DNA from: Octopus sinensis
Lineage: Eukaryota
DNA: 64,000 nucleotides
Assembly: GCF_006345805.1 (NCBI RefSeq)
Contig: NC_043026.1
Location: forward strand, 310,001 to 374,000
Reading direction: 5' to 3'
A program made the position numbers and the translations under genes. The notes beneath the pieces are model-generated. The model had not been told where the DNA came from. It worked only from the letters and a program-made list of their open reading frames with translations, and made no database searches. Positions 1 to 64,000 of the stretch are shown piece by piece. How positions within the stretch are numbered: the first letter of the stretch is position 1; the number at the start of each line of letters is the position of its first letter.

Positions 1-152
1 TGTGTGTGTGACAACAGTTGAAATAAGGGTGATTCTGCGTGCAAACGCCAATCTTGCGCTCTTCCAATTGTTGTATCGAGTAAACGCTCTCTCTCTCTCT
101 CTCTTCCACACGCACATACACACTGTTTCCCTCCCCTTCTTCTCTCTCACAG

Positions 153-217
<65 letters not shown>

Positions 218-249
218 CGTATGTGTGTGTATATATATATATATATATT

Positions 250-283
<34 letters not shown>

Positions 284-771
284 CTTACATACATACAGAC
301 AGACACCAAATATAGCGAAAAGTGCTTTACAGTGTAATCCGGATAGATATAGAAAGAAAGGTAGGCCTAAGATCTCATGGCGTAGATCAACACAGAAGGA
401 ACTAGAGAAAGGGGGACATTCATAGAAGAGTATAAGTACAGAAGTGAAAAATTATGCGACATGGAATTCAACTCTAAGTGGCCTATACTCCGCGTTGGAG
501 GGTTAAAGGCAGGAAAAAAAAACATACGTATGGAGCGAGTGACCAATCAAAGTCATTAATTTCGCATGTTAAACAGATTAATTTCGGTCAAGAGAATTAT
601 GAAGTAAAAATGAGAGTGGACATTAAGCTAACAGTGAAGGAAATACATATTGAATTACCTGGATCTATTTAACTTGATCCATTTATTTTTATTATGTGTG
701 TATGTGCGTGCGTGTGTGGTTGTAAGCGTGTTTGTGTGTAGGTGTGTGCTACATGCTCATTTATTTTACAG

Positions 772-935
772 GTGAAACTGGTGATTTATAAAAACCATAC
801 AGATGTGGTAACTATAATATTTGATGGACGAAATACAACCCTTCAAAGCTGATTCTCTCACGAAAAGTTGAAAAATTCACCGTGGAACGACCTAGCTTCA
901 GCCACCGGAGTTCAATTCTCAATTGAGGGATATCA
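772..935 (+). pseudogene. Orphan exon 3 of a 5'-deleted copy, with premature TGA
   Basis: 164 nt exon with AG acceptor and GT donor; TGG>TGA at 850-852; exons 1-2 removed by a deletion junction at ~300. Confidence 0.85.
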
Positions 936-1569
936 GTATGCAAATATATTTTTCATCATCTTTTATTTTGTTATGTAGAGACCTATAGTGTTAAAAAAAG
1001 TCACTTTACGTACGCTATAGATAAATTTTAACACTATACATTTCGACGCGACACTTTCTGGGGATGAACAACGCATCTCTAGGCTTTCAACATTATATCT
1101 TCATTTATTATAATATACAGAATGCAATTTTGAACTAATACTGCTTCCGCCCGTAATAATGAAATACATCCTGCCTCTTGACTAACAGCAACGCTGGTGA
1201 TTTGTTAATCACTGTTTTTCTATACCGAGGCTAAATAGGTCTGCGCATGCGGTTGTCAATGACTACTTCATATTGATGTTTTGAAAGAAACAGGAATACG
1301 TACAGCGGGAAGACCGAAAATGTCTTGAAAGTCATAACGTACCGACGGGAAATAATATCACTAGGTGAGACGAGCTGACACTGAATCAGCTTCGCTGACT
1401 GACAGGTGACGCTCATTTAGAGAATGCGCGGGCTAAAACTACGCACATTCACTAGTCAGTTAAGGTGAGACAGTGTCACGTGACAACTTTCTGCTGCTTC
1501 CTGCTGGAGCCTCGGGGTCAGTTATTTAAAGGGAGAATTTTGACAAGTCTGTCATTCAACGGCTGACAC

Positions 1570-3169
1570 CGGTTTGGAGTGGTTCGTTTTTTGCGAGCTG
1601 CTGACTGTTCGTTGAGCGTCGAATTTGTTGTTGTTGAACGTTTCGGTTTGAGGTTTTTTTTTATCGTTGTCTGTCTGTGTTGAGACAGACAACGATAAAA
1701 AAGGGACTGCCCCTCCCTAACGGGAGAGATGGCAGGAAGAAATTTGTTTGAAAGTTTGTCGGAATTGTCAACGTCTGAGGAGGAACTAGAAAGAGCAGTG
1801 AAAAGAATGGATAAGAAGCTTGAAAATACGTATGCAGGAGTAACGAAGAAGAAGTCGGAAGAAAAGGGGATAGACCTGGTTAAACTGCCAGGTTTCCAGG
1901 AATTTATGAAAGACGAAGACGGTGAAGTCGAACTGTCACCACCAACAAAGCGTGGGGAGTGGTTCGAACGCAGGACCCTCAAATATAGAATGTAAGATAG
2001 TAAGCATGGAAATTATTGAAGAGGCGCTAAAACAGACAGAGAGAGAAATTGTTTATTTGACAAGAGGAATGGAATACGGTACAGCGACGGTGCAATATAG
2101 GAGCGAGAGTGTCGCAAGAAAAATGGCAGCCAAGGCAGTAAGAACGGAGAAGGTGTACCTACTACCTTTCGTACCTAAACAGGAGAACTACGAGAATTAG
2201 GGTGGAGGGAATTATCCCACACCTAGAGGGAGAATATATAGCAGCAGCTGTGATTAAAGGAAATGAAGAAAAGGTAGACATCCTCCATGCCACCATAAAA
2301 TATGAAGGCTGGAGGGGTGCTACCCTGGACATGAACGTACAGGCGGAGATCAAAACGCTAGAAGGATTAACAGAAGATATAAGAATGGGAAACATCATCA
2401 TGAGAGTGTGGGTGGAGGGCAGGGCCCCGCGCTGTTATAAGTGTGGTCAGAGAGGCCACATAAGAGCCAACTGCCCTCCCCCACCAAAGGAAAAGGAAAT
2501 CGTTGCGGAACCCCAAAAAGAGGAAGAAACGAAAGAAGAAGAGAACCATACAGAAGAAGAGGAGATCCAGCAAGAGTGGGAAGAAGGAAGCAAAAGAAGA
2601 AAGAGAAGAAGGAGAAAAGCAAACAGTACGGAACCCCAATCCACCCCAAAACCACCCTCACCCTCTCAGTCCCACCCTTCCCCTGCAGACAGTGAACCCA
2701 CCAACAAGAAAACAGAAAAAAGATACACACAGTCAAGACACTAAAAAAGAACCCAGGCCCAGCGTTTTATGTATTGCAGGAAATGAGGAGATAAAAGAGA
2801 CAATGACGGACTACCAATGGTGTGATGGGGGAGGGAAAAGATGTGCAGTAATTCCAAAGGAACAATTGGATGAGTTTATGGAAAGGTGCGAAAGGATGAA
2901 CTGGGGAATAATTGAAGTGGATATGGAGGAAGAGATAAAAGAATTGGAAGAGAGATTTGAGAGAAGGATAGAGGTGAAGACATATTTTATTAGGGCTGAG
3001 CAAGACTGAAGAACAGGTAAGTGATGCTAGCGGATGCGGCCGTTAGCACCACTTTCATATATCATTTTCATTGAGTCATTTTACCCATAACTATGTAATT
3101 GTGATGTTCTATGTCCCCAATGTTTGTAGCATCCCCTCTATGTAGCCCTTAGTGCGTAATAAAAAATCA
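1570..3169 (+). mobile_element. Non-autonomous non-LTR retroelement carrying only a frameshifted gag-like ORF1 (L1/Tx1-like; clade uncertain)
   Basis: Absent from the homologous intron-3 site in all other copies. 17 bp TSD (1553-1569 cattcaacggctgacac / 3170-3186 cagtcaccggctgacac). ORF pieces 1729-3009 include the CX2CX4HX4C knuckle CYKCGQRGHIRANC. A-rich 3' end; no endonuclease or RT. Confidence 0.8.
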
Positions 3170-3816
3170 CAGTCACCGGCTGACACTCGCTGACGAAACA
3201 TCGAAGAGGCCAGGGAACAGAAGAAAGAAGACATGCACCCAACACCAGAGCTGAAGACATCCCCGAGAGGGCGGGGGCATTCCGCCACGTCAAAGCGGTA
3301 GCGGAGTAGGGGCCGAAACCGAACGTGGTTCCTCCTGATGATGTCTTGAGATAACTGGATCCTACATAGGGGCTGTTGTGGTAGCACACCACGAAACACG
3401 GTTGTAATTTCTCCTAGCAATTCCACCGCCGACGAAAAAGGTTATTTCTCTATGGCTAATATATTTCCGTATTTTTAACAACACACTTTTATATTAAATG
3501 TTTTCCCGTGACAAACAGCTCAGTTTCCTGGATTTCACATCAAGAAGCATGTTTCAAAGTGGGAAACACGAAAATATATTTTCACCTTAATGTGCTCTTT
3601 TACTTATTTCAGTCATTTGACTGTGGCCAAGATGGAGCACTGCCTTTAGTCGAGCAAATCGAACCCAGGATTTATTTATTGTAAGCGTAGTACTTATTCG
3701 ATCGGGTTCTTTTGCCGAACCGCTAAGTTACGGTTGTCAAGGGATGTTGGGGCGACAAACACACACACACACTAACACACACATACACACACACACATAC
3801 ACACACACACACAAAT

Positions 3817-3847
<31 letters not shown>

Positions 3848-4497
3848 AACATACACATACACACACACACACACACACCTTCACAAATATATATATATAT
3901 ACATATATACGACGGGCTTCTTTCAGTTTCCGTCTACCAAATCCACTCACAAGGCTTTGGTCGGCCCGAGGCTATAGTAGAAGACACTTGCCCAAGGTGC
4001 TACGCAGTAGGACTGAACCCGGAAGCATGTGGTTGGTAAGCAAGCTACTTACCACACAGCCACTTTACCATAATTTTATTTATTTGCATGTGTTGGGTGT
4101 AAATATTTTTATGTTCCGCTATATTAGACCCTGAATCAGTTCAATGCTTCACTCTTGCAACTCCTACGACGACGCTGATAGGAGACTGCAACGTTCCTTG
4201 CTGTTCTTTTGGATCCATCAATGATGCAGAGAGCAGGGACACACGGCTTGGGTAACAACCTGTCCTCCATGCCACAAGAACCAGGCTTGGGTTAAATCGA
4301 ACTCTCTGTACTAGAGGGGTAAAACCGGACAACACAGCGGAGAGAAAGAACCTAAAAACTCAAACAGCATAGGAACAACCTACAAGTGATACTGGCAACT
4401 GAGCATAGATCTGTTCAGACCAGATGAGGCTTTTCCAGTTGGTAGTAATTCTAGGGCCTTCATTCATGACCATTAATAACAGGGATCACAGAATATA

Positions 4498-4660
4498 GGC
4501 GCAGGCAGAGCTGTAAGATTAAGGAGATCGCTTGGTAATCACATGCTTCCCGGTTCAATCCCACTGAGCGGCTACTTGGGCAAGTATCTTCTAGTATTGG
4601 CCCGGCCAACAAATGCCTAGAGAGGGAATCTGGTAGCCGGAAAGTATGTGGAAGCCCTTT
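4498..4660 (+). mobile_element. Diverged SINE family-1-like head followed by (TATC)n (also ~15267-15425, ~25737-25895 +; ~40890-41050, ~52995-53163 -)
   Basis: CCCGGTTCAATCCCACTG B-box and ...GGGCAAGTGTCTTCTA body shared with family 1. Confidence 0.65.
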
Positions 4661-4662
4661 GC

Positions 4663-4738
<76 letters not shown>

Positions 4739-6178
4739 ATCTATCTATCTCTCTATCTCTCTATCTATCTAACTATCTATCTATCTGTCTGTCTGCTTGC
4801 CTGCCTATCTGTCTGCCTGCCTATCTGTCTATCTATCTGTCTGTCTGTCTATCTGTATGTATGTATGTATATATATTTACATACATACATATATATATAT
4901 ATAATATATTTAGCTAGTTAGGTAGCTATGAGAGAGAACAAGGGGAGGGAAACAGTGTGTGTGTGAGGGAGAGAGAGACAGAGAGAGCGTTTACTCGATA
5001 CAACAATTGAAAGAGCGCAAGATTGGCGTTTGCACGAGCAATCACCCTCGTTTCAACTGTTGTCACACACCCACACACTCTAATCTTAACTGCAATATAT
5101 CCTAGCCATAACACGTACCCGAACACACAAAATGCGATGTGATAGAAAACACACTTACTTTCAGTGAGGTAGGGCGGAGAGCGTACACTTCAGGTGGTTC
5201 TGTAAGGACTTCTTGTAAGGATGGTTCGTGAATGTCACAACTTTTTCCCTGCTCCCCTTACTGTCTTTTCCCGTCAATATTACCCTCTATTACCCACAGT
5301 TGTGTCTTCAGATGTCTGAACACTTCGTAACTGTCAGTACTGGCCACTGCTTTCTCTCCTAATTTCTCTTATCAGTATTACTTACAGACTTAGACCTGCC
5401 CATAAATAATCAAACCGTATACTGTCCATAAATGAGCAAAACAGAGAACCATCAACTCAGTTCAAGACTGTTTACTAATATGACTGTTTCTCCACAGAAG
5501 TGATATTAAACCAGATTTTCCAATATGTCTCCTTTGATTGCTATGAAGAATAAAAGGGCCTTCAATAGAGACATGCGTTTCACTAAGCTCGCAGAAAATA
5601 CGGCTGTGTGGTTACTGACGTCGTTCCGATGTTAGCAGTAAGGCTGTTGCGGTGTTTGTGATAGTGACGTTGTAGTTTTAATACCTGGTGATAGCGTGAT
5701 GTGATGTTGGTGTTTCTGTGAGTGGAGATATAAAAGCAGAACAATTGAGGTCGCTATACCGAAGACTTTCATTATAGGAAATCATTGAAATCAATCACCG
5801 TGGATGATGGAACAAGAACATAGTCCTCACCTGTGTACACTCTTAATTACAACCATTGATAGTTCAAATGTCAATAGATAATTTTCTTCATTTCATGAAT
5901 AATAAACACGCAAACAGTTACAGACATCGAAGCATAACACGAACAGTTCTCACCAGTTTCACTCTGCATGTTTTTACATGTATCTTAGGAATTAACGGTC
6001 CTTTATTATAAGGTAATCTATCTATCTATCTATCTATTGCTTTATCAATCTATCTATCTATCTATCTATCTACTATCTATCTATCTATCTAGTTCTCTAT
6101 CTATCTATTGCTTTATCAATCTATCTACTATCTATCTATCTACCTATCTTTCTATCTATCTATCTAACAACTATCTAT

Positions 6179-7003
6179 GTGTGGGTGGCTGAATATGGGC
6201 GTGCATTGTCTTACAATATTAGACATCGGCGTTTGTTATGAATTGCTGGTTTCCCTTTGTTAACCAACATTTCACAGTAGACCCCTTTTAAGGGACAATG
6301 TTGCAATATAGACCCTTTTGCATCCCGCAAAACGCTTAGCATCACGTTTTTCTGCCGAAGGTTGAATCTTGAATTTCTTTTCCACTGGTGATTCGTGTCG
6401 TTTCCGCTTCATACTAAATCTTTTGGATTCTGGCTCAAAGTTATGGGTCCCGATTTCATCAATCGTGTCTACGCTCCCTCAAAACAACTTTAGTTTCATC
6501 GCTGAAGCGTTTGAGTAAGAATTGACAAAGATCCACACGATTGCGCTTATTCACATCGAAACGCTCTCTTGGCGCCCTTCTCGTACTAACTCCGCAGAAC
6601 CGAAGCTTGTCGCGGATGCAGAACCATAATAATTTGCAGAGAATAAGCCATCTCATCAATGGACAATCCTTGGTTCACCAGAAGCATTTCCCTAAATTGT
6701 TGCATCTCCACGTCACTGGTGATGGTTAATGTCTGTCCTTGTTTGTCCCCTCTGTGTTTAGCCCCTTGTGGGTAATAAAGAAATAGGTTAATGGGTGTTC
6801 TTATCACTCCTTGTATTTCACGCTTGTCCGGACATTTAAAACTTCTCGCTCTTCTCGTAAATACTTCTACGCAGTAGAGCCATGTTCCTTTATTGTATTG
6901 AAAGCCTGCGAAGAATAGCAGCCCCTGACACACATTCAGATTAGAGAAGCAGTTTCACTGATCCATATTTTCCCTTGGTGTACACTTCCAGTAGAGCTGC
7001 CAC
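6179..7003 (-). mobile_element. Mariner fragment with a 54 bp SINE-tail insertion
   Basis: Homologous to 38219-38981; extra 6732-6785. Confidence 0.8.
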
Positions 7004-8394
7004 GTTTGTTCTGTAACACAAGAATAGAAACTGGAGAGAGATCAAAGTGAAACGTCGGTCACGAAATCAGAAGAGTACCACCCTTTAACACGCCACTGAT
7101 GAAACTAGAGCGACCAACCGAAAGACTGTTTCTGCGAAACGCCGGATATTGTTTTACTTTCCTTTGTATAATTAGTATCATTGTTCTGATCTATTTGATT
7201 TGCTGAAAGCTTTCCCCCACATCCTCTTTCTTTACTACCCACAAGGGATTAAACACAGAAGGGACAAACAAGGACAGACAAATGGATTAAGTCGATTATA
7301 TCGACCCCAGTGCGTAACTTGTACTTAATTTATCGACCCTGAAAGAATGAAAGGCAAAGTGGGACTCGGCGGAATTTGAACTCAGAACGTAGCAGCAGAC
7401 GAAATACCTCTTTCTTTACTAACCACAAGGGGCTAAACATAGAGGGGACAAACAAGGACAGACAAACGGATTAAGTCGACTATATCGACCCCAGTGCGTA
7501 ATTGATACTTATTTAATCGAACCCGAAAGGATTAAAGGTAAAGTCGACCTCGGCGGAATTTGAACTCAGACGAAATACTGCTAAGGGTTTCGCACGTCGT
7601 GCTAACGTTTCTGCCAGCTTTCCCCAACATCAGAGAGATAAAACCTCATATATCTACGCAAAGGCACAACGCATGCACGTACGCATGGGTGCGCATGCAC
7701 GTATATACGCGCACGCTCGCACACACACACACACACACACATCTCTTTTACATATAGTCTGGACAGTCATGAACTGGAACAACAACAACAGCTCTCAGAA
7801 AGAGAGAAACAGAATCACAACTCAAAAGACAGATATTGGATACAATATTTAGATGGATTCTTTATTAACAGGTAAAACGTGACTTATGTGCATCACCAGT
7901 GGTGGTCAGCTGGATTGGGTGAATGGTAACAACAACAACAGCTGGAATGAGAGAAAGAGAATCACAACTCAAAAGACCGATGTTGGATGGAATATTTGTG
8001 TGGATTCTTTATTAAAAGGTAAAACGTGACTTATGTGGATCACCAGTGGTGGTCAACTGGATTGGATGGACGTTAACAACATCAATAGTATCAATGGATA
8101 TCATATGCTGGGTTAGTTCTGCTGCCTCAGGCGGATGAATATGACCATTGAGTCTGCTAATGCATAACCTGCAAGTAACAAATAACGACATCAACAACAA
8201 AAAGACATTCAAATATATCATGGGAAGGCTTTATACGTGGTCATTCGAATTACTAGAAATAGCAGTCGATTCTCGGTCAGAATGCTTTTATTCATAAATC
8301 AGCTCAATCAAGCTTATTGGTTCCTGAACAATAAGTACAAAATTAACATTTAGTACTACTACTCACAGTAAGACACACACCCACACACACACAC

Positions 8395-8433
<39 letters not shown>

Positions 8434-8866
8434 GAAGATTCAATATCACTTATTGTTGTTCCATATGACTTTCGATTTTGTATCAGAATAACGAATTGAA
8501 GGGTAGTGATCTGTCTCTTCGTACTGACAGTCAAATGGTCCCTCATTGATGGTCAACCAGCCTCTGTCCCCTTCACAAAAACCATGTAATGTTATATAGA
8601 AGCGACGTACATGTCTAAGGAGAAAAAGAAAAAAAAAACTTGTTTGGGTTTCAGAATATGAAAATCTAAACATGTATTAAATAGACTAGTATGTCCGCTA
8701 CACGCAATTGAATTAGTCAGTGTTTAATTAAAAATAGCCATCTGTGTATCATACTAAATGTGTATACACACAAAGATGTGGGTTTAAACACTCACACACA
8801 TAAAAACACACATATGCACTGAAACACGCACACACACACACACACACACGTACGCGCACACACACA

Positions 8867-8904
<38 letters not shown>

Positions 8905-9154
8905 CTCACACAAACACGCAGAAATGCGCAAATGTCAATACACCAACAAAGGCGAAATTACACACGAGGCAAACACTTTGGTACAAAAATAAATAAATCC
9001 ACAAACGGCCACAAACATACGAGCGATAACATTTTCCTGTATTAAACATCTTATCAAAGCGCTAAATAAATATAAAATGAATTCTAGTCAAAATAAATAA
9101 TATAACGGAACATAAAAATATCTAAACCCAACGCATACAAATAAATATAATTAT

Positions 9155-9351
9155 GGTAAAGTGGCTGTGTGGTAAGTAGCTTGCTTACCAACAACATCCT
9201 TCCGGGTTCAGTCCTACTGCGTAGCACCTTGGGCAAGTGTTTTTACTCTAACCTCGGGCCGACAAAAGCCTTGTGAGTGGATTTGGTAGACGGAAACTGA
9301 AAGAAGCCCGTCGTATATATGTATATATATATATATGTGTGTGCGTGTGTG

Positions 9352-9425
<74 letters not shown>

Positions 9426-9582
9426 TCGCCCCAACATCTCTTGACAACCGTAACTTAGCGGTTCGGCAAAAGAGACCGATAGAATAAGTATTAGGCTTGC
9501 AAAAAATAAGTCCTGTGTCGATTTGCTCGACTAAAGGCAGTGCTCCAGCATGGCCACACTCAAATGACTGAAACAAGTAAAT
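9155..9582 (+). mobile_element. tRNA-derived SINE family 1 with internal (TA)/(TG)n (also 19700-20128 +, 30312-30738 +, ~3600-4069 -, 48097-48503 -, ~58892-59332 -)
   Basis: A-box-like GTGGCTGTGTGGTAAG and B-box-like GGGTTCAGTCC; resembles octopus SINEs from memory. Confidence 0.75.
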
Positions 9583-11029
9583 GAGCACATTAAGGTGAAA
9601 ATATATTTTCGTGTTTCCCACTTTGAAACATGCTTCTTGATGTGAAATCCAGGAAACTGAGCTGTTTGTCACGGGAAAACATTTAATTTAAAAGTGTGTT
9701 GTTAAAAATACGGAAATATATTAGCAATAGAGAAATAACCTTTTTCAGCGGCGGTGGAATTGCTAGGAGGAATTACAACCGTGTTTCGTAGTCTGCTACC
9801 ACAACACCTCCTATGTAGGATCCATTAGCTCAAGTCATCATCAGGAGGAACCACGTTCGGTTTCGGCCCCTACTCCTCTACCGTTTTGACGTGGCGGGAT
9901 CCCCCCGCCCTTTCGGGAATGTCTTCAGCTCTGGTGTTGTGTGCATGTCTTCTTTCTTCTGTTCCCGGGCCTCTTCGATGTATCGTCAGCGAGTGTCAGC
10001 CGGTGACTGATAGACTTGTCAAAACTCTCCCTTTAAATACCTACCGCGAGGCTCCAGCAGGGAGCAGCAGCAAGTTGTCACGTGACACTGTCTCACCTTA
10101 ACTGAGTACTGAAGGCGCGTAGTTTTAGCCCGCGTATTCTCTAAACGACCGTCACCTGTCAGTCAGCGAAGCTGATTCAGTGTCAGCTTGTCTCACCAAG
10201 TGATATTATATCCGGCCGGCATGTTATGACTTTCAAGACATTTTCGGTCTTCCCGCTGTACGTATTCCTGTTTCTTTCAAAACATCAATATGAAGTAGTC
10301 ATTGACATCCGCATGCGCAGACCTATTTAGCCTCGGTATAGAAAAACAGTGATTAACAAATCACTAGCGTTGCTGTTAGTCAAGAGGCAGAATATATTTC
10401 ATTATTACGGGCGGAAGCGGTATTAGTTCAAAATTGCATTCTGTATGTTATAATAAATGAAGATATAATGTTGAAAGCCTAGAGATGCGTTGTTCATCCC
10501 CAGAAAGTGTCGCGTCGAAATGTATAGTGTTAAAATTTATCTATAGCGTACGTAAAGTGACATTTTTTAACAATATAGGTCTCTACATAACAAAATAAAA
10601 GAAGATGAAATATATATTTGCATACCTAAATCCCTCAATTGAGAATTGAACTCCAGTGGCTGAAGCTAGGTCGTTCCACGGTGAATTTTTCAACTTTTCG
10701 TGAGAGAACCAGCTTTGAAGGTTTGTATTTCGTCCATCAAATATTATAGTTACCACATCTGTTTGGTTTTTATAAATCACCAGTTTCACCTGTAAAATAA
10801 ATGAGCATGTAGCACACACATACAACCACATACGCTTACAACCACACACGCACGCACATACACACATAATAAAAAGAAATGGCTCAAGTTAAATAGATCG
10901 AGGTAATTTAATATATATTTCCTTCACTGTTAGCTTAATGTCCACTCTCATTTTTACTTCGTAATTCTCCTGACCGAAATTAATCTGTTTAACATGCGAA
11001 ATTAATGACTTTGATTGGTCACTCGCTCC

Positions 11030-11530
11030 ATACGTATCTTTTTTTTCCTGCCTTTAACCCTCCATCGCTGAGTATAGGCCACTTAGAGTTGAATTCCATG
11101 TCGCATAATTTTTCACTTCTGTACTTATACTCTTCTATGAATGTCCCCCTTTCTCTAGTTCCTTCTGTTGATCTACGCCATGAGTTCTTAGGCCTACGAT
11201 ACTTTCTATATCCAGCCGGATTACACTGTAAAGCACTTTTCGCTATATTTGGTGTGTCTTTTATAATTGTGCTACGAATCCACTTCTACTTTTTCTTAAA
11301 TATTTGCTCCCTAATCGAAACTTGATTTGTTCTTTGCCATAGCTCCATATTGCTTATGTGTTCGGGTCATCTAATTTTAAGTATACTACGCAAGCATCTG
11401 TTGATGAATGATTGTATTTGCTGATTTGACGTATCTTCCTATTTCAAAATGAATCATATAATATAATTAATTACACTTTACTTAAAAGTCTCATATGCTA
11501 CCATGATACTATCTGGTATATATCACTTAA
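11030..11530 (-). mobile_element. RTE-type fragment, copy A (also ~21590-22080 -, ~32200-32690 -, ~56935-57425 +; truncated at ~301-515 and ~63762-63975 +)
   Basis: Near-identical to 46130-46630; duplicated with the repeat unit. Confidence 0.65.
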
Positions 11531-12756
11531 CCTTCAATACAGTATGACCTCAAGAACTGGAAGTGTTATGTAAACTTGTTATTTCATAGTATTACTTAAG
11601 ATCTCGTGTTATTGCTTGCCGAGTTGTATGACACAATGTATTAATAATTTTCTGCAATACCCAAATAATACGTTCGTTTTTAGCTCCATTACATGCAGAT
11701 ACACCCCATCCCACAAGCACATACACACACAAACAAACACACACACAAACTAATGAATATGCATACATATATACATGGTGGCTGCCCCCTTGTTATCGAG
11801 TATGGCCATTGCACGAAGCTTAATCAATGTTGTTATCTTGCAATGCCTGTGCAAGAAGATTTTTTATTAAGTGAGGAAGGGCTCTGCACTGAGTCAATCC
11901 CACTCACTAAGCAACAGCAGCCATAATCCGAAAAGAAGAACAAGTCCACATCATCGGTAACCACTGAGCCGCAGGTTTTATATCGGAGTTATCCCACTTA
12001 CCTGAGCTACCTTCTCCTAGAAGGATGCTTTAACAAAGACTAGAAGTCCTTCATTCCCAATGGTTTAACCGCGTGATCGGGTACTCAGTCCGATTATTTC
12101 TATGTCCCCGCGCATGATACATCCTTAATACATTTATTCGATGGCCATTGACTCTCAAGAGTTCCTCCGCCCTTTCACGGGTTTTGTTATTCATCCCGCA
12201 TGGTGTCCAATAAACACCCTCCTCACAAAGCAAGCTTGGTGGGGTTGCCGGTTTACTCGCCGACGGCCCGACTATGCAACAGGCTGTACTCGGTTACATG
12301 TTACCAGTAGCACTCGAAAGTGACCTGACATACATACATACATAAATACAAACGTACACACATGCATATATTCATACAAACGTAACACATGCATACACAC
12401 ACATATATGTATATATACATGCATACACATATATGGATACACACATACATACATGTATGCATATATACATACGTATGTGTATACACATGCACACTAACGC
12501 ACACACATGCGCACAAACAAACAGAAGGAACGCAGCCCTGATAACGGACAGGCTCAATGACTTTTGAAAGACGTAACGGAAATTTTAGAAAAAATAAGTA
12601 AATGAGTGGAAATCGAACCGGTGCGTGTGTTAACTAATAAGGCACTAAAACGAAAATGACTCTCCCCACATACAATAAACTGTGCTTTAACACACGAATT
12701 CACATAAAGAATAACCAAATACAAAAACCATATCTTTCTATCTATCTATCTACTTG

Positions 12757-12792
<36 letters not shown>

Positions 12793-12796
12793 CTTG

Positions 12797-12851
<55 letters not shown>

Positions 12852-12980
12852 GTCTGTCTATTTATCTATCTATCTATCTATCTATCTTTTTCAATCTCTC
12901 CAAGAAGGGAGAGTCTTTCGTTCAAGATAAATATTCTTATTACTGCGGTTTGCCGCAGATAAGATTCTTTACAACGGCGA

Positions 12981-13380
12981 GCTAGCAGAAACGTTAGCAC
13001 GCCGGGAGAAATGCTTAGCGGTATTTCGTCTGCGTTACGTTGTGAGTTCAAATTCCGCCGAGGTCCACTTTGCCTTTCATCCTTTCGGGGTCGATAAATT
13101 AAGTACCAATTACGCACTGGGGTCGATGTAATCGACTTAATACCTATGTCGGTCCTTGTTTGTCCTCTCGGTGTTTAGCCCCTTGTGGGTAATAAAGAAA
13201 TACGTATTTCGTCTGTGGTTACGTTCCGAGTTCAAATTTCGCCGAGGTCGACTTTGCCTTTCATCCTTTCGGGGTCAGTAAATTAAGTACCAGTTATGCA
13301 CCGGGGTCAACGTAATCGACTTAATCCGTTTGTCTGTCCTTGTTTGTCCCCTCTGTGTTTAGCCCCTTGTGGGTAGTAAA
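12981..13380 (+). mobile_element. SINE family 2, head-to-tail dimer in intron 2 (also 23474-23875, 34084-34482 +; 44733-45133, 55535-55935 -)
   Basis: GCTGGCAGAAACGTTAGC A-box, GAGTTCAAATTCC B-box, central GTCGACTTTGCCTTTCATCCTTTCGGGGTCGATAAA, tail AGCCCCTTGTGGGTAATAAAGAAAT. Confidence 0.78.
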
Positions 13381-13819
13381 TGGGAAAAAAAAGGAAAAAA
13401 AAATTCTTTACAACACTACTTCGTCAACCTAGTAAATAAATTCTAGAAATCAAATATATTACAAACATAATTGAATTGATCTAAAAGCCGGTTAATCATT
13501 ATAACGATTATGAAGACAATAATGTGTTGCGCACTCGCGCGTTTGTGCATGCATAAACATACATACCTCATCAATTGGAAGATTGTTCCAGAAATTTAGG
13601 AAAGGATGTCGGAAGAAGTTAGGACAAAAGGTACCATTGCATTTGTCCACATTCCAGGTTGAAGGAAGTCCTATATTCAGGAATGAATTATAGACTTTCG
13701 AACCAGCTCCCTTTGATATGGCATATACTTCGATCCATTTGCTATCTGAAATAATAATTATAACAACAATAGTAATAATAATGATGATAGAGGTATCAGC
13801 ACCTAGCTATCAACACGGT

Positions 13820-14008
13820 TAAAAAAGATTGGTGCACGTGTGAAGGTGGAACACCTTCAAAGAATAAGCATTGCTTGGAACTGTAAGAATTCTTTGCAGA
13901 GTTCTTGAAGCATGGCCAGTAAATAAGCGTCACCTTAGTCTGCTAAGCTGTGGACAGCTGACACGTTCCATCATAACCAGCAAAATAAGTTGTGAGATTT
14001 CATATAAT
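13820..14008 (+). mobile_element. Old R4/Dong-type LINE 3' remnant ending in the (AAC/AAT)n tract (also ~24325-24500 +, ~34920-35105 +, ~44110-44295 -, ~54910-55095 -)
   Basis: Encodes ...[13 protein letters not shown], similar to the C-terminus of the young element (VLMGTAHILRKIL), followed by a short UTR and an AAT tail. Confidence 0.6.
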
Positions 14009-14009
14009 A

Positions 14010-14014
14010 AGAAT

Positions 14015-14058
<44 letters not shown>

Positions 14059-14140
14059 AAACAACAACAAAAACAACAACAATAACAATAACAATAATAA
14101 TAATAATAATAATAATAAGTATAATAATGATAATAATAAT
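14010..14140. repeat. (AAC)n(AAT)n compound microsatellite in intron 1 (all copies)
   Basis: Read directly from the sequence. Confidence 0.95.
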
Positions 14141-15429
14141 AAATACCCTGATGCTGTACCTGACAGTAGCTCTCATGGCTTCTGATCTTAAGTGATTGGA
14201 AGTGTTATCTTACGAATAGCAAAGGACCACGTTTCGGACTTCTCCCACTACTGGGACGAAGACCGCTTCGCTCAACAAACAAACAAACAAACAGCAACAA
14301 CAATATTAATATTGATTTCAAATTTTGGCACAAGGCCAGCAAATTATTGGAGAGAAAAGTAAATCGATTTCATTGACCTCACTCTTCAACTGGTACCGCA
14401 AAAAGCAAAATAAAGGAACAAAACAAAACAGTAATAATAAAGAAGATTCACTTACTTCTATAGAAGGAAATCTCGTTCTTGTTATTCGTACTGACGACTG
14501 TCATTATATTTTTCGGTGAGTAATTCTTACAAGCATGGCTGACTTTGTTGTAAGTGAAAAATTGCGATTGGCTCCTCTGAGCGAGCGCGGTGCAGTCGAG
14601 TAGGTTTCGTGTTGAGGAGAATTGTTCTGTTGGAGGTGTCCCAATATAACCATAGGAATAACCAGTTCCCAAACGTTTGTAGTAGCCATCAAGTTCCTGA
14701 TCTGAGGTAACAACCAGAATTGTTGTAAGGGTTAACAGCAGCACTGCCATTGCAGCTGGACGAGTAAAAGCTGACTGGAACATTCTTGACTCTATGATTG
14801 CTAAACTTAGACAGAAGCGGGAAAGAAATGGCATGAAAAAGAGAAGGAATGAGGTGGGGTGAAATATGAAGAGATTCAGCAATGAGACAAAATGAATTTT
14901 AATAAAGAGAGAACGGGGAAGAGAAAGACAAGGAGAGAAGAAAAAAGTTAGAGAGTAACAGAGAGAAATCCTGAAAAAGAAGAGAGAGATACAATGAGAA
15001 GATGGAAAGTGTTTGTGTGTGAGAGGAAGGTTGTTCGGAAGAGAAAACGCAAAAGGAATAACATATAATTTAGAATAAAAAATTTAAAATATATTACGGT
15101 TATTGGTAAAGACGCAGGTCCTGGAGAAGATTTTAAGTTGTATTCGGGGAAGATTTTAAGTTGTATTACGGGGCCCTGGTTTGATATATCCAGGGTTTTC
15201 AAGAATTGGTAGTAATTCTAGGGCCTTCATTCATGACCATTAATAACTGGGACTATAGAATATAGGTTCAGGCACAGCTGTAAGATTAAGGAGCTCTCTT
15301 GGTAATCACATGCTTCCCGGTTCAATCCCACTGAGCGGCTACTTGTGCAAGTGTCTTCTAGTATTGGCCCGGCCAACCAATGCCTAGAGAGGGAATCTGG
15401 TAGCCGGAAAGTATGTGGAAGGCCTTTGC

Positions 15430-15501
<72 letters not shown>

Positions 15502-16715
15502 GTCTGTCTGTCTGCTTGCCTGCCTGTCTGTCTGTCTGTCTGTATGTATGTATATATATACATACATACATACATACATACATACATAGACACACACATA
15601 TATATATATATATATATAGCTAGTTAGCTAGCTGTGAGAGAGAACGAAACGAGGGAAACAGTGTGTGTGTGAGAGAGAGAGAGAGCGTTTACTCGATACA
15701 ACAATTGAAAGAGCGCAAGATTCGCGTTTGCATGCGCAATCACCCTTACCTCAACTGTTGTCACACACCCACACGCTCTAATATTAACTCCAACATATCC
15801 TAGCCATAACACATACCCAAACACATAAAATGCAATGTGATAGAAAGCACACTTACTTTCAGTGAGGTAGGGCGGAGAGCGTATACTTCAGGTGGTTCTG
15901 TAAGGTCTTCTTGTAAGGAAGGTTCGTGAATGTCACGCCTTTATCACTGTTTCCCTTACTGTCTTCTCCCGTCAATATTACCCTCTATTACCCACAGCTG
16001 TGTCTTCAGATGTCTGAACACTTCGTAACCGTCAGTACTGGCCACTGCTTTCTCTCCTAATTTCTCTTATCAGTATTACTTACAGACTTAGACCTGTCCA
16101 TAAATAATCAAACCGTATAGACTGTCCATAAATGAGCAAAAGACAGAACCATCAACTCAGTTCAAGACTGTTTACTAATATGACTGTTTCTCCACAGAAG
16201 TGAAAATAAACCAGATTTTCCAATATGTACCCTTTGATTGCTATGAAGAATAAAAGGGCCTTCAATAGAGACATGCGTTTCACTAAGCTCGCAGAAAATA
16301 CGGCGGTGTGGTTACTGACGTCGTTCCAATGTTAGCAGTAAGGCTGTTGCGCTGTTTGTGATAGTGACGTTGTAGTTTTAATACCTGGTGATAGCGTGAT
16401 GTGATGTTGGTGTTTCTGTGAGTGGAGATATAAAAGCAGAACAATTGAGGTCGCTATACCGAAGACTTTCATTATAGGAAATCATTGAAATCAATCACCG
16501 TGGATGATGGAACAAGCACCTAGTCCTGACCTGTGTACACTCTTAATTTCAACCATTGATAGTTGATGTGTTAATAGATAATTTTCTTCATTTCATGACA
16601 AATAAACACGCCAACAGTTACAGACATCGAAGCATAACACGAACAGTTCACACCAGTTTCACTCTGCATGTTTTTACATGTATCTTAGGAATTAACGGTG
16701 CTTTGTTATAAGGTA

Positions 16716-16789
<74 letters not shown>

Positions 16790-16820
16790 TGCTTTATCAA
16801 TCAATCTATCTATCTATCTC

Positions 16821-16882
<62 letters not shown>

Positions 16883-16946
16883 CATTGCTTTATCAATCTA
16901 TCTACTATCTATCTATCTCCCTACCTTTCTATCTATCTATCAATCA

Positions 16947-17015
<69 letters not shown>

Positions 17016-17020
17016 CTATC
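16716..17020. repeat. (TATC)n microsatellite (also ~4663, 6018, 12735, 27200, 38992, 51455, 56030, 62378)
   Basis: Read directly from the sequence; length varies between copies. Confidence 0.95.
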
Positions 17021-17022
17021 TA

Positions 17023-17763
17023 TGTGTGGGTGGCTGATTATGGGCGTGCATTGTCTTACAACAATAGACATCGGCGTTAGTTACGAATTGCTGGTTTCCC
17101 CTTGTTAACCAACATTTCACTGTAGACCCCTTTTAAGGGACAATGTTGCAATAAAGAACCTTTTGCATCCCCCAAAACGCTTAGCATTACATTTTTCTGC
17201 CGAAGGTTGAATCTTGAATTTCTTTTCCACTGGTGATTCGTTTCGTTTCCGCTTCATACTAAACCTTTTCGATTCTGGCTCAAAGTTATGGGCCCCGATT
17301 TCATCAATCGTGTCTACTCTCACTCAAAACAACTTTAACTTCATCGCTGAAGCGTTCGAGTTAGAATTGACAAAAATCCACACGATTGCGCTTATACACA
17401 TCGAAAAGCTCTCTTGGCACCTTTCTCGTATTAACTCCGCAGAACCGAAGTTTGTCGTGGATACAGAATCATAATAATTTGCAGAGAATAAGCCATCTCA
17501 TCAATGGGAAATCGTAAATTGTTGAATCTCCACGTCACCGGTGACGGTTAATGTGTGTCCTTATCACTCCTCGTATTTCACGCTTGTCCGGCCATTTAAA
17601 ACATCTCGCTCTTCTCGTAAATACTTCTACGCAGTAGAGCGCTGTTCCTTAATTGTATTGAAAGCCTGCAAAGAATTGCAGCCGCTGACACACATTAAGA
17701 TTAGAGAGGCAATTTCACTGATCCATATTTTACCTTGATGCACACTTCCAGTAGAGCTGCCAC
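17023..17763 (-). mobile_element. Mariner fragment (unit copy)
   Basis: ORF track MRVDTIDEIGAHNFEPESKRFSM...KKFKIQPSAEK. Confidence 0.8.
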
Positions 17764-18736
17764 GTTTGTTCTGTAACACAAGAATGGAAACTGGAGACAG
17801 ATCAACGTGAAACGTCGGTCATGAAATCAGAAGAGTACCACCCTTTAACACGCCACTGATGAAACTAGAGCGACTAACCGAAAGACTATTTCGGCGAAAC
17901 GCCGGATATTGTTTCACTTTCGTTTGTATAATTAGTATCATTGTTCTGATCTATTTGATTTGCTGAAAGCTTTCCCCCACATCCTCTTTCTCTACTACCC
18001 ACAAGGGGTTAAACACAGAAGAGACAAACAAGGACAGACAAACGGATTAAGTCGATTATATCGACCCCAGTGCGTAACTTGTACTTAATTTGTCGACCCT
18101 GAAAGGATAAAAGGCAAAGTGGGCCTCGGCGGAATTTGAACTCAGAACGTAGCAGCAGACGAAATACCTATTTCTCAACTACACACAAGGGGCTAAACAC
18201 AGAGGGGACAAACAAGGACAGACAAATGGATTGAGTCGATTATATCGACCCCAGTGCATAACTGGTACTTATTTAATCGACCCAGAAAGGATGAAAGGTA
18301 AAGTCGACCTCGGCGGAATTTGAACTCAGAAAGTAGCGGCAGACGAAATACTGCTAAGCATTTCGCCCGGCGTGCTAACGTTTCTGCCAGCTTTCCCCAA
18401 CATCACAGAGATAAAACCTCATTTATCTACACACACGCACAACGCATGCACGTACGCATGTGCGCGCATGCACGTGTATACGCGCACGCTCGCACACACA
18501 CATACACACACATCTCTTTTACATATTGTCTGGACAGTCGTGAACTGGAACAACAACAACAGCTCTCAGAAAGAGAGAAAGAGAATCACAACTCAAAAGA
18601 CCGATGTTGGATACAATATTTATATGGATTCTTTATTAACAGGTAAAACGTGACTTATGTGGATCACCAGTGGTGGTCAACTGGATTGTATGGACGTTAA
18701 CAACATCAATAGTATCAATGGGTATCATGTGCTGGG

Positions 18737-18792
18737 TTAGTTCTGCTGCCTCAGGCGGATGAATATGGCCATGGAGTCTGCTAATGCATAAC
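18737..18792 (-). CDS. Copy B exon 5
   Basis: 56 nt ending in TAA. Confidence 0.83.
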
Positions 18793-21700
18793 CTGCAAGT
18801 AACAAATAACAACATCAACAACAAAAAGACATTCAAATATATCGTGGGAGGGCTTTATACGTGGTCACTCGAATTACTAGAAATGGCAGCCGAATCTCTG
18901 CATCGTTTTGTAGGTCGGTCACTGATGGAACGCCTTTGAATATAAATCAGTTGAATCAAGGCTGATTGGCCGCTAAACAATAAGTACAAAATTAACATTT
19001 AGTACTACTACTCACAGTAAGACAAACGCACACACACACAGAAGATACAATATCACTTACCGTTGTTCCATATGACTTTCGATTTTGTATCAGAATAACG
19101 AAATATAGGGTAGTGATCTGACATTTCCCACTGACAGTAAAGTGGTCCCTCATTGATGGTCAACCAGCCTCTGTCCCCTTCACAAAAACCATGTATTGTT
19201 ATATGGAAGCGACGTGCAAGTCTAAGGAGAAAAAGAAAAAAAAAACTTGTTTGTGTTTCAGAATATGAAAATCTAAACATCTATTAAATAGACTAGTATG
19301 TCCGCTACACGCAATTGAATTAGTCAGTGCTTAATTAAAAAGAGCCACCTGTGTACCATACTAAATGTGTATACACACAAAGATGTGGGTTTAAACACTC
19401 ACACACATTAAAACACACATATGCACTGACACACGCACACACACACGTACGCACACAAACACGCAGAAATGCGCAAATGTCAATACACCAACAAAGGCGA
19501 AATTACACACGAGGCATACACTTTCGTACAAAAATAAATAAATCCACAAACGGCCACAAACATACGAGCGATAACATTTTCCTGTATTAAACATCTTATC
19601 AAAGCGCTAAATAAATATAAAACGAATTCTAGTCAAAAGAAATATTATAACGGAACATAAAAATATCTAAACACAACGCATACAAATAAATATAATTATG
19701 GTAAAGTGGCTGTGTGGTAAGTAGCTTGCTTACCAACCACATGCTTCCGGGTTCAGTCCTACTGCGTAGCACCTTGGGTAAGTGTCTTCTACTATAGCCT
19801 CGGGCCGACCAAAGCCTTGTGAGTGGATTTGGTAGACGGAAACTGAAAGAAGCCCGTCATATATATGTAAATATATATGTGTGTGCGTGTGTGTATATGT
19901 GTGTGTATGTGTATGTGCGTGTGTGTGTGTGTGTATGTGTGTGTTAGTGTGTGTGTGTGTGTGTGTGCTTGTCGCCCCAACATCCCTTCACAACCGTAAC
20001 TTAGCGGTTCGGCAAAAGACACCGATCGAATAAGTACTACGCTTACAATAAATAAGTCCTGTGGTCGATTTGCTCGACTAAAGGCAGTGCTCCAGCATGG
20101 CCACAGTCAAATGACTGAAACAAATAAATGAGCACATTAAGGTGAAAATATATTTTCGTGTTTCCCACTTTGAAACATGCTTCTTGATGTGAAATCCAGG
20201 AAACTGAGCTGTTTGTCACGGGAAAACATTTAATTTAAAAGTGTGTTGTTAAAAATACGGAAATATATTAGCAATAGAGAAATAACCTTTTCCAGCGGCG
20301 GTGGAATTGCTAGGAGGAATTACAACCGTGTTTCGTGGTCTGATACCACAACACCTCCTATGTAGGATCCATTAGCTCAAGACATCATCAGGAGGAACCA
20401 CGTCCGGTTTCGGCCCCTACTCCTCTACCGTTTTGACGTGGGGGGATGCCCCTAGCCCTTTCGGGGATGTCTTCAGCTCTGGTGTTGTGTGCATGTCTTC
20501 TTTCTTCTGTTCCCGGGCCTCTTCGATGTATCGTCAGCGCGTGTCAGACGGTGACCGACAGACTTGTCAAAATTCTCCCTTTAAATACCTGCCACGAGAC
20601 TCCAGCAGGCAGCCGCAGCAAGTTGTCACGTGACCCTGTCTCACCTTAACTGAGTAGTGAAGGCGCGTAGTTTTAGCCCGCGCATTCTCTAAAGGACCGT
20701 CACCTGTCAGTCAGCGAAGCTGATTCAGTGTCAGCTTGTCTCACCAAGTGATATTATATCCGGCCGGCATGTTATGACTTTCAATACATTTTCGGGCTTC
20801 CCGCTGTACGTATTCCTGTTTCTTTCAAAACTTCAATATGAAGTAGTCATTGACATCCGCATGCGCAGACCTATTTAGCCTCGGTATAGAAAAACAGTGA
20901 TTAACAAATCACCAGCGTTGCTGTTAGTCAAGAGGCAGAATATATTTCATTATTACGGACGGAAGCAGTATTAGTTCAAATTTGCATTCTGTATATTATA
21001 ATAAATGAGGATATAATGTTGAAAGCCTGGAGATGCGTTGTTCATCACCAGAAAGTGTCGCGTCAAAATGTATAGTGTTAAAATTTATCTATAGCGTACG
21101 TAAAGTGACATTTTTTAACAATATAGGTCTCTACATAACAAAATAAAAGAAGATGAAATATATATTTGCATACCTAAATCCCTCAATTGAGAATTGAACT
21201 CCAGTGGCTGAAGCTAGGTCGTTCAACGGTGAAGTTTTCAACTTTTCGTGAGAGAACCAGCTTTGAAGGTTTGTATTTCGTCCATCAAATATTATAGTTA
21301 CCACATCTGTTTTGTTTTTATAAATCACCACTTTCACCTGTAAAATAAATGAGCATGTAGCACACACATACAACCACATACGCTTACAACCACGCACGCA
21401 CATACACACATAATAAAAAGAAATGGTCAAGTTAAATAGATCGAGGTAATTCAATATGTATTTCCTTCACTGTTAGCTTAATGTCCACTCTCATTTTTAC
21501 TTCGTAATTCTCTTGACCGAAATTAATCTGTTTAACATGCGAAATTAATGACTTTGATTGGTCACTGGCTCCATACGTATGTTTTTTTTTCCTGCCTTTA
21601 ACCCTCCATCGCTGAGTATAGGCCACTTAGAGTTGAATTCCATGTCGCATAATTTTTCACTTCTGTACATATACTCTTCTATGAATGTCCCCCTTTCTCT

Positions 21701-23280
21701 AGTTCCTTCTGTTGATCTACGCCATGAGTTCTTAGGCCTACCATACTTTCTATATCCAGCCGGATTACACTGTAAAGCACTTTTCGCTATATTTGGTGTG
21801 TCTTTTATAATTGTGCTACGAATCCACTTCTACTTTTTCTTAAATATTTGCTCCCTAATCGAAACTTGATTTGTTCTTTGCCATAGCTCCATATTGCTTA
21901 TGTGTTCGGGTCATCTAATTTTAAGTATACTACGCAAGCATCTGTTGATGAATGATTGTATTTGCTGATTTGACGTATCTTCCTATTTCAAAATGAATCA
22001 TATAATATAATTAATTACACTTCACTCATATGCTACCATGATACTATCTGGTATATATCACTTAACCTTCAATACAGTATGACCTCACGAACTGGAAGTG
22101 TTACGTAAACTTGTTATTTCATAGTATTACTTAAGATCTCGTGTTATTGCTTGCCGAGTTGTATGACACAATGTATTAATAATTTTCTGCAATACCCAAA
22201 TAATACATTCGCTTTTATCTCCTTTACATGGGGATACACCCCATCCCACAAGCACATACACAGACAAACAAACACACACACAAACTAATGAATATGCATA
22301 CATATATACATGGTGGCTGCCCCCTTGTTATCGAGTATGGCCATTGCACGAAGCTTAATCAATGTTGTTATCGTGCAATGCCTGTGCAAGAAGATTTTTT
22401 ATTAAGTGAGGAAGGGCTCTGCACTGAGTCAACCCCACTCACTAAGCAACAGCAGCCATAATCCGAAAAGAAGAACAAGTCAACATCATCGGTAACCACT
22501 GAGCAGCAGTTTTACATCGGAGTTATCCCAGTTACCTGAGCTACCTTCTCCTAGAAGGATGCTTTAACTAAGGCTAGAAGTCCTTCACTCCCAATGGTTT
22601 AACCGCGTGATCGGGTATTCAGTCCGATTATTTCTATGTCCCCGCGCATGATACATCCTTAATACATTTATTCAATGGCCATTGACTCTCAAGAGTTCCT
22701 CCGCCCTTTGACGGGTTTTGTTTTTCATCCCGCAGTGTGTCGAATAAACACCCTCCTCACCAAGCAAGCTTGGTGGGGTTGCCGGTTTACTCGCCGACGG
22801 CCCGACAATGCAACAGGTTGTACTCGGTTACATGTTACCAGTAGCACTCGAAAGTGACCTGACATACATACATACATACATACATAAATACAAACGTACA
22901 CACATGCATATATTCATACAAACGTACACACATGCATACACACACATATATGTATATATATATGCATACACATATATGCATACACACATACATACATGTA
23001 TGCATATATACATACGTATGTGTATACACATGCACACTAACGCACGCACATGCGCACAAACAAGCAGAAGGAACGCAGCCCTGATAACGGACAGGCTCAA
23101 TGACTTTTGAAAGACGTAACGAAAATTTTAGAAAAAATAAGTAAATGAGTGGAAATCGAACCGGTGCGTGTGTTAACTAATAAGGCACTAAAAAGAGAAT
23201 GACTCTCCCCACATACAATAAACTGTGCTTTAACACACGAATTCACATAAAGAATAACCAAATACAAAAACCATATCTAC

Positions 23281-23330
<50 letters not shown>

Positions 23331-24554
23331 GTCTGTCTGTCTATTTATCTATCTATCTATCTGTCTATCTATCTATCTATCTTTCTCAATCTCTCCAACA
23401 AGGGAGAGTCTTTCGTTCATGATAAATATTCTTATTACTGCGGTTTGCCGCAGATAAGATTCTTTACAACGGCGAGCTGGCAGAAACGTTAGCACGCCGG
23501 GAGAAATGCTTAGCTGTATTTCGTCTGCGTTACGTTGTGAGTTCAAATTCCGCCGAGGTCGACTTTGCCTTTCATTCTTTCGGGGTCGATAAATTAAGTA
23601 CCAGTTACGCACTGGGGTCGATGTAATCGACTTAATACCTATGTCGGTCCTTGTTTGTCCTCTCGGTGTTTAGCCCCTTGTGGGTAATAAAGAAATACGT
23701 ATTTCGTATGTGGTTACGTTCCGAGTTCAAATATCGCCGAGGTCCACTTTGCCTTTCATCTTTTCGGGGTCAGTAAATTAAGTACCAGTTATGCACCGGG
23801 GTCAACGTAATCGACTTAATCCGTTTGTCTGTCCTTGTTTGTCCCCTCTGTGTTTAGCCCCTTGTGGGTAGTAAATGGGAAAAAAAAGGAAAAAAAAATT
23901 CCTTACAACAATACTTCGTCAACCTAATAAATAATTTCTAGAAATCAAATATATTACAAACATAATTGAATTGATCTAAAAGCCGGTTAATCATTATAAC
24001 GATTATGAAGACAATGATGTGTTTCGCACTCGCGCGTTTGTGCATGCATAGACATACATACCTCATCAATTGGAAGATTGTTCCAGAAATTTAGGAAAGG
24101 ATGTCGGAAGAAGTTAGGACAAAAGGTACCATTGCATTTGTCCACATTCCAGGTTGAAGGATGTCCTATATTCAGGAATGAATTATAGACTTTCGAACCA
24201 GCTCCCTTTGATATGGCATATACTTTGATCCATTTGCTATCTGAAATAATAATTATAACAACAATAGTAATAATAATGATGATAGAGGTATCGACACCTA
24301 GCTATCAGCACGGCTAAAAAAGATTGGTGCACGTGTGAAGGTGGAACACCTCCAAAGAATAAGCATTGCTTGGAACTGTAAGAATTCTTTGCAGAGTTCT
24401 TGAAGCATGGCCAGTAAATAAGCGTCACCTTAGTCTGCTAAGCTGTGGACAGCTGACACGTTCCATCATAACCAGCAAAATAAGTTGTGAGATTTCATAT
24501 AATAATAATAACAACAACAACAACAACAACAACAATAACAACAATAATAATAAT

Positions 24555-24616
<62 letters not shown>

Positions 24617-25241
24617 TGATAATAATAATAAATACCCTGATGCAGTACCTGACAGTGGCTCTCATGGCTTCTGATCTTAAGTGATTGGAAGGGTTATCTT
24701 ACGAATAGCAAAGGACCACGTTTCGGACTTCTCCCACTACTGAGACGAAGATCGCTTCGCTCAACAAACAAACAAACAAAACACAACAACAATATTAATA
24801 TTGATTTCAAATTTTGGCACAAGGCCAGCAAATTATTGGAGAGAAAATTAAGTCGATTTCATTGACCTCACTCTTCAACTGGTACCGCAAAAAGCAAAAT
24901 AAAAAAGAACAAAAGAAAACAGTAATAATAAAGAAGATTCACTTACTTCTATAGAAGGAAATCTCGTTCTTGTTATTCGTGCTGACGACTGTCATTATAT
25001 TTTTCGGTGAGTAATTCTTACAAGCATGGCTGACTTTGTTGTAAGTGAAAAATTGCGATTGGCTCCTCTGAGCGAGCGCGGTGCAGTCGAGTAGGTTTCG
25101 TGTTGAGAAGAATTGTTCTGTTGGAGGTGTCCCAATATAACCATAGGAATAACCAGGTCCCAAACGTTTGTAGTAGCCATCAAGTTCCTGATCTGAGGTA
25201 ACAACCAGAATTGTTGTAAGGGTTAACAGCAGCACTGCCAT
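18737..25241 (-). CDS. Gene copy B (intact): exons 25241-24947, 24240-24062, 21337-21174, 19221-19061, 18792-18737
   Basis: Same exon lengths as copy D (295/179/164/161/56 nt), all GT-AG, no stop or frameshift; AATAAA on the minus strand at 18637-18632. Confidence 0.87.
19061..19221 (-). CDS. Copy B exon 4
   Basis: 161 nt; [15 protein letters not shown] variant. Confidence 0.85.
21174..21337 (-). CDS. Copy B exon 3
   Basis: 164 nt, open; VKVV and KTSPL variants. Confidence 0.85.
24062..24240 (-). CDS. Copy B exon 2
   Basis: 179 nt, open, AG/GT intact. Confidence 0.85.
24947..25241 (-). CDS. Copy B exon 1
   Basis: Homologous to D exon 1, donor intact. Confidence 0.85.
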
Positions 25242-25897
25242 TGCAGCTGGACGAGTAAAAGCTGACTGGAACATTCTTGACTCTATGATTGCTAAACTTA
25301 GACAGAAGCGGGAAAGAAATGGCATGAAAAAGAGAAGGAATGAGGTGGGGTGAAATATGAAGAGATTCAGCAATGAGACAAAATGAATTTTAATAAAGAG
25401 AGAACGGGGAAGAGAAAGACAAGGAGAGAAGAAAAAAGTTAGAGAGTAACAGAGAGAAATCCTGAAAAAGAAGAGAGAGATACAATGAGAAGATGGAAAG
25501 TGTTTGTGTGTGAGAGGAAGGTTGTTCGGAAGAGAAAACGCAAAAGGAATAACATATAATTTAGAATAAAAAATTTAAAATATATTACGGTTATTGGTAA
25601 AGACGCAGGTCCTGGGGAAGATTTTAAGTTGTATTACGGGGCCCTGGTTTGAGATATCCAGGGTTTTCAAGAATTGGTAGTAATTCTAGGGCCTTCATTC
25701 ATGACCATTAATAACTGGGACTATAGAATATAGGTTCAGGCACAGCTGTAAGATTAAGGAGCTCTCTTGGTAATCACATGCTTCCCGGTTCAATCCCACT
25801 GAGCGGCTACTTGTGCAAGTGTCTTCTAGTATTGGCCCGGCCAACCAATGCCTAGAGAGGGAATCTGGTAGCCGGAAAGTATGTGGAAGGCCTTTGC

Positions 25898-25981
<84 letters not shown>

Positions 25982-27199
25982 GTCTGTCTGTCTGCTTGCC
26001 TGCCTGTCTGTCTGTCTGTCTGTATGTATGTATATATATACATACATACATACATACATACATACATACATAGACACACACATATATATATATATATATA
26101 TAGCTAGTTAGCTAGCTGTGAGAGAGAACGAAACGAGGGAAACAGTGTGTGTGTGAGAGAGAGAGAGAGCGTTTACTCGATACAACAATTGAAAGAGCGC
26201 AAGATTCGCGTTTGCATGCGCAATCACCCTTACCTCAACTGTTGTCACACACCCACACGCTCTAATATTAACTCCAACATATCCTAGCCATAACACATAC
26301 CCAAACACATAAAATGCAATGTGATAGAAAGCACACTTACTTTCAGTGAGGTAGGGCGGAGAGCGTATACTTCAGGTGGTTCTGTAAGGACTTCTTGTAA
26401 GGAAGGTTCGTGAATGTCACGCCTTTATCACTGTTTCCCTTACTGTCTTCTCCCGTCAATATTACCCTCTATTACCCACAGTTGTGTCTTCAGATGTCTG
26501 AACACTTCGTAACCGTCAGTACTGGCCACTGCTTTCTCTCCTCATTTCTCTTATCAGTATTACTTACAGACTTAGACCTGTCCATAAATAATCAAACCGT
26601 ATAGACTGTCCATAAATGAGCAAAAGACAGAACCATCAACTCAGTTCAAGACTGTTTACTAATATGACTGTTTCTCCACAGAAGTGAAAATAAACCAGAT
26701 TTTCCAATATGTACCCTTTGATTGCTATGAAGAATAAAAGGGCCTTCAATAGAGACATGCGTTTCACTAAGCTCGCAGAAAATACGGCGGTGTGGTTACT
26801 GACGTCGTTCCAATGTTAGCAGTAAGGCTGTTGCGCTGTTTGTGATAGTGACGTTGTAGTTTTAATACCTGGTGATAGCGTGATGTGATGTTGGTGTTTC
26901 TGTGAGTGGAGATATAAAAGCAGAACAGTTGAGGTCGCTATACCGAAGACTTTCATTATAGGAAATCATTGAAATCAATCACCGTGGATGATGGAACAAG
27001 CACCTAGTCCTGACCTGTGTACACTCTTAATTTCAACCATTGATAGTTGATGTGTTAATAGATAATTTTCTTCATTTCATGACAAATAAACACGCCAACA
27101 GTTACAGACATCGAAGCATAACACGAACAGTTCACACCAGTTTCACTCTGCATGTTTTTACATGTATCTTAGGAATTAACGGTGCTTTGTTATAAGGTA

Positions 27200-27293
<94 letters not shown>

Positions 27294-27418
27294 TGCTTTA
27301 TCAATCAATCTATCTATCTATCTCTCTATCTATCTATCTATCTATCTATCTATCCATTGCTTTATCAATCTATCTACTATCTATCTATCTCCCTACCTTT
27401 CTATCTATCTATCAATCA

Positions 27419-27495
<77 letters not shown>

Positions 27496-27502
27496 CTATC
27501 TA

Positions 27503-28243
27503 TGTGTGGGTGGCTGATTATGGGCGTGCATTGTCTTACAACAATAGACATCGGCGTTAGTTACGAATTGCTGGTTTCCCTTTGTTAACCAACATTTCAC
27601 TGTAGACCCCTTTTAAGGGACAATGTTGCAATAAAGAACCTTTTGCATCCCCCAAAACGCTTAGCATTACATTTTTCTGCCGAAGGTTGAATCTTGAATT
27701 TCTTTTCCACTGGTGATTCGTTTCGTTTCCGCTTCATACTAAACCTTTTCGATTCTGGCTCAAAGTTATGGGCCCCGATTTCATCAATCGTGTCTACTCT
27801 CACTCAAAACAACTTTAACTTCATCGCTGAAGCGTTCGAGTTAGAATTGACAAAAATCCACACGATTGCGCTTATACACATCGAAAAGCTCTCTTGGCAC
27901 CTTTCTCGTATTAACTCCGCAGAACCGAAGTTTGTCGTGGATACAGAATCATAATAATTTGCAGAGAATAAGCCATCTCATCAATGGGAAATCGTAAATT
28001 GTTGAATCTCCACGTCACCGGTGACGGTTAATGTGTGTCCTTATCACTCCTCGTATTTCACGCTTGTCCGGCCATTTAAAACATCTCGCTCTTCTCGTAA
28101 ATACTTCTACGCAGTAGAGCGCTGTTCCTTAATTGTATTGAAAGCCTGCGAAGAATTGCAGCCGCTGACACACATTAAGATTAGAGAGGCAATTTCACTG
28201 ATCCATATTTTACCTTGATGCACACTTCCAGTAGAGCTGCCAC
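27503..28243 (-). mobile_element. Mariner fragment (unit copy)
   Basis: Near-identical to 17023-17763. Confidence 0.8.
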
Positions 28244-29360
28244 GTTTGTTCTGTAACACAAGAATGGAAACTGGAGACAGATCAACGTGAAACGTCGGTC
28301 ATGAAATCAGAAGAGTACCACCCTTTAACACGCCACTGATGAAACTAGAGCGACTAACCGAAAGACTATTTCGGCGAAACGCCGGATATTGTTTCACTTT
28401 CGTTTGTATAATTAGTATCATTGTTCTGATCTATTTGATTTGCTGAAAGCTTTCCCCCACATCCTCTTTCTCTACTACCCACAAGGGGTTAAACACAGAA
28501 GAGACAAACAAGGACAGACAAACGGATTAAGTCGATTATATCGACCCCAGTGCGTAACTTGTACTTAATTTGTCGACCCTGAAAGGATAAAAGGCAAAGT
28601 GGGCCTCGGCGGAATTTGAACTCAGAACGTAGCAGCAGACGAAATACCTATTTCTCAACTACACACAAGGGGCTAAACACAGAGGGGACAAACAAGGACA
28701 GACAAATGGATTGAGTCGATTATATCGACCCCAGTGCATAACTGGTACTTATTTAATCGACCCAGAAAGGATGAAAGGTAAAGTCGACCTCGGCGGAATT
28801 TGAACTCAGAAAGTAGCGGCAGACGAAATACTGCTAAGCATTTCGCCCGGCGTGCTAACGTTTCTGCCAGCTTTCCCCAACATCACAGAGATAAAACCTC
28901 ATTTATCTACACACACGCACAACGCATGCACGTACGCATGTGCGCGCATGCACGTGTATACGCGCACGCTCGCACACACACATACACACACATCTCTTTT
29001 ACATATTGTCTGGACAGTCGTGAACTGGAACAACAACAACAGCTCTCAGAAAGAGAGAAAGAGAATCACAACTCAAAAGACCGATGTTGGATACAATATT
29101 TATATGGATTCTTTATTAACAGGTAAAACGTGACTTATGTGCATCACCAGTGGTGGTCAGCTGGATTGGGTGAATATGAACAACAACAGCTGGAATGAGA
29201 GAAAGAGAATCACAACCTCAAAGACCGATGCTGGATACAATATTTATATGGATTCTTTATTAACAGGTAAAACGTGACTTATGTGGATCACCAGTGGTGG
29301 TCAACTGGATTGTATGGACGTTAACAACATCAATAGTATCAATGGGTATCATGTGCTGGG

Positions 29361-32300
29361 TTAGTTCTGCTGCCTCAGGCGGATGAATATGGCCATGGAG
29401 TCTGCTAATGCATAACCTGCAAGTAACAAATAACAACATCAACAACAAAAAGACATTCAAATATATCGTGGGAGGGCTTTATACGTGGTCACTCGAATTA
29501 CTAGAAATAGCAGTCGATTTTCGGTCAGAATGCTTTTATTCATAAATCAGCTCAATCAAGCCTCATTGGTTGCTGAACAATAAGTACAAAATTAACTTTT
29601 AGTACTACTACTCACAGTAAGACACACACCCACACACACACACACACACGCAGAATATACAATATCACTTACCGTTGTTCCATATGACTTTCGATTTTGT
29701 ATCAGAATAACGAAATATAGGGTAGTGATCTGACATTTCCCACTGACAGTAAAGTGGTCCCTCATTGATGGTCAACCAGCCTCTGTCCCCTTCACAAAAA
29801 CCATGTATTGTTATATGGAAGCGACGTGCAAGTCTAAGGAGAAAAAGAAAAAAAAAACTTGTTTGGGTTTCAGAATGTGAAAATCTAAACATGTATTAAA
29901 TAGACTAGTATGTCCGCTATACGCAATTGAATTAGTCAGTGTTTAATTAAAAAGAGCCATCTGTGTATCATACTAAATGTGTGTACACACAAAGATGTGG
30001 GTTTAAACACTCACACACATTAAAACACACATATGCACTGACACACGCACACACACACGTACGCACACAAACACGCAGAAATGCGCAAATGTCAATACAC
30101 CAACAAAGGCGAAATTACACACGAGGCATACACTTTGGTACAAAAATAAATAAATCCACAAACGGCCACAAACATACGAGCGATAACATTTTCCTGTATT
30201 AAACATCTTATCAAAGCGCTAAATAAATATAAAACGAATTCTAGTCAAAAGAAATATTATAACGGAACATAAAAATATCTAAACCCAACGCATACAAATA
30301 AATATAATTATGGTAAAGTGGCTGTGTGGTAAGTAGCTTGCTTACCAACCACATGCTTCCGGGTTCAGTCCTACTGCGTAGCACCTTGGGTAAGTGTCTT
30401 CTACTATAGCCTCGGGCCGACCAAAGCCTTGTGAGTGGATTTGGTAGACGGAAACTGAAAGAAGCCCGTCATATATATGTAAATATATATGTGTGTGCGT
30501 GTGTGTATATGTGTGTGTATGTGTATGTGCGTGTGTGTGTGTGTATGTGTGTGTTAGTGTGTGTGTGTGTGTGTGTGCTTGTCGCCCCAACATCCCTTCA
30601 CAACCGTAACTTAGCGGTTCGGCAAAAGACACCGATCGAATAAGTACTACGCTTACAATAAATAAGTCCTGTGGTCGATTTGCTCGACTAAAGGCAGTGC
30701 TCCAGCATGGCCACAGTCAAATGACTGAAACAAATAAATGAGCACATTAAGGTGAAAATATATTTTCGTGTTTCCCACTTTGAAACATGCTTCTTGATGT
30801 GAAATCCAGGAAACTGAGCTGTTTGTCACGGGAAAACATTTAATTTAAAAGTGTGTTGTTAAAAATACGGAAATATATTAGCAATAGAGAAATAACCTTT
30901 TCCAGCGGCGGTGGAATTGCTAGGAGGAATTACAACCGTGTTTCGTGGTCTGATACCACAACACCTCCTATGTAGGATCCATTAGCTCAAGACATCATCA
31001 GGAGGAACCACGTCCGGTTTCGGCCACTACTCCTCTACCGTTTTGACGTGGGGGGATGCCCCTAGCCCTTTCGGGGATGTCTTCAGCTCTGGTGTTGTGT
31101 GCATGTCTTCTTTCTTCTGTTCCCGGGCCTCTTCGATGTATCGTCAGCGCGTGTCAGACGGTGACCGACAGACTTGTCAAAATTCTCCCTTTAAATACCT
31201 GCCACGAGACTCCAGCAGGCAGCCGCAGCAAGTTGTCACGTGACCCTGTCTCACCTTAACTGAGTAGTGAAGGCGCGTAGTTTTAGCCCGCGCATTCTCT
31301 AAACGACCGTCACCTGTCAGTCAGCGAAGCTGATTCAGTGTCAGCTTGTCTCACCAAGTGATATTATATCCGGCCGGCATGTTATGACTTTCAATACATT
31401 TTCGGGCTTCCCGCTGTACGTATTCCTGTTTCTTTCAAAACTTCAATATGAAGTAGTCATTGACATCCGCATGCGCAGACCTATTTAGCCTCGGTATAGA
31501 AAAACAGTGATTAACAAATCACCAGCGTTGCTGTTAGTCAAGAGGCAGAATATATTTCATTATTACGGACGGAAGCAGTATTAGTTCAAATTTGCATTCT
31601 GTATATTATAATAAATGAGGATATAATGTTGAAAGCCTGGAGATGCGTTGTTCATCACCAGAAAGTGTCGCGTCAAAATGTATAGTGTTAAAATTTATCT
31701 ATAGCGTACGTAAAGTGACATTTTTTAACAATATAGGTCTCTACATAACAAAATAAAAGAAGATGAAATATATATTTGCATACCTAAATCCCTCAATTGA
31801 GAATTGAACTCCGGTGGCTGAAGCTAGGTCGTTCCACGGTGAATTTTTCAACTTTTCGTGAGAGAACCAGCTTTGAAGGTTTGTATTTCGTCCATCAAAT
31901 ATTATAGTTACCACATCTGTTTTGTTTTTATAAATCACCACTTTCACCTGTAAAATAAATGAGCATGTAGCACACACATACAACCACATACGCTTACAAC
32001 CACGCACGCACATACACACATAATAAAAAGAAATGGTCAAGTTAAATAGATCGAGGTAATTCAATATGTATTTCCTTCACTGTTAGCTTAATGTCCACTC
32101 TCATTTTTACTTCGTAATTCTCTTGACCGAAATTAATCTGTTTAACATGCGAAATTAATGACTTTGATTGGTCACTGGCTCCATACGTATGTTTTTTTTT
32201 CCTGCCTTTAACCCTCCATCGCTGAGTATAGGCCACTTAGAGTTGAATTCCATGTCGCATAATTTTTCACTTCTGTACTTATACTCTTCTATGAATGTCC

Positions 32301-33889
32301 CCCTTTCTCTAGTTCCTTCTGTTGATCTACGCCATGAGTTCTTAGGCCTACCATACTTTCTATATCCAGCCGGATTACACTGTAAAGCACTTTTCGCTAT
32401 ATTTGGTGTGTCTTTTATAATTGTGCTACGAATCCACTTCTACTTTTTCTTAAATATTTGCTCCCTAATCGAAACTTGATTTGTTCTTTGCCATAGCTCC
32501 ATATTGCTTATGTGTTCGGGTCATCTAATTTTAAGTATACTACGCAAGCATCTGTTGATGAATGATTGTATTTGCTGATTTGACGTATCTTCCTATTTCA
32601 AAATGAATCATATAATATAATTAATTACACTTCACTCATATGCTACCATGATACTATCTGGTATATATCACTTAACCTTCAATACAGTATGACCTCACGA
32701 ACTGGAAGTGTTACGTAAACTTGTTATTTCATAGTATTACTTAAGATCTCGTGTTATTGCTTGCCGAGTTGTATGACACAATGTATTAATAATTTTCTGC
32801 AATACCCAAATAATACATTCGCTTTTATCTCCTTTACATGGGGATACACCCCATCCCACAAGCACATACACAGACAAACAAACACACACACAAACTAATG
32901 AATATGCATACATATATACATGGTGGCTGCCCCCTTGTTATCGAGTATGGCCATTGCACGAAGCTTAATCAATGTTGTTATCGTGCAATGCCTGTGCAAG
33001 AAGATTTTTTATTAAGTGAGGAAGGGCTCTGCACTGAGTCAACCCCACTCACTAAGCAACAGCAGCCATAATCCGAAAAGAAGAACAAGTCAACATCATC
33101 GGTAACCACTGAGCAGCAGTTTTACATCGGAGTTATCCCAGTTACCTGAGCTACCTTCTCCTAGAAGGATGCTTTAACTAAGGCTAGAAGTCCTTCACTC
33201 CCAATGGTTTAACCGCGTGATCGGGTATTCAGTCCGATTATTTCTATGTCCCCGCGCATGATACATCCTTAATACATTTATTCAATGGCCATTGACTCTC
33301 AAGAGTTCCTCCGCCCTTTGACGGGTTTTGTTTTTCATCCCGCAGTGTGTCGAATAAACACCCTCCTCACCAAGCAAGCTTGGTGGGGTTGCCGGTTTAC
33401 TCGCCGACGGCCCGACAATGCAACAGGTTGTACTCGGTTACATGTTACCAGTAGCACTCGAAAGTGACCTGACATACATACATACATACATACATAAATA
33501 CAAACGTACACACATGCATATATTCATACAAACGTACACACATGCATACACACACATATATGTATATATATATGCATACACATATATGCATACACACATA
33601 CATACATGTATGCATATATACATACGTATGTGTATACACATGCACACTAACGCACGCACATGCGCACAAACAAGCAGAAGGAACGCAGCCCTGATAACGG
33701 ACAGGCTCAATGACTTTTGAAAGACGTAACGAAATTTTAGAAAAAATAAGTAAATGAGTGGAAATCGAACCGGTGCGTGTGTTAACTAATAAGGCACTAA
33801 AAAGAGAATGACTCTCCCCACATACAATAAACTGTGCTTTAACACACGAATTCACATAAAGAATAACCAAATACAAAAACCATATCTAC

Positions 33890-33939
<50 letters not shown>

Positions 33940-35856
33940 GTCTGTCTGTCTATTTATCTATCTATCTATCTGTCTATCTATCTATCTATCTTTCTCAATC
34001 TCTCCAACAAGGGAGAGTCTTTCGTTCATGATAAATATTCTTATTACTGCGGTTTGCCGCAGATAAGATTCTTTACAACGGCGAGCTGGCAGAAACGTTA
34101 GCACGCCGGGAGAAATGCTTAGCTGTATTTCGTCTGCGTTACGTTGTGAGTTCAAATTCCGCCGAGGTCGACTTTGCCTTTCATTCTTTCGGGGTCGATA
34201 AATTAAGTACCAGTTACGCACTGGGGTCGATGTAATCGACTTAATACCTATGTCGGTCCTTGTTTGTCCTCTCGGTGTTTAGCCCCTTGTGGGTAATAAA
34301 GAAATACGTATTTCGTATGTGGTTACGTTCCGAGTTCAAATATCGCCGAGGTCCACTTTGCCTTTCATCTTTTCGGGGTCAGTAAATTAAGTACCAGTTA
34401 TGCACCGGGGTCAACGTAATCGACTTAATCCGTTTGTCTGTCCTTGTTTGTCCCCTCTGTGTTTAGCCCCTTGTGGGTAGTAAATGGGAAAAAAAGGAAA
34501 AAAAAATTCCTTACAACAATACTTCGTCAACCTAATAAATAATTTCTAGAAATCAAATATATTCCAAACATAATTGAATTATCTAAAAGCCGGTTAATCA
34601 TTATAACGATTATGAAGACAATGATGTGTTGCGCACTCGCGCGTTTGTGCATGCATAACATACATACCTCATCAATTGGAAGATTGTTCCAGAAATTTAG
34701 GAAAGGATGTCGGAAGAAGTTAGGACAAAGGTACCATTGCATTAGTCCACATTCCAGGTTGAAGGAAGTCCTATATTCAGGAATGAATTATAGACTTTCG
34801 AACCAGCTCCCTTTGATATGGCATATACTTTGATCCATTTGCTATCTGAAATAATAATTATAACAACAATAGTAATAATAATGATGATAGAGGTATCGGC
34901 ACCTAGCTATCAGCACGGTTAAAAAAGATTGGTGCACGTGTGAAGGTGGAACACCTTCAAAGAATAAGCATTGCTTGGAACTGTAAGAATTCTTTGCAGA
35001 GTTCTTGAAGCATGGCCAGGAAATAAGCGTCACCTTAGTCTGCTAAGCTGTGGACAGCTGACACGTTCCATCATAACCAGCAAAATAAGTTGTGAGATTT
35101 CATATAATAAGAATAACAACAACAACAACAACAACAGCAACAACAACAACAACAACAAAAACAACAACAAAAACAACAACAACAATAACAATAACAATAA
35201 TAATAATAATAATAATAATAATAAGTATAATAATGATAATAATAATAAATACCCTGATGCCGTACCTGACAGTAGCTCTCATGGCTTCTGATCTTAAGTG
35301 ATTGGAAGTGTTATCTTACGAATAGCAAAGGACCACGTTTCGGACTTCTCCCACTACTGGGACGAAGACCGCTTCGCTCAACAAACAAACAAACAAACAG
35401 CAACAACAATATTAATATTGATTTCAAATTTTGGCACAAGGCCAGCAAATTATTGGAGAGAAAAGTAAATCGATTTCATTGACCTCACTCTTCAACTGGT
35501 ACCGCAAAAAGCAAAATAAAGGAACAAAACAAAACAGTAATAATAAAGAAGATTCACTTACTTCTATAGAAGGAAATCTCGTTCTTGTTATTCGTGCTGA
35601 CGACTGTCATTATATTTTTCGGTGAGTAATTCTTACAAGCATGGCTGACTTTGTTGTAAGTGAAAAATTGCGATTGGCTCCTCTGAGCGAGCGCGGTGCA
35701 GTCGTGTAGGTTTCGTGTTGAGAAGAATTGTTCTGTTGGAGGTGTCCCAATATAACCATAGGAATAACCAGGTCCCAAACGTTTGTAGTAGCCATCAAGT
35801 TCCTGATCTGAGGTAACAACCAGAATTGTTGTAAGGGTTAACAGCAGCACTGCCAT
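29361..35856 (-). pseudogene. Gene copy C: exons 35856-35562, 34845-34668, 31947-31784, 29833-29673, 29416-29361; premature stop in exon 2
   Basis: GAC AAA has become GAC TAA (in frame, 34744-34742), followed by a 1-bp deletion in a T-run, so exon 2 is 178 nt instead of 179. Confidence 0.82.
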
Positions 35857-36623
35857 TGCAGCTGGACAAGTAAAAGCAGACTGGAAAATTCTTGGCTCTA
35901 TGATTGCTAAAAGTAGACAGAAGGGGGAAAGAAATGGCATGAAAGAGAGAAAGAATGAGGTGGGGTGAAATATGAAGAGATTCAGCAATGAGACAAAATG
36001 AATTTTAATAAAGAGAGAACGGGGAAGAGAAAGACAAGGAGAAAAGAAAAAAGTTAGAGAGTAACAGAGAGAAATCCTGAAAAAGAAGAGAGAGATACAA
36101 TGAGAAGATGGAAAGTGTTTGTGTGTGAGAGGAAGGTTGTTCGGAAGAGAAAACGCAAAAGGAATAACATATAATTTAGAATAAAAAATTTAAAATAAAT
36201 TACGCTTATTGGTAAAGACGCAGGTCCTGGGGAAGATTTTAAGTTGTATACGTTACGGGGCCCTGGTTTGAGATTTCCAGGGTTTTCAAGTGTTTGGAAA
36301 CACTTCTTAGCCAATGTTGTTCCCAGGTTAGTTTTATCCGGAGTAGACGTACTCGGTAGGTTCCCACATATGAGTTAATTAATAATTCAGTTGATCAGAT
36401 GGGGCTCATTAGCCTGGTGTTGGTGGTGGTAGTGGGGCTACCTATCATAGGGGAAAGAAAAATCTGATTTCAATCCTCCGTTACCTTGCAATAATACTAA
36501 ACCATGGGAAAGTGTTTGGGTGTAAACACTGAGGTAAAAGCGGGTATACTAGTCTATTTAATACATGTTTAGATTTTCATATTCTGAAACCCAAACAAGT
36601 TGTTTTGTTCTTTTTCTCCTTAG

Positions 36624-37102
36624 ACTTGCACGTCGCTTCCATATAACAATACATGGTTTTTGTGAAAGGGACAGAGGATGGCTGACCATCAATGAGGGAC
36701 CATATGTATGTGAGTTCGATAAGTCAGATCACTACCCTACAATTCGTTATTCTGATACAAAATCGAAAGTCGGATGGAACAACGGTAAGTGATATTGTAT
36801 CTTCTGTGTGTGTGTGTGTGTGTCTTACTGTGAGTAGTAATAATAGAACTTTTGTACTTATTGTTTAGCGGCCAATCAGCCTTGATTCAACTGATTTATA
36901 TTCAAAGGCGTTCCAACAGTGACCGACCCACAAAACGATGCAGAGATTCGGCTGCCATTTCTAGTAATTCGAGTGACCACTTATAAAGTCCTCCCACGAT
37001 ATATTTGAAATCCTTTTGTTATTGATGTTGTTATTGTTACTTGCAGGTTATGCATTAGCAGACTCCATGGCCATATTCATCCGCCTGAGGCAGCAGAACT
37101 AA
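36624..37102 (+). pseudogene. Orphan exons 4 (36624-36784) and 5 (37047-37102) just right of the inversion junction
   Basis: Open exons with intact splice sites ([53 protein letters not shown] / [18 protein letters not shown]), but no same-strand exons 1-3 directly upstream. Confidence 0.85.
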
Positions 37103-37589
37103 CCCAGCACATGATAACCATTGATACTATTGATGTTGTTAACGTCCATCCAATCCAGCTGACCACCACTGGTGATCCACACAAGTCACGTTTTACCTTT
37201 TAATAAGGAATCCATATAAATATTCTATCCAAAATCGGTCTTTTGAGTTGTGATTCTCTTTCTCTCATTCCAGCTGTTGTTGTTCATATTCACCCAATCC
37301 AGCTGACCACCACTGGTGATGCACATAAGTCACGTTTTACCTGTTAATAAAGAATCCATATAAATATTGTATCCAACATCGGTCTTTTGAGTTGTGATTC
37401 TCTTTCTCTCTTTCTGAGAGCTGTTGTTGTTGTTCCAGTTCACGACTGTCCAGACAATATGTAAAAGAGATGTGTGTGTATGTGTGTGTGCGAGCGTGCG
37501 CGTATACACGTGCATGCGCGCCCATGCGTACGTGCGTGCGTTGTGCGTGAGTGTAGATATCTGCGGTTTTGTCTCTGTGATGTTGGGGA

Positions 37590-37995
37590 AAGCTGGCAGA
37601 AAAGTTAGCACGCCGTGCCAAATGCTTAGCAGTATTTCGGCTACCGCAACGTTCTGAGTTCAAATTCCGCCGAGGTCGACTTTACCTTTCATCCTTTCGG
37701 TGACGATTAAATAAGTATCATTTACGCACTTGGGTCGATATAATCGACTTAATTCGTTTGTCTGTCCTTGTTTGTCCCCTCTATGTTTAGCCCCTTGTGG
37801 GTAGTAGAGAAATAGGTATTTCGTCTGCTGCTACGTTCTGAGTTCAAATTCCGCCGAGGCCCACTTTGCCTTTTATTCTTTCAGGGTCGATAAATTAAGT
37901 ACAAGTTACGCACTGGGGTCGATATAATCGACATAATCCGTTTTTCTGTCCTTGTTTGTCCCTTCTGTGTTTAATCCCTTGTGGGTAGTAAAGAA
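37590..37995 (+). mobile_element. SINE family 2 multimer downstream of the gene (dimers at 7231-7620, 17990-18392, 28470-28872 -; trimers at 49941-50465 and 60838-61410 +)
   Basis: ~180 bp internal units that restart at GTATTTCGTC. Confidence 0.75.
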
Positions 37996-38218
37996 AGAGG
38001 ATGTGGGGAAGGCTTTCAGCAAATCAAATAGATCAGAACAATGATACTAATTATACAAAGTAAAGTGAAACAATATCCGGCGTTTCGCCGAAACAGTCTT
38101 TCGGTTGGTCTCTCTAGTTTCATCAGTGGCGTGTTAAAGGGTGGTACTCTTCTGATTTCTTGACCGACGTTTCACTTTGATCTCTCTCCAGCTTCCATTC
38201 TTGTGTTACAGAACAAAC

Positions 38219-38981
38219 GTGGCAGCTCTACTAGAAGTGTGCAGTAAGGGAAAATAGGGATCAGTGAAACTGCTTCTCTAATCTGAATGTGTGTCAGGGG
38301 CTGCAATTCTTCGCAGGCTTTCAATACAATTAAGGAACAGCGCTCTACTGCGTAGAAGTATTTACGAGAAGAGGGAGAAGTTTTAAATGGCCGGACAAGC
38401 GTGAAATACGAGGAGTGATAAGGACACCCATTAACCGTCACCGGTGACGTGGAGATTCAACAATTTTCAGAGATGCTTCTGACGAAACAACGATTTCCCA
38501 TTAATGAGATGTCTTATTCTCTGAAAATTATTATGGGTCTGCATCCGCGACAAGCTTCGGTTCTGCGGAGTTAGTGCGAGAAGGGCGCCAAGAGAGCTTT
38601 TCGATGTGAATAAGCGCAATCGTGTGGATTTTTGTCAATTCTAACTTTAACGCTTCAGTGATGAAACTAAAGTTGTTTTGAGGGAGCGTAGACACGATTG
38701 ATGAAATCGGGGCCCATAACTTTCAGCCAGAATCCAAAAGGTTTAGTATGAAGCGGAAACGAAACAAATCACCAGTGGAAAAGAAATTCAAGATTCAACC
38801 GTCGGCAGAAAAATGTGATGCTAAGCGTTTGGGGGGATGCAAAAGGGTCTATATTGCAACATTGTCCCTTAAAAGGGGTCTACAGTGTAATGTTGGTTAA
38901 CAAAGGGAAACCAGCAATTCGTAACAAACGCCGATGTCTATTATTGTAAGACAAATCACGCCCATATTCAGCCACCCACAC
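38219..38981 (+). mobile_element. Mariner transposase pseudogene fragment
   Basis: Degenerate translation across frames gives MAAxLEVC..GRTSV, KLRF..SARRAPRE, TxDE..HNFEPESK..KKFK.QPSA.KVMLSVxxDAKG and PAIRNKRR..DNARP (first and second catalytic Asp regions); truncated by (GATA)n. Confidence 0.82.
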
Positions 38982-38995
38982 GTAGATAGTAGTTT

Positions 38996-39090
<95 letters not shown>

Positions 39091-40214
39091 TGATAAAGCA
39101 ATAGATAGATAGTTAGATTACCTTATAATAAAGCACCGTTAATTCCTAAGATACATGTAAAAACATGCAGAGTGAAACTGGTGAGAACTGTTCGTGTTAT
39201 GCTTCGATGTCTGTAACTGTTGGCGTGTTTATTTGTCATGAAATGAAGAAAATTATCTATTAACGCATCAACTATCAATGGTTGTAATTAAGAGTGTACA
39301 CAGGTGAGGACTAGGTTCTTGTTCCATCATTCACGGTGATTGATTTCAATGATTTCCTATAATGAAAGTCTTCGGTATAGTGACCTCAATTGTTCTGCTT
39401 TTATATCTCCACTCACAGAAACACCAACATCACATCACGCTATCACCAGGTATTAAAACTACAACGTCACTATCACAAACAGCGCATCAGCCCTACTGCT
39501 AACATCGGAACGACGTCAGTAAACACATAGCCGTATTTTCTGCGAGCTTAGTGAAACGCATGTCTCTATTGAAGGCCCTTTTATTCTTCATAGCAATCAA
39601 AGGAGACATATTGGAAAATCTGGTTTATTTTTACTTCTGTGGAGAAACAGACAAATTAGTAAACAGTCTTGAACTAAGTTGATTGTCTTTTTTTGCTCAT
39701 TTATGGACAGTCTATACGGTTTGATTATTTATGGGCAGGTCTAAGTCTGTAAATAATACTGATAAGAGAAATTAGGAGAGATATCAGTGGCCAGTACTGA
39801 CAGTTACGAAGTGTTCAGACATCTGAAGACACAACTGTGTGTAATAGAGGGTAATATTGACGGGAGAAGACAGTAAGGGAAACAGTGATAAAGGTGTGAC
39901 ATTCACGAACCTTCCTTACAAGAAGTCCTTACAGAACCACCTGAAGTGTGCGCTCTCCGCCCTACCTCACTGAAAGTAAGTGTGCTTTCTATCACATTGC
40001 ATTTTATGTGTTCGGGTACGTGTTATGGCTAGGATATGTTGCAGTTAAGATTAGAGTGTGTGTGTGTGTGACAACAGTTGAAATAAGGGTGATTGCGCGT
40101 GCAAACGCCAATCTTGCGCTCTTTCAATTGTTGTATCGAGTAAACGCTCTCTCTCTCTCTCACATACACACTGTTTCCCTCGTTTCGTTCTCTCTCACAG
40201 CTAGCTAACTAGCG

Positions 40215-40246
<32 letters not shown>

Positions 40247-40275
40247 CTCTGTATGTACGTATGTATGTGTGTATA

Positions 40276-40311
<36 letters not shown>

Positions 40312-40448
40312 TGTATGTATGTATGTATGATGTATGTATGTATGTATGTATGTATGTATGTATGATGTATGTATGTACGTATGTATGTATGTATGTATAT
40401 ACATACATAAAGACAGACAGACAAACAGGCAGGCAAGCAGACAGACAT

Positions 40449-40479
<31 letters not shown>

Positions 40480-40647
40480 TATCTAAAGTGTGCGCTCTCC
40501 GCCCTATCTCACTGAAAGTAAGTGTTTTTTTCTATCACATTGCATTTTGTGTATTCGGGTACGTGTTATGGCTAGGATATCTCTCTCTCTCTCACACACA
40601 CTCACTGTTTCCGTCCTTTCTTTCTCTCTCACAGCTAGCTAACTAGC

Positions 40648-40681
<34 letters not shown>

Positions 40682-40890
40682 CGTGTATGTATGTATGTAT
40701 ACATGTGTGTATGTATGTATGTATGTATGTATGTATGTATGTATGTATGTATGTATGTATGTATGTATGTATGTATGTATGTATGATGTATGTATGTATG
40801 TATGTATGTATATATATATACATACATACAGACAGACAGACAGACAGGCAGGCAAGAAGATAGACAGACAGATAGATAGATAGATAGATG
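40215..40890. repeat. Locally duplicated (TA)(TATG)(GATA) compound microsatellite block upstream of copy D
   Basis: Block ~39945-40480 is repeated, with an internal deletion, at ~40485-40890. Confidence 0.75.
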
Positions 40891-41568
40891 CAAAGGGCTT
40901 CCACATACTTTCCGGCTACAAGATTCCCTCTCTAGGCATTGGTTGGCCGGGCCAATACTAGAAGACACTTGCCCAAGTAGCCGCTCAGTGGGATTGAACC
41001 GGGAAGCATGTGATTACCAAGCGAGCTCCTTAATCTTACAGCTGTGCCTGAACCTATATTCTATAGTCTCAGTTATTAATGGTCATGAATGAAGGCCCTA
41101 GAATTACTACCAATTCTTGAAAACCCTGGATATCTCAAACCAGGGCCCCGTAATACAACTTAAAATCTTCCCCGAATACAACTTAAAATCTTCCCCAGGA
41201 CCTGCGTCTTTACCAATAACCGTAATATATTTTAAATTTTTTATTCTAAATTATATGTTATTCCTTTTGCGTTTTCTCTTCCGAACAACCTTCCTCTCAC
41301 ACACAAACACTTTCCATCTTCTCATTGTATCTCTCTCTTCTTTTTCAGGATTTCTCTCTGTTACTCTCTAAATTTTTTCTTCTCTCCTTGTCTTTCTCTT
41401 CCCCGTTCTCTCTTTATTAAAATTCATTTTGTCTCATTGCTGAATCTCTTCATATTTCACCCCACCTCATTCTTTCTCTCTTTCATGCCATTTCTTTCCC
41501 CCTTCTGTCTACTTTTAGCAATCATAGAGTCAAGAATGTTCCAGTCAGCTTTTACTCGTCCAGCTGCA

Positions 41569-41863
41569 ATGGCAGTGCTGCTGTTAACCCTTACACCAAT
41601 TCTGGTTGCTACCTCAGATCAGGAACTTGATGGCTACTACAAACGTTTGGGAACTGGTTATTCCTATGGTTATATTGGGACACCTCCAACAGAACAATTC
41701 TCCTCAACACGAAACCTACTCGACTGCACCGCGCTCGCTCAGAGGAGCCAATCGCAATTTTTCACTTACAACAAAGTCAGCCATGCTTGTAAGAATTACT
41801 CACCGAAAAATATAATGACAGTCGTCAGCACGAATAACAAGAACGAGATTTCCTTCTATAGAA
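41569..41863 (+). CDS. Copy D exon 1 (signal peptide + PAN/apple-like segment)
   Basis: GCAATGG start context; ends AGA A|gtaagt; DC...FTYN....C..Y resembles a PAN core that retains two Cys. Confidence 0.85.
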
Positions 41864-42197
41864 GTAAGTGAATCTTCTTTATTATTACTGTTTGTTTTGT
41901 TCCTTTATTTTGCTTTTTGCGGTAGCAGTTGAAGAGTGAGGTCAATGAAATCGACTTACTTTTCTCTCCAATAATTTGCTGGCCTTGTGCCAAAATTTGA
42001 AATCAATATTAATATTGTTGTTGTGTTTTGTTTGTTTATTTGTTGAGCGAAGCGGTCTTCGTCTCAGTAGTGGGAGAAGTCCGAAACGTGGTCCTTTGCT
42101 ATTCGTAAGATAACACTTCCAATCACTTAAGATCAGAAGCCATGAGAGCCACTGTCAGGTACTGCATCAGGGTATTTATTATTATTATCATTTTTAA

Positions 42198-42243
<46 letters not shown>

Positions 42244-44003
42244 ATTATTATTATTATTATTATTATTATTCTATGTTTGACTTTTGCTTTATATTTGTAC
42301 AAGTTGGCTCCAAGTCTCACCCAGAGACCTCAAGAGACAACAGGGTTGGAAGTTCATGTTGTTGTTATGCCTAGTGTGCCATATATTTGGGGGGTGGGGA
42401 TGTTGTACTAATGAATGTCTAAAAAAAAAAATTTTTTTTTTTTTTTTTTTAAACCGAAAATTATGGTTGTTTTAAACCTTGAGGTTACATAGAGAGTATT
42501 TTGCGTAGGATATGAGCAGTTCCCATGAGCACTATCTTTTGAACTTCTACCATTTTGGGGTTTCCTGGTATCTGAGTTAGGTAGCTATCAGCCCCTTTTG
42601 CTATCATTCCCAGGGCACCTATGACAACAGGTATTGTTTTAGTCTTCAGCTTCCACATTTTGCTGATTTCTATTTCAAGATCTTTATATTTGCTCAGTTT
42701 TTGGTAGGTCCTGACAGATACGTTTATATCGATTGGGACAGTCATATCAATGAGGAGGCATGTTCTTTGTTTGAAGTCTTTCAATATGATGTCTGGCCTA
42801 TTTGCATCTATCTTCCTGTCAGTTTGAATGGTGAAGTTCCAGAGGAGTGAGATGTGGTCATTTTCAAGCACTGGGGGTGGTTTGTGTTCCCACCAGTTTT
42901 TTTCATGGGGCAAATCCAGGTTTTTACAGATTACCCAGTGAATATATTGTGCAGCTCTATCGTGCCTGTTGAGATACTCTGTAGGCGCTAGAAGACTGCA
43001 CTTGGAGACCACATGGTCAATGGTTTCATTTTGTTGCTTGCATACACGAGACGTTGGACTGCTTCTGATCTTTAATATGTTGGCCTGGTAGTTTCTTGTT
43101 GGTAGGCATTGATCTTGAGCTGCTATGATAAACCCCTCTGTTTCAGATTTTAAGCCAGAGGCCATTAGCCATTGATGGGTCAGGGCTTTGTCGATATCTG
43201 CATTATTCGCTCTCTTTGGGTTTGCCGTAGAGAGGTTTTTCTTGCCATTTATTATTCAGAATATCTAAGGCCGCAGTTTTGGCACGGGTTTTCATGCGCC
43301 TAGCTTTTTCTGTGCTTGTTTCTTGTATGTCTATCTCTAATTCCGAAATTGGTTGTATTCGGAATTCACTTAGATATTCCTTTGCCTGTTTTGTGACTGA
43401 GTATGATGCTTTCTTGTTTTCATGTTTTGAGACAAGTTTTAACATCCAGTCCTCAGAGTTTTTCAGGTAGGTGTCTAGGCCAATTGTAGCAATCTTCATT
43501 GTTATTGCCAGTTGCATAAGACCACGGCCTCCCTCTTTTCTTGGTAGATAGAGTCGTTCTGTATCTGCCTTAGGGTGGTGCATTCTATGCATTGTCAACA
43601 GTTTCCTTATTTTTCTGTCGAGCTGACATATTTCAGTAATTGACCAGTTAACAATATTGAAACTGTAAGTCACGACTGGTATAGCTAATGCATTGATTGC
43701 TTCGATCCTGTTTCTTGCATTCAGCTCTGTCTTGAGTACTGCTCTCACTCTTCGATAGCATTCTCTCCTGATCCTTTCCTTCATCTCTGAATGCCTTATT
43801 CCGTTCCCTTCAATTACCCCTAGGTACTTGTAGCTCTCCGCTGGGTCTAGTTCTTTTATGACATTCTGTTGGTCAAGGTTAACGTTAGATGTTTCAGTCA
43901 TTTTTCCTTTGATAAAGGTAGCCTTTGCACATTTATCGGGGCCGAATTGCATTCTGATGTCGTCACTGAATTGTTTGACTATCGCTAGTAAGCCCTTGAG
44001 TTG

Positions 44004-44044
<41 letters not shown>

Positions 44045-44068
44045 ATTATAATTATTATTATTGTTGTT

Positions 44069-44101
<33 letters not shown>

Positions 44102-47100
44102 ATTATTATATGAAATCTCACAACTTATTTTGCTGGTTATGATGGAACGTGTCAGCTGTCCACAGCTTAGCAGACTAAGGTGACGCTTATTTACTGGCCA
44201 TGCTTCAAGAACTCTGCAAAGAATTCTTACAGTTCCAAGCAATGCTTATTCTTTGAAGGTGTTCCACCTTCACACGTGCACCAATCTTTTTTAACCGTGT
44301 TGATAGCTAGGTGCCGATACCTCTATCATCATTATTATTAATATTGTTGTTATAATTATTATTTCAGATAGCAAATGGATCAAAGTATATGCCATATCAA
44401 AGGGAGCTGGTTCGAAAGTCTATAATTCATTCCTGAATATAGGACTTCCTTCAACCTGGAATGTGGACAAATGCAATGGTACCTTTTGTCCTAACTTCTT
44501 CCGACATCCTTTCCTAAATTTCTGGAACAATCTTCCAATTGATGAGGTATGTATGTTTATGCATGCACAAACGCGCGAGTGCGCAACACATCATTGTCTT
44601 CATAATCGTTATAATGATTAACCGGCTTTTAGATCAATTCAATTATGTTTGGAATATATTTGATTTCTAGAATTTATTTATTAGGTTGACGAAGTAGTGT
44701 TGTAAAGAATTTTTTTTTCCTTTTTTTTCCCATTTACTACCCACAAGGGGCTAAACACAGGGGGGACAAACAGGGACAGACAAACGGATTAAGTCGATTA
44801 CGTTGACCCCGGTGCATAACTGGTACTTAATTTACTGACCCCGAAAGGATGAAAGGCAAAGTCGACCTCGGCGAAATTTGAACTCGGAACGTAACCACAG
44901 ACGAAATACGTATTTCTTTATTACCCACAAGGGGCTAAACACCGAGAGGACAAACAAGGACCGACATAGGTATTAAGTCGATTACATCGACCCCAGTGCG
45001 TAACTGGTACTTAATTTATCGACCCCGAAAGGATGAAAGGCAAAGTCGACCTCGGCGGAATTTGAACTCACAACGTAACGCAGACGAAATACCGCTAAGC
45101 ATTTCTCCCGGCGTGCTAACGTTTCTGCCAGCTCGCCGTTGTAAAGAATCTTATCTGCGGCAAACCGCAGTAATAAGAATATTTATCATGAACGAAAGAC
45201 TCTCCCTTGTTGGAGAGATTGAAAAAGATAGATAGATAGATAGACAGATAGATGCATGTGTTACGTTTGTATGAATATATGCATGTGTGTACGTTTGTAT
45301 GTATGTATGTATGTATGTATGTATGTATGTCAGGTCACTTTCGAGTGCTACTGGTAACATGTAACCCATTACAACCTGTTGCATTGTCGGGCCGTCGGCG
45401 ACTAAACCGGCAACCCCACCAAGCTTGCTTTGTGAGGAGGGTGTTTATTGGACACCCTGCGGGATGAAAAACAAAACCCGCGAAAGGGCGGAGGAACTCT
45501 TGAGAGTCAATGGCCATTGAATAAATGTATTAAGGATGTATCATGCGCGGGGACATAGAAATAATCGGACTGAGTACCCGATCACGCGGTTAAACCATTG
45601 GGAATGAAGGACTTCTAGCCTTTGTTAAAGCATCCTTCTAGGAGAAGGTAGCTCAGGTAACTGGGATAACTCCGATGTAAAACTGCTGCTCAGTGGTTAC
45701 CGATGATGTTGACTTGTTCTTCTTTTCGGATTATGGCTGCTATTGCTTAGTGAGTGGGTTGACTCAGTGCAGAGCCCTTCCTTACTTAATAAAAAATCTT
45801 CTTGCACAGGCATTGCACGATAACAACATTGATTAAGCTTCGTGCAATGGCCATACTCGATGACAAGGGGGCAGCCACCATGTATATATGTATGCATATT
45901 CTTGTGTTTGTGTGTGTGTTTGTTTGTGTGTGTGTTTGTGTGTGTATGTGCTTGTGGGATGGGGTGTATCTGCATGTAAAGGAGATAAAAACGAATGTAT
46001 TATTTGGGTATTGCGATACTTGTCTTAACAGCAGATAATTATTAATACATTGTGTCATACAACTCGGCAAGCAATAACACGAGATCTTAAGTAATACTAT
46101 GAAATAACAAGTTTACATAACACTTCCAGTTCTTGAGGTCATACTGTATTGAAGGTTAAGTGATATATACCAGATAGTATCATGGTAGCATATGAGTGAA
46201 GTGTAATTAATTATATTATATGATTCATTTTGAAATAGGAAGATACGTCAAATCAGCAAATACAATCATTCATCAACAGATGCTTGCGTAGTATACTTAA
46301 AATTATATGACCCGAACACATAAGCAATATGGAGCTATGGCAAAGAACAAATCAAGTTTCGATTAGGGAGTAAATATTTAAGAAAAAGTAGAAGTGGATT
46401 CGTAGCACAATTATAAAAGACACACCAAATATAGCGAAAAGTGCTTTACAGTGTAATCCGGCTGGATATAGAAAGTATGGTAGGCCTAAGAACTCATGGC
46501 GTAGATCAACAGAAGGAACTAGAGAAAGGGGGACATTCATAGAAGAGTATAAGTACGGAAGTGAAAAATTATGCGACATGGAATTCAACTCTAAGTAGCC
46601 TATACTCAGCGATGGAGGGTTAAAGGCAGGAAAAAAAAACATACGTATGGAGCGAGTGACCAATCAAAGTCATTAAATACGCATGTTAAACAGATTAATT
46701 TCGGTCAAGAGAATTACGAAGTAAAAATGAGAGTGGACATTAAGCTAACAGTGAAGGAAATACATATTGAATTACCTCGATCTATTTAACTTGATCCATT
46801 TCTTTTTATTATGTGTGTATGTGCGTGCGTGTGTGGTTGTAAGCGTATGTGGTTGTATGTGTGTGCTACATGCTCATTTATTTTACAGGTGAAACTGGTG
46901 ATTTATAAAAACAAAACAGATGTGGTAACTATAATATTTGATGGACGAAATACAAACCTTCAAAGCTGGTTCTCTCACGAAAAGTTGAAAAATTCACCGT
47001 GGAACGACCTAGCTTCAGCCACTGGAGTTCAATTCTCAATTGAGGGATTTAGGTATGCAAATATATATTTCATCTTCTTTTATTTTGTTATGTAGAGACC

Positions 47101-49468
47101 TATATTGTTAAAAAATGTCACTTTACGTACGCTATAGATAAATTTTAACACTATACATTTTGACGCGACACTTTCTGGTGATGAACAACGCATCTCCAGG
47201 CTTTCAACATTATATCTTCATTTATTATAATATACAGAATGCAAATTTGAACTAATACTGCTTCCGTCTGTAATAATGAAATATATTCTGCCTCTTGACT
47301 AACAGCAACGCTAGTGATTTGTTAATCACTGTTTTTCTATACCGAGGCTAAATAGGTCTGCGCATGCGGATGTCAATGACTACTTCATATTGAAGTTTTG
47401 AAAGAAACAGGAATACGTACAGCGGGAAGACCGAAAATGTCTTGAAAGTCATAACATGCCGGCCGGATATAATATCACTAGGTGAGACGAGCTGACACTG
47501 AATCAGCTTGGCTGACTGACAGGTGACGGTCGTTTAGAGAATGCGCGGGCTAAAACTACGCGCTTTCACTACTCAGTTAAGGTGAGACAGGGTCACGTGA
47601 CAACTTGCTGCGGCTGCCTGCTGGAGTCTCGTGACAGGTATTTAAAGAGAGAATTTTGACAAGTCTGTCAGTCACCGGCTGACACGCGCTGACGATACAT
47701 CGAAGAGGCCCGGGAACAGAAGAAAGAAGACATGCACACAACATCAGAGCTGAAGACATCCCCGAGAGGGCGGGAGCATCCCGCCACGTCAAAACGGTAG
47801 AGGAGTAGGGGCCGAAACCGGACGTGGTTCCTCCTGATGATGTCTTGAGCTAATGGATCCTACATAGGAGGTGTTGTGGTATCAGACCACGAAACACGGT
47901 TGTAATTCCTCCTAGCAATTCCACCGCCGCTGGAAAAGGTTATTTCTCTATTGCTAATATATTTCCGTATTTTTAACAACACACTTTTAAATTAAATGTT
48001 TTCCCGTGACAAACAGCTCAGTTTCATAGATTTCACATCAAGAAGCATGTTTCAAAGTGGGAAACACGAAAATATATTTTCACCTTAATGTGCTCATTTA
48101 TTTGTTTCAGTCATTTGACTGTGGCCATGCTGGAGCACTGCCTTTAGTCGAGCAAATCGACCACAGGACTTATTTATTGTAAGCGTAGTACTTATTCGAT
48201 CGGTGTCTTTTGCCGAACCGCTAAGTTACGGTTGTGAAGGGATATTGGGGCGACAAGCACACACACACACACACACACTAACACACACATACACACACAC
48301 ACACATATACACACACGCACACACATATATATTTACATATATATGACGGGCTTCTTTCAGTTTCCGTCTACCAGATCCACTTACAAGGCTTTGGTCGGCC
48401 CGAGGCTATAGTAGAAGACACTTGCCCAAGGTGCTACGCAGTAGGACTGAACCCGGAAGCATGTGGTTGGTAAGCAAGCTACTTACCACACAGCCACTTT
48501 ACCATAATTATATTTACTTGTAAGTGTTGGGTTTAGATATTTTTATGTTCCGTTATAATATTTATTTTGACTAGAATTCATTTTATATTTATTTAGCGCT
48601 TTGATAAGATGTTTAATACAGGAAAATGTTATCGCTCGTATGTTTGTGGCCGTTTGTGGATTTATTTATTTTTGTACCAAAGTGTATGCCTCGTGTGTAA
48701 TTTCGCCTTTTTTGGTGTATTGACATTTTCGCATTTCCGCGTGTTTGTGTGAGCATGTGTGTGTGTGTATGTGTGTGTGTGTGTGTGTATGTGTGTGCGT
48801 ACGTGTGTGTGTGCGTGTTTCAGTGCATATGTGTGTTTTTATGTGTGTGAGTGTTTAAACGCACATCTTTGTGTGTATACACATTTAGTATGGTACACAG
48901 GTGGCTCTTTTTAATTAAGCACTGACTAATTCAATTGCGTGTAGCGGACATACTAGTCTATTTAATACATGTTTAGATTTTCATATTCTGAGACCCAAAC
49001 AAGTTTTTTTTTCTTTTTCTCCTTAGACTTGCACGTCGCTTCCATATAACAATACATGGTTTTTGTGAAAGAGACAGAGGATGGCTGACCATCAATGAGG
49101 GACCATATGTATGTGAGTTCGATAAGTCAGATCACTACCCTACAATTCGTTATTCTGATACAAAATCGAAAGTCATATGGAACAACGGTAAGTGATATTG
49201 TATCTTCTGTGTGTGTTTGCGTGTGTCTTACTGTGAGTAGTAGTACTAAAAATTAATTTTGTACTTATTGTTTAGCGGCCAAAAGTGACCGACCCACAAA
49301 ACGATGCAGAGATTCGGCTGCCATTTCTAGTAATTCGAGTTGCCATCTATAAAGACCTCCCAAGAAATATTTGAAATCCTTTTGTTATTGATGTTGTTAT
49401 TGTTACTTGCAGGTTATGCATTAGCAGACTCCATGGCCATATTCATCCGCCTGAGGCAGCAGAACTAA
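41569..49468 (+). CDS. Gene copy D (intact): 5-exon secreted protein, 284 aa; exons 41569-41863, 44368-44546, 46889-47052, 49027-49187, 49413-49468
   Basis: All introns GT-AG with compatible phases (1,0,2,1); spliced CDS is 855 nt and open. Translation: [284 protein letters not shown]. Hydrophobic N-terminus looks like a signal peptide; AATAAA at 49568 and 49714. Confidence 0.88.
42271..44000 (-). mobile_element. 5'-truncated R4/Dong-type LINE (end of RT + restriction-like endonuclease) in intron 1 of copy D
   Basis: ORFs 43952-43203 and 43165-42485, split by a frameshift near 43220: late RT motifs (FGPDKCAK, YKYLG), degenerate CCHC finger (RVC..ETIDHVVSKC), RHD and RPDI..D motifs. Inserted into an (AAT)n tract; absent from the other copies. 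Confidence 0.88.
44368..44546 (+). CDS. Copy D exon 2
   Basis: ttcag|ATAGC...GATGAG|gtatgt, 179 nt, open. Confidence 0.85.
46130..46630 (+). mobile_element. Degraded RTE-type LINE 3' fragment in intron 2 of copy D
   Basis: Degenerate ORF2 C-terminal motifs across frames: [12 protein letters not shown], ISNxELWQRT, [25 protein letters not shown]. Confidence 0.7.
46889..47052 (+). CDS. Copy D exon 3
   Basis: ttttacag|GTGAAA...TTTAG|gtatgc, 164 nt. Confidence 0.87.
47592..47673 (+). promoter_or_regulatory. Putative Pol II core promoter in intron 3 (GTCACGTGAC E-box, TATTTAAA, TCAGTC Inr)
   Basis: TATTTAAA at 47639 lies 31 nt upstream of the A of TCAGTC (47670); TGCGCATGCG at 47359. Motif geometry only. 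Confidence 0.3.
49027..49187 (+). CDS. Copy D exon 4 (hypervariable exon)
   Basis: ccttag|ACTTGC...AACG|gtaagt, 161 nt. Confidence 0.87.
49413..49468 (+). CDS. Copy D exon 5 (terminal)
   Basis: ttgcag|GTTATG...AACTAA. Confidence 0.83.
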
Positions 49469-49509
49469 CCCAGCACATGATATCCATTGATACTATTGAT
49501 GTTGTTAAC

Positions 49510-49800
49510 GTCCATCCAATCCAGCTGACCAACACTGGTGATCCACATAAGTCACGTCTTACCTTTTAATAAAGAATCCACACAAATATTCTATCCAACA
49601 TCGGTCTTTGAAGTTGTGATTCTCTTTCTCTCATTCCAGTGTTGTTGTTGTTCACATTCTCCTAATCCAGCTGACCACCACTGGTGATCCACACAAGTCA
49701 CGCTTTACCTGTTAATAAAGAATCCATGCAAATATTCTATCCAACATCGGTCTTTTGAGTTGTGATTCTCTTTCTCTCTTTCTGAGAGCTGTTGTTCCAG
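49510..49800 (+). repeat. ~146 bp 3'-UTR tandem duplication, each unit carrying AATAAA
   Basis: AATAAA at 49568 and 49714; two units in A, C, D, E and the orphan copy, one in B. Confidence 0.75.
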
Positions 49801-50693
49801 TTCACGACTGTCCAGACAATATGTAAATGAGATGTGTGTGTGCGAGCGTGCGCGTATACACGTGCATGCGCGCCCATGCGTACGTGCGTGCGTAGTGCGT
49901 GTGTGTAGATATCTGCGGTTTTGTCTCCGTAATGTTGGGGAAAGCTGGCAGAAACGTTAGCACGCCGGGTCGACCTTACCTTTAATCCTTTCGGGGTCGA
50001 CTAAATAAGTATCAATTATGCACTGGGGTCGATATAATCGCCTTAATCCGTTTGTCTGTCCTTGTTTGTCCCCTCTGTGTTTAGCCCCTTTTGGGTAATA
50101 AAGAAATAGGTATTTCGTCTGCGCTACGTTCTGAGTTCAAATTCCGCCAAGGTCGACTTTACCTTTCATCCTTTCGGGGTCGTTTAAATAAGTACCAGTT
50201 ACGCACTGGGGTCGATATAATCGACTTAATCCGTTGTCTGTCCTTGTTTGTCCCCTCTGTGTTTAGCCCCTTGTGGGTAGTAGAGAAAGAGGTATTTCGT
50301 CTGAAGCTACGTTCTGAGTTCAAATTCCGCCGAGGCCCACTTTGCATTTTATCCTTTCAGGGTCGATAATTTAAGTACAAGTTTGCACTGGGGTCGATGT
50401 AATCGACTTAGTCCTTTTGTCTATCATTGTTTGTCCCTTCTGTGTTTAACCCCTTGTGGGTAGGAAAGAAAGAGGTTGTGGGGAAGGCTTTCAGCAAATC
50501 AAAGAGATCAGAACAATGATACTAATTATACAAAGGAAAGTGATACAATATCCGGTGTTTCGCCGAAACAGTCTTCCGGTTGGTCGCTCTAGCTTCATCA
50601 GTGGCGTGTTAAAGGGTGGTACTCTTCTGATTTCGTGATCGATGTTTCACTTTGATCTCTCTCCAGTTATCATTCTTGTGTTACAGAAAAAAC

Positions 50694-51448
50694 GTGGCAG
50701 CTCTCCTGCCCCAGGGGAAAATAGGGATCAGTGAAACTGCTTCCCTAATCTGAATGTGTGTCAGGGGCTGAAATTCTTCGTAGGCTTTCAATACAATTAA
50801 GGAACAGCGCTCTACTGCGTAGAAGTATTTACGAGAAGAGCGAGCAGTTTCAAATGTCCGGACAAGCGTGAAATACAAGGAGTGATCAGGACACCCATTA
50901 ACCGTCACCAGTGACGTGGAGATTCAACAATTTTCAGAAATGCTTCTGGCGAACCAACGATTGCCCATTGATGAGATGGCTTATTCTCTGAAAATTATTA
51001 TGGGTCTGCATCCACGACAAGCTTCGGTTCTGCGGAGTTAGTACGAGAAGGGCGCCAAGAGAGCTTTTCGATGTGAATAAGCGCAATCGTGTGGATTTTT
51101 GTCAATTCTAGCTCGAACGCTTCAGCGATCAAACTAAAGTTGTTTTGAGGGAGAGTAGACACGATTGATGAAATCGGGGCCCATAACTTTGAGCCAGAAT
51201 TCAAAAGATTTAGTATGAAGCGGAAACGAAACGAATCACCAGTGGAAAAGAAATTCAAGATTCAACCTTCGGCAGAAAAATGTGATGCTAAGCGTTTGGG
51301 GGGATGCGAAAGGGTCTATATTGCAACACTGTCCCTTAAAAGGGGTCTACAGTGAAATGTTGGTTAACAAAGGGAAACCAGCAATTCGTAACAAACGCCG
51401 ATGTCTATTATTGTAAGACAATGCACGCCCATAATCAGCCACCCACAC
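50694..51448 (+). mobile_element. Mariner fragment (unit copy)
   Basis: Homologous to 38219-38981. Confidence 0.8.
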
Positions 51449-51565
51449 ATAGATAGTAAATATATAGATAGATAGCTAGATAGATAGATAGATAGATAGA
51501 AAGATAGGTAGATAGATAGATAGTAGATAGATTGATAAAGCAATAGATAGATACAGAGCTAGATT

Positions 51566-51622
<57 letters not shown>

Positions 51623-51640
51623 TAGATAGATAGATAGATT

Positions 51641-51673
<33 letters not shown>

Positions 51674-52706
51674 AAAGAGAGATTGATAAAGCAATAGATA
51701 GATAGATAGTTAGATTACCTTATAATAAAGCACCGTTAATTCCTAAGATACATGTAAAAACATGCAGAGTGAAACTGGTGAGAACTGTTCGTGTTATGCT
51801 TCGATGTCTGTAACTGTTTGCGTGTTTATTTGTCATGAAATGAAGAAAATTATCTATTAACACATCAACTATCAATAGTTGAAAATAAGAGTGTACACAG
51901 GTAAGGACTAGGTTCTTGTTCCATCATCCACGGTGATTGATTTCAATGATTTCCTATAATGAAAGTCTTCGGTATAGTGACCTCAATTGTTCTGCTTTTA
52001 TATCTCCACTCACAGAAACACCAACATCACATCACGCTATCACCAGGTATTAAAACTACAACGTCACTATCACAAACAGCGCATCAGCCCTACTGCAATC
52101 AAAGGAGACATATTGGAAAATCTGGTTTATTTTTACTTCTGTGGATAAACAGTCAAATTAGTAAACAGTCTTGAACTGAGTTGATGGTCTGCGTTTTGCT
52201 CATTTATGGACAGTCTATACGGGTTGATTATTTATGGAAAGGCCTAAGTCTGTAAGTAATACTGATAAGAGAAATTAGGAGAGAAAGTAGTGGCCAGTAC
52301 TGACAGTTACGAAGTGTTCAGACATCTGAAGACACAACTGTGGGTAATAGAGGGTAATATTGACGGTAGAAGACAGTAAGGGAAACAGTGATAAAGGTGT
52401 GACATTCACCAACCATCCTTACAAGAAGTCCTAACAGAACCACCTGAAGTGTGCGCTCTCCGCCCTACCTCACTGAAAGTAAGTGTTTTCTATCACATTG
52501 CATTTTATGTGTTCGGGTATGTGTTATGGCTAGGATATGTTGGAGTTAATGTGGGTGTGTGACAACAGTTGAAATATGGGTGATTGCGCGTGCAAACGCC
52601 AATCTTGCGCTCTTTCAATTGTTGTATTGAGTAAACGTTCTCTCTCTCTCTCTCACTCACTTCCACACACGCACTGTTTCCCTCCTTTCCTTCTCTCTCA
52701 CACTAG

Positions 52707-52763
<57 letters not shown>

Positions 52764-52906
52764 TGTGTGTGTATGTATATGTATGTATATATGTATGCAT
52801 GATGTATGTATGTAAGTATGTATGTATGTATGTATGTATGTAGTATGTATGTATGTATGTATATATATACATACATACAGACAGACTGGCAGGCAAGCAG
52901 AATAAC

Positions 52907-52995
<89 letters not shown>

Positions 52996-54170
52996 CAGGC
53001 AAAGGGCTTCCACATACTTTCCGGTTACCAGATTCCCTCTCTAGGCATTGGTTGGCCGGGCCAATACTAGAAGACACTTGCCCAAGTAGCCGCTCAGTGG
53101 GATTGAACCGGGAAGCATGTGATTACCAAACGATCTCCTTAATCTTACAGCTCTGCCTTCGCCTATATTCTGTGGTCCCTGTTATTAATGGTCATGAATA
53201 AAGGCCCTAGAATTACTACCAACTGGAAAAGCTTCGTCTGGTCTGAACAGATCTATGCTCAGTTGCCATTATCACTTGTAGGTTGTTCCTATGCTGTTGA
53301 GTTTTTAGGTTCTTTCTCTTCGCTGTGTTGTCCGGTTTTACCCCTCTAGTACAGAGAGTTCGATTTAACCCAAGCCTGGTCGGTGTGGCATGGAGGACAG
53401 GTTGTTACCCAAGCCGTGTGTCCCTGCTCTCTGCATCATGGATGGATCCAAAAGAACAACAAGGAACGTTGCAATTTCCTATCAGCGTCCTCGTAGGAGT
53501 TGCAAGAGTGAAGTATTGAACTGATTCAGGGTGTTTGATGCCCGCTTTTACCTCAGTGTTTACACCCAAACACTTTCCCGTGGTTTAGTAATATTGCAAG
53601 GTAACGGAGGATTGAAATCAGATTTTTCTTTCCCCTATGATAGGTAGCCCCACTACCACCACCAACACTAGGCTAATGAGCCCCATCTGATCAACTGAAT
53701 TATTAATTAACTCAGATTTGGGAACCTGCCGAGTACGTCTACTCCGGATAAAACTAACCTGGGAACAACATTGGCTAAGAAGTGTTTCTAAACTCTTGAA
53801 AACCCTGGAAATCTCAAACCAGGGCCCCGTAACGAATACAACTTATTCTAAATTATATGTTATTCCTTTTGCGTTTTCTCTTCCGAACAACCTTCCTCTC
53901 ACACACAAACACTTTCCATCTTCTCATTGTATCTCTCTCTTCTTTTTCAGGATTTCTCTCTGTTACTCTCTAACTTTTTTCTTCTTTCCTTGTCTTTCTC
54001 TTCCCCGTTCTCTCTTTATTAAAATTCATTTTGTGTCATTGCAGAATCTCTTCATATTTCACCCCACCTCATTCTTTCTCTCTTTCATGCCATTTCTTTC
54101 CCGCTTCTGTCTAATTTTAGCAATCATAGAGTCAAGAATGTTCCAGTCAGCTTTTACTTGTCCAGCTGCA

Positions 54171-54801
54171 ATGGCAGTGCTGCTGTTAACCCTTACAACA
54201 ATTCTGGTTGTTACCACAGATCAGGAACTTGATGGCTACTACAAACGTTTGGGACCTGGTTATTCCTATGGTTATATTGGGACACCTCCAACAGAACAAT
54301 TCTTCTCAACACGAAACCTACTCGACTGCACCGCGCTCGCTCAGAGGAGCCAATCGCAATTTTTCACTTACAACAAAGTCAGCCATGCTTGTAAGAATTA
54401 CTCACCGAAAAATATAATGACAGTCGTCAGCACGGATAACAAGAACGAGATTTCCTTCTTTAGAAGTAAGTGAATCTTCTTTATTATTACTGTTTTTCTT
54501 TTGTTTTTTGATTTTGCTTTTTGCGGTACCAGTTGAAGAGTGAGATCAATGAAATCGAGTTACTTATCTCTCCAATAATTTGCTGGCCTTGTGCCAAAAT
54601 TTGAAATCAATATTAATATTCTTGTTGCTGTTTGTTTGTTTGTTTGTTGAGCGAAGCGGTCTTCGTCCCAGTAGTGGGAGAAGTCCGAAACGTGGTCCTT
54701 TGCTATTCGTAAGATAACACTTCCAATCACTTAAGATCAGAAGCCATGAGAGCCACTGTCAGGTACTGCATCAGGGTATTTATTATTATTATCATTTTTA
54801 A

Positions 54802-54856
<55 letters not shown>

Positions 54857-56108
54857 ATTATAATTATTATTATTGTTGTTATTGTTGTTGTTGTTGTTGT
54901 TATTCTTATTATATGAAATCTCACAACTTATTTTGCTGGTTATGATGGAACGTGTCAGCTGTCCACAGCTTAGCAGACTAAGGTGACGCTTATTTACTGG
55001 CCATGCTTCAAGAACTCTGCAAAGAATTCTTACAGTTCCAAGCAATGCTTATTATTTGAAGGTGTTCCACCTTCACACGTGCACCAATCTTTTTTAACCG
55101 TGCTGATAGCTAGGTGCCGATACCTCTATCATCATTATTATTACTATTGTTGTTATAATTATTATTTCAGATAGCAAATGGATCAAAGTATATGCCATAT
55201 CAAAGGGAGCTGGTTCGAAAGTCTATAATTCATTCCTGAATATAGGACTTCCTTCAACCTGGAATGTGGACTAATGCAATGGTACCTTTTGTCCTAACTT
55301 CTTCCGACATCCTTTCCTAAATTTCTGGAACAATCTTCCAATTGATGAGGTATGTATGTTTATGCATGCACAAACGCGCGAGTGCGCAACACATCATTGT
55401 CTTCATAATCGTTATAATGATTAACCGGCTTTTAGATCAATTCAATTATGTTTGGAATATATTTGATTTCTAGAATTTATTTATTAGGTTGACGAAGTAG
55501 TGTTGTAAAGAATATTTTTTTCCTTTTTTTTCCCATTTACTACCCACAAGGGGCTAAACACAGGGGGGACAAACAAGGACAGACAAACGGATTAAGTCGA
55601 TTACGTTGACCCCGGTGCATAACTGGTACTTAATTTACTGACCCCGAAAGGATGAAAGGCAAAGTCGACCTCGGCGAAATTTGAACTCGGAACGTAACCA
55701 CAGACGAAATACGTATTTCTTTATTACCCACAAGGGGCTAAACACCGAGAGGACAAACAAGGAACGACATAGGTATTAAGTCGATTACATCGACCCCAGT
55801 GCGTAACTGGTACTTAATTTATCGACCCCGAAAGGATGAAAGGCAAAGACGACCTCGGCGGAATTTGAACTCACAACGTAACGCAGACGAAATACCGCTA
55901 AGCATTTCTCCCGGCGTGCTAACGTTTCTGCCAGCTCGCCGTTGTAAAGAATCTTATCTGCGGCAAACCGCAGTAATAAGAATATTTATCATGAACGAAA
56001 GACTCTCCCTTGTTGGAGAGATTGAAAAAGATAGATAGATAGATAGATAGACAGATAGATAGATAGATAGATAGACAGATAGATAGATAGATAAATAGAC
56101 AGACAGAC

Positions 56109-56178
<70 letters not shown>

Positions 56179-59100
56179 GTAGATATGGTTTTAGTATTTT
56201 GTTATTCTTTATGTGAATTCGTGTGTTAAAGCACAGTTTATTGTATCTGGGGAGAGTCATTCTCTTTTTAGTGCCTTATTAGTTAACACACGCACCGGTT
56301 CGATTTCCACTCCTTTACTTATTTTTTCTAAAATTTTCGTTACGTCTTTCAAAAGTCATTGAGCCTGTCCGTTATCAGGGCTGCGTTCCTTCTGCTTGTT
56401 TGTGCGCATGTGCGTGCGTTAGTGTGCATGTGTATACATATACGTATGTATATCTGCATACATGTATGTATGTGTGTATGCATATATGTGTATGCATATA
56501 TATATACATATATGTGTGTGTATGCATGTGTGTACGTTTGTATTTATGTATGTATGTATGTATGTATGTATGTATGTATGTATGTCAGGTCACTTTCGAG
56601 TGCTACTGGTAACATGTAACCCATTACAACCTGTTGCATAGTCGGGCCGTCTGCGACTAAACCGGCAACCCCACCAAGCTTGCTTTGTGAGGAGGGTGTT
56701 TATTGGACACCCTGCCGCATGAAAAACAAAACCCGTGAAAGGGCGGAGGAACTCTTGAGAGTCAATGGTCATCCAATAACTGTATTAAGGATGTATCATG
56801 CGTGGGGACATAGAAATAATCGGACTGAATACCCGATCACGCGGTTAAAACATTGGGAGTGAAGGACTTCTAGCCCTTGTTAGGGCATCCTTCTAGGAGA
56901 AGGTAGCTCAGGTAACTGGGATAACTCCGATGTCATACTGTATTGAAGGTTAAGTGATATATACCAGATAGTATCATGGTAGCATATGAGTGAAGTGTAA
57001 TTAATTATATTATATGATTCATTTAGAGATAGCAAGATACGCCAAATCAGCAAATACAATCATTCATCAACAGATGCTTGCGTAGTATACTTAAAATTAT
57101 ATGACCCGAACACATAAGCAATATGGAGCTATGGCAAAGAACAAATCAAGTTTCGATTAGGGAGTAAATATTTAAGAAAAAGTAGAAGTGGATTCGTAGC
57201 ACAATTATAAAAGACACACCAAATATAGCGAAAAGTGCTTTACAGTGTAATCCGGCTGGATATAGAAAGTATGGTAGTCCTAAGAACTCATGGCGTAGAT
57301 CAACAGAAGGAACTAGAGAAAGGGGGACATTCATAGAAGAGTATAAGTACAGAAGTGAAAAATTATGCGACATGGAATTCAACTCTAAGTGGCCTATACT
57401 CCGCGTTGGAGGGTTAAAGGCAGGAAAAAAAAACATACGTATGGAGCGAGTGACCAATCAAAGTCATTAAATACGCATGTTAAACAGATTAATTTCGGTC
57501 AAGAGAATTACGAAGTAAAAATGAGAGTGGACATTAAGCTAACAGTGAAGGAAATACATATTTATTTACCTCGATCTATTTAACTTGATCCATTTCTTTT
57601 TATTATGTGTGTATGTGCGTGCGTGTGTGGTTGTAAGCGTATGTGGTTGTATGTGTGTGCTACATGCTCATTTATTTTACAGGTGAAACTGGTGATTTAT
57701 AAAAACAAAACAGATGTGGTAACTATAATATTTGATGGACGAAATACAAACCTTCAAAGCTGGTTCTCTCACGAAAAGTTGAAAAATTCACCGTGGAACG
57801 ACCTAGCTTCAGCCACTGGAGTTCAATTCTCAATTGAGGGATTTAGGTATGCAAATATATATTTCATCTTCTTTTATTTTGTTATGTAGAGACCTATATT
57901 GTTAAAAAATGTCACTTTACGTACGCTATAGATAAATTTTAACACTATACATTTTGACGCGACACTTTCTGGTGATGAACAACGCATCTCCAGGCTTTCA
58001 ACATTATATCTTCATTTATTATAATATACAGAATGCAAATTTGAACTAATACTGCTTCCGTCTGTAATAATGAAATATATTCTGCCTCTTGACTAACAGC
58101 AACGCTAGTGATTTGTTAATCACTGTTTTTCTATACCGAGGCTAAATAGGTCTGCGCATGCGGATGTCAATGACTACTTCATATTGAAGTTTTGAAAGAA
58201 ACAGGAATACGTACAGCGGGAAGACCGAAAATGTCTTGAAAGTCATAACATGCCGGCCGGATATAATATCACTAGGTGAGACGAGCTGACACTGAATCAG
58301 CTTGGCTGACTGACAGGTGACGGTCGTTTAGAGAATGCGCGGGCTAAAACTACGCGCTTTCACTACTCAGTTAAGGTGAGACAGTGTCATGTGACAACTT
58401 GCTGCGGCTGCCTGCTGGAGTCTCGTGGCAGGTATTTAAAGGGAGAATTTTGACAAGTCTGTCGGTCACCGGCTGACACGCGCTGACGATAAATCGAAGA
58501 GGCCCGGGAACAGAAGAAAGAAGACATGCACACAACACCAGAGCTGAAAACATCCCCGAAAGGGCTAGGGGCATCCCCCCACGTCAAAACGGTAGAGGAG
58601 TAGGGGCCGAAACCGGACGTGGTTCCTCCTGATGATGTCTTGAGCTAATGGATCCTACATAGGAGGTGTTGTGGTATCAGACCAAGAAACACGGTTGTAA
58701 TTCCTCCTAGCAATTCCACCGCCGCTGGAAAAGGTTATTTCTCTATTGCTAATATATTTCCGTATTTTTAACAACACACTTTTAAATTAAATGTTTTCCC
58801 GTGACAAACAGCTCAGTTTCCTGGATTTCACATCAAGAAGCATGTTTCAAAGTGGGAAACACGAAAATATATTTTCACCTTAATGTGCTCATTTACTTGT
58901 TTCAGTCATTTGACTGTGGCCATGCTGGAGCACTGCCTTTAGTCGAGCAAATCGACCCCAGGGCTTATTTTTTGTAAGCGTAGTACTAATTCGATCGGTG
59001 TCTTTTGCCGAACCGCTAGGTTACCGTTGTCAAGGCATGTTGGGGCGACAAACACAGACACACACAGACAGACAGACAGACACACACACACACACACACA

Positions 59101-60345
59101 AATACACACACACAAATATTCTCATACACACACATACATACACACACGCACACACACATATATACATATATACGACGGGCTTTTTTCAGTTTCCCTCTAC
59201 GAAATCCACTCACAAGGCTTTGGTCGGCCCGAGGCTATAGTAGAAGACACTTGCCCAAGGTGCTACACAGTAGGACTGAACCCGGAAGGATGTTGTTGGT
59301 AAGCAAGCTAATTACCACACAGCCACTTTACCATAATTATATATATTTGTATGTGTTGGGTTTAGATATTTTTATGTTCCGTTATATTATTTCTTTTGAC
59401 TAGAATTCATTTTATATTTATTTAGCGCTTTGATAAGGTGTTTAATACAGGAAAATGTTATCACTCGTATATTTGTGGCCGTTTGTGGATTTATTTATTT
59501 TTGTACCAAAGTGTATGCCTCGTCTGTAATTTCGCCTTTGTTGGTGTATTGACATTTGCGCATTTCTGCGTGTTTGTGTGAGCATGTGTGTGTGTATGTG
59601 TGTGTATGTGTGTGTGTGTGCGTACGTGTGTGTGTGTGCGTGTTTCAGTGCATATGTGTGTTTTTATGTGTGTGAGTGTTTAAACGCACATCTTTGTGTG
59701 TATACACATTTAGTATGATACACAGATGGCTATTTTTAATTAAGCACTGACTAATTCAATTGCGTATAGCGGACATACTAGTCTATTTAATACATGTTTA
59801 GATTTTCATATTCTGAAACCCAAACAAGTTTTTTTTTCTTTTTCTCCTTAGACATGTACGTCGCTTCTATATAACATTACATGGTTTTTGTGAAGGGGAC
59901 AGAGGCTGGTTGACCATCAATGAGGGACCACTTCACTGTCAGTTCGAAGAGTCAGATCACTACCCTTCAATTCGTTATTCTGATACAAAATCGAAAGTCA
60001 TATGGAACAACGGTAAGTGATATTGTATATTCTGCGTGTGTGTGTGTGTGTGTGTGTGCGTGTGTGTGTGTGTGTGTGCGTGTGTCTTACTGTGAGTAGT
60101 AGTACTAAAAGTAAATTTTGTACTTATTGTTTAGCTGCCAATCAGGCTTGATTGAGCTGATTTATGAATAAAAGGATTCTGACCGAGAATCGACTGCTAT
60201 TTCTAGTAATTCGAGTGACCACGTATAAAGCCCTCCCACGATATATTTGAATGTCTTTTGTTGTTGATGTTGTTATTTGTTACTTGCAGGTTATGCATTA
60301 GCAGACTCCATGGCCATATTCATCCGCCTGAGGCAGCAGAACTAA
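54171..60345 (+). pseudogene. Gene copy E: exons 54171-54465, 55171-55349, 57683-57846, 59852-60012, 60290-60345; premature stop in exon 2
   Basis: In-frame TAA at 55272-55274, the same lesion as copy C; splice sites otherwise intact. Confidence 0.82.
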
Positions 60346-61628
60346 CCCAGCACTTGATATCCATTGATACTATTGATGTTGTTAACGTCCATCCAATCCA
60401 GTTGACCACCACTGGTGATCCACATAAGTCACGTTTTACCTTTTAATAAAGAATCCATACAAATATTCTATCCAACATCGGTCTTTGAAGTTGTGATTCT
60501 CTTTCTCTCATTCCAGCTGTTGTTGTTGTTCACATTCACCCAATCCAGCTGACCACCACTGGTGATGCACACAAGTCACGTTTTACCTGTTAATAAAGAA
60601 TCCATATAAATATTGTATCCAACATCGGTCTTTTGAGTTGTGATTCTTTTTCTCTCTTTCTGAGAGCTGTTGTTGTTGTTCCAGTTCACGACTGTCCTGA
60701 CTATATGTAAAAGAGATGTGTGTGTATGTGTGCGTGCCAAAGTGCACGTATATACGTGCATGCGCGCCCATGCGTACGTGCATGCGTTGTGCGTGTGTGT
60801 AGATATCTGCGGTTTTATCTCTGTGATGTTGGGGAAAGCTGGCAGAAACGTTAGCACGCCGAGCGAAATGCTTAGCAGTATTTCGTCTGCCGCTACGTTC
60901 TGAGTTCAAATTCCGCAGAGGTCGACTTTACCTTTCATCCTTTCGGGGTCGATTAAATAAGTATCAATTACGCACTGGGGTCGATATAATCGACTTTGTC
61001 GATATAATCCGTTTGTCTGTCCTTGTTTGTCTCCTCTGTGTTTAGCCCAGGTATTTCGTCTGCTGCTACGTGCTGGGTTCATATTCCGCCGAGGCCCACT
61101 TTGCCTTTCATCCTTTCAGGGTCGATAAATTAAGTACCAGTTACGCACTGGGGTCGATATGATCGACTTAAACCGTTTGTCTGTCCTTGTTTGTCCCCTC
61201 TGTGTTTATCCCCTTGTGGGTAATAAAAAAATAGATATGTCGTCTGCGCTACTTTCTGAGTTCAAATTCCGCTGAGGTCGACTTTACCTTTCATCCGTTC
61301 GGGGTCGATTAAATAAGTATCAATTACGCACTGGGGTCGATATAACCGACTTAATCCGTTTGTATGTCCTTGTTTGTCCCTTCTGTGTTTAACCACTTGT
61401 GGGTAGTAAAGAAAGAGGATGTGGGGGAAAGCTTTCAGCAGATCAAATAGATCAGAACAATGATATAAAGGAAAGTGAAAAAATATCCGGCGTTTCGCCG
61501 AAACAGTCTTTCGGTTGGTCGCTCTAGCTTCATCAGTGGCGTGTTAAAGTGTGGTACGCTTCTGATTTCGTGACCGACGTTTCACTTTGATCTCTCTCCA
61601 GTTTCCATTCTCGTGTTACAGAACAAAC

Positions 61629-62375
61629 GTGGCAGCTCACCTGGAAGTGTGCACCAAGGGAAAATATGGATCAGTTAAACTGCTTCTCTAATCTGAATAT
61701 GTGTCAGGGGCTGCAATTCTTCGCAGGCTTTCAATACAATTAAGGAACAGCGCTCTACTGCGTAGAAGTATTTACGAGAAGAGCGAGAAGTTTTAAATGG
61801 CCGGACAAGCGTGAAATACGAGCAGTGATAAGGACACCCATTAACCGTCACCGGTGACGTGGAGATTTAACAATTTACAGAAATGCTTCTGGCGAACCAA
61901 CGATTGCCCATTAATGAGATGGCTTATTCTCTGCAAATTATTATCGTTCTGCATCCGCGACAAGCTTCGGTTCTGCAGAGTTAGTGCGAGAAGGGCGCCA
62001 AGAGAGCTTTTCGATGTGAATAAACGCAATCGTGTGAATCTTTGTCAATTCTAACTCGAAAGCTTCAGCGATGAAACTAAAGTTGTTTTGAGGGAGCGTA
62101 GACACGATTGATGAAATCGGGGCCCATAACTTTGAGCCAGAATCCAAAAGGTTTAGTATGAAGCGGAAACGACACGAATCACCAGTGGAAACGAAATTCA
62201 AGATTCAACCTTCGGCAGAAAAACGTGATGGTAAGCGTTTTGGGGATGCAAAAGGGTCTATATTGCAACATTGTCCCTTAGAAATGTTGGTTAACAAAGG
62301 GAAACCAGCAATTCGTAACAAACGCCGATGTCTATTATTGTAAGACAAATCACGCCCATATTCAGCCACCCACAC
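61629..62375 (+). mobile_element. Mariner fragment (unit copy)
   Basis: Homologous to 38219-38981. Confidence 0.8.
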
Positions 62376-62444
<69 letters not shown>

Positions 62445-63591
62445 GAGATAGATAGATTGATAAAGCAATAGATTGATAGATAGTTAGATTACCTTATAAT
62501 AAAGCACCGTTAATTCCTAAGATACATGTAAAAACATGCAGAGTGAAACTGGTGTGAACTGTTCGTGTTATGCTTCGATGTCTGTAACTGTTTGCGTGTT
62601 TATTTGTAATGAAATGAAGAAAATTATCTATTAACACATCAACTATCAATGGTTGAAATTAAGAGTGTACACAGGTCAGGACTAGGTTCTTGTTCCATCA
62701 TCCACGGTGATTGATTTCAATGATTTCCTATAATGAAAGTCTTCGGTATAGCGACCTCAATTGTTCTGCTTTTATATCTCCACTCACAGAAATACCAACA
62801 TCACATCACGCTATCACCAGGTATTAAAACTACAACGTCACTATCACAAACACCGCAACAGCCTTACTGCTAACATCGGAACGACGTCAGTAACCACACA
62901 GCCGTATTTTCTGCGATCTTAGTGAAACGCATGTCTCTATTGAAGGCCCTTTTATTCTTCATAGCAATCAAAGGAGACATATTGGAAAATCTGGTTTATT
63001 TTCACTTCTGTGGAGAAACAGTCATATTAGTAAACAGTCTTGAACTGAGTTGATGGTTCTGTCTTTTGCTCATTTATGGACAGTCTATACGGTTTGATTA
63101 TTTATGGACTGGCCTAAGTCTGTAAGTAATACTGATCAGAGAAATTAGGAGAGAAAGCAGTGGCCAGTACTGACAGTTACGAAGTGTTCAGACATCTGAA
63201 GACACAACTGTGGGTAATAGAGGGTAATATTGACGGTAGAAGACAGTAAGGGAAACAGTGAAAAAGTTGTGACATTCACGAACCATCCTAACAAGAAGTC
63301 CTTACAGAACCACCTGAAGTGTGCGCTCTCCGCCCTACCTCACTGAAAGTAAGTGTGCTTTCTATCACATTGCATTTTGTGTGTTCGGGTACGTGTTATG
63401 GCTAAGATATGTTGCAGTTAATATTAGAGTGTGTGTGTGTGTGACAACAGTTGAAATAAGGATGATTCTGCGTGCAAACGCCAATCTTGCGCTCTTCCAA
63501 TGTTTGTATCGAGTAAACGCTCTCTCTCTCTCTCTCTCTCTCTTTCACACACACACACACACTGTTTCCCTCCCCTTCTTCTCTCTCACAG

Positions 63592-63654
<63 letters not shown>

Positions 63655-63682
63655 CGTATGTGTGTATATATATATATATATT

Positions 63683-63716
<34 letters not shown>

Positions 63717-64000
63717 TGTATGTATGTATGTATGTATGTATGTACTTACATACATAAAGACAGACACCAAATATAGCGAAAAGTGCTTTACAGTGTAATC
63801 CGGATAGGTATAGAAAGAAAGGTAGGCCTAAGATCTCATGGCGTAGATCAACACAGAAGGAACTAGAGAAAGGGGGACATTCATAGAAGAGTATAAGTAC
63901 AGAAGTGAAAAATTATGCGACATGGAATTCAACTCTAAGTGGCCTATACTCCGCGTTGGAGGGTTAAAGGCAGGAAAAAAAACATACGTATGGAGCGAGT

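What the first reader, a model, noticed from the sequence alone, without database searches (positions are those of the whole stretch)
8113..60345. Copies are patchwork mosaics: exon-scale shuffling by gene conversion or unequal crossover
Seen: diagnostic sites group the copies differently along the gene. Upstream 570 bp deletion: A,B,D vs C,E. Exon 1 GTG/FSS vs GPG/FFS: A,D vs B,C,E. Exon 2 stop: C,E only. Exon 3 VKL vs VKV: A,D,E vs B,C. Exon 4: A~E, B=C, D=orphan. Intron 4 haplotype: A,C,E vs B,D,orphan. Copy B therefore has an A/D-type 5' flank, a C/E-type exon 1, a C-type exon 4 and a D-type intron 4. Inference: recombination reassorts the hypervariable exon onto different backbones, and the pseudogene copies (A, E, orphan) may act as donors of exon-4 variants.
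Basis: partly seen in the sequence, partly recalled or inferred. Interest (0 to 1): 0.72.

Follow-up and report, generated by a model that had tools for sequence, protein, structure and literature searches.

The report
Mosaic tandem gene copies in octopus
Five 10.5-kb copies of an uncharacterised octopus secreted-protein gene are real patchworks of one another, produced by ordinary recombination between repeated genes (gene conversion plus unequal crossover), a well-known process seen here in a new family.

Summary
The window is Octopus DNA carrying five full gene units (A, B, C on the minus strand; D, E on the plus strand), an orphan exon 4-5 (O) and a further fragment (F). A single tree is rejected: PHI p=0.0002-0.0007, neighbour similarity p=0.0002, partition-homogeneity p=0.0002, Hudson-Kaplan Rm=27. 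Segment trees also conflict with high bootstrap: D+E 96.5% around exon 3, but D+O 100% and A+O. sinensis copy 100% across exons 4-5. The best explanation is germline interlocus gene conversion (patches from about 100 bp to 4.5 kb) on top of a recent whole-unit duplication. Boundaries do not follow exons in general. Exon 4 lies inside a larger poorly homogenised 3' island. Its changes are almost all non-synonymous, but its rate equals that of the flanking non-coding DNA, so diversifying selection is suggested and not shown. The idea that pseudogenes act as donors is untested; one intronic patch in B is orphan-type. The same sequence types and inversion junctions occur in O. sinensis and O. vulgaris assemblies, which argues against assembly chimeras. 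The mechanism is ordinary and the interest modest.

The parts
8113..14750 (-). Copy A. Exons 14750-14456, 13745-13567, 10789-10626, 8614-8454, 8168-8113. The exon-4 splice donor is lost (AT at 8453-8452), so it is probably a pseudogene.
18737..25241 (-). Copy B. Exons 25241-24947, 24240-24062, 21337-21174, 19221-19061, 18792-18737. Intact 284-aa ORF.
29361..35856 (-). Copy C. Exons 35856-35562, 34845-34668, 31947-31784, 29833-29673, 29416-29361. TAA stop at 34744-34742 plus a 1-bp deletion in exon 2.
41569..49468 (+). Copy D. Exons 41569-41863, 44368-44546, 46889-47052, 49027-49187, 49413-49468. Intact 284-aa ORF. Carries a D-specific retroelement insertion in intron 1 (about 42262-44050).
54171..60345 (+). 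Copy E. Exons 54171-54465, 55171-55349, 57683-57846, 59852-60012, 60290-60345. TAA stop at 55272-55274.
36539..37102 (+). Orphan O: the last about 85 nt of intron 3, exon 4 (36624-36784), intron 4 and exon 5 (37047-37102). D-type exon 4.
303..4126 (+). Fragment F: end of intron 2, exon 3 (772-935, TGA at 850-852) and the first part of intron 3, with a retroelement insert at about 1569-3170. About 5% from all five copies.
4127..4128 (.). Junction J1: intron 3 of F (+) abuts the inverted distal upstream region (4128-4760 = E 53532-52899).
36539..36544 (.). Junction J2: the proximal upstream region of C (ends at E-equivalent 53541) abuts intron 3 of O.
53221..53790 (+). About 570-bp upstream segment present in E, in C (36295-36544, truncated) and at 4128-4439. 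Absent from A, B and D.
14667..18520 (-). Tract about 99.8% identical to 25160-29140. It runs from the 5' part of exon 1 of A, through the upstream and intergenic DNA, to the 3' flank of B, and matches the equivalent stretch from B to C.
19521..24021 (-). Tract about 99.8% identical between B and C (C 30130-34630), from intron 3 to intron 2. Within it is a run of 57 matching polymorphic sites, global p=0.0002.
18885..19044 (-). Short conversion patch in intron 4 of B. It is orphan-type (type II haplotype, nearly identical to the O. sinensis orphan Os), starts at the (TG)n repeat, and sits in an otherwise C-like background.
29866..29983 (-). Short patch in C just upstream of exon 4, at sites that differ from B. 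C there matches A/E-type copies, while B matches the O. vulgaris copy V1.
46895..47569 (+). D-E near-identity tract (E 57689-58363) covering exon 3 and the start of intron 3. Run of 25 matching polymorphic sites, pair p=0.0004.
34564..34957 (-). C-E identity tract (E 55059-55455) that contains the shared exon-2 stop. 12 variable sites, 0 mismatches, pair p=0.055.

Best explanation
The window holds part of a tandem and inverted array of about 10.5-kb units. Each unit encodes a 284-aa secreted protein with a signal peptide, a PAN/Apple-like domain and a beta-rich C-terminal domain with a weak resemblance to fibrinogen-related domains. The protein belongs to a family expanded in Octopus. The copies are mosaics because of germline non-allelic homologous recombination over evolutionary time. 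Three layers can be read. (i) A recent whole-unit duplication by unequal crossover left B/C and their upstream flanks about 0.2% diverged. (ii) Later non-crossover gene conversion overwrote stretches from about 100-200 bp to several kb. This includes exchange between the inverted blocks, where a crossover would have flipped the intervening DNA. (iii) Homogenisation is strong from the 5' flank to most of intron 3 (about 3% divergence) and weak from the end of intron 3 through exon 4, intron 4 and the 3' flank (6-11%). In that 3' region three old sequence types persist. Shown: discordant segment phylogenies, spatial clustering of incompatible sites, identity tracts, and types shared with other assemblies. 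Inferred: the molecular route (conversion versus crossover), the polarity of transfers (resolved in one or two cases only), and any selective reason why the exon-4 island persists.
For: Recombination statistics: PHI, NSS and Rm; robustness to CpG removal, to removing the 3' island and to removing B; ILD p=0.0002 with a different best tree in 4 of 6 gene-structure partitions; GENECONV-like runs. In a copying-model mosaic map, every copy's path cost is below all 200 order shuffles. Near-identity tracts of 3.9 and 4.5 kb, both at about 0.2%, are separated by 1-kb stretches at 3-6%. The B=C island of 209 bp over exon 4 is flanked by divergent intron on both sides. Polarity comes from O. vulgaris copy V1, which is B-like upstream and C-like downstream. 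Bootstrap conflict: D+E 96.5% around exon 3, against D+O+Os 100% and A+Es 100% over exons 4-5. 40 of 100 informative sites group a minus-strand copy with a plus-strand copy. Gene bodies of opposite blocks differ by 2.6-3.1%, while their 3' flanks differ by 6-9%. The junction-flanking DNA is 4-5% from the O. sinensis copy of the same junctions. Variable-site density in the 3' island is 3.2 times that of the rest, p=2e-14.
Against: There are only five full copies from one assembly, and no reads were available. Individual breakpoints are therefore unverified, and the assembler could have switched paralogs within the 97-99.8% identical parts. Direction of transfer is mostly unresolved. Some of the incompatibility (Rm=27) may be recurrent mutation. 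With B removed the PHI signal is marginal (p=0.057), though NSS stays at p=0.006. I could not establish whether the O. sinensis and O. vulgaris loci are orthologous to the window or are other parts of a larger array. The dating of the inversion relative to the exchanges is therefore an inference.
Confidence: 0.85

Rival explanations
1. Selected, cassette-like diversification. Exon 4 encodes a ligand-binding loop under diversifying selection. Conversion, with disabled copies and the orphan as donors, is favoured because it reassorts loop variants onto expressed genes. Such transfer could be germline or even somatic, as proposed for snail FREP3 or as occurs at chicken Ig loci.
For: Exon 4 is the most variable exon across the whole family (entropy 1.70 vs 0.8-1.0 bits). 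Between the A/E and B/C types there are 12-15 non-synonymous and 0 synonymous differences. The changes cluster beside an invariant cysteine pair while scaffold residues are invariant. Sub-blocks of exon 4 occur in different combinations in O. vulgaris copies V1-V3. An orphan-type patch is present in B. Foldseek's top hits are fibrinogen-like recognition domains.
Against: Exon-4 divergence (about 9%) equals that of the adjacent intron 4 and 3' flank (7-11%), so no excess over the neutral rate is shown. Exons 1-3 also have dN>=dS. Three of the five copies are disabled, and the same stop was spread to or retained in two of them. The resolved patches lie in introns and leave exon 4 untouched. All copies are complete units with their own 5' flank, not promoterless cassettes. 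No expression or somatic data were available.
Confidence: 0.08
2. Assembly artefact. The mosaics are chimeras created when the assembler switched between near-identical paralogs or haplotypes.
For: The units are 97-99.8% identical over kilobases, which is the regime where assemblers err. No reads were available to check.
Against: The informative patches differ by 6-10% from the alternative type and include a 24-bp indel, so they are easy to place. The same haplotype types and combinations are found in independent assemblies of O. sinensis and O. vulgaris: A~Es at 2.0%, O~Os at 2.5%, C~V1 at 1.7%. Both rearrangement junctions are collinear over 3-6 kb in the O. sinensis assembly (L001). For O. 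vulgaris the only such match is L002 19370-23003 to window 3625-1, which stops short of the F|G junction at 4127. Patches of 100-200 bp are far shorter than long reads.
Confidence: 0.05
3. There was no exchange. The conflicting site patterns are parallel mutations at hypermutable sites in copies related by a single tree.
For: Octopus DNA here is rich in microsatellites and has some CpG sites. 8 of the 100 informative sites are CpG transitions.
Against: Incompatible patterns are clustered in space, not scattered (NSS 0.80 vs 0.57). The signal persists without CpG sites. Multi-site haplotype blocks with indels are shared. Microsatellite columns were masked.
Confidence: 0.02

Closest known systems
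Concerted evolution by interlocus gene conversion in tandem paralogs. Examples: human G-gamma/A-gamma globin (own knowledge); HMA4 in Arabidopsis halleri, 'mosaic divergence in tandem paralogues', bioRxiv 10.1101/2025.10.29.685298; review of tract lengths PMC3924818.
   Same: Near-identical tracts lie beside diverged ones, phylogenies are segment-specific, and short non-reciprocal patches occur within recently duplicated units.
   Different: The family (octopus PAN + FReD-like secreted proteins) and the array architecture (alternating inverted blocks) are new. No population data are available here.
[quoted passage not shown]
   Same: A homogenised gene body has a localised region that stays diverged and creates novel combinations.
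   Different: Here the island extends into non-coding DNA (intron 4, 3' flank), so selection on the coding part is not demonstrated.
Pseudogene-to-gene conversion, e.g. CYP21A1P/CYP21A2 in the human RCCX module (own knowledge).
   Same: Disabled and intact copies sit side by side and exchange sequence. A disabling mutation (the exon-2 stop) is shared by two copies that are otherwise not closest relatives.
   Different: Direction of transfer is unknown here, and no phenotype is known.
Invertebrate immune-gene diversification. Sea-urchin Sp185/333 clusters with microsatellite-associated mosaic genes (PMC3091723); snail FREP3, reported to be somatically diversified by point mutation and gene conversion (PMC3313920).
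   Same: A lineage-expanded secreted family shows mosaic sequence blocks and abundant microsatellites. The C-terminal domain may be fibrinogen-related.
   Different: Breakpoints show no association with microsatellites. There is no immune expression evidence and no somatic data. Pfam Fibrinogen_C does not match the octopus proteins.
Programmed gene conversion from silent donor cassettes (chicken Ig pseudo-V genes, trypanosome VSG, Borrelia vlsE; own knowledge).
   Same: Partial or disabled copies lie next to intact genes, and there is a variable segment.
   Different: There is no single acceptor locus. The putative donors are complete units with their own 5' regions. There is no evidence of unidirectional or somatic transfer. 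See the membership test.

Membership tests
Interlocus gene conversion / concerted evolution in a tandem array | Different segments of the paralogs support different, mutually incompatible trees | tested here: met
   ILD p=0.0002. Bootstrap conflict: D+E 96.5% against D+O+Os 100% and A+Es 100%.
Interlocus gene conversion / concerted evolution in a tandem array | Incompatible sites are spatially clustered beyond chance | tested here: met
   PHI p=0.0002-0.0007 and NSS p=0.0002-0.0003.
Interlocus gene conversion / concerted evolution in a tandem array | Short tracts of one type are embedded in a background of another type on both sides, which is the signature of non-crossover exchange | tested here: met
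   The B intron-4 patch (18885-19044) and the C patch (29866-29983) sit within 0.2%-diverged B/C backgrounds.
Interlocus gene conversion / concerted evolution in a tandem array | Paralogs within a genome are more alike than orthologs between genomes | tested here: inconclusive
   Around exon 3 the window copies B-E cluster at 0.4-2.0%, against 4.6-5.0% to the O. sinensis copy. O. vulgaris V1, however, falls inside the cluster. Orthology and the source species of the window are not established.
Interlocus gene conversion / concerted evolution in a tandem array | Direct observation of new conversion events (pedigree, sperm typing) | not testable with these tools
   No reads or population data were available.
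Programmed donor-cassette gene conversion (Ig pseudo-V, VSG or vlsE type) | One expressed acceptor plus promoterless, partial donor cassettes | tested here: not met
   A-E are all complete five-exon units with homologous 5' flanks. Only O and F are fragments, and they are halves of a gene broken by a rearrangement.
Programmed donor-cassette gene conversion (Ig pseudo-V, VSG or vlsE type) | Transfers target the variable coding segment | tested here: not met
   The two patches with resolved polarity are intronic and stop 17-33 nt short of exon 4.
Programmed donor-cassette gene conversion (Ig pseudo-V, VSG or vlsE type) | Somatic variation relative to the germline | not testable with these tools
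   No transcript or tissue data were available.
Fibrinogen-related domain (FReD) proteins | Match to Pfam Fibrinogen_C or sequence match to solved FReDs | tested here: not met
   Pfam gives no hit at E<=10 for the octopus protein. A profile search of PDB sequences gives 0 hits at E<=10.
Fibrinogen-related domain (FReD) proteins | Fold similarity to FReD structures | tested here: inconclusive
   The AF2 model has pLDDT 66 overall and 80-94 in the C-terminal domain. Foldseek's top PDB hits are fibrinogen, angiopoietin and ficolin domains, but with E=0.013-0.1 and TM 0.25-0.40, so none is significant. In one distant relative (P0102) the domain directly follows a Pfam Fibrinogen_C N-terminal sub-domain. 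1 of 62 relatives hits Fibrinogen_C.
PAN/Apple domain proteins | Match to a Pfam PAN model above threshold | tested here: inconclusive
   The window protein hits PAN_3 at E=0.02-0.12, below the cut-off. 21 of 62 distant relatives hit PAN_1, down to E=1e-9. Foldseek hits the HGF NK1 N-domain with probability 0.87 but E=0.03. One source names a homolog 'Apple domain-containing protein'.
Sp185/333-like microsatellite-mediated diversification | Recombination breakpoints coincide with microsatellites | tested here: not met
   2 of 21 incompatible intervals contain a microsatellite, against 4 of 78 compatible ones. Microsatellite columns make up 6.8% against 5.3%.

The most novel reading that the evidence does not exclude
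The poorly homogenised 3' island is kept diverse by selection on exon 4. Under this reading exon 4 encodes the ligand-contacting loop of a divergent fibrinogen-like recognition domain. Short-tract conversion among intact, disabled and orphan copies would then serve as a germline (conceivably also somatic) generator of loop combinations in a cephalopod-expanded recognition family. That would be a cephalopod counterpart of snail FREP or sea-urchin Sp185/333 diversification.
Probability: 0.1. Interest if true: 0.7.

Novelty: new member of a known kind. Interest (0 to 1): 0.3.

Why it matters
This is a clean, statistically supported example of concerted evolution with a divergence island, in a large and entirely uncharacterised cephalopod gene family. 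The C-terminal domain of that family has 1118 cluster representatives and no Pfam model. It matters in two practical ways. First, RefSeq gene models in the O. sinensis array join or truncate exons of different units, so copy-aware annotation is needed. Second, it gives a starting point for asking whether the variable loop encoded by exon 4 is a recognition surface. The mechanism itself is textbook.

Tried and rejected
(1) The first whole-unit MAFFT alignment wrongly put C among the copies lacking the 570-bp segment, because C's upstream region runs into the inverted orphan. BLAST and a targeted alignment corrected this.

(2) Microsatellites as recombination hotspots: no enrichment at breakpoints. 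The B intron-4 patch does, however, start at the (TG)n repeat next to exon 4.

(3) A formal case for dN/dS>1 in exon 4 was not made. The count of 15:0 non-synonymous to synonymous differences gives only p about 0.035 under a 0.8 neutral expectation. The D-type lineage has dN about equal to dS. Exon-4 divergence equals that of the flanking non-coding DNA.

(4) Sequence-based family assignment failed: Pfam and a PDB profile search gave nothing significant.

I used the 78%-identical homolog P0002 as a proxy for the structure.

(6) A single simple inversion cannot by itself give the orientation of both junctions as they lie in the window (F+ | minus block | O+). It does explain the O. sinensis locus, so an additional duplication or insertion step is needed (reasoning).

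(7) The source assembly of the window was not identified. The O. sinensis and O. vulgaris loci I fetched are only 94-97% identical to it.

(8) Literature searches found no description of this family.

Full report
WHAT IS IN THE WINDOW

The 64-kb window is AT-rich, microsatellite-rich animal DNA built from about 10.5-kb repeat units. Each unit carries a five-exon gene.

- Copies A, B and C lie on the minus strand, and D and E on the plus strand. C and D are head-to-head.
- An orphan exon 4 + exon 5 (O, 36539-37102, plus strand) lies between C and D.
- A further fragment (F, 303-4126, plus strand: exon 3 and part of intron 3) lies at the left edge.
- B and D have intact 284-aa reading frames.
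- C and E share an AAA>TAA stop in exon 2, and C also has a 1-bp deletion.
- A has lost the exon-4 splice donor (GT>AT).
- F has an in-frame TGA.

The protein has a signal peptide, a weak PAN/Apple match and a C-terminal domain with no Pfam match. All 49 word-indexed homologs are 'uncharacterized' proteins of Octopus sinensis, O. vulgaris and O. bimaculoides. The window is therefore Octopus DNA. It is 94-97% identical to the loci I fetched from the O. sinensis (GCA_006345805.1) and O. vulgaris (GCA_951406725.2) assemblies, and is not the same sequence as either.

CHECK OF THE OBSERVATION

- The about 570-bp upstream segment is missing from A, B and D. It is present in E, and in C as far as C extends.
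- Exon 1 separates A, D from B, C, E.
- The exon-2 stop is in C and E only.
- Exon 3 separates B, C from A, D, E.
- In exon 4, B=C, D~O and A~E.
- The intron-4 haplotypes, including a 24-bp indel, separate A, C, E from B, D, O.

I aligned the five gene units. After masking gaps and simple repeats there were 5455 usable columns and 307 variable sites. The 100 informative sites fall into nine of the ten possible 2|3 splits: BC 34, AE 17, DE 15, AD 10, AB 7, BD 7, CE 4, AC 4, CD 2. At most two of these splits can fit one tree.

IS IT MORE THAN CHANCE?

- Incompatible sites are clustered in space: PHI p=0.0002-0.0006 and neighbour-similarity score 0.80 against 0.57, p=0.0002. The Hudson-Kaplan minimum is 27 events.
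- The result holds after removing CpG transitions and after removing the divergent 3' end. With B dropped it is weaker: NSS p=0.006, PHI p=0.057.
- I partitioned sites by gene structure, chosen a priori. The best 5-taxon tree then differs among partitions, and the partition-homogeneity statistic exceeds all 5000 permutations (p=0.0002).
- Pairwise runs of matching polymorphic sites single out several tracts:
  - B-C: 57 sites, global p=0.0002.
  - A-B in the 5' flank and exon 1: pair p=0.0002.
  - D-E over exon 3 and the start of intron 3: pair p=0.0004.
  - C-E, B-E, B/C-D and A-E: pair p=0.004-0.016.
- In a copying-model reconstruction each copy is a path through 3-7 nearest-relative segments. 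Each path costs less than all 200 order shuffles.
- With copies from the other assemblies added, NJ bootstraps conflict strongly. D+E has 96.5% and B+C 100% around exon 3. Across exons 4-5, D+O+Os has 100% and A+Es 100%.

ANATOMY OF THE MOSAICS

Along the minus-strand block two long stretches are about 99.8% identical at one unit's offset. The first is 14667-18520 against 25160-29140. The second is 19521-24021 against 30130-34630. They are separated by about 1-kb stretches that are 3-6% diverged. The equal, very low divergence of the two stretches fits one recent whole-unit duplication by unequal crossover, followed by overwriting of the stretches in between. This step is an inference.

Around exon 4, B and C are identical for 209 bp but differ on both sides. 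The O. vulgaris copy V1 is B-like upstream of exon 4 and C-like in intron 4. The ancestral B/C arrangement was therefore V1-like. C later received an A/E-type patch upstream (29866-29983). B received an orphan-type patch of about 160 bp in intron 4 (18885-19044), which is nearly identical to the O. sinensis orphan Os. These are short patches of one type inside a uniform background, which is the signature of non-crossover gene conversion. They stop 17-33 nt short of exon 4 and do not carry it. Tract ends elsewhere are mostly intronic and are not enriched at microsatellites.

WHY CONVERSION AND NOT ONLY UNEQUAL CROSSOVER

Forty of the 100 informative sites join a minus-strand copy to a plus-strand copy. 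A crossover between inverted repeats would invert the intervening DNA, so exchange between the blocks is most simply non-crossover conversion.

The blocks have been inverted for a long time. Both junctions are collinear over 3-6 kb with the O. sinensis locus at about 96% identity, and the 3' flanks of opposite-strand copies differ by 6-9%. Yet their gene bodies differ by only 2.6-3.1%, with tracts at 0-1%. The dating rests on a rough clock and on unproven orthology, so it is an inference.

THE 'HYPERVARIABLE' EXON 4

Variable-site density is 15% in exon 4 and 13% in intron 4 + exon 5 + 3' flank, against 4-6% elsewhere (Fisher p=9e-6 and 2e-14). The island is thus larger than the exon.

Evidence that exon 4 is special:
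- There are 12-15 non-synonymous and 0 synonymous differences between the A/E and B/C types. dN is 0.10-0.12, against about 0.01 in exons 1-3.
- The changes cluster at codons beside an invariant Cys-x15-Cys pair, while scaffold residues are invariant across the family.
- Exon 4 is the most variable exon family-wide, at 1.70 against 0.8-1.0 bits.
- O. vulgaris copies carry other combinations of its sub-blocks.

Evidence against reading too much into it:
- Exon-4 divergence equals that of its non-coding flanks.
- The D/O lineage has dN about equal to dS.
- Exons 1-3 also have dN>=dS.
- Three of the five copies are dead.

Diversifying selection is plausible for the loop codons but is not demonstrated. 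The alternative is that this region simply escapes homogenisation.

WHAT THE PROTEIN MAY BE

An AlphaFold model of the 78%-identical homolog P0002 is confident only in the C-terminal domain. Foldseek's best PDB matches are fibrinogen-like domains and the PAN domain of HGF, and none is significant.

A profile search found 1118 cluster representatives. The C-terminal domain recurs in large extracellular proteins together with PAN, discoidin, SUEL-lectin, TSP1, ZP and EGF domains. In one relative it directly follows a Pfam Fibrinogen_C N-terminal sub-domain.

I therefore describe it as a PAN + FReD-like secreted protein of unknown function. Membership of the fibrinogen-related family is not established.

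ARRAY ARCHITECTURE (OUTSIDE THE FINDING)

The minus-strand block 4128-36544 begins and ends within 8 nt of the same unit position, inside the 570-bp upstream segment. It is bounded on the left by F (ending in intron 3) and on the right by O (starting about 380 nt further along intron 3). F and O therefore look like the two halves of one gene broken in intron 3. F is an outgroup, about 5% from all copies. Both junctions exist in the O. sinensis assembly (L001). For O. vulgaris the only such match is L002 19370-23003 to window 3625-1, which stops short of the F|G junction at 4127. The junctions are thus old and not assembly artefacts. The O. sinensis locus fits a simple inversion. The window needs one further step.

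COMPARISON WITH WHAT IS KNOWN, AND VERDICT

This is concerted evolution by interlocus gene conversion and unequal crossover, with an island of divergence. Comparable cases are globin genes, RCCX/CYP21, plant R-gene clusters, Tigriopus GOT1 (PMC3728101) and A. halleri HMA4 (bioRxiv 10.1101/2025.10.29.685298). It lacks the defining features of programmed donor-cassette systems. It has not been shown to resemble snail FREP3 (PMC3313920) or sea-urchin Sp185/333 (PMC3091723) beyond mosaicism. It is a new member of a known kind and of modest interest.

Noticed in passing
window 4127/4128 and 36539-36544; L001 about 4300-4650 and about 20300: The three minus-strand units form a block whose two ends map within 8 nt of the same unit position (E-equivalent 53532 and 53541, inside the 570-bp segment). 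The block is flanked by F (ending in intron 3) and O (starting about 380 nt further along intron 3). F and O look like halves of one gene split by an old inversion or insertion. Both junctions are shared with the O. sinensis assembly (L001); the one O. vulgaris match (L002) ends at window 3625, short of the F|G junction at 4127.
   Followed up: partly
window 42262-44050 (ORFs 42485-43165 and 43203-43952, minus strand): There is a D-specific insertion of about 1.8 kb in the (ATT)n tract of intron 1. It carries reverse-transcriptase-associated ORFs (zf-RVT hit, E=4e-4) and looks like a young retroelement inside one of the two intact genes.
   Followed up: partly
window 1569-3170 (ORF 2202-2744, plus strand): An insert in intron 3 of fragment F encodes a gag-like protein with a CCHC zinc knuckle (Pfam zf-CCHC, E=1e-5). 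It is absent from the other copies.
   Followed up: no
window 8454-8452; L001 about 15850: Copy A's donor-site loss looks two-step. The O. sinensis copy Es has AACAACA|GTAAGT, where the last exon base G>A gives Gly>Ser and the donor is intact. A has a further G>A that turns GT into AT.
   Followed up: partly
L001 1-16192 and 10001-13696 (O. sinensis CM016888.1): RefSeq-type gene models look chimeric or truncated in this array. A 295-aa model spanning more than 16 kb ends in exons 4-5 of the unit whose exons 1-3 are annotated separately as the 221-aa LOC118768581. O. vulgaris models P0004 and P0019 read intron sequence or the wrong frame of exon 5.
   Followed up: partly
window 53791-53850 region (E), compared with A 15079-15140: E has a private deletion of about 58 bp in the promoter-proximal region, just downstream of the 570-bp segment. 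A and D carry a 19-bp tandem duplication there that B, C and E lack.
   Followed up: no
window 16668-17071, 27148-27543, 12730-12900, 14000-14130 and equivalents: Very long tetranucleotide (GATA/TATC-type) and trinucleotide (AAT/AAC) microsatellites produce spurious 'YLSIYLSI' and poly-N ORFs. Their lengths differ between units.
   Followed up: no
protein level: The C-terminal domain of about 140-180 aa has no Pfam model. It nevertheless has 1118 cluster representatives, often paired with PAN, coiled-coil, discoidin, SUEL-lectin, TSP1 or ZP domains. The consensus of distant relatives (W.LVFR...G.G..VY..W ... GC..D.GW..V.....C.W) resembles fibrinogen-related domain motifs.
   Followed up: partly
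L001 2703-2940 (copy Cs, O. sinensis): The O. sinensis copy in the position equivalent to C has its own independent 1-bp deletion in exon 2 and lacks the TAA stop. Copies at this position have therefore been disabled more than once.
   Followed up: no

Follow-up and report, generated by a model that had tools for sequence, protein, structure and literature searches.

The 64,000-nt stretch of Octopus sinensis DNA analysed here as a whole (the window; GCF_006345805.1 NC_043026.1:310001-374000) is best read as belonging to a large tandem cluster, now rearranged, of genes from an Octopus family that encodes small secreted two-domain proteins, and we hold this reading as a whole with about even confidence. 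All five exons of copy D are repeated in order in five units of the window, A to E, and exon 1 (MAVLL...) is found five times. The sequence-only reading had described five full-span copies and one broken copy. Five full-span units are present at the positions that it gave, but only B and D are intact; the sixth unit is also present, and it is a 5′-truncated unit (T1) split by an inverted block containing A, B and C. The units and their parts are as follows.

303 to 4123, plus strand: 5′ part of the truncated unit T1, starting in the intron-2 equivalent and ending at the left junction of the inverted block
772-931, plus strand: exon-3 copy of T1
about 1569-3170: retroelement insertion in the 5′ part of T1
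4128 to 36544, minus strand: inverted block of 32.4 kb with the whole units A, B and C, inserted into T1 intron 3
14750 to 8113, minus strand: copy A, full span, intron-4 donor destroyed
25241 to 18737, minus strand: copy B, intact five-exon gene
35856 to 29361, minus strand: copy C, pseudogene
36539 to 37102, plus strand: 3′ part of T1, orphan exon 4 and exon 5
36624-36784, plus strand: orphan exon 4 of T1, D-type, 98% identical to that of D
37047-37102, plus strand: exon 5 of T1
41569 to 49468, plus strand: copy D, intact five-exon gene
54171 to 60345, plus strand: copy E, full span, GT-AG introns, nonsense codon in exon 2
63756 to 64000, plus strand: start of a second 5′-truncated unit, with the same junction as at 283/303

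Both ends of the inverted block correspond to the same point of the unit, which lies upstream of both ATGs, approximately 630 bp from the MAVLL start codon and approximately 600 bp from the MFQ ATG. At the insertion site, approximately 385 bp of T1 intron 3 are missing.

The exons are 295, 179, 164, 161 and 56 nt long with intron phases 1, 0, 2 and 1, the acceptors are of the polypyrimidine-AG type, the donors are GTAAGT/GTATG, and the product counted from MAVLL has 284 aa. This structure, proposed in the sequence-only reading, is borne out by the recurring exon set and the splice sites, with two exceptions: the statement that all introns are GT-AG fails for copy A, in which the intron-4 GT is gone, and the exon-2 length fails for copy C (178 nt). 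The spliced protein aligns without gaps over all four junctions with the RefSeq model P0001 (81% identity), and over the last three junctions with the uninterrupted 292-aa ORF of a homologue on a 1.27-kb Logan contig. A gene model and an intronless ORF, the latter on a contig of transcript size, agree with the junctions. The exons of the two intact copies are located as follows.

25241-24947, 24240-24062, 21337-21174, 19221-19061 and 18792-18737, minus strand: exons 1 to 5 of copy B
41569-41863, 44368-44546, 46889-47052, 49027-49187 and 49413-49468, plus strand: exons 1 to 5 of copy D

Copy B has an 855-nt ORF (284 aa from MAVLL) and GT-AG borders at all introns; intron 1 of copy D is enlarged by a 1.8-kb retroelement fragment (insertion 42240-44007). 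MAVLL had been favoured as the start because its ATG is kept in all copies. In the paralogues, however, that Met is replaced by T, I or R. What is conserved there is an upstream M[FSY]Q start, which the RefSeq models use. Judged by this conservation, the family start is the upstream ATG (MFQ...), not MAVLL; it lies at 41536 in copy D, and the coding sequence of copy B accordingly begins 33 nt further 5′, at 25274. The change of the upstream ATG to ATT in copy C, on which the opposite argument was based, does exist, but copy C is a pseudogene.

Of the five full-length copies, B and D alone are intact, and the other three, A, C and E, carry disabling lesions. In copy A, GGT has become AAT at 8454-8452; this changes the last base of exon 4 as well as the donor G, so that the GT donor is lost. 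The nearest alternative GT is located 4 nt downstream, and its use would shift the frame of the conserved C-terminal strand; copy A is thus probably a pseudogene, or its product is frameshifted at the C-terminus. Copies C and E have a common nonsense codon in exon 2 (AAA to TAA). Copy C, which also carries a 1-nt deletion in this exon (34845-34668), is a pseudogene, and copy E, with its nonsense-bearing exon 2 at 55171-55349, is probably one. With three of the five copies disabled, this part of the cluster may be decaying.

The lesions raise the question of whether most of the window is a duplicate block that decays and has no function, or whether part of it is an artefact of assembling a repetitive region; B and D would then be open only through their youth. 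The two truncated units, the complex structure with its inverted block and circularly permuted unit ends, the retroelement and SINE-like insertions, and the identity of only 92-97% at the DNA level between the window and the reference loci of O. sinensis and O. vulgaris all point in this direction. We nevertheless consider this explanation improbable. Between copies, the divergence of exons 1-3 and 5 is 0-3.6%, as compared with 3-6% in the aligned non-coding sequence, B and D retain every invariant residue of a family conserved across phyla, and intact paralogues of 284-296 aa exist elsewhere in three Octopus species. As judged from the low exon divergence and the gapless junction alignments, the five-copy gene family pattern is far beyond chance.

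The array is not hidden, as had been supposed: approximately 49 clusters of Octopus paralogues already have gene models in RefSeq and UniProt, where they are labelled "uncharacterized" or "hypothetical" or, in some UniProt entries, "Apple domain-containing protein". Among them are O. sinensis LOC118768579, LOC118768578 and LOC118768581 on CM016888.1, O. vulgaris models on OX597841.1, and O. bimaculoides LOC106872447. They share the five-exon coding structure and the protein family with the window, show 45-99% identity to copy D, and are clustered on one chromosome-scale record per species; none is identical to a window copy, the loci that were fetched having the 92-97% DNA identity given above. 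Some of the O. vulgaris models are chimeric or have exon 5 in another frame.

The product would be a secreted, N-glycosylated two-domain protein of roughly 30 kDa. Residues are given hereafter in the 295-aa numbering. A putative cleavable signal peptide, with cleavage near TS|DQE, can be read from the sequence, the sequons NYS, NGT and NKT are found, and six Cys (64, 85, 145, 150, 237 and 253) are invariant across 16 paralogues. Together with the gene models, these features agree with the earlier description of a spliced, tandemly amplified family of a secreted type, with paired Cys and potential N-glycosylation. Three regions are recognized. One is a reduced PAN/apple module at about residues 50-109, with one disulfide (C64-C85); another is an Octopus-specific loop, C145-x4-C150, following this module; the last is a beta-rich C-terminal domain (C-domain) of 145-185 aa.

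The likeness of the N-terminal region to PAN/apple domains, noticed earlier, is supported by the predicted fold and by relatives that match Pfam PAN_1. As a stand-in for the window proteins, we used the AF2 structure of the paralogue P0001 (81% identical), which has a mean pLDDT of 86, approximately 86-92 at residues 50-90 and 93-98 in the C-domain. In this model, the N-terminal module adopts the PAN/apple fold, a helix packed on a five-stranded antiparallel sheet. Foldseek matched it with probabilities of 0.97-1.0 to the HGF N domain (3hms; TM 0.64, rmsd 3.1, probability 1.0), the plasminogen PAN domain (4dur), AMA1 and giant-virus PAN proteins (E=3e-4), and also to SML-2, and a profile search of the PDB gave the MIC4 apple domain (E=0.04). 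Among 52 distant relatives, 13 match PAN_1 at that position (best E=6.3e-8), 5 match PAN_4 and 3 match PAN_3; in P0121, for example, PAN_1 occupies residues 190-255, ahead of the C-domain. The likeness to known PAN proteins (the Pfam clan PAN with PAN_1 PF00024, PAN_3 PF08277 and PAN_4 PF14295; HGF and plasminogen N domains, apicomplexan MIC4, AMA1, the SML-2 lectin) thus covers the predicted fold, the extracellular location and the PAN_1 scores of distant relatives. In contrast, the window module has a single invariant Cys pair, C64/C85, against the usual two or three disulfides, is fused to a C-terminal domain absent from the characterised PAN proteins, and reaches none of the Pfam PAN thresholds (PAN_3 gives copy D 12.6 bits, E=0.12, where 21.1 are required; copy B has no Pfam PAN match).

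On the evidence of profile searches, the C-domain is an ancient, widespread and still unnamed extracellular family of marine invertebrates and Myxococcota. At E≤1e-3, its profile matched 1,069 representative clusters, of which 630 remained at E≤1e-10, and most matches start at about profile position 150 and finish near 292 (approximately 145 residues). They extend over molluscs, a brachiopod, a coral, echinoderms, amphioxus and Myxococcota, the named carriers being Branchiostoma, Anneissia, Acanthaster, Lingula, Oculina, many molluscs and Myxococcota. The earlier statement that the C-terminal pattern occurs in uncharacterised mollusc proteins was therefore correct, and too narrow. The core residues (W162, V170, F186, W196, R227, C237, D240, W243, C253, P262, Y266 and A282 in P0001 numbering) are invariant or at least 90% conserved in alignments of 52 and 98 sequences, and are complete in copies B and D. 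The partner domains (PAN, EGF, ZP, FA58C, VWD, TSP1, TIG, FG-GAP and a bacterial GGGWT module) are all extracellular adhesion or recognition modules. The combination of PAN and C-domain also occurs in Argonauta, Aplysia and bivalves, so the family cannot be called lineage-specific, as had been proposed; the local amplification alone is specific to octopus. No Pfam model, Pfam/InterPro name or significant PDB neighbour was found for the C-domain. ApeC (the apextrin C-terminal domain, PF16977) occurs in amphioxus, echinoderms, molluscs and bacteria and was considered for this reason; no ApeC match is among those listed for the window proteins and 7 multidomain relatives, or among the 25 families matched most often by the 52 members.

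Another candidate for the C-domain is a highly diverged fibrinogen-related domain (FReD), in which case the proteins would be lectins of the ficolin, FREP or intelectin kind, with acetylated sugars bound at a P-subdomain-like site around the C237-C253 disulfide. FReD lectins (ficolins, mollusc FREPs, tachylectin-5, intelectins; PF00147) are likewise secreted recognition-type proteins of invertebrates in diversifying multigene families. Two independent models repeatedly gave Foldseek matches to ANGPTL3, ANGPTL6, ficolins, fibrinogen fragment D, MFAP4 and FGL1, but these whole-chain matches are non-significant (best E=0.018, range 0.018-0.03; TM 0.37-0.40; rmsd approximately 11). The first strand of the C-domain (W-x-LVFR..G.G..VY..W) can be aligned with the FReD segment GGWTVFQRR.DGS.DF..W. 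In Myxococcota, moreover, the C-domain directly follows a fibrinogen-like YCDM...GGGWT module, which matches Pfam Fibrinogen_C at positions 2-60 (E=1e-8), NCBIfam GGGWT_bact (E=9e-18) and fibrinogen, angiopoietin and intelectin chains of the PDB (E=3e-7 to 1e-3). The Myxococcota proteins P0086, P0102, P0111 and P0199, of the type named "fibrinogen-like YCDxxxxGGGW domain-containing protein" (NF040941), carry both this module and a domain clearly homologous to the Octopus C-domain (E=1e-13 to 1e-21; P0199 against a P0102 unit, 3e-31). However, the Fibrinogen_C match lies upstream of the C-domain, in a separate 46-residue unit that NCBIfam models alone. The A-subdomain Cys pair and YCDM...GGGWT are found only in these relatives and are absent from all window copies and Octopus paralogues, which have the PAN module in place of GGGWT; the bacterial proteins also differ from the Octopus products in being giant surface proteins of many domains, TIG and FG-GAP repeats among them. 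None of the 52 animal and bacterial C-domains, and none of the Octopus proteins, matched Fibrinogen_C, the family profile retrieved no FReD chain from the PDB, and hhalign, run with 67 metazoan C-domains against aligned bona fide FReDs, gave a probability of 0.1% (E=0.5, 22 columns). The C-domain core is thus without a significant sequence, profile or profile-profile match to FReDs, and no Ca-binding or acetyl-binding motif was alignable. Membership of the C-domain in the FReD family (PF00147) is not established, and we regard the lectin explanation built on it as unlikely.

The domain partners also bear on a structural role, in which the proteins would help to build an extracellular matrix or coat, for example that of egg capsule, cuticle, sucker lining or mucus, and the copy number would serve dosage. 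Amphioxus P0050 carries four C-domains with EGF, ZP-N and ZP-C in one protein, and P0101 combines the C-domain with VWD, EGF and uromodulin D8C, both of them architectures typical of matrix or coat proteins, in which PAN modules are also common; tandem amplification with high exon identity fits dosage selection. We consider this role somewhat less probable still than the FReD explanation. The Octopus proteins are small and have neither a polymerisation module (ZP, VWD) nor repeats, their variation is concentrated in one loop rather than absent, and three pseudogenes among five copies speak against strong selection for dosage in this region. The stored supplements of an O. vulgaris skin-mucus proteome yielded no peptide of the family. 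The literature search gave no paper mentioning the family, and no expression evidence was found. The least probable role, and a very unlikely one, is that of a secreted effector in salivary (venom) gland or other secretions used for offence or defence, an option raised in the sequence-only reading: the support for it is generic (small secreted Cys-paired proteins, tandem amplification, a fast-evolving loop), while the proteins resemble no described toxin family in Pfam or the PDB, had no match in the literature or proteome searched, and share their domain with non-venomous bivalves, corals, echinoderms, amphioxus and bacteria.

The loop that varies is encoded by exon 4, which differs by 7.5-11% between copies, with non-synonymous to synonymous changes of 14:0 (A-B), 12:0 (B-E) and 4:0 (A-E). 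Across 16 paralogues, this exon also shows the greatest column entropy, 1.67 bits where the other parts have 0.8-1.2, with peaks at residues 248-260. The most variable stretch in copy D is the following.

49100 to 49141, plus strand: hypervariable patch in exon 4 of copy D, codons 249-262, GPYVCEFDKSDHYP

This patch, which has counterparts in exon 4 of the other copies, corresponds to the loop around Cys253, paired with Cys237. The sequence comparisons thus locate the most variable part of the protein in the disulfide-stapled C237-C253 loop. For the intact pair B/D, the divergence of the 42-nt patch exceeds that of the local intron 4 (10/42 against 16/225, p=6e-4). However, exon 4 lies within a regionally diverged block, in which intron 4 differs by 7-15%, and the patch is significantly above the intron-4 rate in only one of the six copy pairs. 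The exon-4 pattern could be explained by gene conversion from other paralogues, without positive selection.

Taken at its best explanation, for which we again put the chances at about one half, the family consists of secreted recognition (binding) proteins under birth-and-death evolution. The proteins would act outside the cell as lectin-like or protein-binding molecules, to which the PAN module and the C-domain would each contribute a binding surface, and the variable disulfide-stapled loop would determine the ligand specificity of each copy. Unequal crossing-over, inversion and template switching, gene conversion and birth-and-death would shape the cluster, and may keep a few intact, diverged copies amid the pseudogenes.

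The peptide MAVLL... at the start of exon 1 is present five times in the window, three times on the minus strand and twice on the plus strand. The exon chain was built from the plus-strand copy at 41569 (copy D), in which one open AG...GT segment only, of 179 nt, lies between exons 1 and 3; exons 3, 4, and 5 were found by the same rule as this exon 2. The joined coding sequence of D is 855 nt long (284 aa plus the stop codon), the acceptors are of the polypyrimidine-AG form, and the donors are GTAAGT or GTATG. When the five exons of D were BLASTed onto the window, they were recovered in order in five units. By this search and the joined coding sequence, the coordinates, exon lengths (295, 179, 164, 161, and 56 nt), and phases proposed in the sequence-only reading were found to be correct.

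Gene copies and orphan exons located by BLAST with the exons of copy D
14750..8113, minus strand: unit A
25241..18737, minus strand: unit B
35856..29361, minus strand: unit C
41569..49468, plus strand: unit D
54171..60345, plus strand: unit E
772-931: orphan exon 3
36624-37102: orphan exons 4-5

According to the translation of each copy and to alignments of the exons with their flanks, B and D are the only intact copies. Copy A carries two adjacent changes (GGT to AAT), one in the final base of exon 4 and one in the first base of the donor, and so lacks the GT; the closest GT is 4 nt downstream of the lost intron-4 donor, and its use would swap the conserved last strand for a frameshifted tail. 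When exon 5 of A (8113-8168; exon 4, 8450-8614) is read one frame off, it yields LCISRL(H/N)...TTGDPHKSRFTF, which is what this copy would make via that GT. Exactly the same off-frame tail ends two O. vulgaris 'Hypothetical predicted protein' models, P0018 and P0019, which look chimeric or frameshifted. C and E have an exon 2 nonsense codon (AAA to TAA) in common, and C additionally carries a 1-nt deletion 15 nt beyond it and ATT in place of the upstream ATG. The copies sharing this TAA lie on opposite strands (exon 2 of C, 34845-34668; of E, 55171-55349) and have different exon-4 types, which suggests that the units underwent gene conversion or are of mosaic ancestry.

The MAVLL methionine had been favored as the start because the upstream ATG is ATT in copy C. 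This choice did not hold: C is a pseudogene, an upstream start M[FSY]Q, 11 residues before MAVLL, is found in the RefSeq models and in 12 of the 15 aligned paralogues, and the MAVLL methionine is replaced by T, I, or R in paralogues. Thus, the upstream ATG is more likely to be the start, giving 295 aa (the frame used for residue numbers hereafter). Either start leaves the hydrophobic core and the probable cleavage site (TS|DQE) as they are.

Self-comparison and the junction sequences gave a unit length of ~10.5 kb; unit D measures 12.6 kb, owing to a 1.8-kb insertion in intron 1. The left end of the window lies inside a 5'-truncated unit, T1, which begins in the equivalent of intron 2 and holds exon 3. 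At 4123/4128, T1 is interrupted by an inverted block of 32.4 kb, made up of exactly three units (A, B, and C); both ends of the block fall within ~8 bp of one unit position, ~630 bp upstream of the ATG of MAVLL. The rest of T1, with exons 4-5, continues from 36539 and lacks ~385 bp of intron 3; beyond it lie D, E, and, from 63756, the first part of another truncated unit. A broken copy had been reported earlier and does exist; since exon 3 and exons 4-5 of T1 flank the inverted block, it is rather, as assembled, a truncated unit that the inverted insertion divides in two. Near each block junction (4095-4110 and 36512-36527) lies a short motif of similar sequence, GTGTT(T)GGGTGTAAA, with equivalents in D at 48525-48540 and 53555-53570; of its two copies, one lies in intron 3 and one, in inverted form, in the upstream region. 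Template switching at such microhomology could have produced the rearrangement.

The units also contain insertions and repeated elements, as listed below.

Insertions and repeated elements within the units
42240-44007: 1.8-kb insertion in intron 1 of D only, with ORFs at 42485-43165 and 43203-43952, minus strand
1569-3170: insertion in T1, with an ORF at 2202-2744, plus strand
13021-13380, 17983-18351, 23516-23875, 28463-28831, 34125-34484: 184-bp element, examples
37632-38000, 44733-45092, 49968-50476, 55536-55895, 60878-61212: 184-bp element, further examples
49496-49782, 60373-60689, 37150-37431, 29032-29312, 7769-8085: 144-147-bp tandem duplication

The two ORFs of the D insertion (226 and 249 aa) run on the strand opposite to D, and the first gives a weak zf-RVT match (E=3.7e-4); the insertion probably represents part of a non-LTR retrotransposon. 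In the T1 insertion, a lysine/glutamate-rich ORF comes after a gag-like one that has a CCHC zinc knuckle (zf-CCHC, E=1e-5); this insertion is probably a retroelement remnant. Each unit holds the 184-bp element at two sites, one in intron 2 and one downstream of the gene, arrayed as tandem dimers or trimers, the two sites being in opposite orientations. Since it holds a GTTCAAATTCCGCCGAGG motif resembling the tRNA B-box, it may be a SINE; ARAGORN called no tRNA in these repeats. The tandem duplication starts ~30 nt past the stop codon of every copy, and thus within what is presumed to be the 3' UTR.

A search of 5.8 billion proteins returned 49 clusters, all from O. sinensis, O. vulgaris, and O. 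bimaculoides, under the names 'uncharacterized protein LOC...', 'Hypothetical predicted protein', and 'Apple domain-containing protein'. P0003 (O. sinensis LOC118768581) is 99% identical to D over 74% of D, and P0001, a RefSeq-modelled Octopus paralogue, is full-length, 81% identical to D, and aligned without gaps across all four junctions. The supposition that the family is hidden therefore fails, its paralogues being already gene-modelled. Compared with the loci of P0003 (O. sinensis CM016888.1) and of P0004 (O. vulgaris OX597841.1), the window shows an identity of only 92-97%; it comes from a cluster of the same kind and not from those exact stretches. The locus itself is nothing unusual: a tandem array, presumably of the birth-and-death type, with genes that public annotations already model.

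A family profile made from 15 paralogues was run against 1.84 billion representatives and gave 1,069 matches at E<=1e-3, 630 at E<=1e-10, and 63 at E<=1e-30. Full-length matches, with both the N-terminal PAN module and the C-terminal domain (C-domain), include Argonauta hians, Aplysia californica, Mercenaria, and Dreissena; most of the remaining matches span profile positions ~110/150-293 only. The named C-domain members come from bivalves (Mya, Mytilus, Solemya, Potamilus), gastropods (Pomacea, Lymnaea), the brachiopod Lingula, the coral Oculina, Branchiostoma, the crinoid Anneissia, the sea star Acanthaster, and Myxococcota bacteria; all are 'uncharacterized' or called after their other domains. 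With matches in other molluscs, a brachiopod, a coral, echinoderms, Branchiostoma, and Myxococcota, the supposition of a lineage-specific family was not borne out. In addition, a 1,273-nt Logan contig, SRR30931884, contains an uninterrupted 292-aa ORF whose product is a homologue 31% identical to D and gapless across the last three junctions; at the family level, it looks as a spliced mRNA would. Literature queries by LOC, XP, and UniProt identifiers and by topic found no paper on the family, and no member was found in the portions searched of the supplements to an O. vulgaris skin-mucus proteome.

Searches of Pfam, NCBIfam, and PDB sequences with the window proteins gave sub-threshold noise only (DUF6935, PAN_3, 4zgf, Fimbrial_K88), the PAN_3 match having E=0.12. 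For the structure and the family profile search, P0001 (81% identical to D) was used as a proxy. With 15 Octopus sequences as input, AF2 reached a pLDDT of only 63; on a 98-sequence cross-phyla alignment, the mean pLDDT reached 86. Four lines of evidence point to a PAN module, a new and reduced version of the known fold: PAN_1 lies upstream of the C-domain in 13 of 52 distant members (best E=6e-8); the MIC4 apple domain is the sole PDB match of the profile (E=0.04); the predicted structure matches the HGF N domain (TM 0.64, rmsd 3.1, probability 1.0), plasminogen PAN, and AMA1; and it matches giant-virus PAN proteins (E=3e-4). Having a single cysteine pair (C64-C85), the module is a reduced PAN, in agreement with the resemblance noted from the sequence.

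The C-domain was modelled as a beta-rich structure of ~9 strands and two short helices (pLDDT 93-98). It had no PDB structural neighbour at E<1e-3, BFVD matched the PAN part only, no Pfam or NCBIfam model covered it, and the family profile did not match it to any PDB sequence; likewise, the PDB, Pfam, and literature searches found no solved structure, entry, or paper on it. Judged by the profile matches, it is a large unnamed family of ~1,000 50%-identity clusters, from corals to amphioxus, plus bacteria. An ApeC identity was rejected, there being no Pfam match, and DUF7922 gave a summed weak match only, in one amphioxus protein. In other phyla, its partners are EGF, ZP-N/ZP-C, FA58C, VWD, uromodulin D8C, TSP1, TIG, and FG-GAP, and such partners firmly place the predicted domain in an extracellular setting of adhesion or recognition. 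We regard it as improbable that the Octopus proteins are structural parts of a matrix or coat.

Fibrinogen-related domains (FReDs) were recurrent but weak Foldseek matches of the predicted structure. In the Myxococcota proteins, the C-domain is preceded by a YCDM...GGGWT module, which matches Pfam Fibrinogen_C positions 2-60, NCBIfam GGGWT_bact, and PDB chains of fibrinogen, angiopoietin, MFAP4, and intelectin. When 67 metazoan C-domains were compared by hhalign with real FReDs fetched for the purpose, the probability was 0.1% (E=0.5) and 22 columns only were aligned (GGWTVFQRR.DGS.DF..W). By this comparison, the profile search against PDB, and Pfam on the isolated domains, FReD membership was not established; the link may be just a shared N-terminal edge and domain fusion in bacteria. 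A FReD-type lectin, which would be a special case of the binding-protein logic considered below, is unlikely, if slightly less so than a matrix or coat. P0086, P0102, P0111, and P0199, from Myxococcota and metagenome contigs, are giant bacterial surface proteins with clear C-domain homologues, always behind the fibrinogen-like GGGWT module; the domain is otherwise animal.

Variation among the copies is concentrated in exon 4, as seen in the following values.

Divergence between window copies
Aligned non-coding sequence: 3-6%
Exons 1-3 and 5: 0-3.6%
Exon 4: 7.5-11%

Three exon-4 types were found: A/E, B/C, and D/T1. The non-synonymous:synonymous counts in this exon are 14:0 for A-B, 12:0 for B-E, 4:0 for A-E, and ~13:3.5 for D against the others. 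Among 16 paralogues, column entropy is highest in exon 4, where it peaks near Cys253 (residues 248-260) and again over residues 212-224. These data are suggestive of diversifying selection. However, a firm claim of positive selection is weakened because intron 4 is as diverged (7-15%) as exon 4, and a 42-nt exon-4 patch exceeds the local intron-4 rate significantly in B vs D only (10/42 vs 16/225, p=6e-4). Exon-4 variants also reappear in otherwise more distant paralogues, the E exon-4 peptide being that of one of them, P0002. The exon-4 data are compatible with diversifying selection as well as with gene conversion between paralogues.

As for the role, we infer, at roughly even odds, that the products would be secreted, glycosylated binding proteins, whose specificity would be set largely by the loop stapled by C237-C253, and that the family would evolve in a birth-and-death cluster. 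A more specific proposal, which we regard as a tentative one with a minor chance of being right, is that the C-domain is an undescribed, structurally distinct, ancient extracellular ligand-binding domain, which in Octopus was recruited behind PAN into a tandemly diversifying family with loop-set copy specificity. The domain lacks a significant PDB neighbour despite a model at pLDDT >93, and it occurs in cnidarians, lophotrochozoans, ambulacrarians, cephalochordates, and Myxococcota. The disulfide-stapled hypervariable loop would then give each copy its own specificity, and the Octopus family would be comparable in logic to the FREPs and, if this is true, a new class of invertebrate recognition receptor.

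The innate recognition repertoire of cephalopods is poorly known. If the binding role holds, the array would add to these animals one more family of secreted binding proteins that has expanded and diversifies fast. Whatever the role in Octopus, defining the C-domain would annotate many 'uncharacterized' proteins, and it raises the question of its link to the fibrinogen-like module and of a possible transfer between animals and bacteria.

Follow-up and report, generated by a model that had tools for sequence, protein, structure and literature searches.

In a cluster of duplicated octopus genes for an uncharacterised, probably secreted protein, the amino acids of one loop change much more rapidly than the DNA around it, a behaviour seen in the binding sites of recognition proteins. 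The window, a stretch of 64,000 nucleotides of Octopus sinensis DNA, carries this cluster, and the majority of its genes are broken. We consider it fairly probable, on comparing the copies with one another and with other octopus genomes, that the cluster has evolved by birth-and-death evolution and gene conversion, with selection for diversity in a probable binding loop.

Five exons encode the protein, which is 295 amino acids long and combines a signal peptide with a degenerate PAN/Apple-like module (exon 1) and a beta-rich C-terminal domain of ~185 amino acids (exons 2-5); it lacks a membrane anchor. Exon 4 ends AAC AAC G/gtaagt (the slash marks the splice site) and is spliced to an exon 5 of 18 codons; the ending ...NNGK* given to exon 4 in an earlier, sequence-only reading of this DNA is intron read-through, and the gene does not end with exon 4. 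The copies, which that reading called alleles, are paralogs that lie in tandem or inverted, in units of ~10.6 kb: three on the minus strand, two on the plus strand together with an orphan 3' cassette, and a relic at the window start (Table 1). The relic, a truncated seventh copy, is split by a retroelement gag-like ORF (2202-2744) and has an in-frame stop (QS*FSH) in what is left of its exon 3. Homology in the orphan cassette begins ~85 nt upstream of exon 4 and adjoins an inversion junction (36290-36539) that is also present in the O. sinensis sequence used for comparison, and intron 1 of copy D carries a 1.74-kb insertion (about 42270-44007).

Table 1. Positions in the window of the gene copies, their exons and the 15-codon variable patch of exon 4.
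Feature	Span	Strand	Exons	Patch	Patch sequence; peptide
Copy A	8113-14783	-	1: 14456-14783; 2: 13567-13745; 3: 10626-10789; 4: 8454-8614; 5: 8113-8168	8491-8535	FDCQYEETDHYPSIR; FDCQYEET..SI
Copy B	18737-25274	-	1: 24947-25274; 2: 24062-24240; 3: 21174-21337; 4: 19061-19221; 5: 18737-18792	19098-19142	identical to copy C
Copy C, pseudogene	29361-35889	-	1: 35562-35889; 2: 34668-34845; 3: 31784-31947; 4: 29673-29833; 5: 29361-29416	29710-29754	identical to copy B
Orphan 3' cassette	36539-37102	+	4: 36624-36784; 5: 37047-37102; without exons 1-3	36703-36747	YVCEFDKSDHYPTIR; D-type, YVCEFDKS..TI
Copy D	41536-49468	+	1: 41536-41863; 2: 44368-44546; 3: 46889-47052; 4: 49027-49187; 5: 49413-49468	49106-49150	YVCEFDKSDHYPTIR; D-type, YVCEFDKS..TI
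Copy E, pseudogene	54138-60345	+	1: 54138-54465; 2: 55171-55349; 3: 57683-57846; 4: 59852-60012; 5: 60290-60345	59931-59975	LHCQFEESDHYPSIR; LHCQFEES..SI
Truncated seventh copy	303-4126	+	3 (relic): 772-931; part of intron 3: 3170-4126		

The patch consists of 15 codons bracketing the second conserved, invariant Cys in exon 4. The residues around this Cys differ between copies as the sequence-only reading had it, each of its six peptides being found in the respective copy, and the dimorphism at the start of the exon (HVRRFYITL or LARRFHITI) is real. Its hand counts for A against B were reproduced by the Nei-Gojobori method, with 14 non-synonymous and 0 synonymous differences in exon 4 and 24 against 2 over the whole CDS (about 23 against 2 by hand). 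Almost purely non-synonymous change is a fair description of A against B, but not of the D-type comparisons, in which 3.5 synonymous stand against 12.5 non-synonymous differences. That the copies are otherwise near-identical holds for exons 1-3 and 5, which are 98-100% identical between types while exon 4 is 90-92.5% identical, but not for intron 4, which falls into three deep haplotypes.

Segregating sites make up 35.6% of the patch compared to 11.5% of intron 3 (Fisher P=8e-5), and the patch has a diversity of 15.1%, against 4.0% for intron 3 and 0.8% for exon 5. Within exon 4, diversity in the framework is 4.2% at codons 13-26 and 1.65% at codons 42-53, and the framework codons flanking the patch are conserved even at silent sites. 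Copy A and the O. sinensis copy sY, which are probable orthologs, differ by three replacements in the patch and not at all in the remaining 38 full codons of that exon, with flanking introns about 1.8% different; the split last base of exon 4, which is G in most copies, is A in both of them. In 27 Octopus paralogs this loop likewise ranks with the most variable stretches, and it varies in other subfamilies too.

Among the full-length copies of the window only one in five is free of defects, so that this particular cluster may be decaying. The exon-4 donor of copy A is broken by a change of GT to AT (AACAACA/ataagt versus AACAACG/gtaagt), and its unspliced read-through therefore ends at NNNK*. 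Copy B has an open reading frame and canonical splice sites, with TGG changed to TTG at 21224-21226 (Trp to Leu) at a near-invariant Trp. The start codon of copy C has changed from ATG to ATT, and its exon 2 has a TAA at 34742-34744, with a 1-nt deletion near 34729; copy E has a TAA at 55272-55274 in exon 2, in the same codon as the stop in copy C. Copy D is the only fully intact gene in the window. The O. sinensis copies sX and sY are likewise broken. From these lesions, in the window and in sX and sY alike, one might argue that constraint was relaxed in a dying pseudogene cluster and that the differences represent decay and not adaptation, the more so as the few differences outside exon 4 are mostly non-synonymous (8 non-synonymous and 0 synonymous between B and D). 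We regard this as very improbable: decay would be expected to spread changes evenly, whereas they pile up in 15 codons and leave exon 5 and the 12 codons that follow the patch almost invariant, and no exon 4 contains a stop or a frameshift. Furthermore, the broken copies C and E carry loop types of open copies (C that of B and of O. vulgaris v1, E one identical in protein to that of O. sinensis LOC118768578), and the O. vulgaris copies v2 and v3 are intact and have further loop types.

For the tests of selection, the close sample comprised 11-12 exon-4 copies from three genomes. The minimum number of events in the patch is 19.5 non-synonymous and 0.5 synonymous with 11 copies, or 23.5 and 0.5 with 12, corresponding to an omega of about 8-10. 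The codon models were self-written and run on an NJ tree, with recombination present among the copies. Over codons 27-53, M0 gave omega=6.5 (P=0.016 against omega=1), and M2a was preferred over M1a (2dlnL=18.4, P≈1e-4, omega2 about 15), flagging sites 27, 28, 31, 33 and 39 in the patch and site 50 just outside it. The excess found among the close copies did not persist at this strength when a more distant copy was added, the omega of the patch then being 1.5 and not significant, and selection on the dimorphic exon start found no significant support with its own tree (P=0.29). The patch has few synonymous sites (about 8), and a simple binomial test gives P=0.009 to 0.11 depending on the rounding of half an event. 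Several codons differ at 2-3 bases, and multi-nucleotide changes as well as recombination inflate tests of the M2a type. Because recombination does so, we grade the evidence for a clustered class of codons with omega>1 in the loop as suggestive.

The cassette of exon 4, intron 4 and exon 5 has its own, older genealogy; therefore part of the contrast between the patch and the rest of the gene comes from old cassettes reshuffled by gene conversion. Equal divergence of the flanking introns, which the sequence-only reading took as the mark of an old conversion tract, is not seen in intron 3 and is partly seen on the 3' side, where intron 4 has a diversity of 6.4-8.9% and does not differ significantly from the patch in segregating sites (P=0.13). 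Could the pattern then have arisen with no positive selection at all, from an unconstrained loop (omega about 1) in old exon-4 cassettes, with conversion homogenising the rest and making the flanks artificially young? Such a history would fit the 90.7% identity of the 3' cassette to another subfamily, in which the 5' parts reach only 78-86%, the deep intron-4 haplotypes with half the diversity of the patch, and the D-type comparisons, in which pS about equals pN (roughly 0.10) across the exon. The drop of omega with the more distant copy and the lack of a significant signal at the exon start agree with it as well. We nevertheless think it unlikely. Old neutral lineages should differ silently too, and the near-absence of synonymous events in the patch among the 12 close copies speaks against them; repeated conversion events would all have needed breakpoints no more than a few bases from a single 45-nt island, in view of the low diversity of the framework beside it. 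Moreover, where copies share the same intron-4 haplotype, the patch still differs 5-9 times more than that intron, as in B and the O. sinensis orphan, which differ at 13/45 patch positions and 6/209 positions of intron 4.

The copies are mosaics, and their loop types are common to different octopus genomes and shuffled relative to the flanks. Besides the matches of B, C and E named above, the patch of D and the orphan is close to that of the O. sinensis orphan. All four combinations are seen both of the exon-start dimorphism with patch sites and of patch type with intron-4 haplotype. The patch types thus appear to be older than the species and to have been reshuffled by recombination or conversion.

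Diversity-favouring selection would accordingly act on a young paralog cluster, drawn from a large octopus gene family, in which copies arise by tandem and inverted duplication, often turn into pseudogenes and exchange short tracts by gene conversion. Conversion would keep exons 1-3 and most introns alike, which are 96-99% alike among the copies, and would also transfer the exon-4/intron-4/exon-5 cassettes among gene bodies, while the loop between two beta-strands would go on gaining and retaining replacements at about five to ten positions and the adjacent framework stays fixed. Of the proposal of diversifying selection within a fixed disulfide scaffold, the focus of replacements in a loop around an invariant Cys stands; it is qualified by the fact that most copies are defective paralogs and that old cassettes contribute to the differences.

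The model of the C-terminal domain (pLDDT 83, pTM 0.82), a domain which finds no match in Pfam or PDB, places the patch in one loop between strands E149-155 and E171-174 (pLDDT 86-91). Around it, C145, W151, C161, P170 and Y174 (P0035 numbering) are invariant in 39 sequences, Haliotis included, and present in all six window copies. The framework of the family reads Cys...GW...Cys, with a Pro and a Tyr beyond the loop and AD-x-MAIFI as its C-terminal strand, the last strand being contributed by exon 5. Its family-wide invariants are only two Cys, the Trp of GW, one Pro and one Tyr; the invariance attributed to Cys, GW, GP and DHYP extends to the whole family for the two Cys and the Trp, while GP and DHYP are invariant only in the young subfamily. 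The two invariant Cys (C-x15-C) probably form a disulfide that holds the loop in place, and the predicted secondary structure suggests that the variable residues of the loop may cluster at the surface. We infer that the loop is a putative ligand-contact surface on which selection favours diversity, and lectin-like, pattern-recognition or adhesion binding by the secreted protein would be its most likely role.

Venom-peptide and reproductive families also keep the signal and the 5' exons conserved and the Cys framework fixed while the 3' exon is hypervariable. The selection could be real and serve something other than immunity, in salivary or venom components or in secreted binders for reproduction (recognition of gametes or mates) or chemosensation. 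The layout may be likened to that of such families, a signal peptide is present and a membrane anchor absent, and the expansion is lineage-specific. We give this possibility a minor share of our confidence: in Pfam and PDB the protein shows no match to a known toxin family of cephalopods or to a reproductive protein, and other phyla carry the domain in large multidomain proteins of the matrix or adhesion type.

At least 48 annotated products of this family are on record for Octopus species. The closest annotated one is O. sinensis LOC118768581, with 98% identity over the part of the query that aligns (74%, exons 1-3), and the window proteins are 78-81% identical over their full length to LOC118768578/79. 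A profile of the C-terminal domain built here (alignments A1/A3) matched 1014 cluster representatives, 603 of them at E<=1e-10, from marine invertebrates, namely amphioxus, echinoderms, a hemichordate, bivalves, gastropods and a flatworm, where the domain is joined to ZP, Sushi, TSP1, F5/8C, SUEL, PAN and other extracellular modules. By these profile matches the window proteins are members of an unnamed metazoan C-terminal domain family. The family is confined neither to this locus nor to octopus.

The nearest counterparts in architecture are bivalve and gastropod proteins (Mytilus edulis XP_071164198, Potamilus KAK3587740 and Haliotis LOC124270091, about 297 aa), which share the two modules, the length and the invariant Cys/Trp/Pro/Tyr framework; they are only 22-30% identical to the octopus proteins, and an expansion and loop hypervariability like those in octopus are not described for them. 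The N-terminal module may resemble the PAN/Apple adhesins and lectins (PF00024; Sarcocystis SML-2, Toxoplasma MIC4, the HGF N-domain). The N-terminal ~60 residues give local Foldseek matches to the apple domains of SML-2, AMA1 and the HGF N-domain (probability 0.95-0.99, but E>=0.06 and a pLDDT of about 53-57 in this region). The window protein itself has no PAN match even at E<=10, PAN_3 is found in 3/18 Octopus paralogs (best E 0.005) and PAN_1 in 2/18 (best E 0.065), PAN_1 passes in 14/36 members of the wider family (best E 1e-9), and UniProt names one O. bimaculoides paralog "Apple domain-containing". Unlike PAN/Apple proteins, the octopus family has only two invariant Cys in the N-terminal region, and its hypervariable part lies outside the PAN/Apple-like module.

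FREPs, ficolins and tachylectin-5, including the Biomphalaria FREPs, are likewise secreted invertebrate multigene families with diversity focused in one exon, and fibrinogen-related proteins share with the octopus protein a Cys...GW...Cys element beside a loop; the N-terminal partner is PAN/Apple-like in octopus and IgSF or collagen in the FREP type. The top 50 Foldseek hits of the domain model are nearly all fibrinogen-related domains, though weak (best E=0.03, TM 0.30-0.41, rmsd 7-10 A). Fibrinogen_C (PF00147) had no Pfam match in any family member scanned, and a fibrinogen-related domain by sequence profile was rejected, hhalign against a FReD alignment validated against the PDB giving a probability of 0.06%.

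Vertebrate MHC class I/II genes have short codon patches with dN>dS in a conserved fold, types common to several species, short-tract gene conversion, raised diversity in the adjacent intron, and pseudogenes among the functional genes of a birth-and-death cluster. Fold and phylum are unrelated, and the octopus variants are paralogs in one haplotype. The likeness to the MHC peptide-binding region is one of evolutionary pattern only, and it takes in the patches, the shared types, their shuffling, the intron diversity and birth-and-death evolution.

The gene repeated in the window comprises five exons with canonical splice sites, as mapped from homologous octopus proteins and by tblastn or blastn, and its product is 295 aa long. 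The sequence-only reading had claimed a hypervariable loop in exon 4 under diversifying selection, and it had recognised that exon correctly as a unit; it is not the terminal exon, however, but joins an 18-codon exon 5 about 260-430 nt downstream. Exon 4 ends in AAC AAC G/gtaagt (the slash marks the splice boundary), and the “…NNGK-stop” ending read earlier is intron read-through. A search for the DHYP motif in the window, which has a G+C content of 39.6% and many (TG)n and (TA)n microsatellites, recovered six copies of this exon, three on either strand. The minus-strand exons belong to the gene copies A, B and C, and the plus-strand exons to copies D and E and to an orphan cassette. Self-comparison of the window gives a repeat unit of ~10.6 kb, with three tandem units on the minus strand, then an inverted plus-strand block, and a truncated relic at the window start.

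Table. State of the gene copies and position of further features in the window (a slash marks a splice boundary).
Feature	Strand	Position	Observation
Copy A	minus		exon-4 donor G/GT changed to A/AT
Copy B	minus		open; TGG→TTG at a Trp at least 90% conserved across the family
Copy C	minus	34742-34744 (TAA)	ATG lost; TAA; 1-nt deletion
Orphan	plus		exons 4 and 5 only
Copy D	plus		fully intact
Copy E	plus	55272-55274 (TAA)	TAA in the same codon as in C
Relic		772-931	exon 3 with stop
180-aa ORF	plus	2202-2744	CCHC zinc-knuckle motif (CYKCGQRGHIRANC), Glu/Lys-rich tail
Quasi-palindromic cluster		7000-61000	A, B, C on the minus strand against orphan, D, E on the plus strand
88-aa ORF	minus	11022-11285	in intron 2 of A; equivalent place in other units
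Intron 4, haplotype examples		18793-19060; 29417-29672; 49188-49412	three haplotypes
C/orphan junction		about 36290-36539	C and orphan adjoin head-to-head
Insertion in intron 1 of D only		about 42270-44007	1.74 kb; T-rich, AT skew -0.28
(TTA)n arrays		42200-42270; 44007-44049	flank the D insertion on both sides

Copies C and E, on opposite arms of the palindrome, share an identical AAA-to-TAA nonsense codon in exon 2, which suggests either that the lesion spread via gene conversion or that an already dead copy was duplicated. Sister loci in O. sinensis (L001, L004) and O. vulgaris (L002, L003) likewise mix intact and broken copies; they are 94-97% identical to the window, none being identical to it, and the copy number of the cluster varies among genomes. 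Duplication of alleles by the assembly was considered and rejected, as the units differ in insertions and lesions and the inversion junction between C and the orphan also occurs in O. sinensis (L001, 2368-5499). Two O. sinensis gene models, LOC118768578 (P0010, ~243 kb) and LOC118768579 (P0009, ~101 kb), both enclose further family members and are probably chimeric, joining exons of different paralogs, and the O. vulgaris models P0012 and P0027 run into intron 3. As for mobile elements, the 180-aa ORF looks like a retroelement gag fragment inserted in the truncated relic; the 88-aa ORF, which we take to resemble the C-terminal part of ORFs from non-LTR retrotransposons, is conserved across all the units and is therefore older than the duplications.

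The exon-4 comparison took in 11 close copies, of which six lie in the window, two in O. sinensis and three in O. vulgaris; more distant O. sinensis copies were added later, first one and then two. The set of four loop types described earlier was recovered exactly, as was the dimorphism at the exon start, and Nei-Gojobori counts between A and B agree with those made by hand, with 14 non-synonymous and 0 synonymous differences in exon 4 and 24 against 2 in the whole coding sequence. Between types, exon 4 is 90-92.5% identical, as against 98-100% in the other exons. Codons 1-17 make up one block of variation and codons 27-41 the other, the latter being the 15-codon loop around the second conserved Cys, here called the patch; codons 18-26 hold just two silent differences (Gly18 and Leu20), found in the D/orphan lineage only, and codons 42-53 and exon 5 are nearly fixed. 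Among nine full copies, nucleotide diversity is 4.0% in intron 3, 11.1% in codons 1-12 of exon 4, 4.2% in codons 13-26, 15.1% in the patch, 1.65% in codons 42-53, 6.4-8.9% in intron 4, 0.8% in exon 5 and 5.6% downstream. Across 27 Octopus paralogs variability is highest in the patch loop and in two loops next to it, and the part encoded by exons 2-3 is strongly conserved; other subfamilies, too, show variation at these positions around the Cys.

Two kinds of test bear on whether selection has acted here. Minimum substitution events, counted per codon on minimum spanning trees and independent of any single phylogeny, amount in the patch to 19.5 non-synonymous against 0.5 synonymous for 11 copies and to 23.5 against 0.5 for 12; this corresponds to an omega of about 8-10, with a binomial P of 0.009-0.11 that is set by the rounding of the half event. 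By the same count omega is 0.7-0.9 in the 5' part of exon 4 and 0.3-0.5 in the framework; when one more distant copy is added, synonymous changes enter and the patch omega falls to 1.5, which is not significant. A self-written Goldman-Yang codon model (F3x4 frequencies, NJ tree, all branch lengths optimised) was applied to the whole exon and, because recombination is evident, to two partitions with trees of their own. The whole exon gave an M0 omega of 2.3 (P=0.04 against omega=1) and favoured M2a over M1a (2ΔlnL=20.0, P=5e-5); codons 1-26 gave 1.09, not significant against omega=1, and P=0.29 for M2a against M1a; and codons 27-53 gave 6.5 (P=0.016) and 2ΔlnL=18.4 (P=1e-4, ω2≈15), with codons 27, 28, 31, 33, 39 and 50 placed in the ω2 class, all these values coming from a small data set and being liable to inflation by recombination within a partition and by multi-nucleotide changes. 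Pure relaxation of constraint or pseudogene decay is an unlikely source of such variation, given that the changes cluster and that exon 4 is free of stops and frameshifts in all 11 close copies from the window and the sister loci.

A history of cassette exchange has to be weighed alongside selection. The loop types predate the genomes that were compared. The patch of B is that of the O. vulgaris copy v1, the D/orphan patch is one residue apart from that of an O. sinensis orphan, and the exon-4 protein of E is that of LOC118768578 in O. sinensis; the patch of A differs by three replacements from that of its probable ortholog, the O. sinensis copy sY, with introns ~1.8% different. As markers, the patch, the dimorphism at the exon start and the haplotype of intron 4 are shuffled, all four combinations being found: C and B agree in exon 4 and disagree in intron 4, and the orphan equals D in exon 4 yet is B-like in intron 4. 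The three intron-4 haplotypes are set apart by an indel of 24 nt and by about 15 substitutions that cluster within ~90 nt, and they are distributed independently of exon-4 type. A (TG)n array, whose length varies greatly, begins ~25 nt past the exon-4 donor.

The 5' gene bodies diverge by just 1.4-3.5%, within the window and between genomes alike. The cassette of exon 4, intron 4 and exon 5 is 90.7% identical to that of a different subfamily, a value equal to the similarity among the window's own cassettes, whereas the 5' parts of that subfamily are only 78-86% identical to those of the window. Since cassette and 5' parts differ in this way, part of the contrast seen at first arises from old cassettes that gene conversion has moved onto gene bodies homogenised or duplicated more recently. 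Equal divergence of the flanking introns, named beforehand as evidence against selection, is partly observed on the 3' side (patch against intron 4, P=0.13) but not on the 5' side (P=8e-5). Cassette age alone is insufficient to explain the near-absence of silent change in the patch, its sharp boundaries with the invariant framework, or the 5-9-fold excess of patch divergence that persists among copies sharing an intron-4 haplotype. Most likely, then, this is a birth-and-death multigene family whose 3' cassettes would be shuffled by short-tract gene conversion, with selection favouring, or at least preserving, amino-acid diversity in one loop, probably disulfide-clamped, of a secreted protein.

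Structure models place the patch on the C-terminal domain. The full-length AlphaFold model is poor (pLDDT 61) and gave no Foldseek match at E<0.001, while the domain-only model is confident (pLDDT 83, pTM 0.82); in the latter, the patch is predicted to be a single loop between strands 149-155 and 171-174 (pLDDT 86-91), flanked by two residues, Cys145 and Cys161, that do not vary among 39 sequences. Foldseek found no significant match to the domain model in the PDB, the weak ones being almost all fibrinogen-related domains (best E 0.03, TM 0.30-0.41). Membership of that group was rejected because profile-profile comparison of the family with a PDB-validated alignment of these domains gave a probability of 0.06%.

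Pfam gave nothing significant for the window protein, and for the C-terminal domain no match with either single exons or the full protein. The N-terminal ~60 residues look PAN/Apple-like: profile matches are weak in some octopus paralogs, PAN_1 matches are clear in 14 of 36 wider relatives, and the region has local Foldseek matches to apple domains. The C-terminal ~185 residues have no Pfam model and no sequence relative in the PDB, where the family profile yielded no more than a marginal match to an apple domain (E=1.6). DUF7922 was dropped as an identity, its weak match in one amphioxus relative being absent from other members; a literature search on DUF7922 found nothing, and others, on the domain name, the gene identifiers and the topic, found no paper on this family or its C-terminal domain.

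A profile from 18 octopus members nevertheless matches 1014 cluster representatives, 603 of them at E≤1e-10, from amphioxus, crinoids, sea star, hemichordate, bivalves, gastropods, Argonauta, flatworm and one Myxococcota record. In these relatives the C-terminal domain frequently occurs in several repeats and in combination with ZP, Sushi, TSP1, F5/8C, SUEL-lectin, WSC, D8C and TIG modules, which marks it as an extracellular module. The PAN plus C-terminal domain architecture, about 297 aa, also occurs in Mytilus, Potamilus and Haliotis, and three Octopus species combined account for at least 48 annotated products, most of which map to one chromosome. The single bacterial case (P0087, MCK6544734.1, a metagenome-assembled protein) carries the otherwise metazoan domain at residues 1617-1729, with TIG repeats and a partial fibrinogen-C match.

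The finding indicates a large unannotated octopus family, with a domain unnamed in databases yet widespread in marine invertebrates. To our knowledge, the diversified immune lectins that are well studied in other molluscs are missing from cephalopods, and we know of little on how they recognise microbes or other variable ligands. The patch loop, with five codons under apparent positive selection, is a likely candidate for the specificity determinant. If the loop types differ in binding, this would be a new fold among invertebrate recognition molecules and a first route to the function of over 1000 protein clusters that are still uncharacterised; if not, the locus still illustrates cleanly how a cephalopod gene family evolves by birth and death and by the conversion of whole cassettes.

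We give only a slim chance to a bolder reading, in which the orphan cassette and the pseudogenes, rather than being debris, would serve as a permanent library of donors from which short-tract conversion, germline or even somatic, copies loop variants into a few expressed genes. It is kept in view because the orphan and the inversion junction are conserved in two genomes (exon 4 being open in both, and exon 5 translated for the window orphan only), because the loop of the intact copy D is exactly that of the orphan next to a different intron 4, and because exon 4 has neither stop nor frameshift in any broken copy, whether in the window or in the sister loci of O. sinensis and O. vulgaris. Such a library would be a cassette-based diversification system for a secreted receptor in octopus, analogous in logic to pseudo-V gene conversion in the chicken.

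Birth-and-death evolution with cassette conversion and selection for loop diversity is the pattern that we prefer, and in kind it is already known; what is new is the example, in the form of this family with its unnamed domain. As the putative role we favour immune or lectin-like recognition, and salivary, reproductive or chemosensory roles may apply instead. We infer a putative binding role for the loop from the extracellular partner modules of the domain in other phyla and from the pattern of variation itself, which resembles that of the MHC peptide-binding region and of the diversified lectins of invertebrates.
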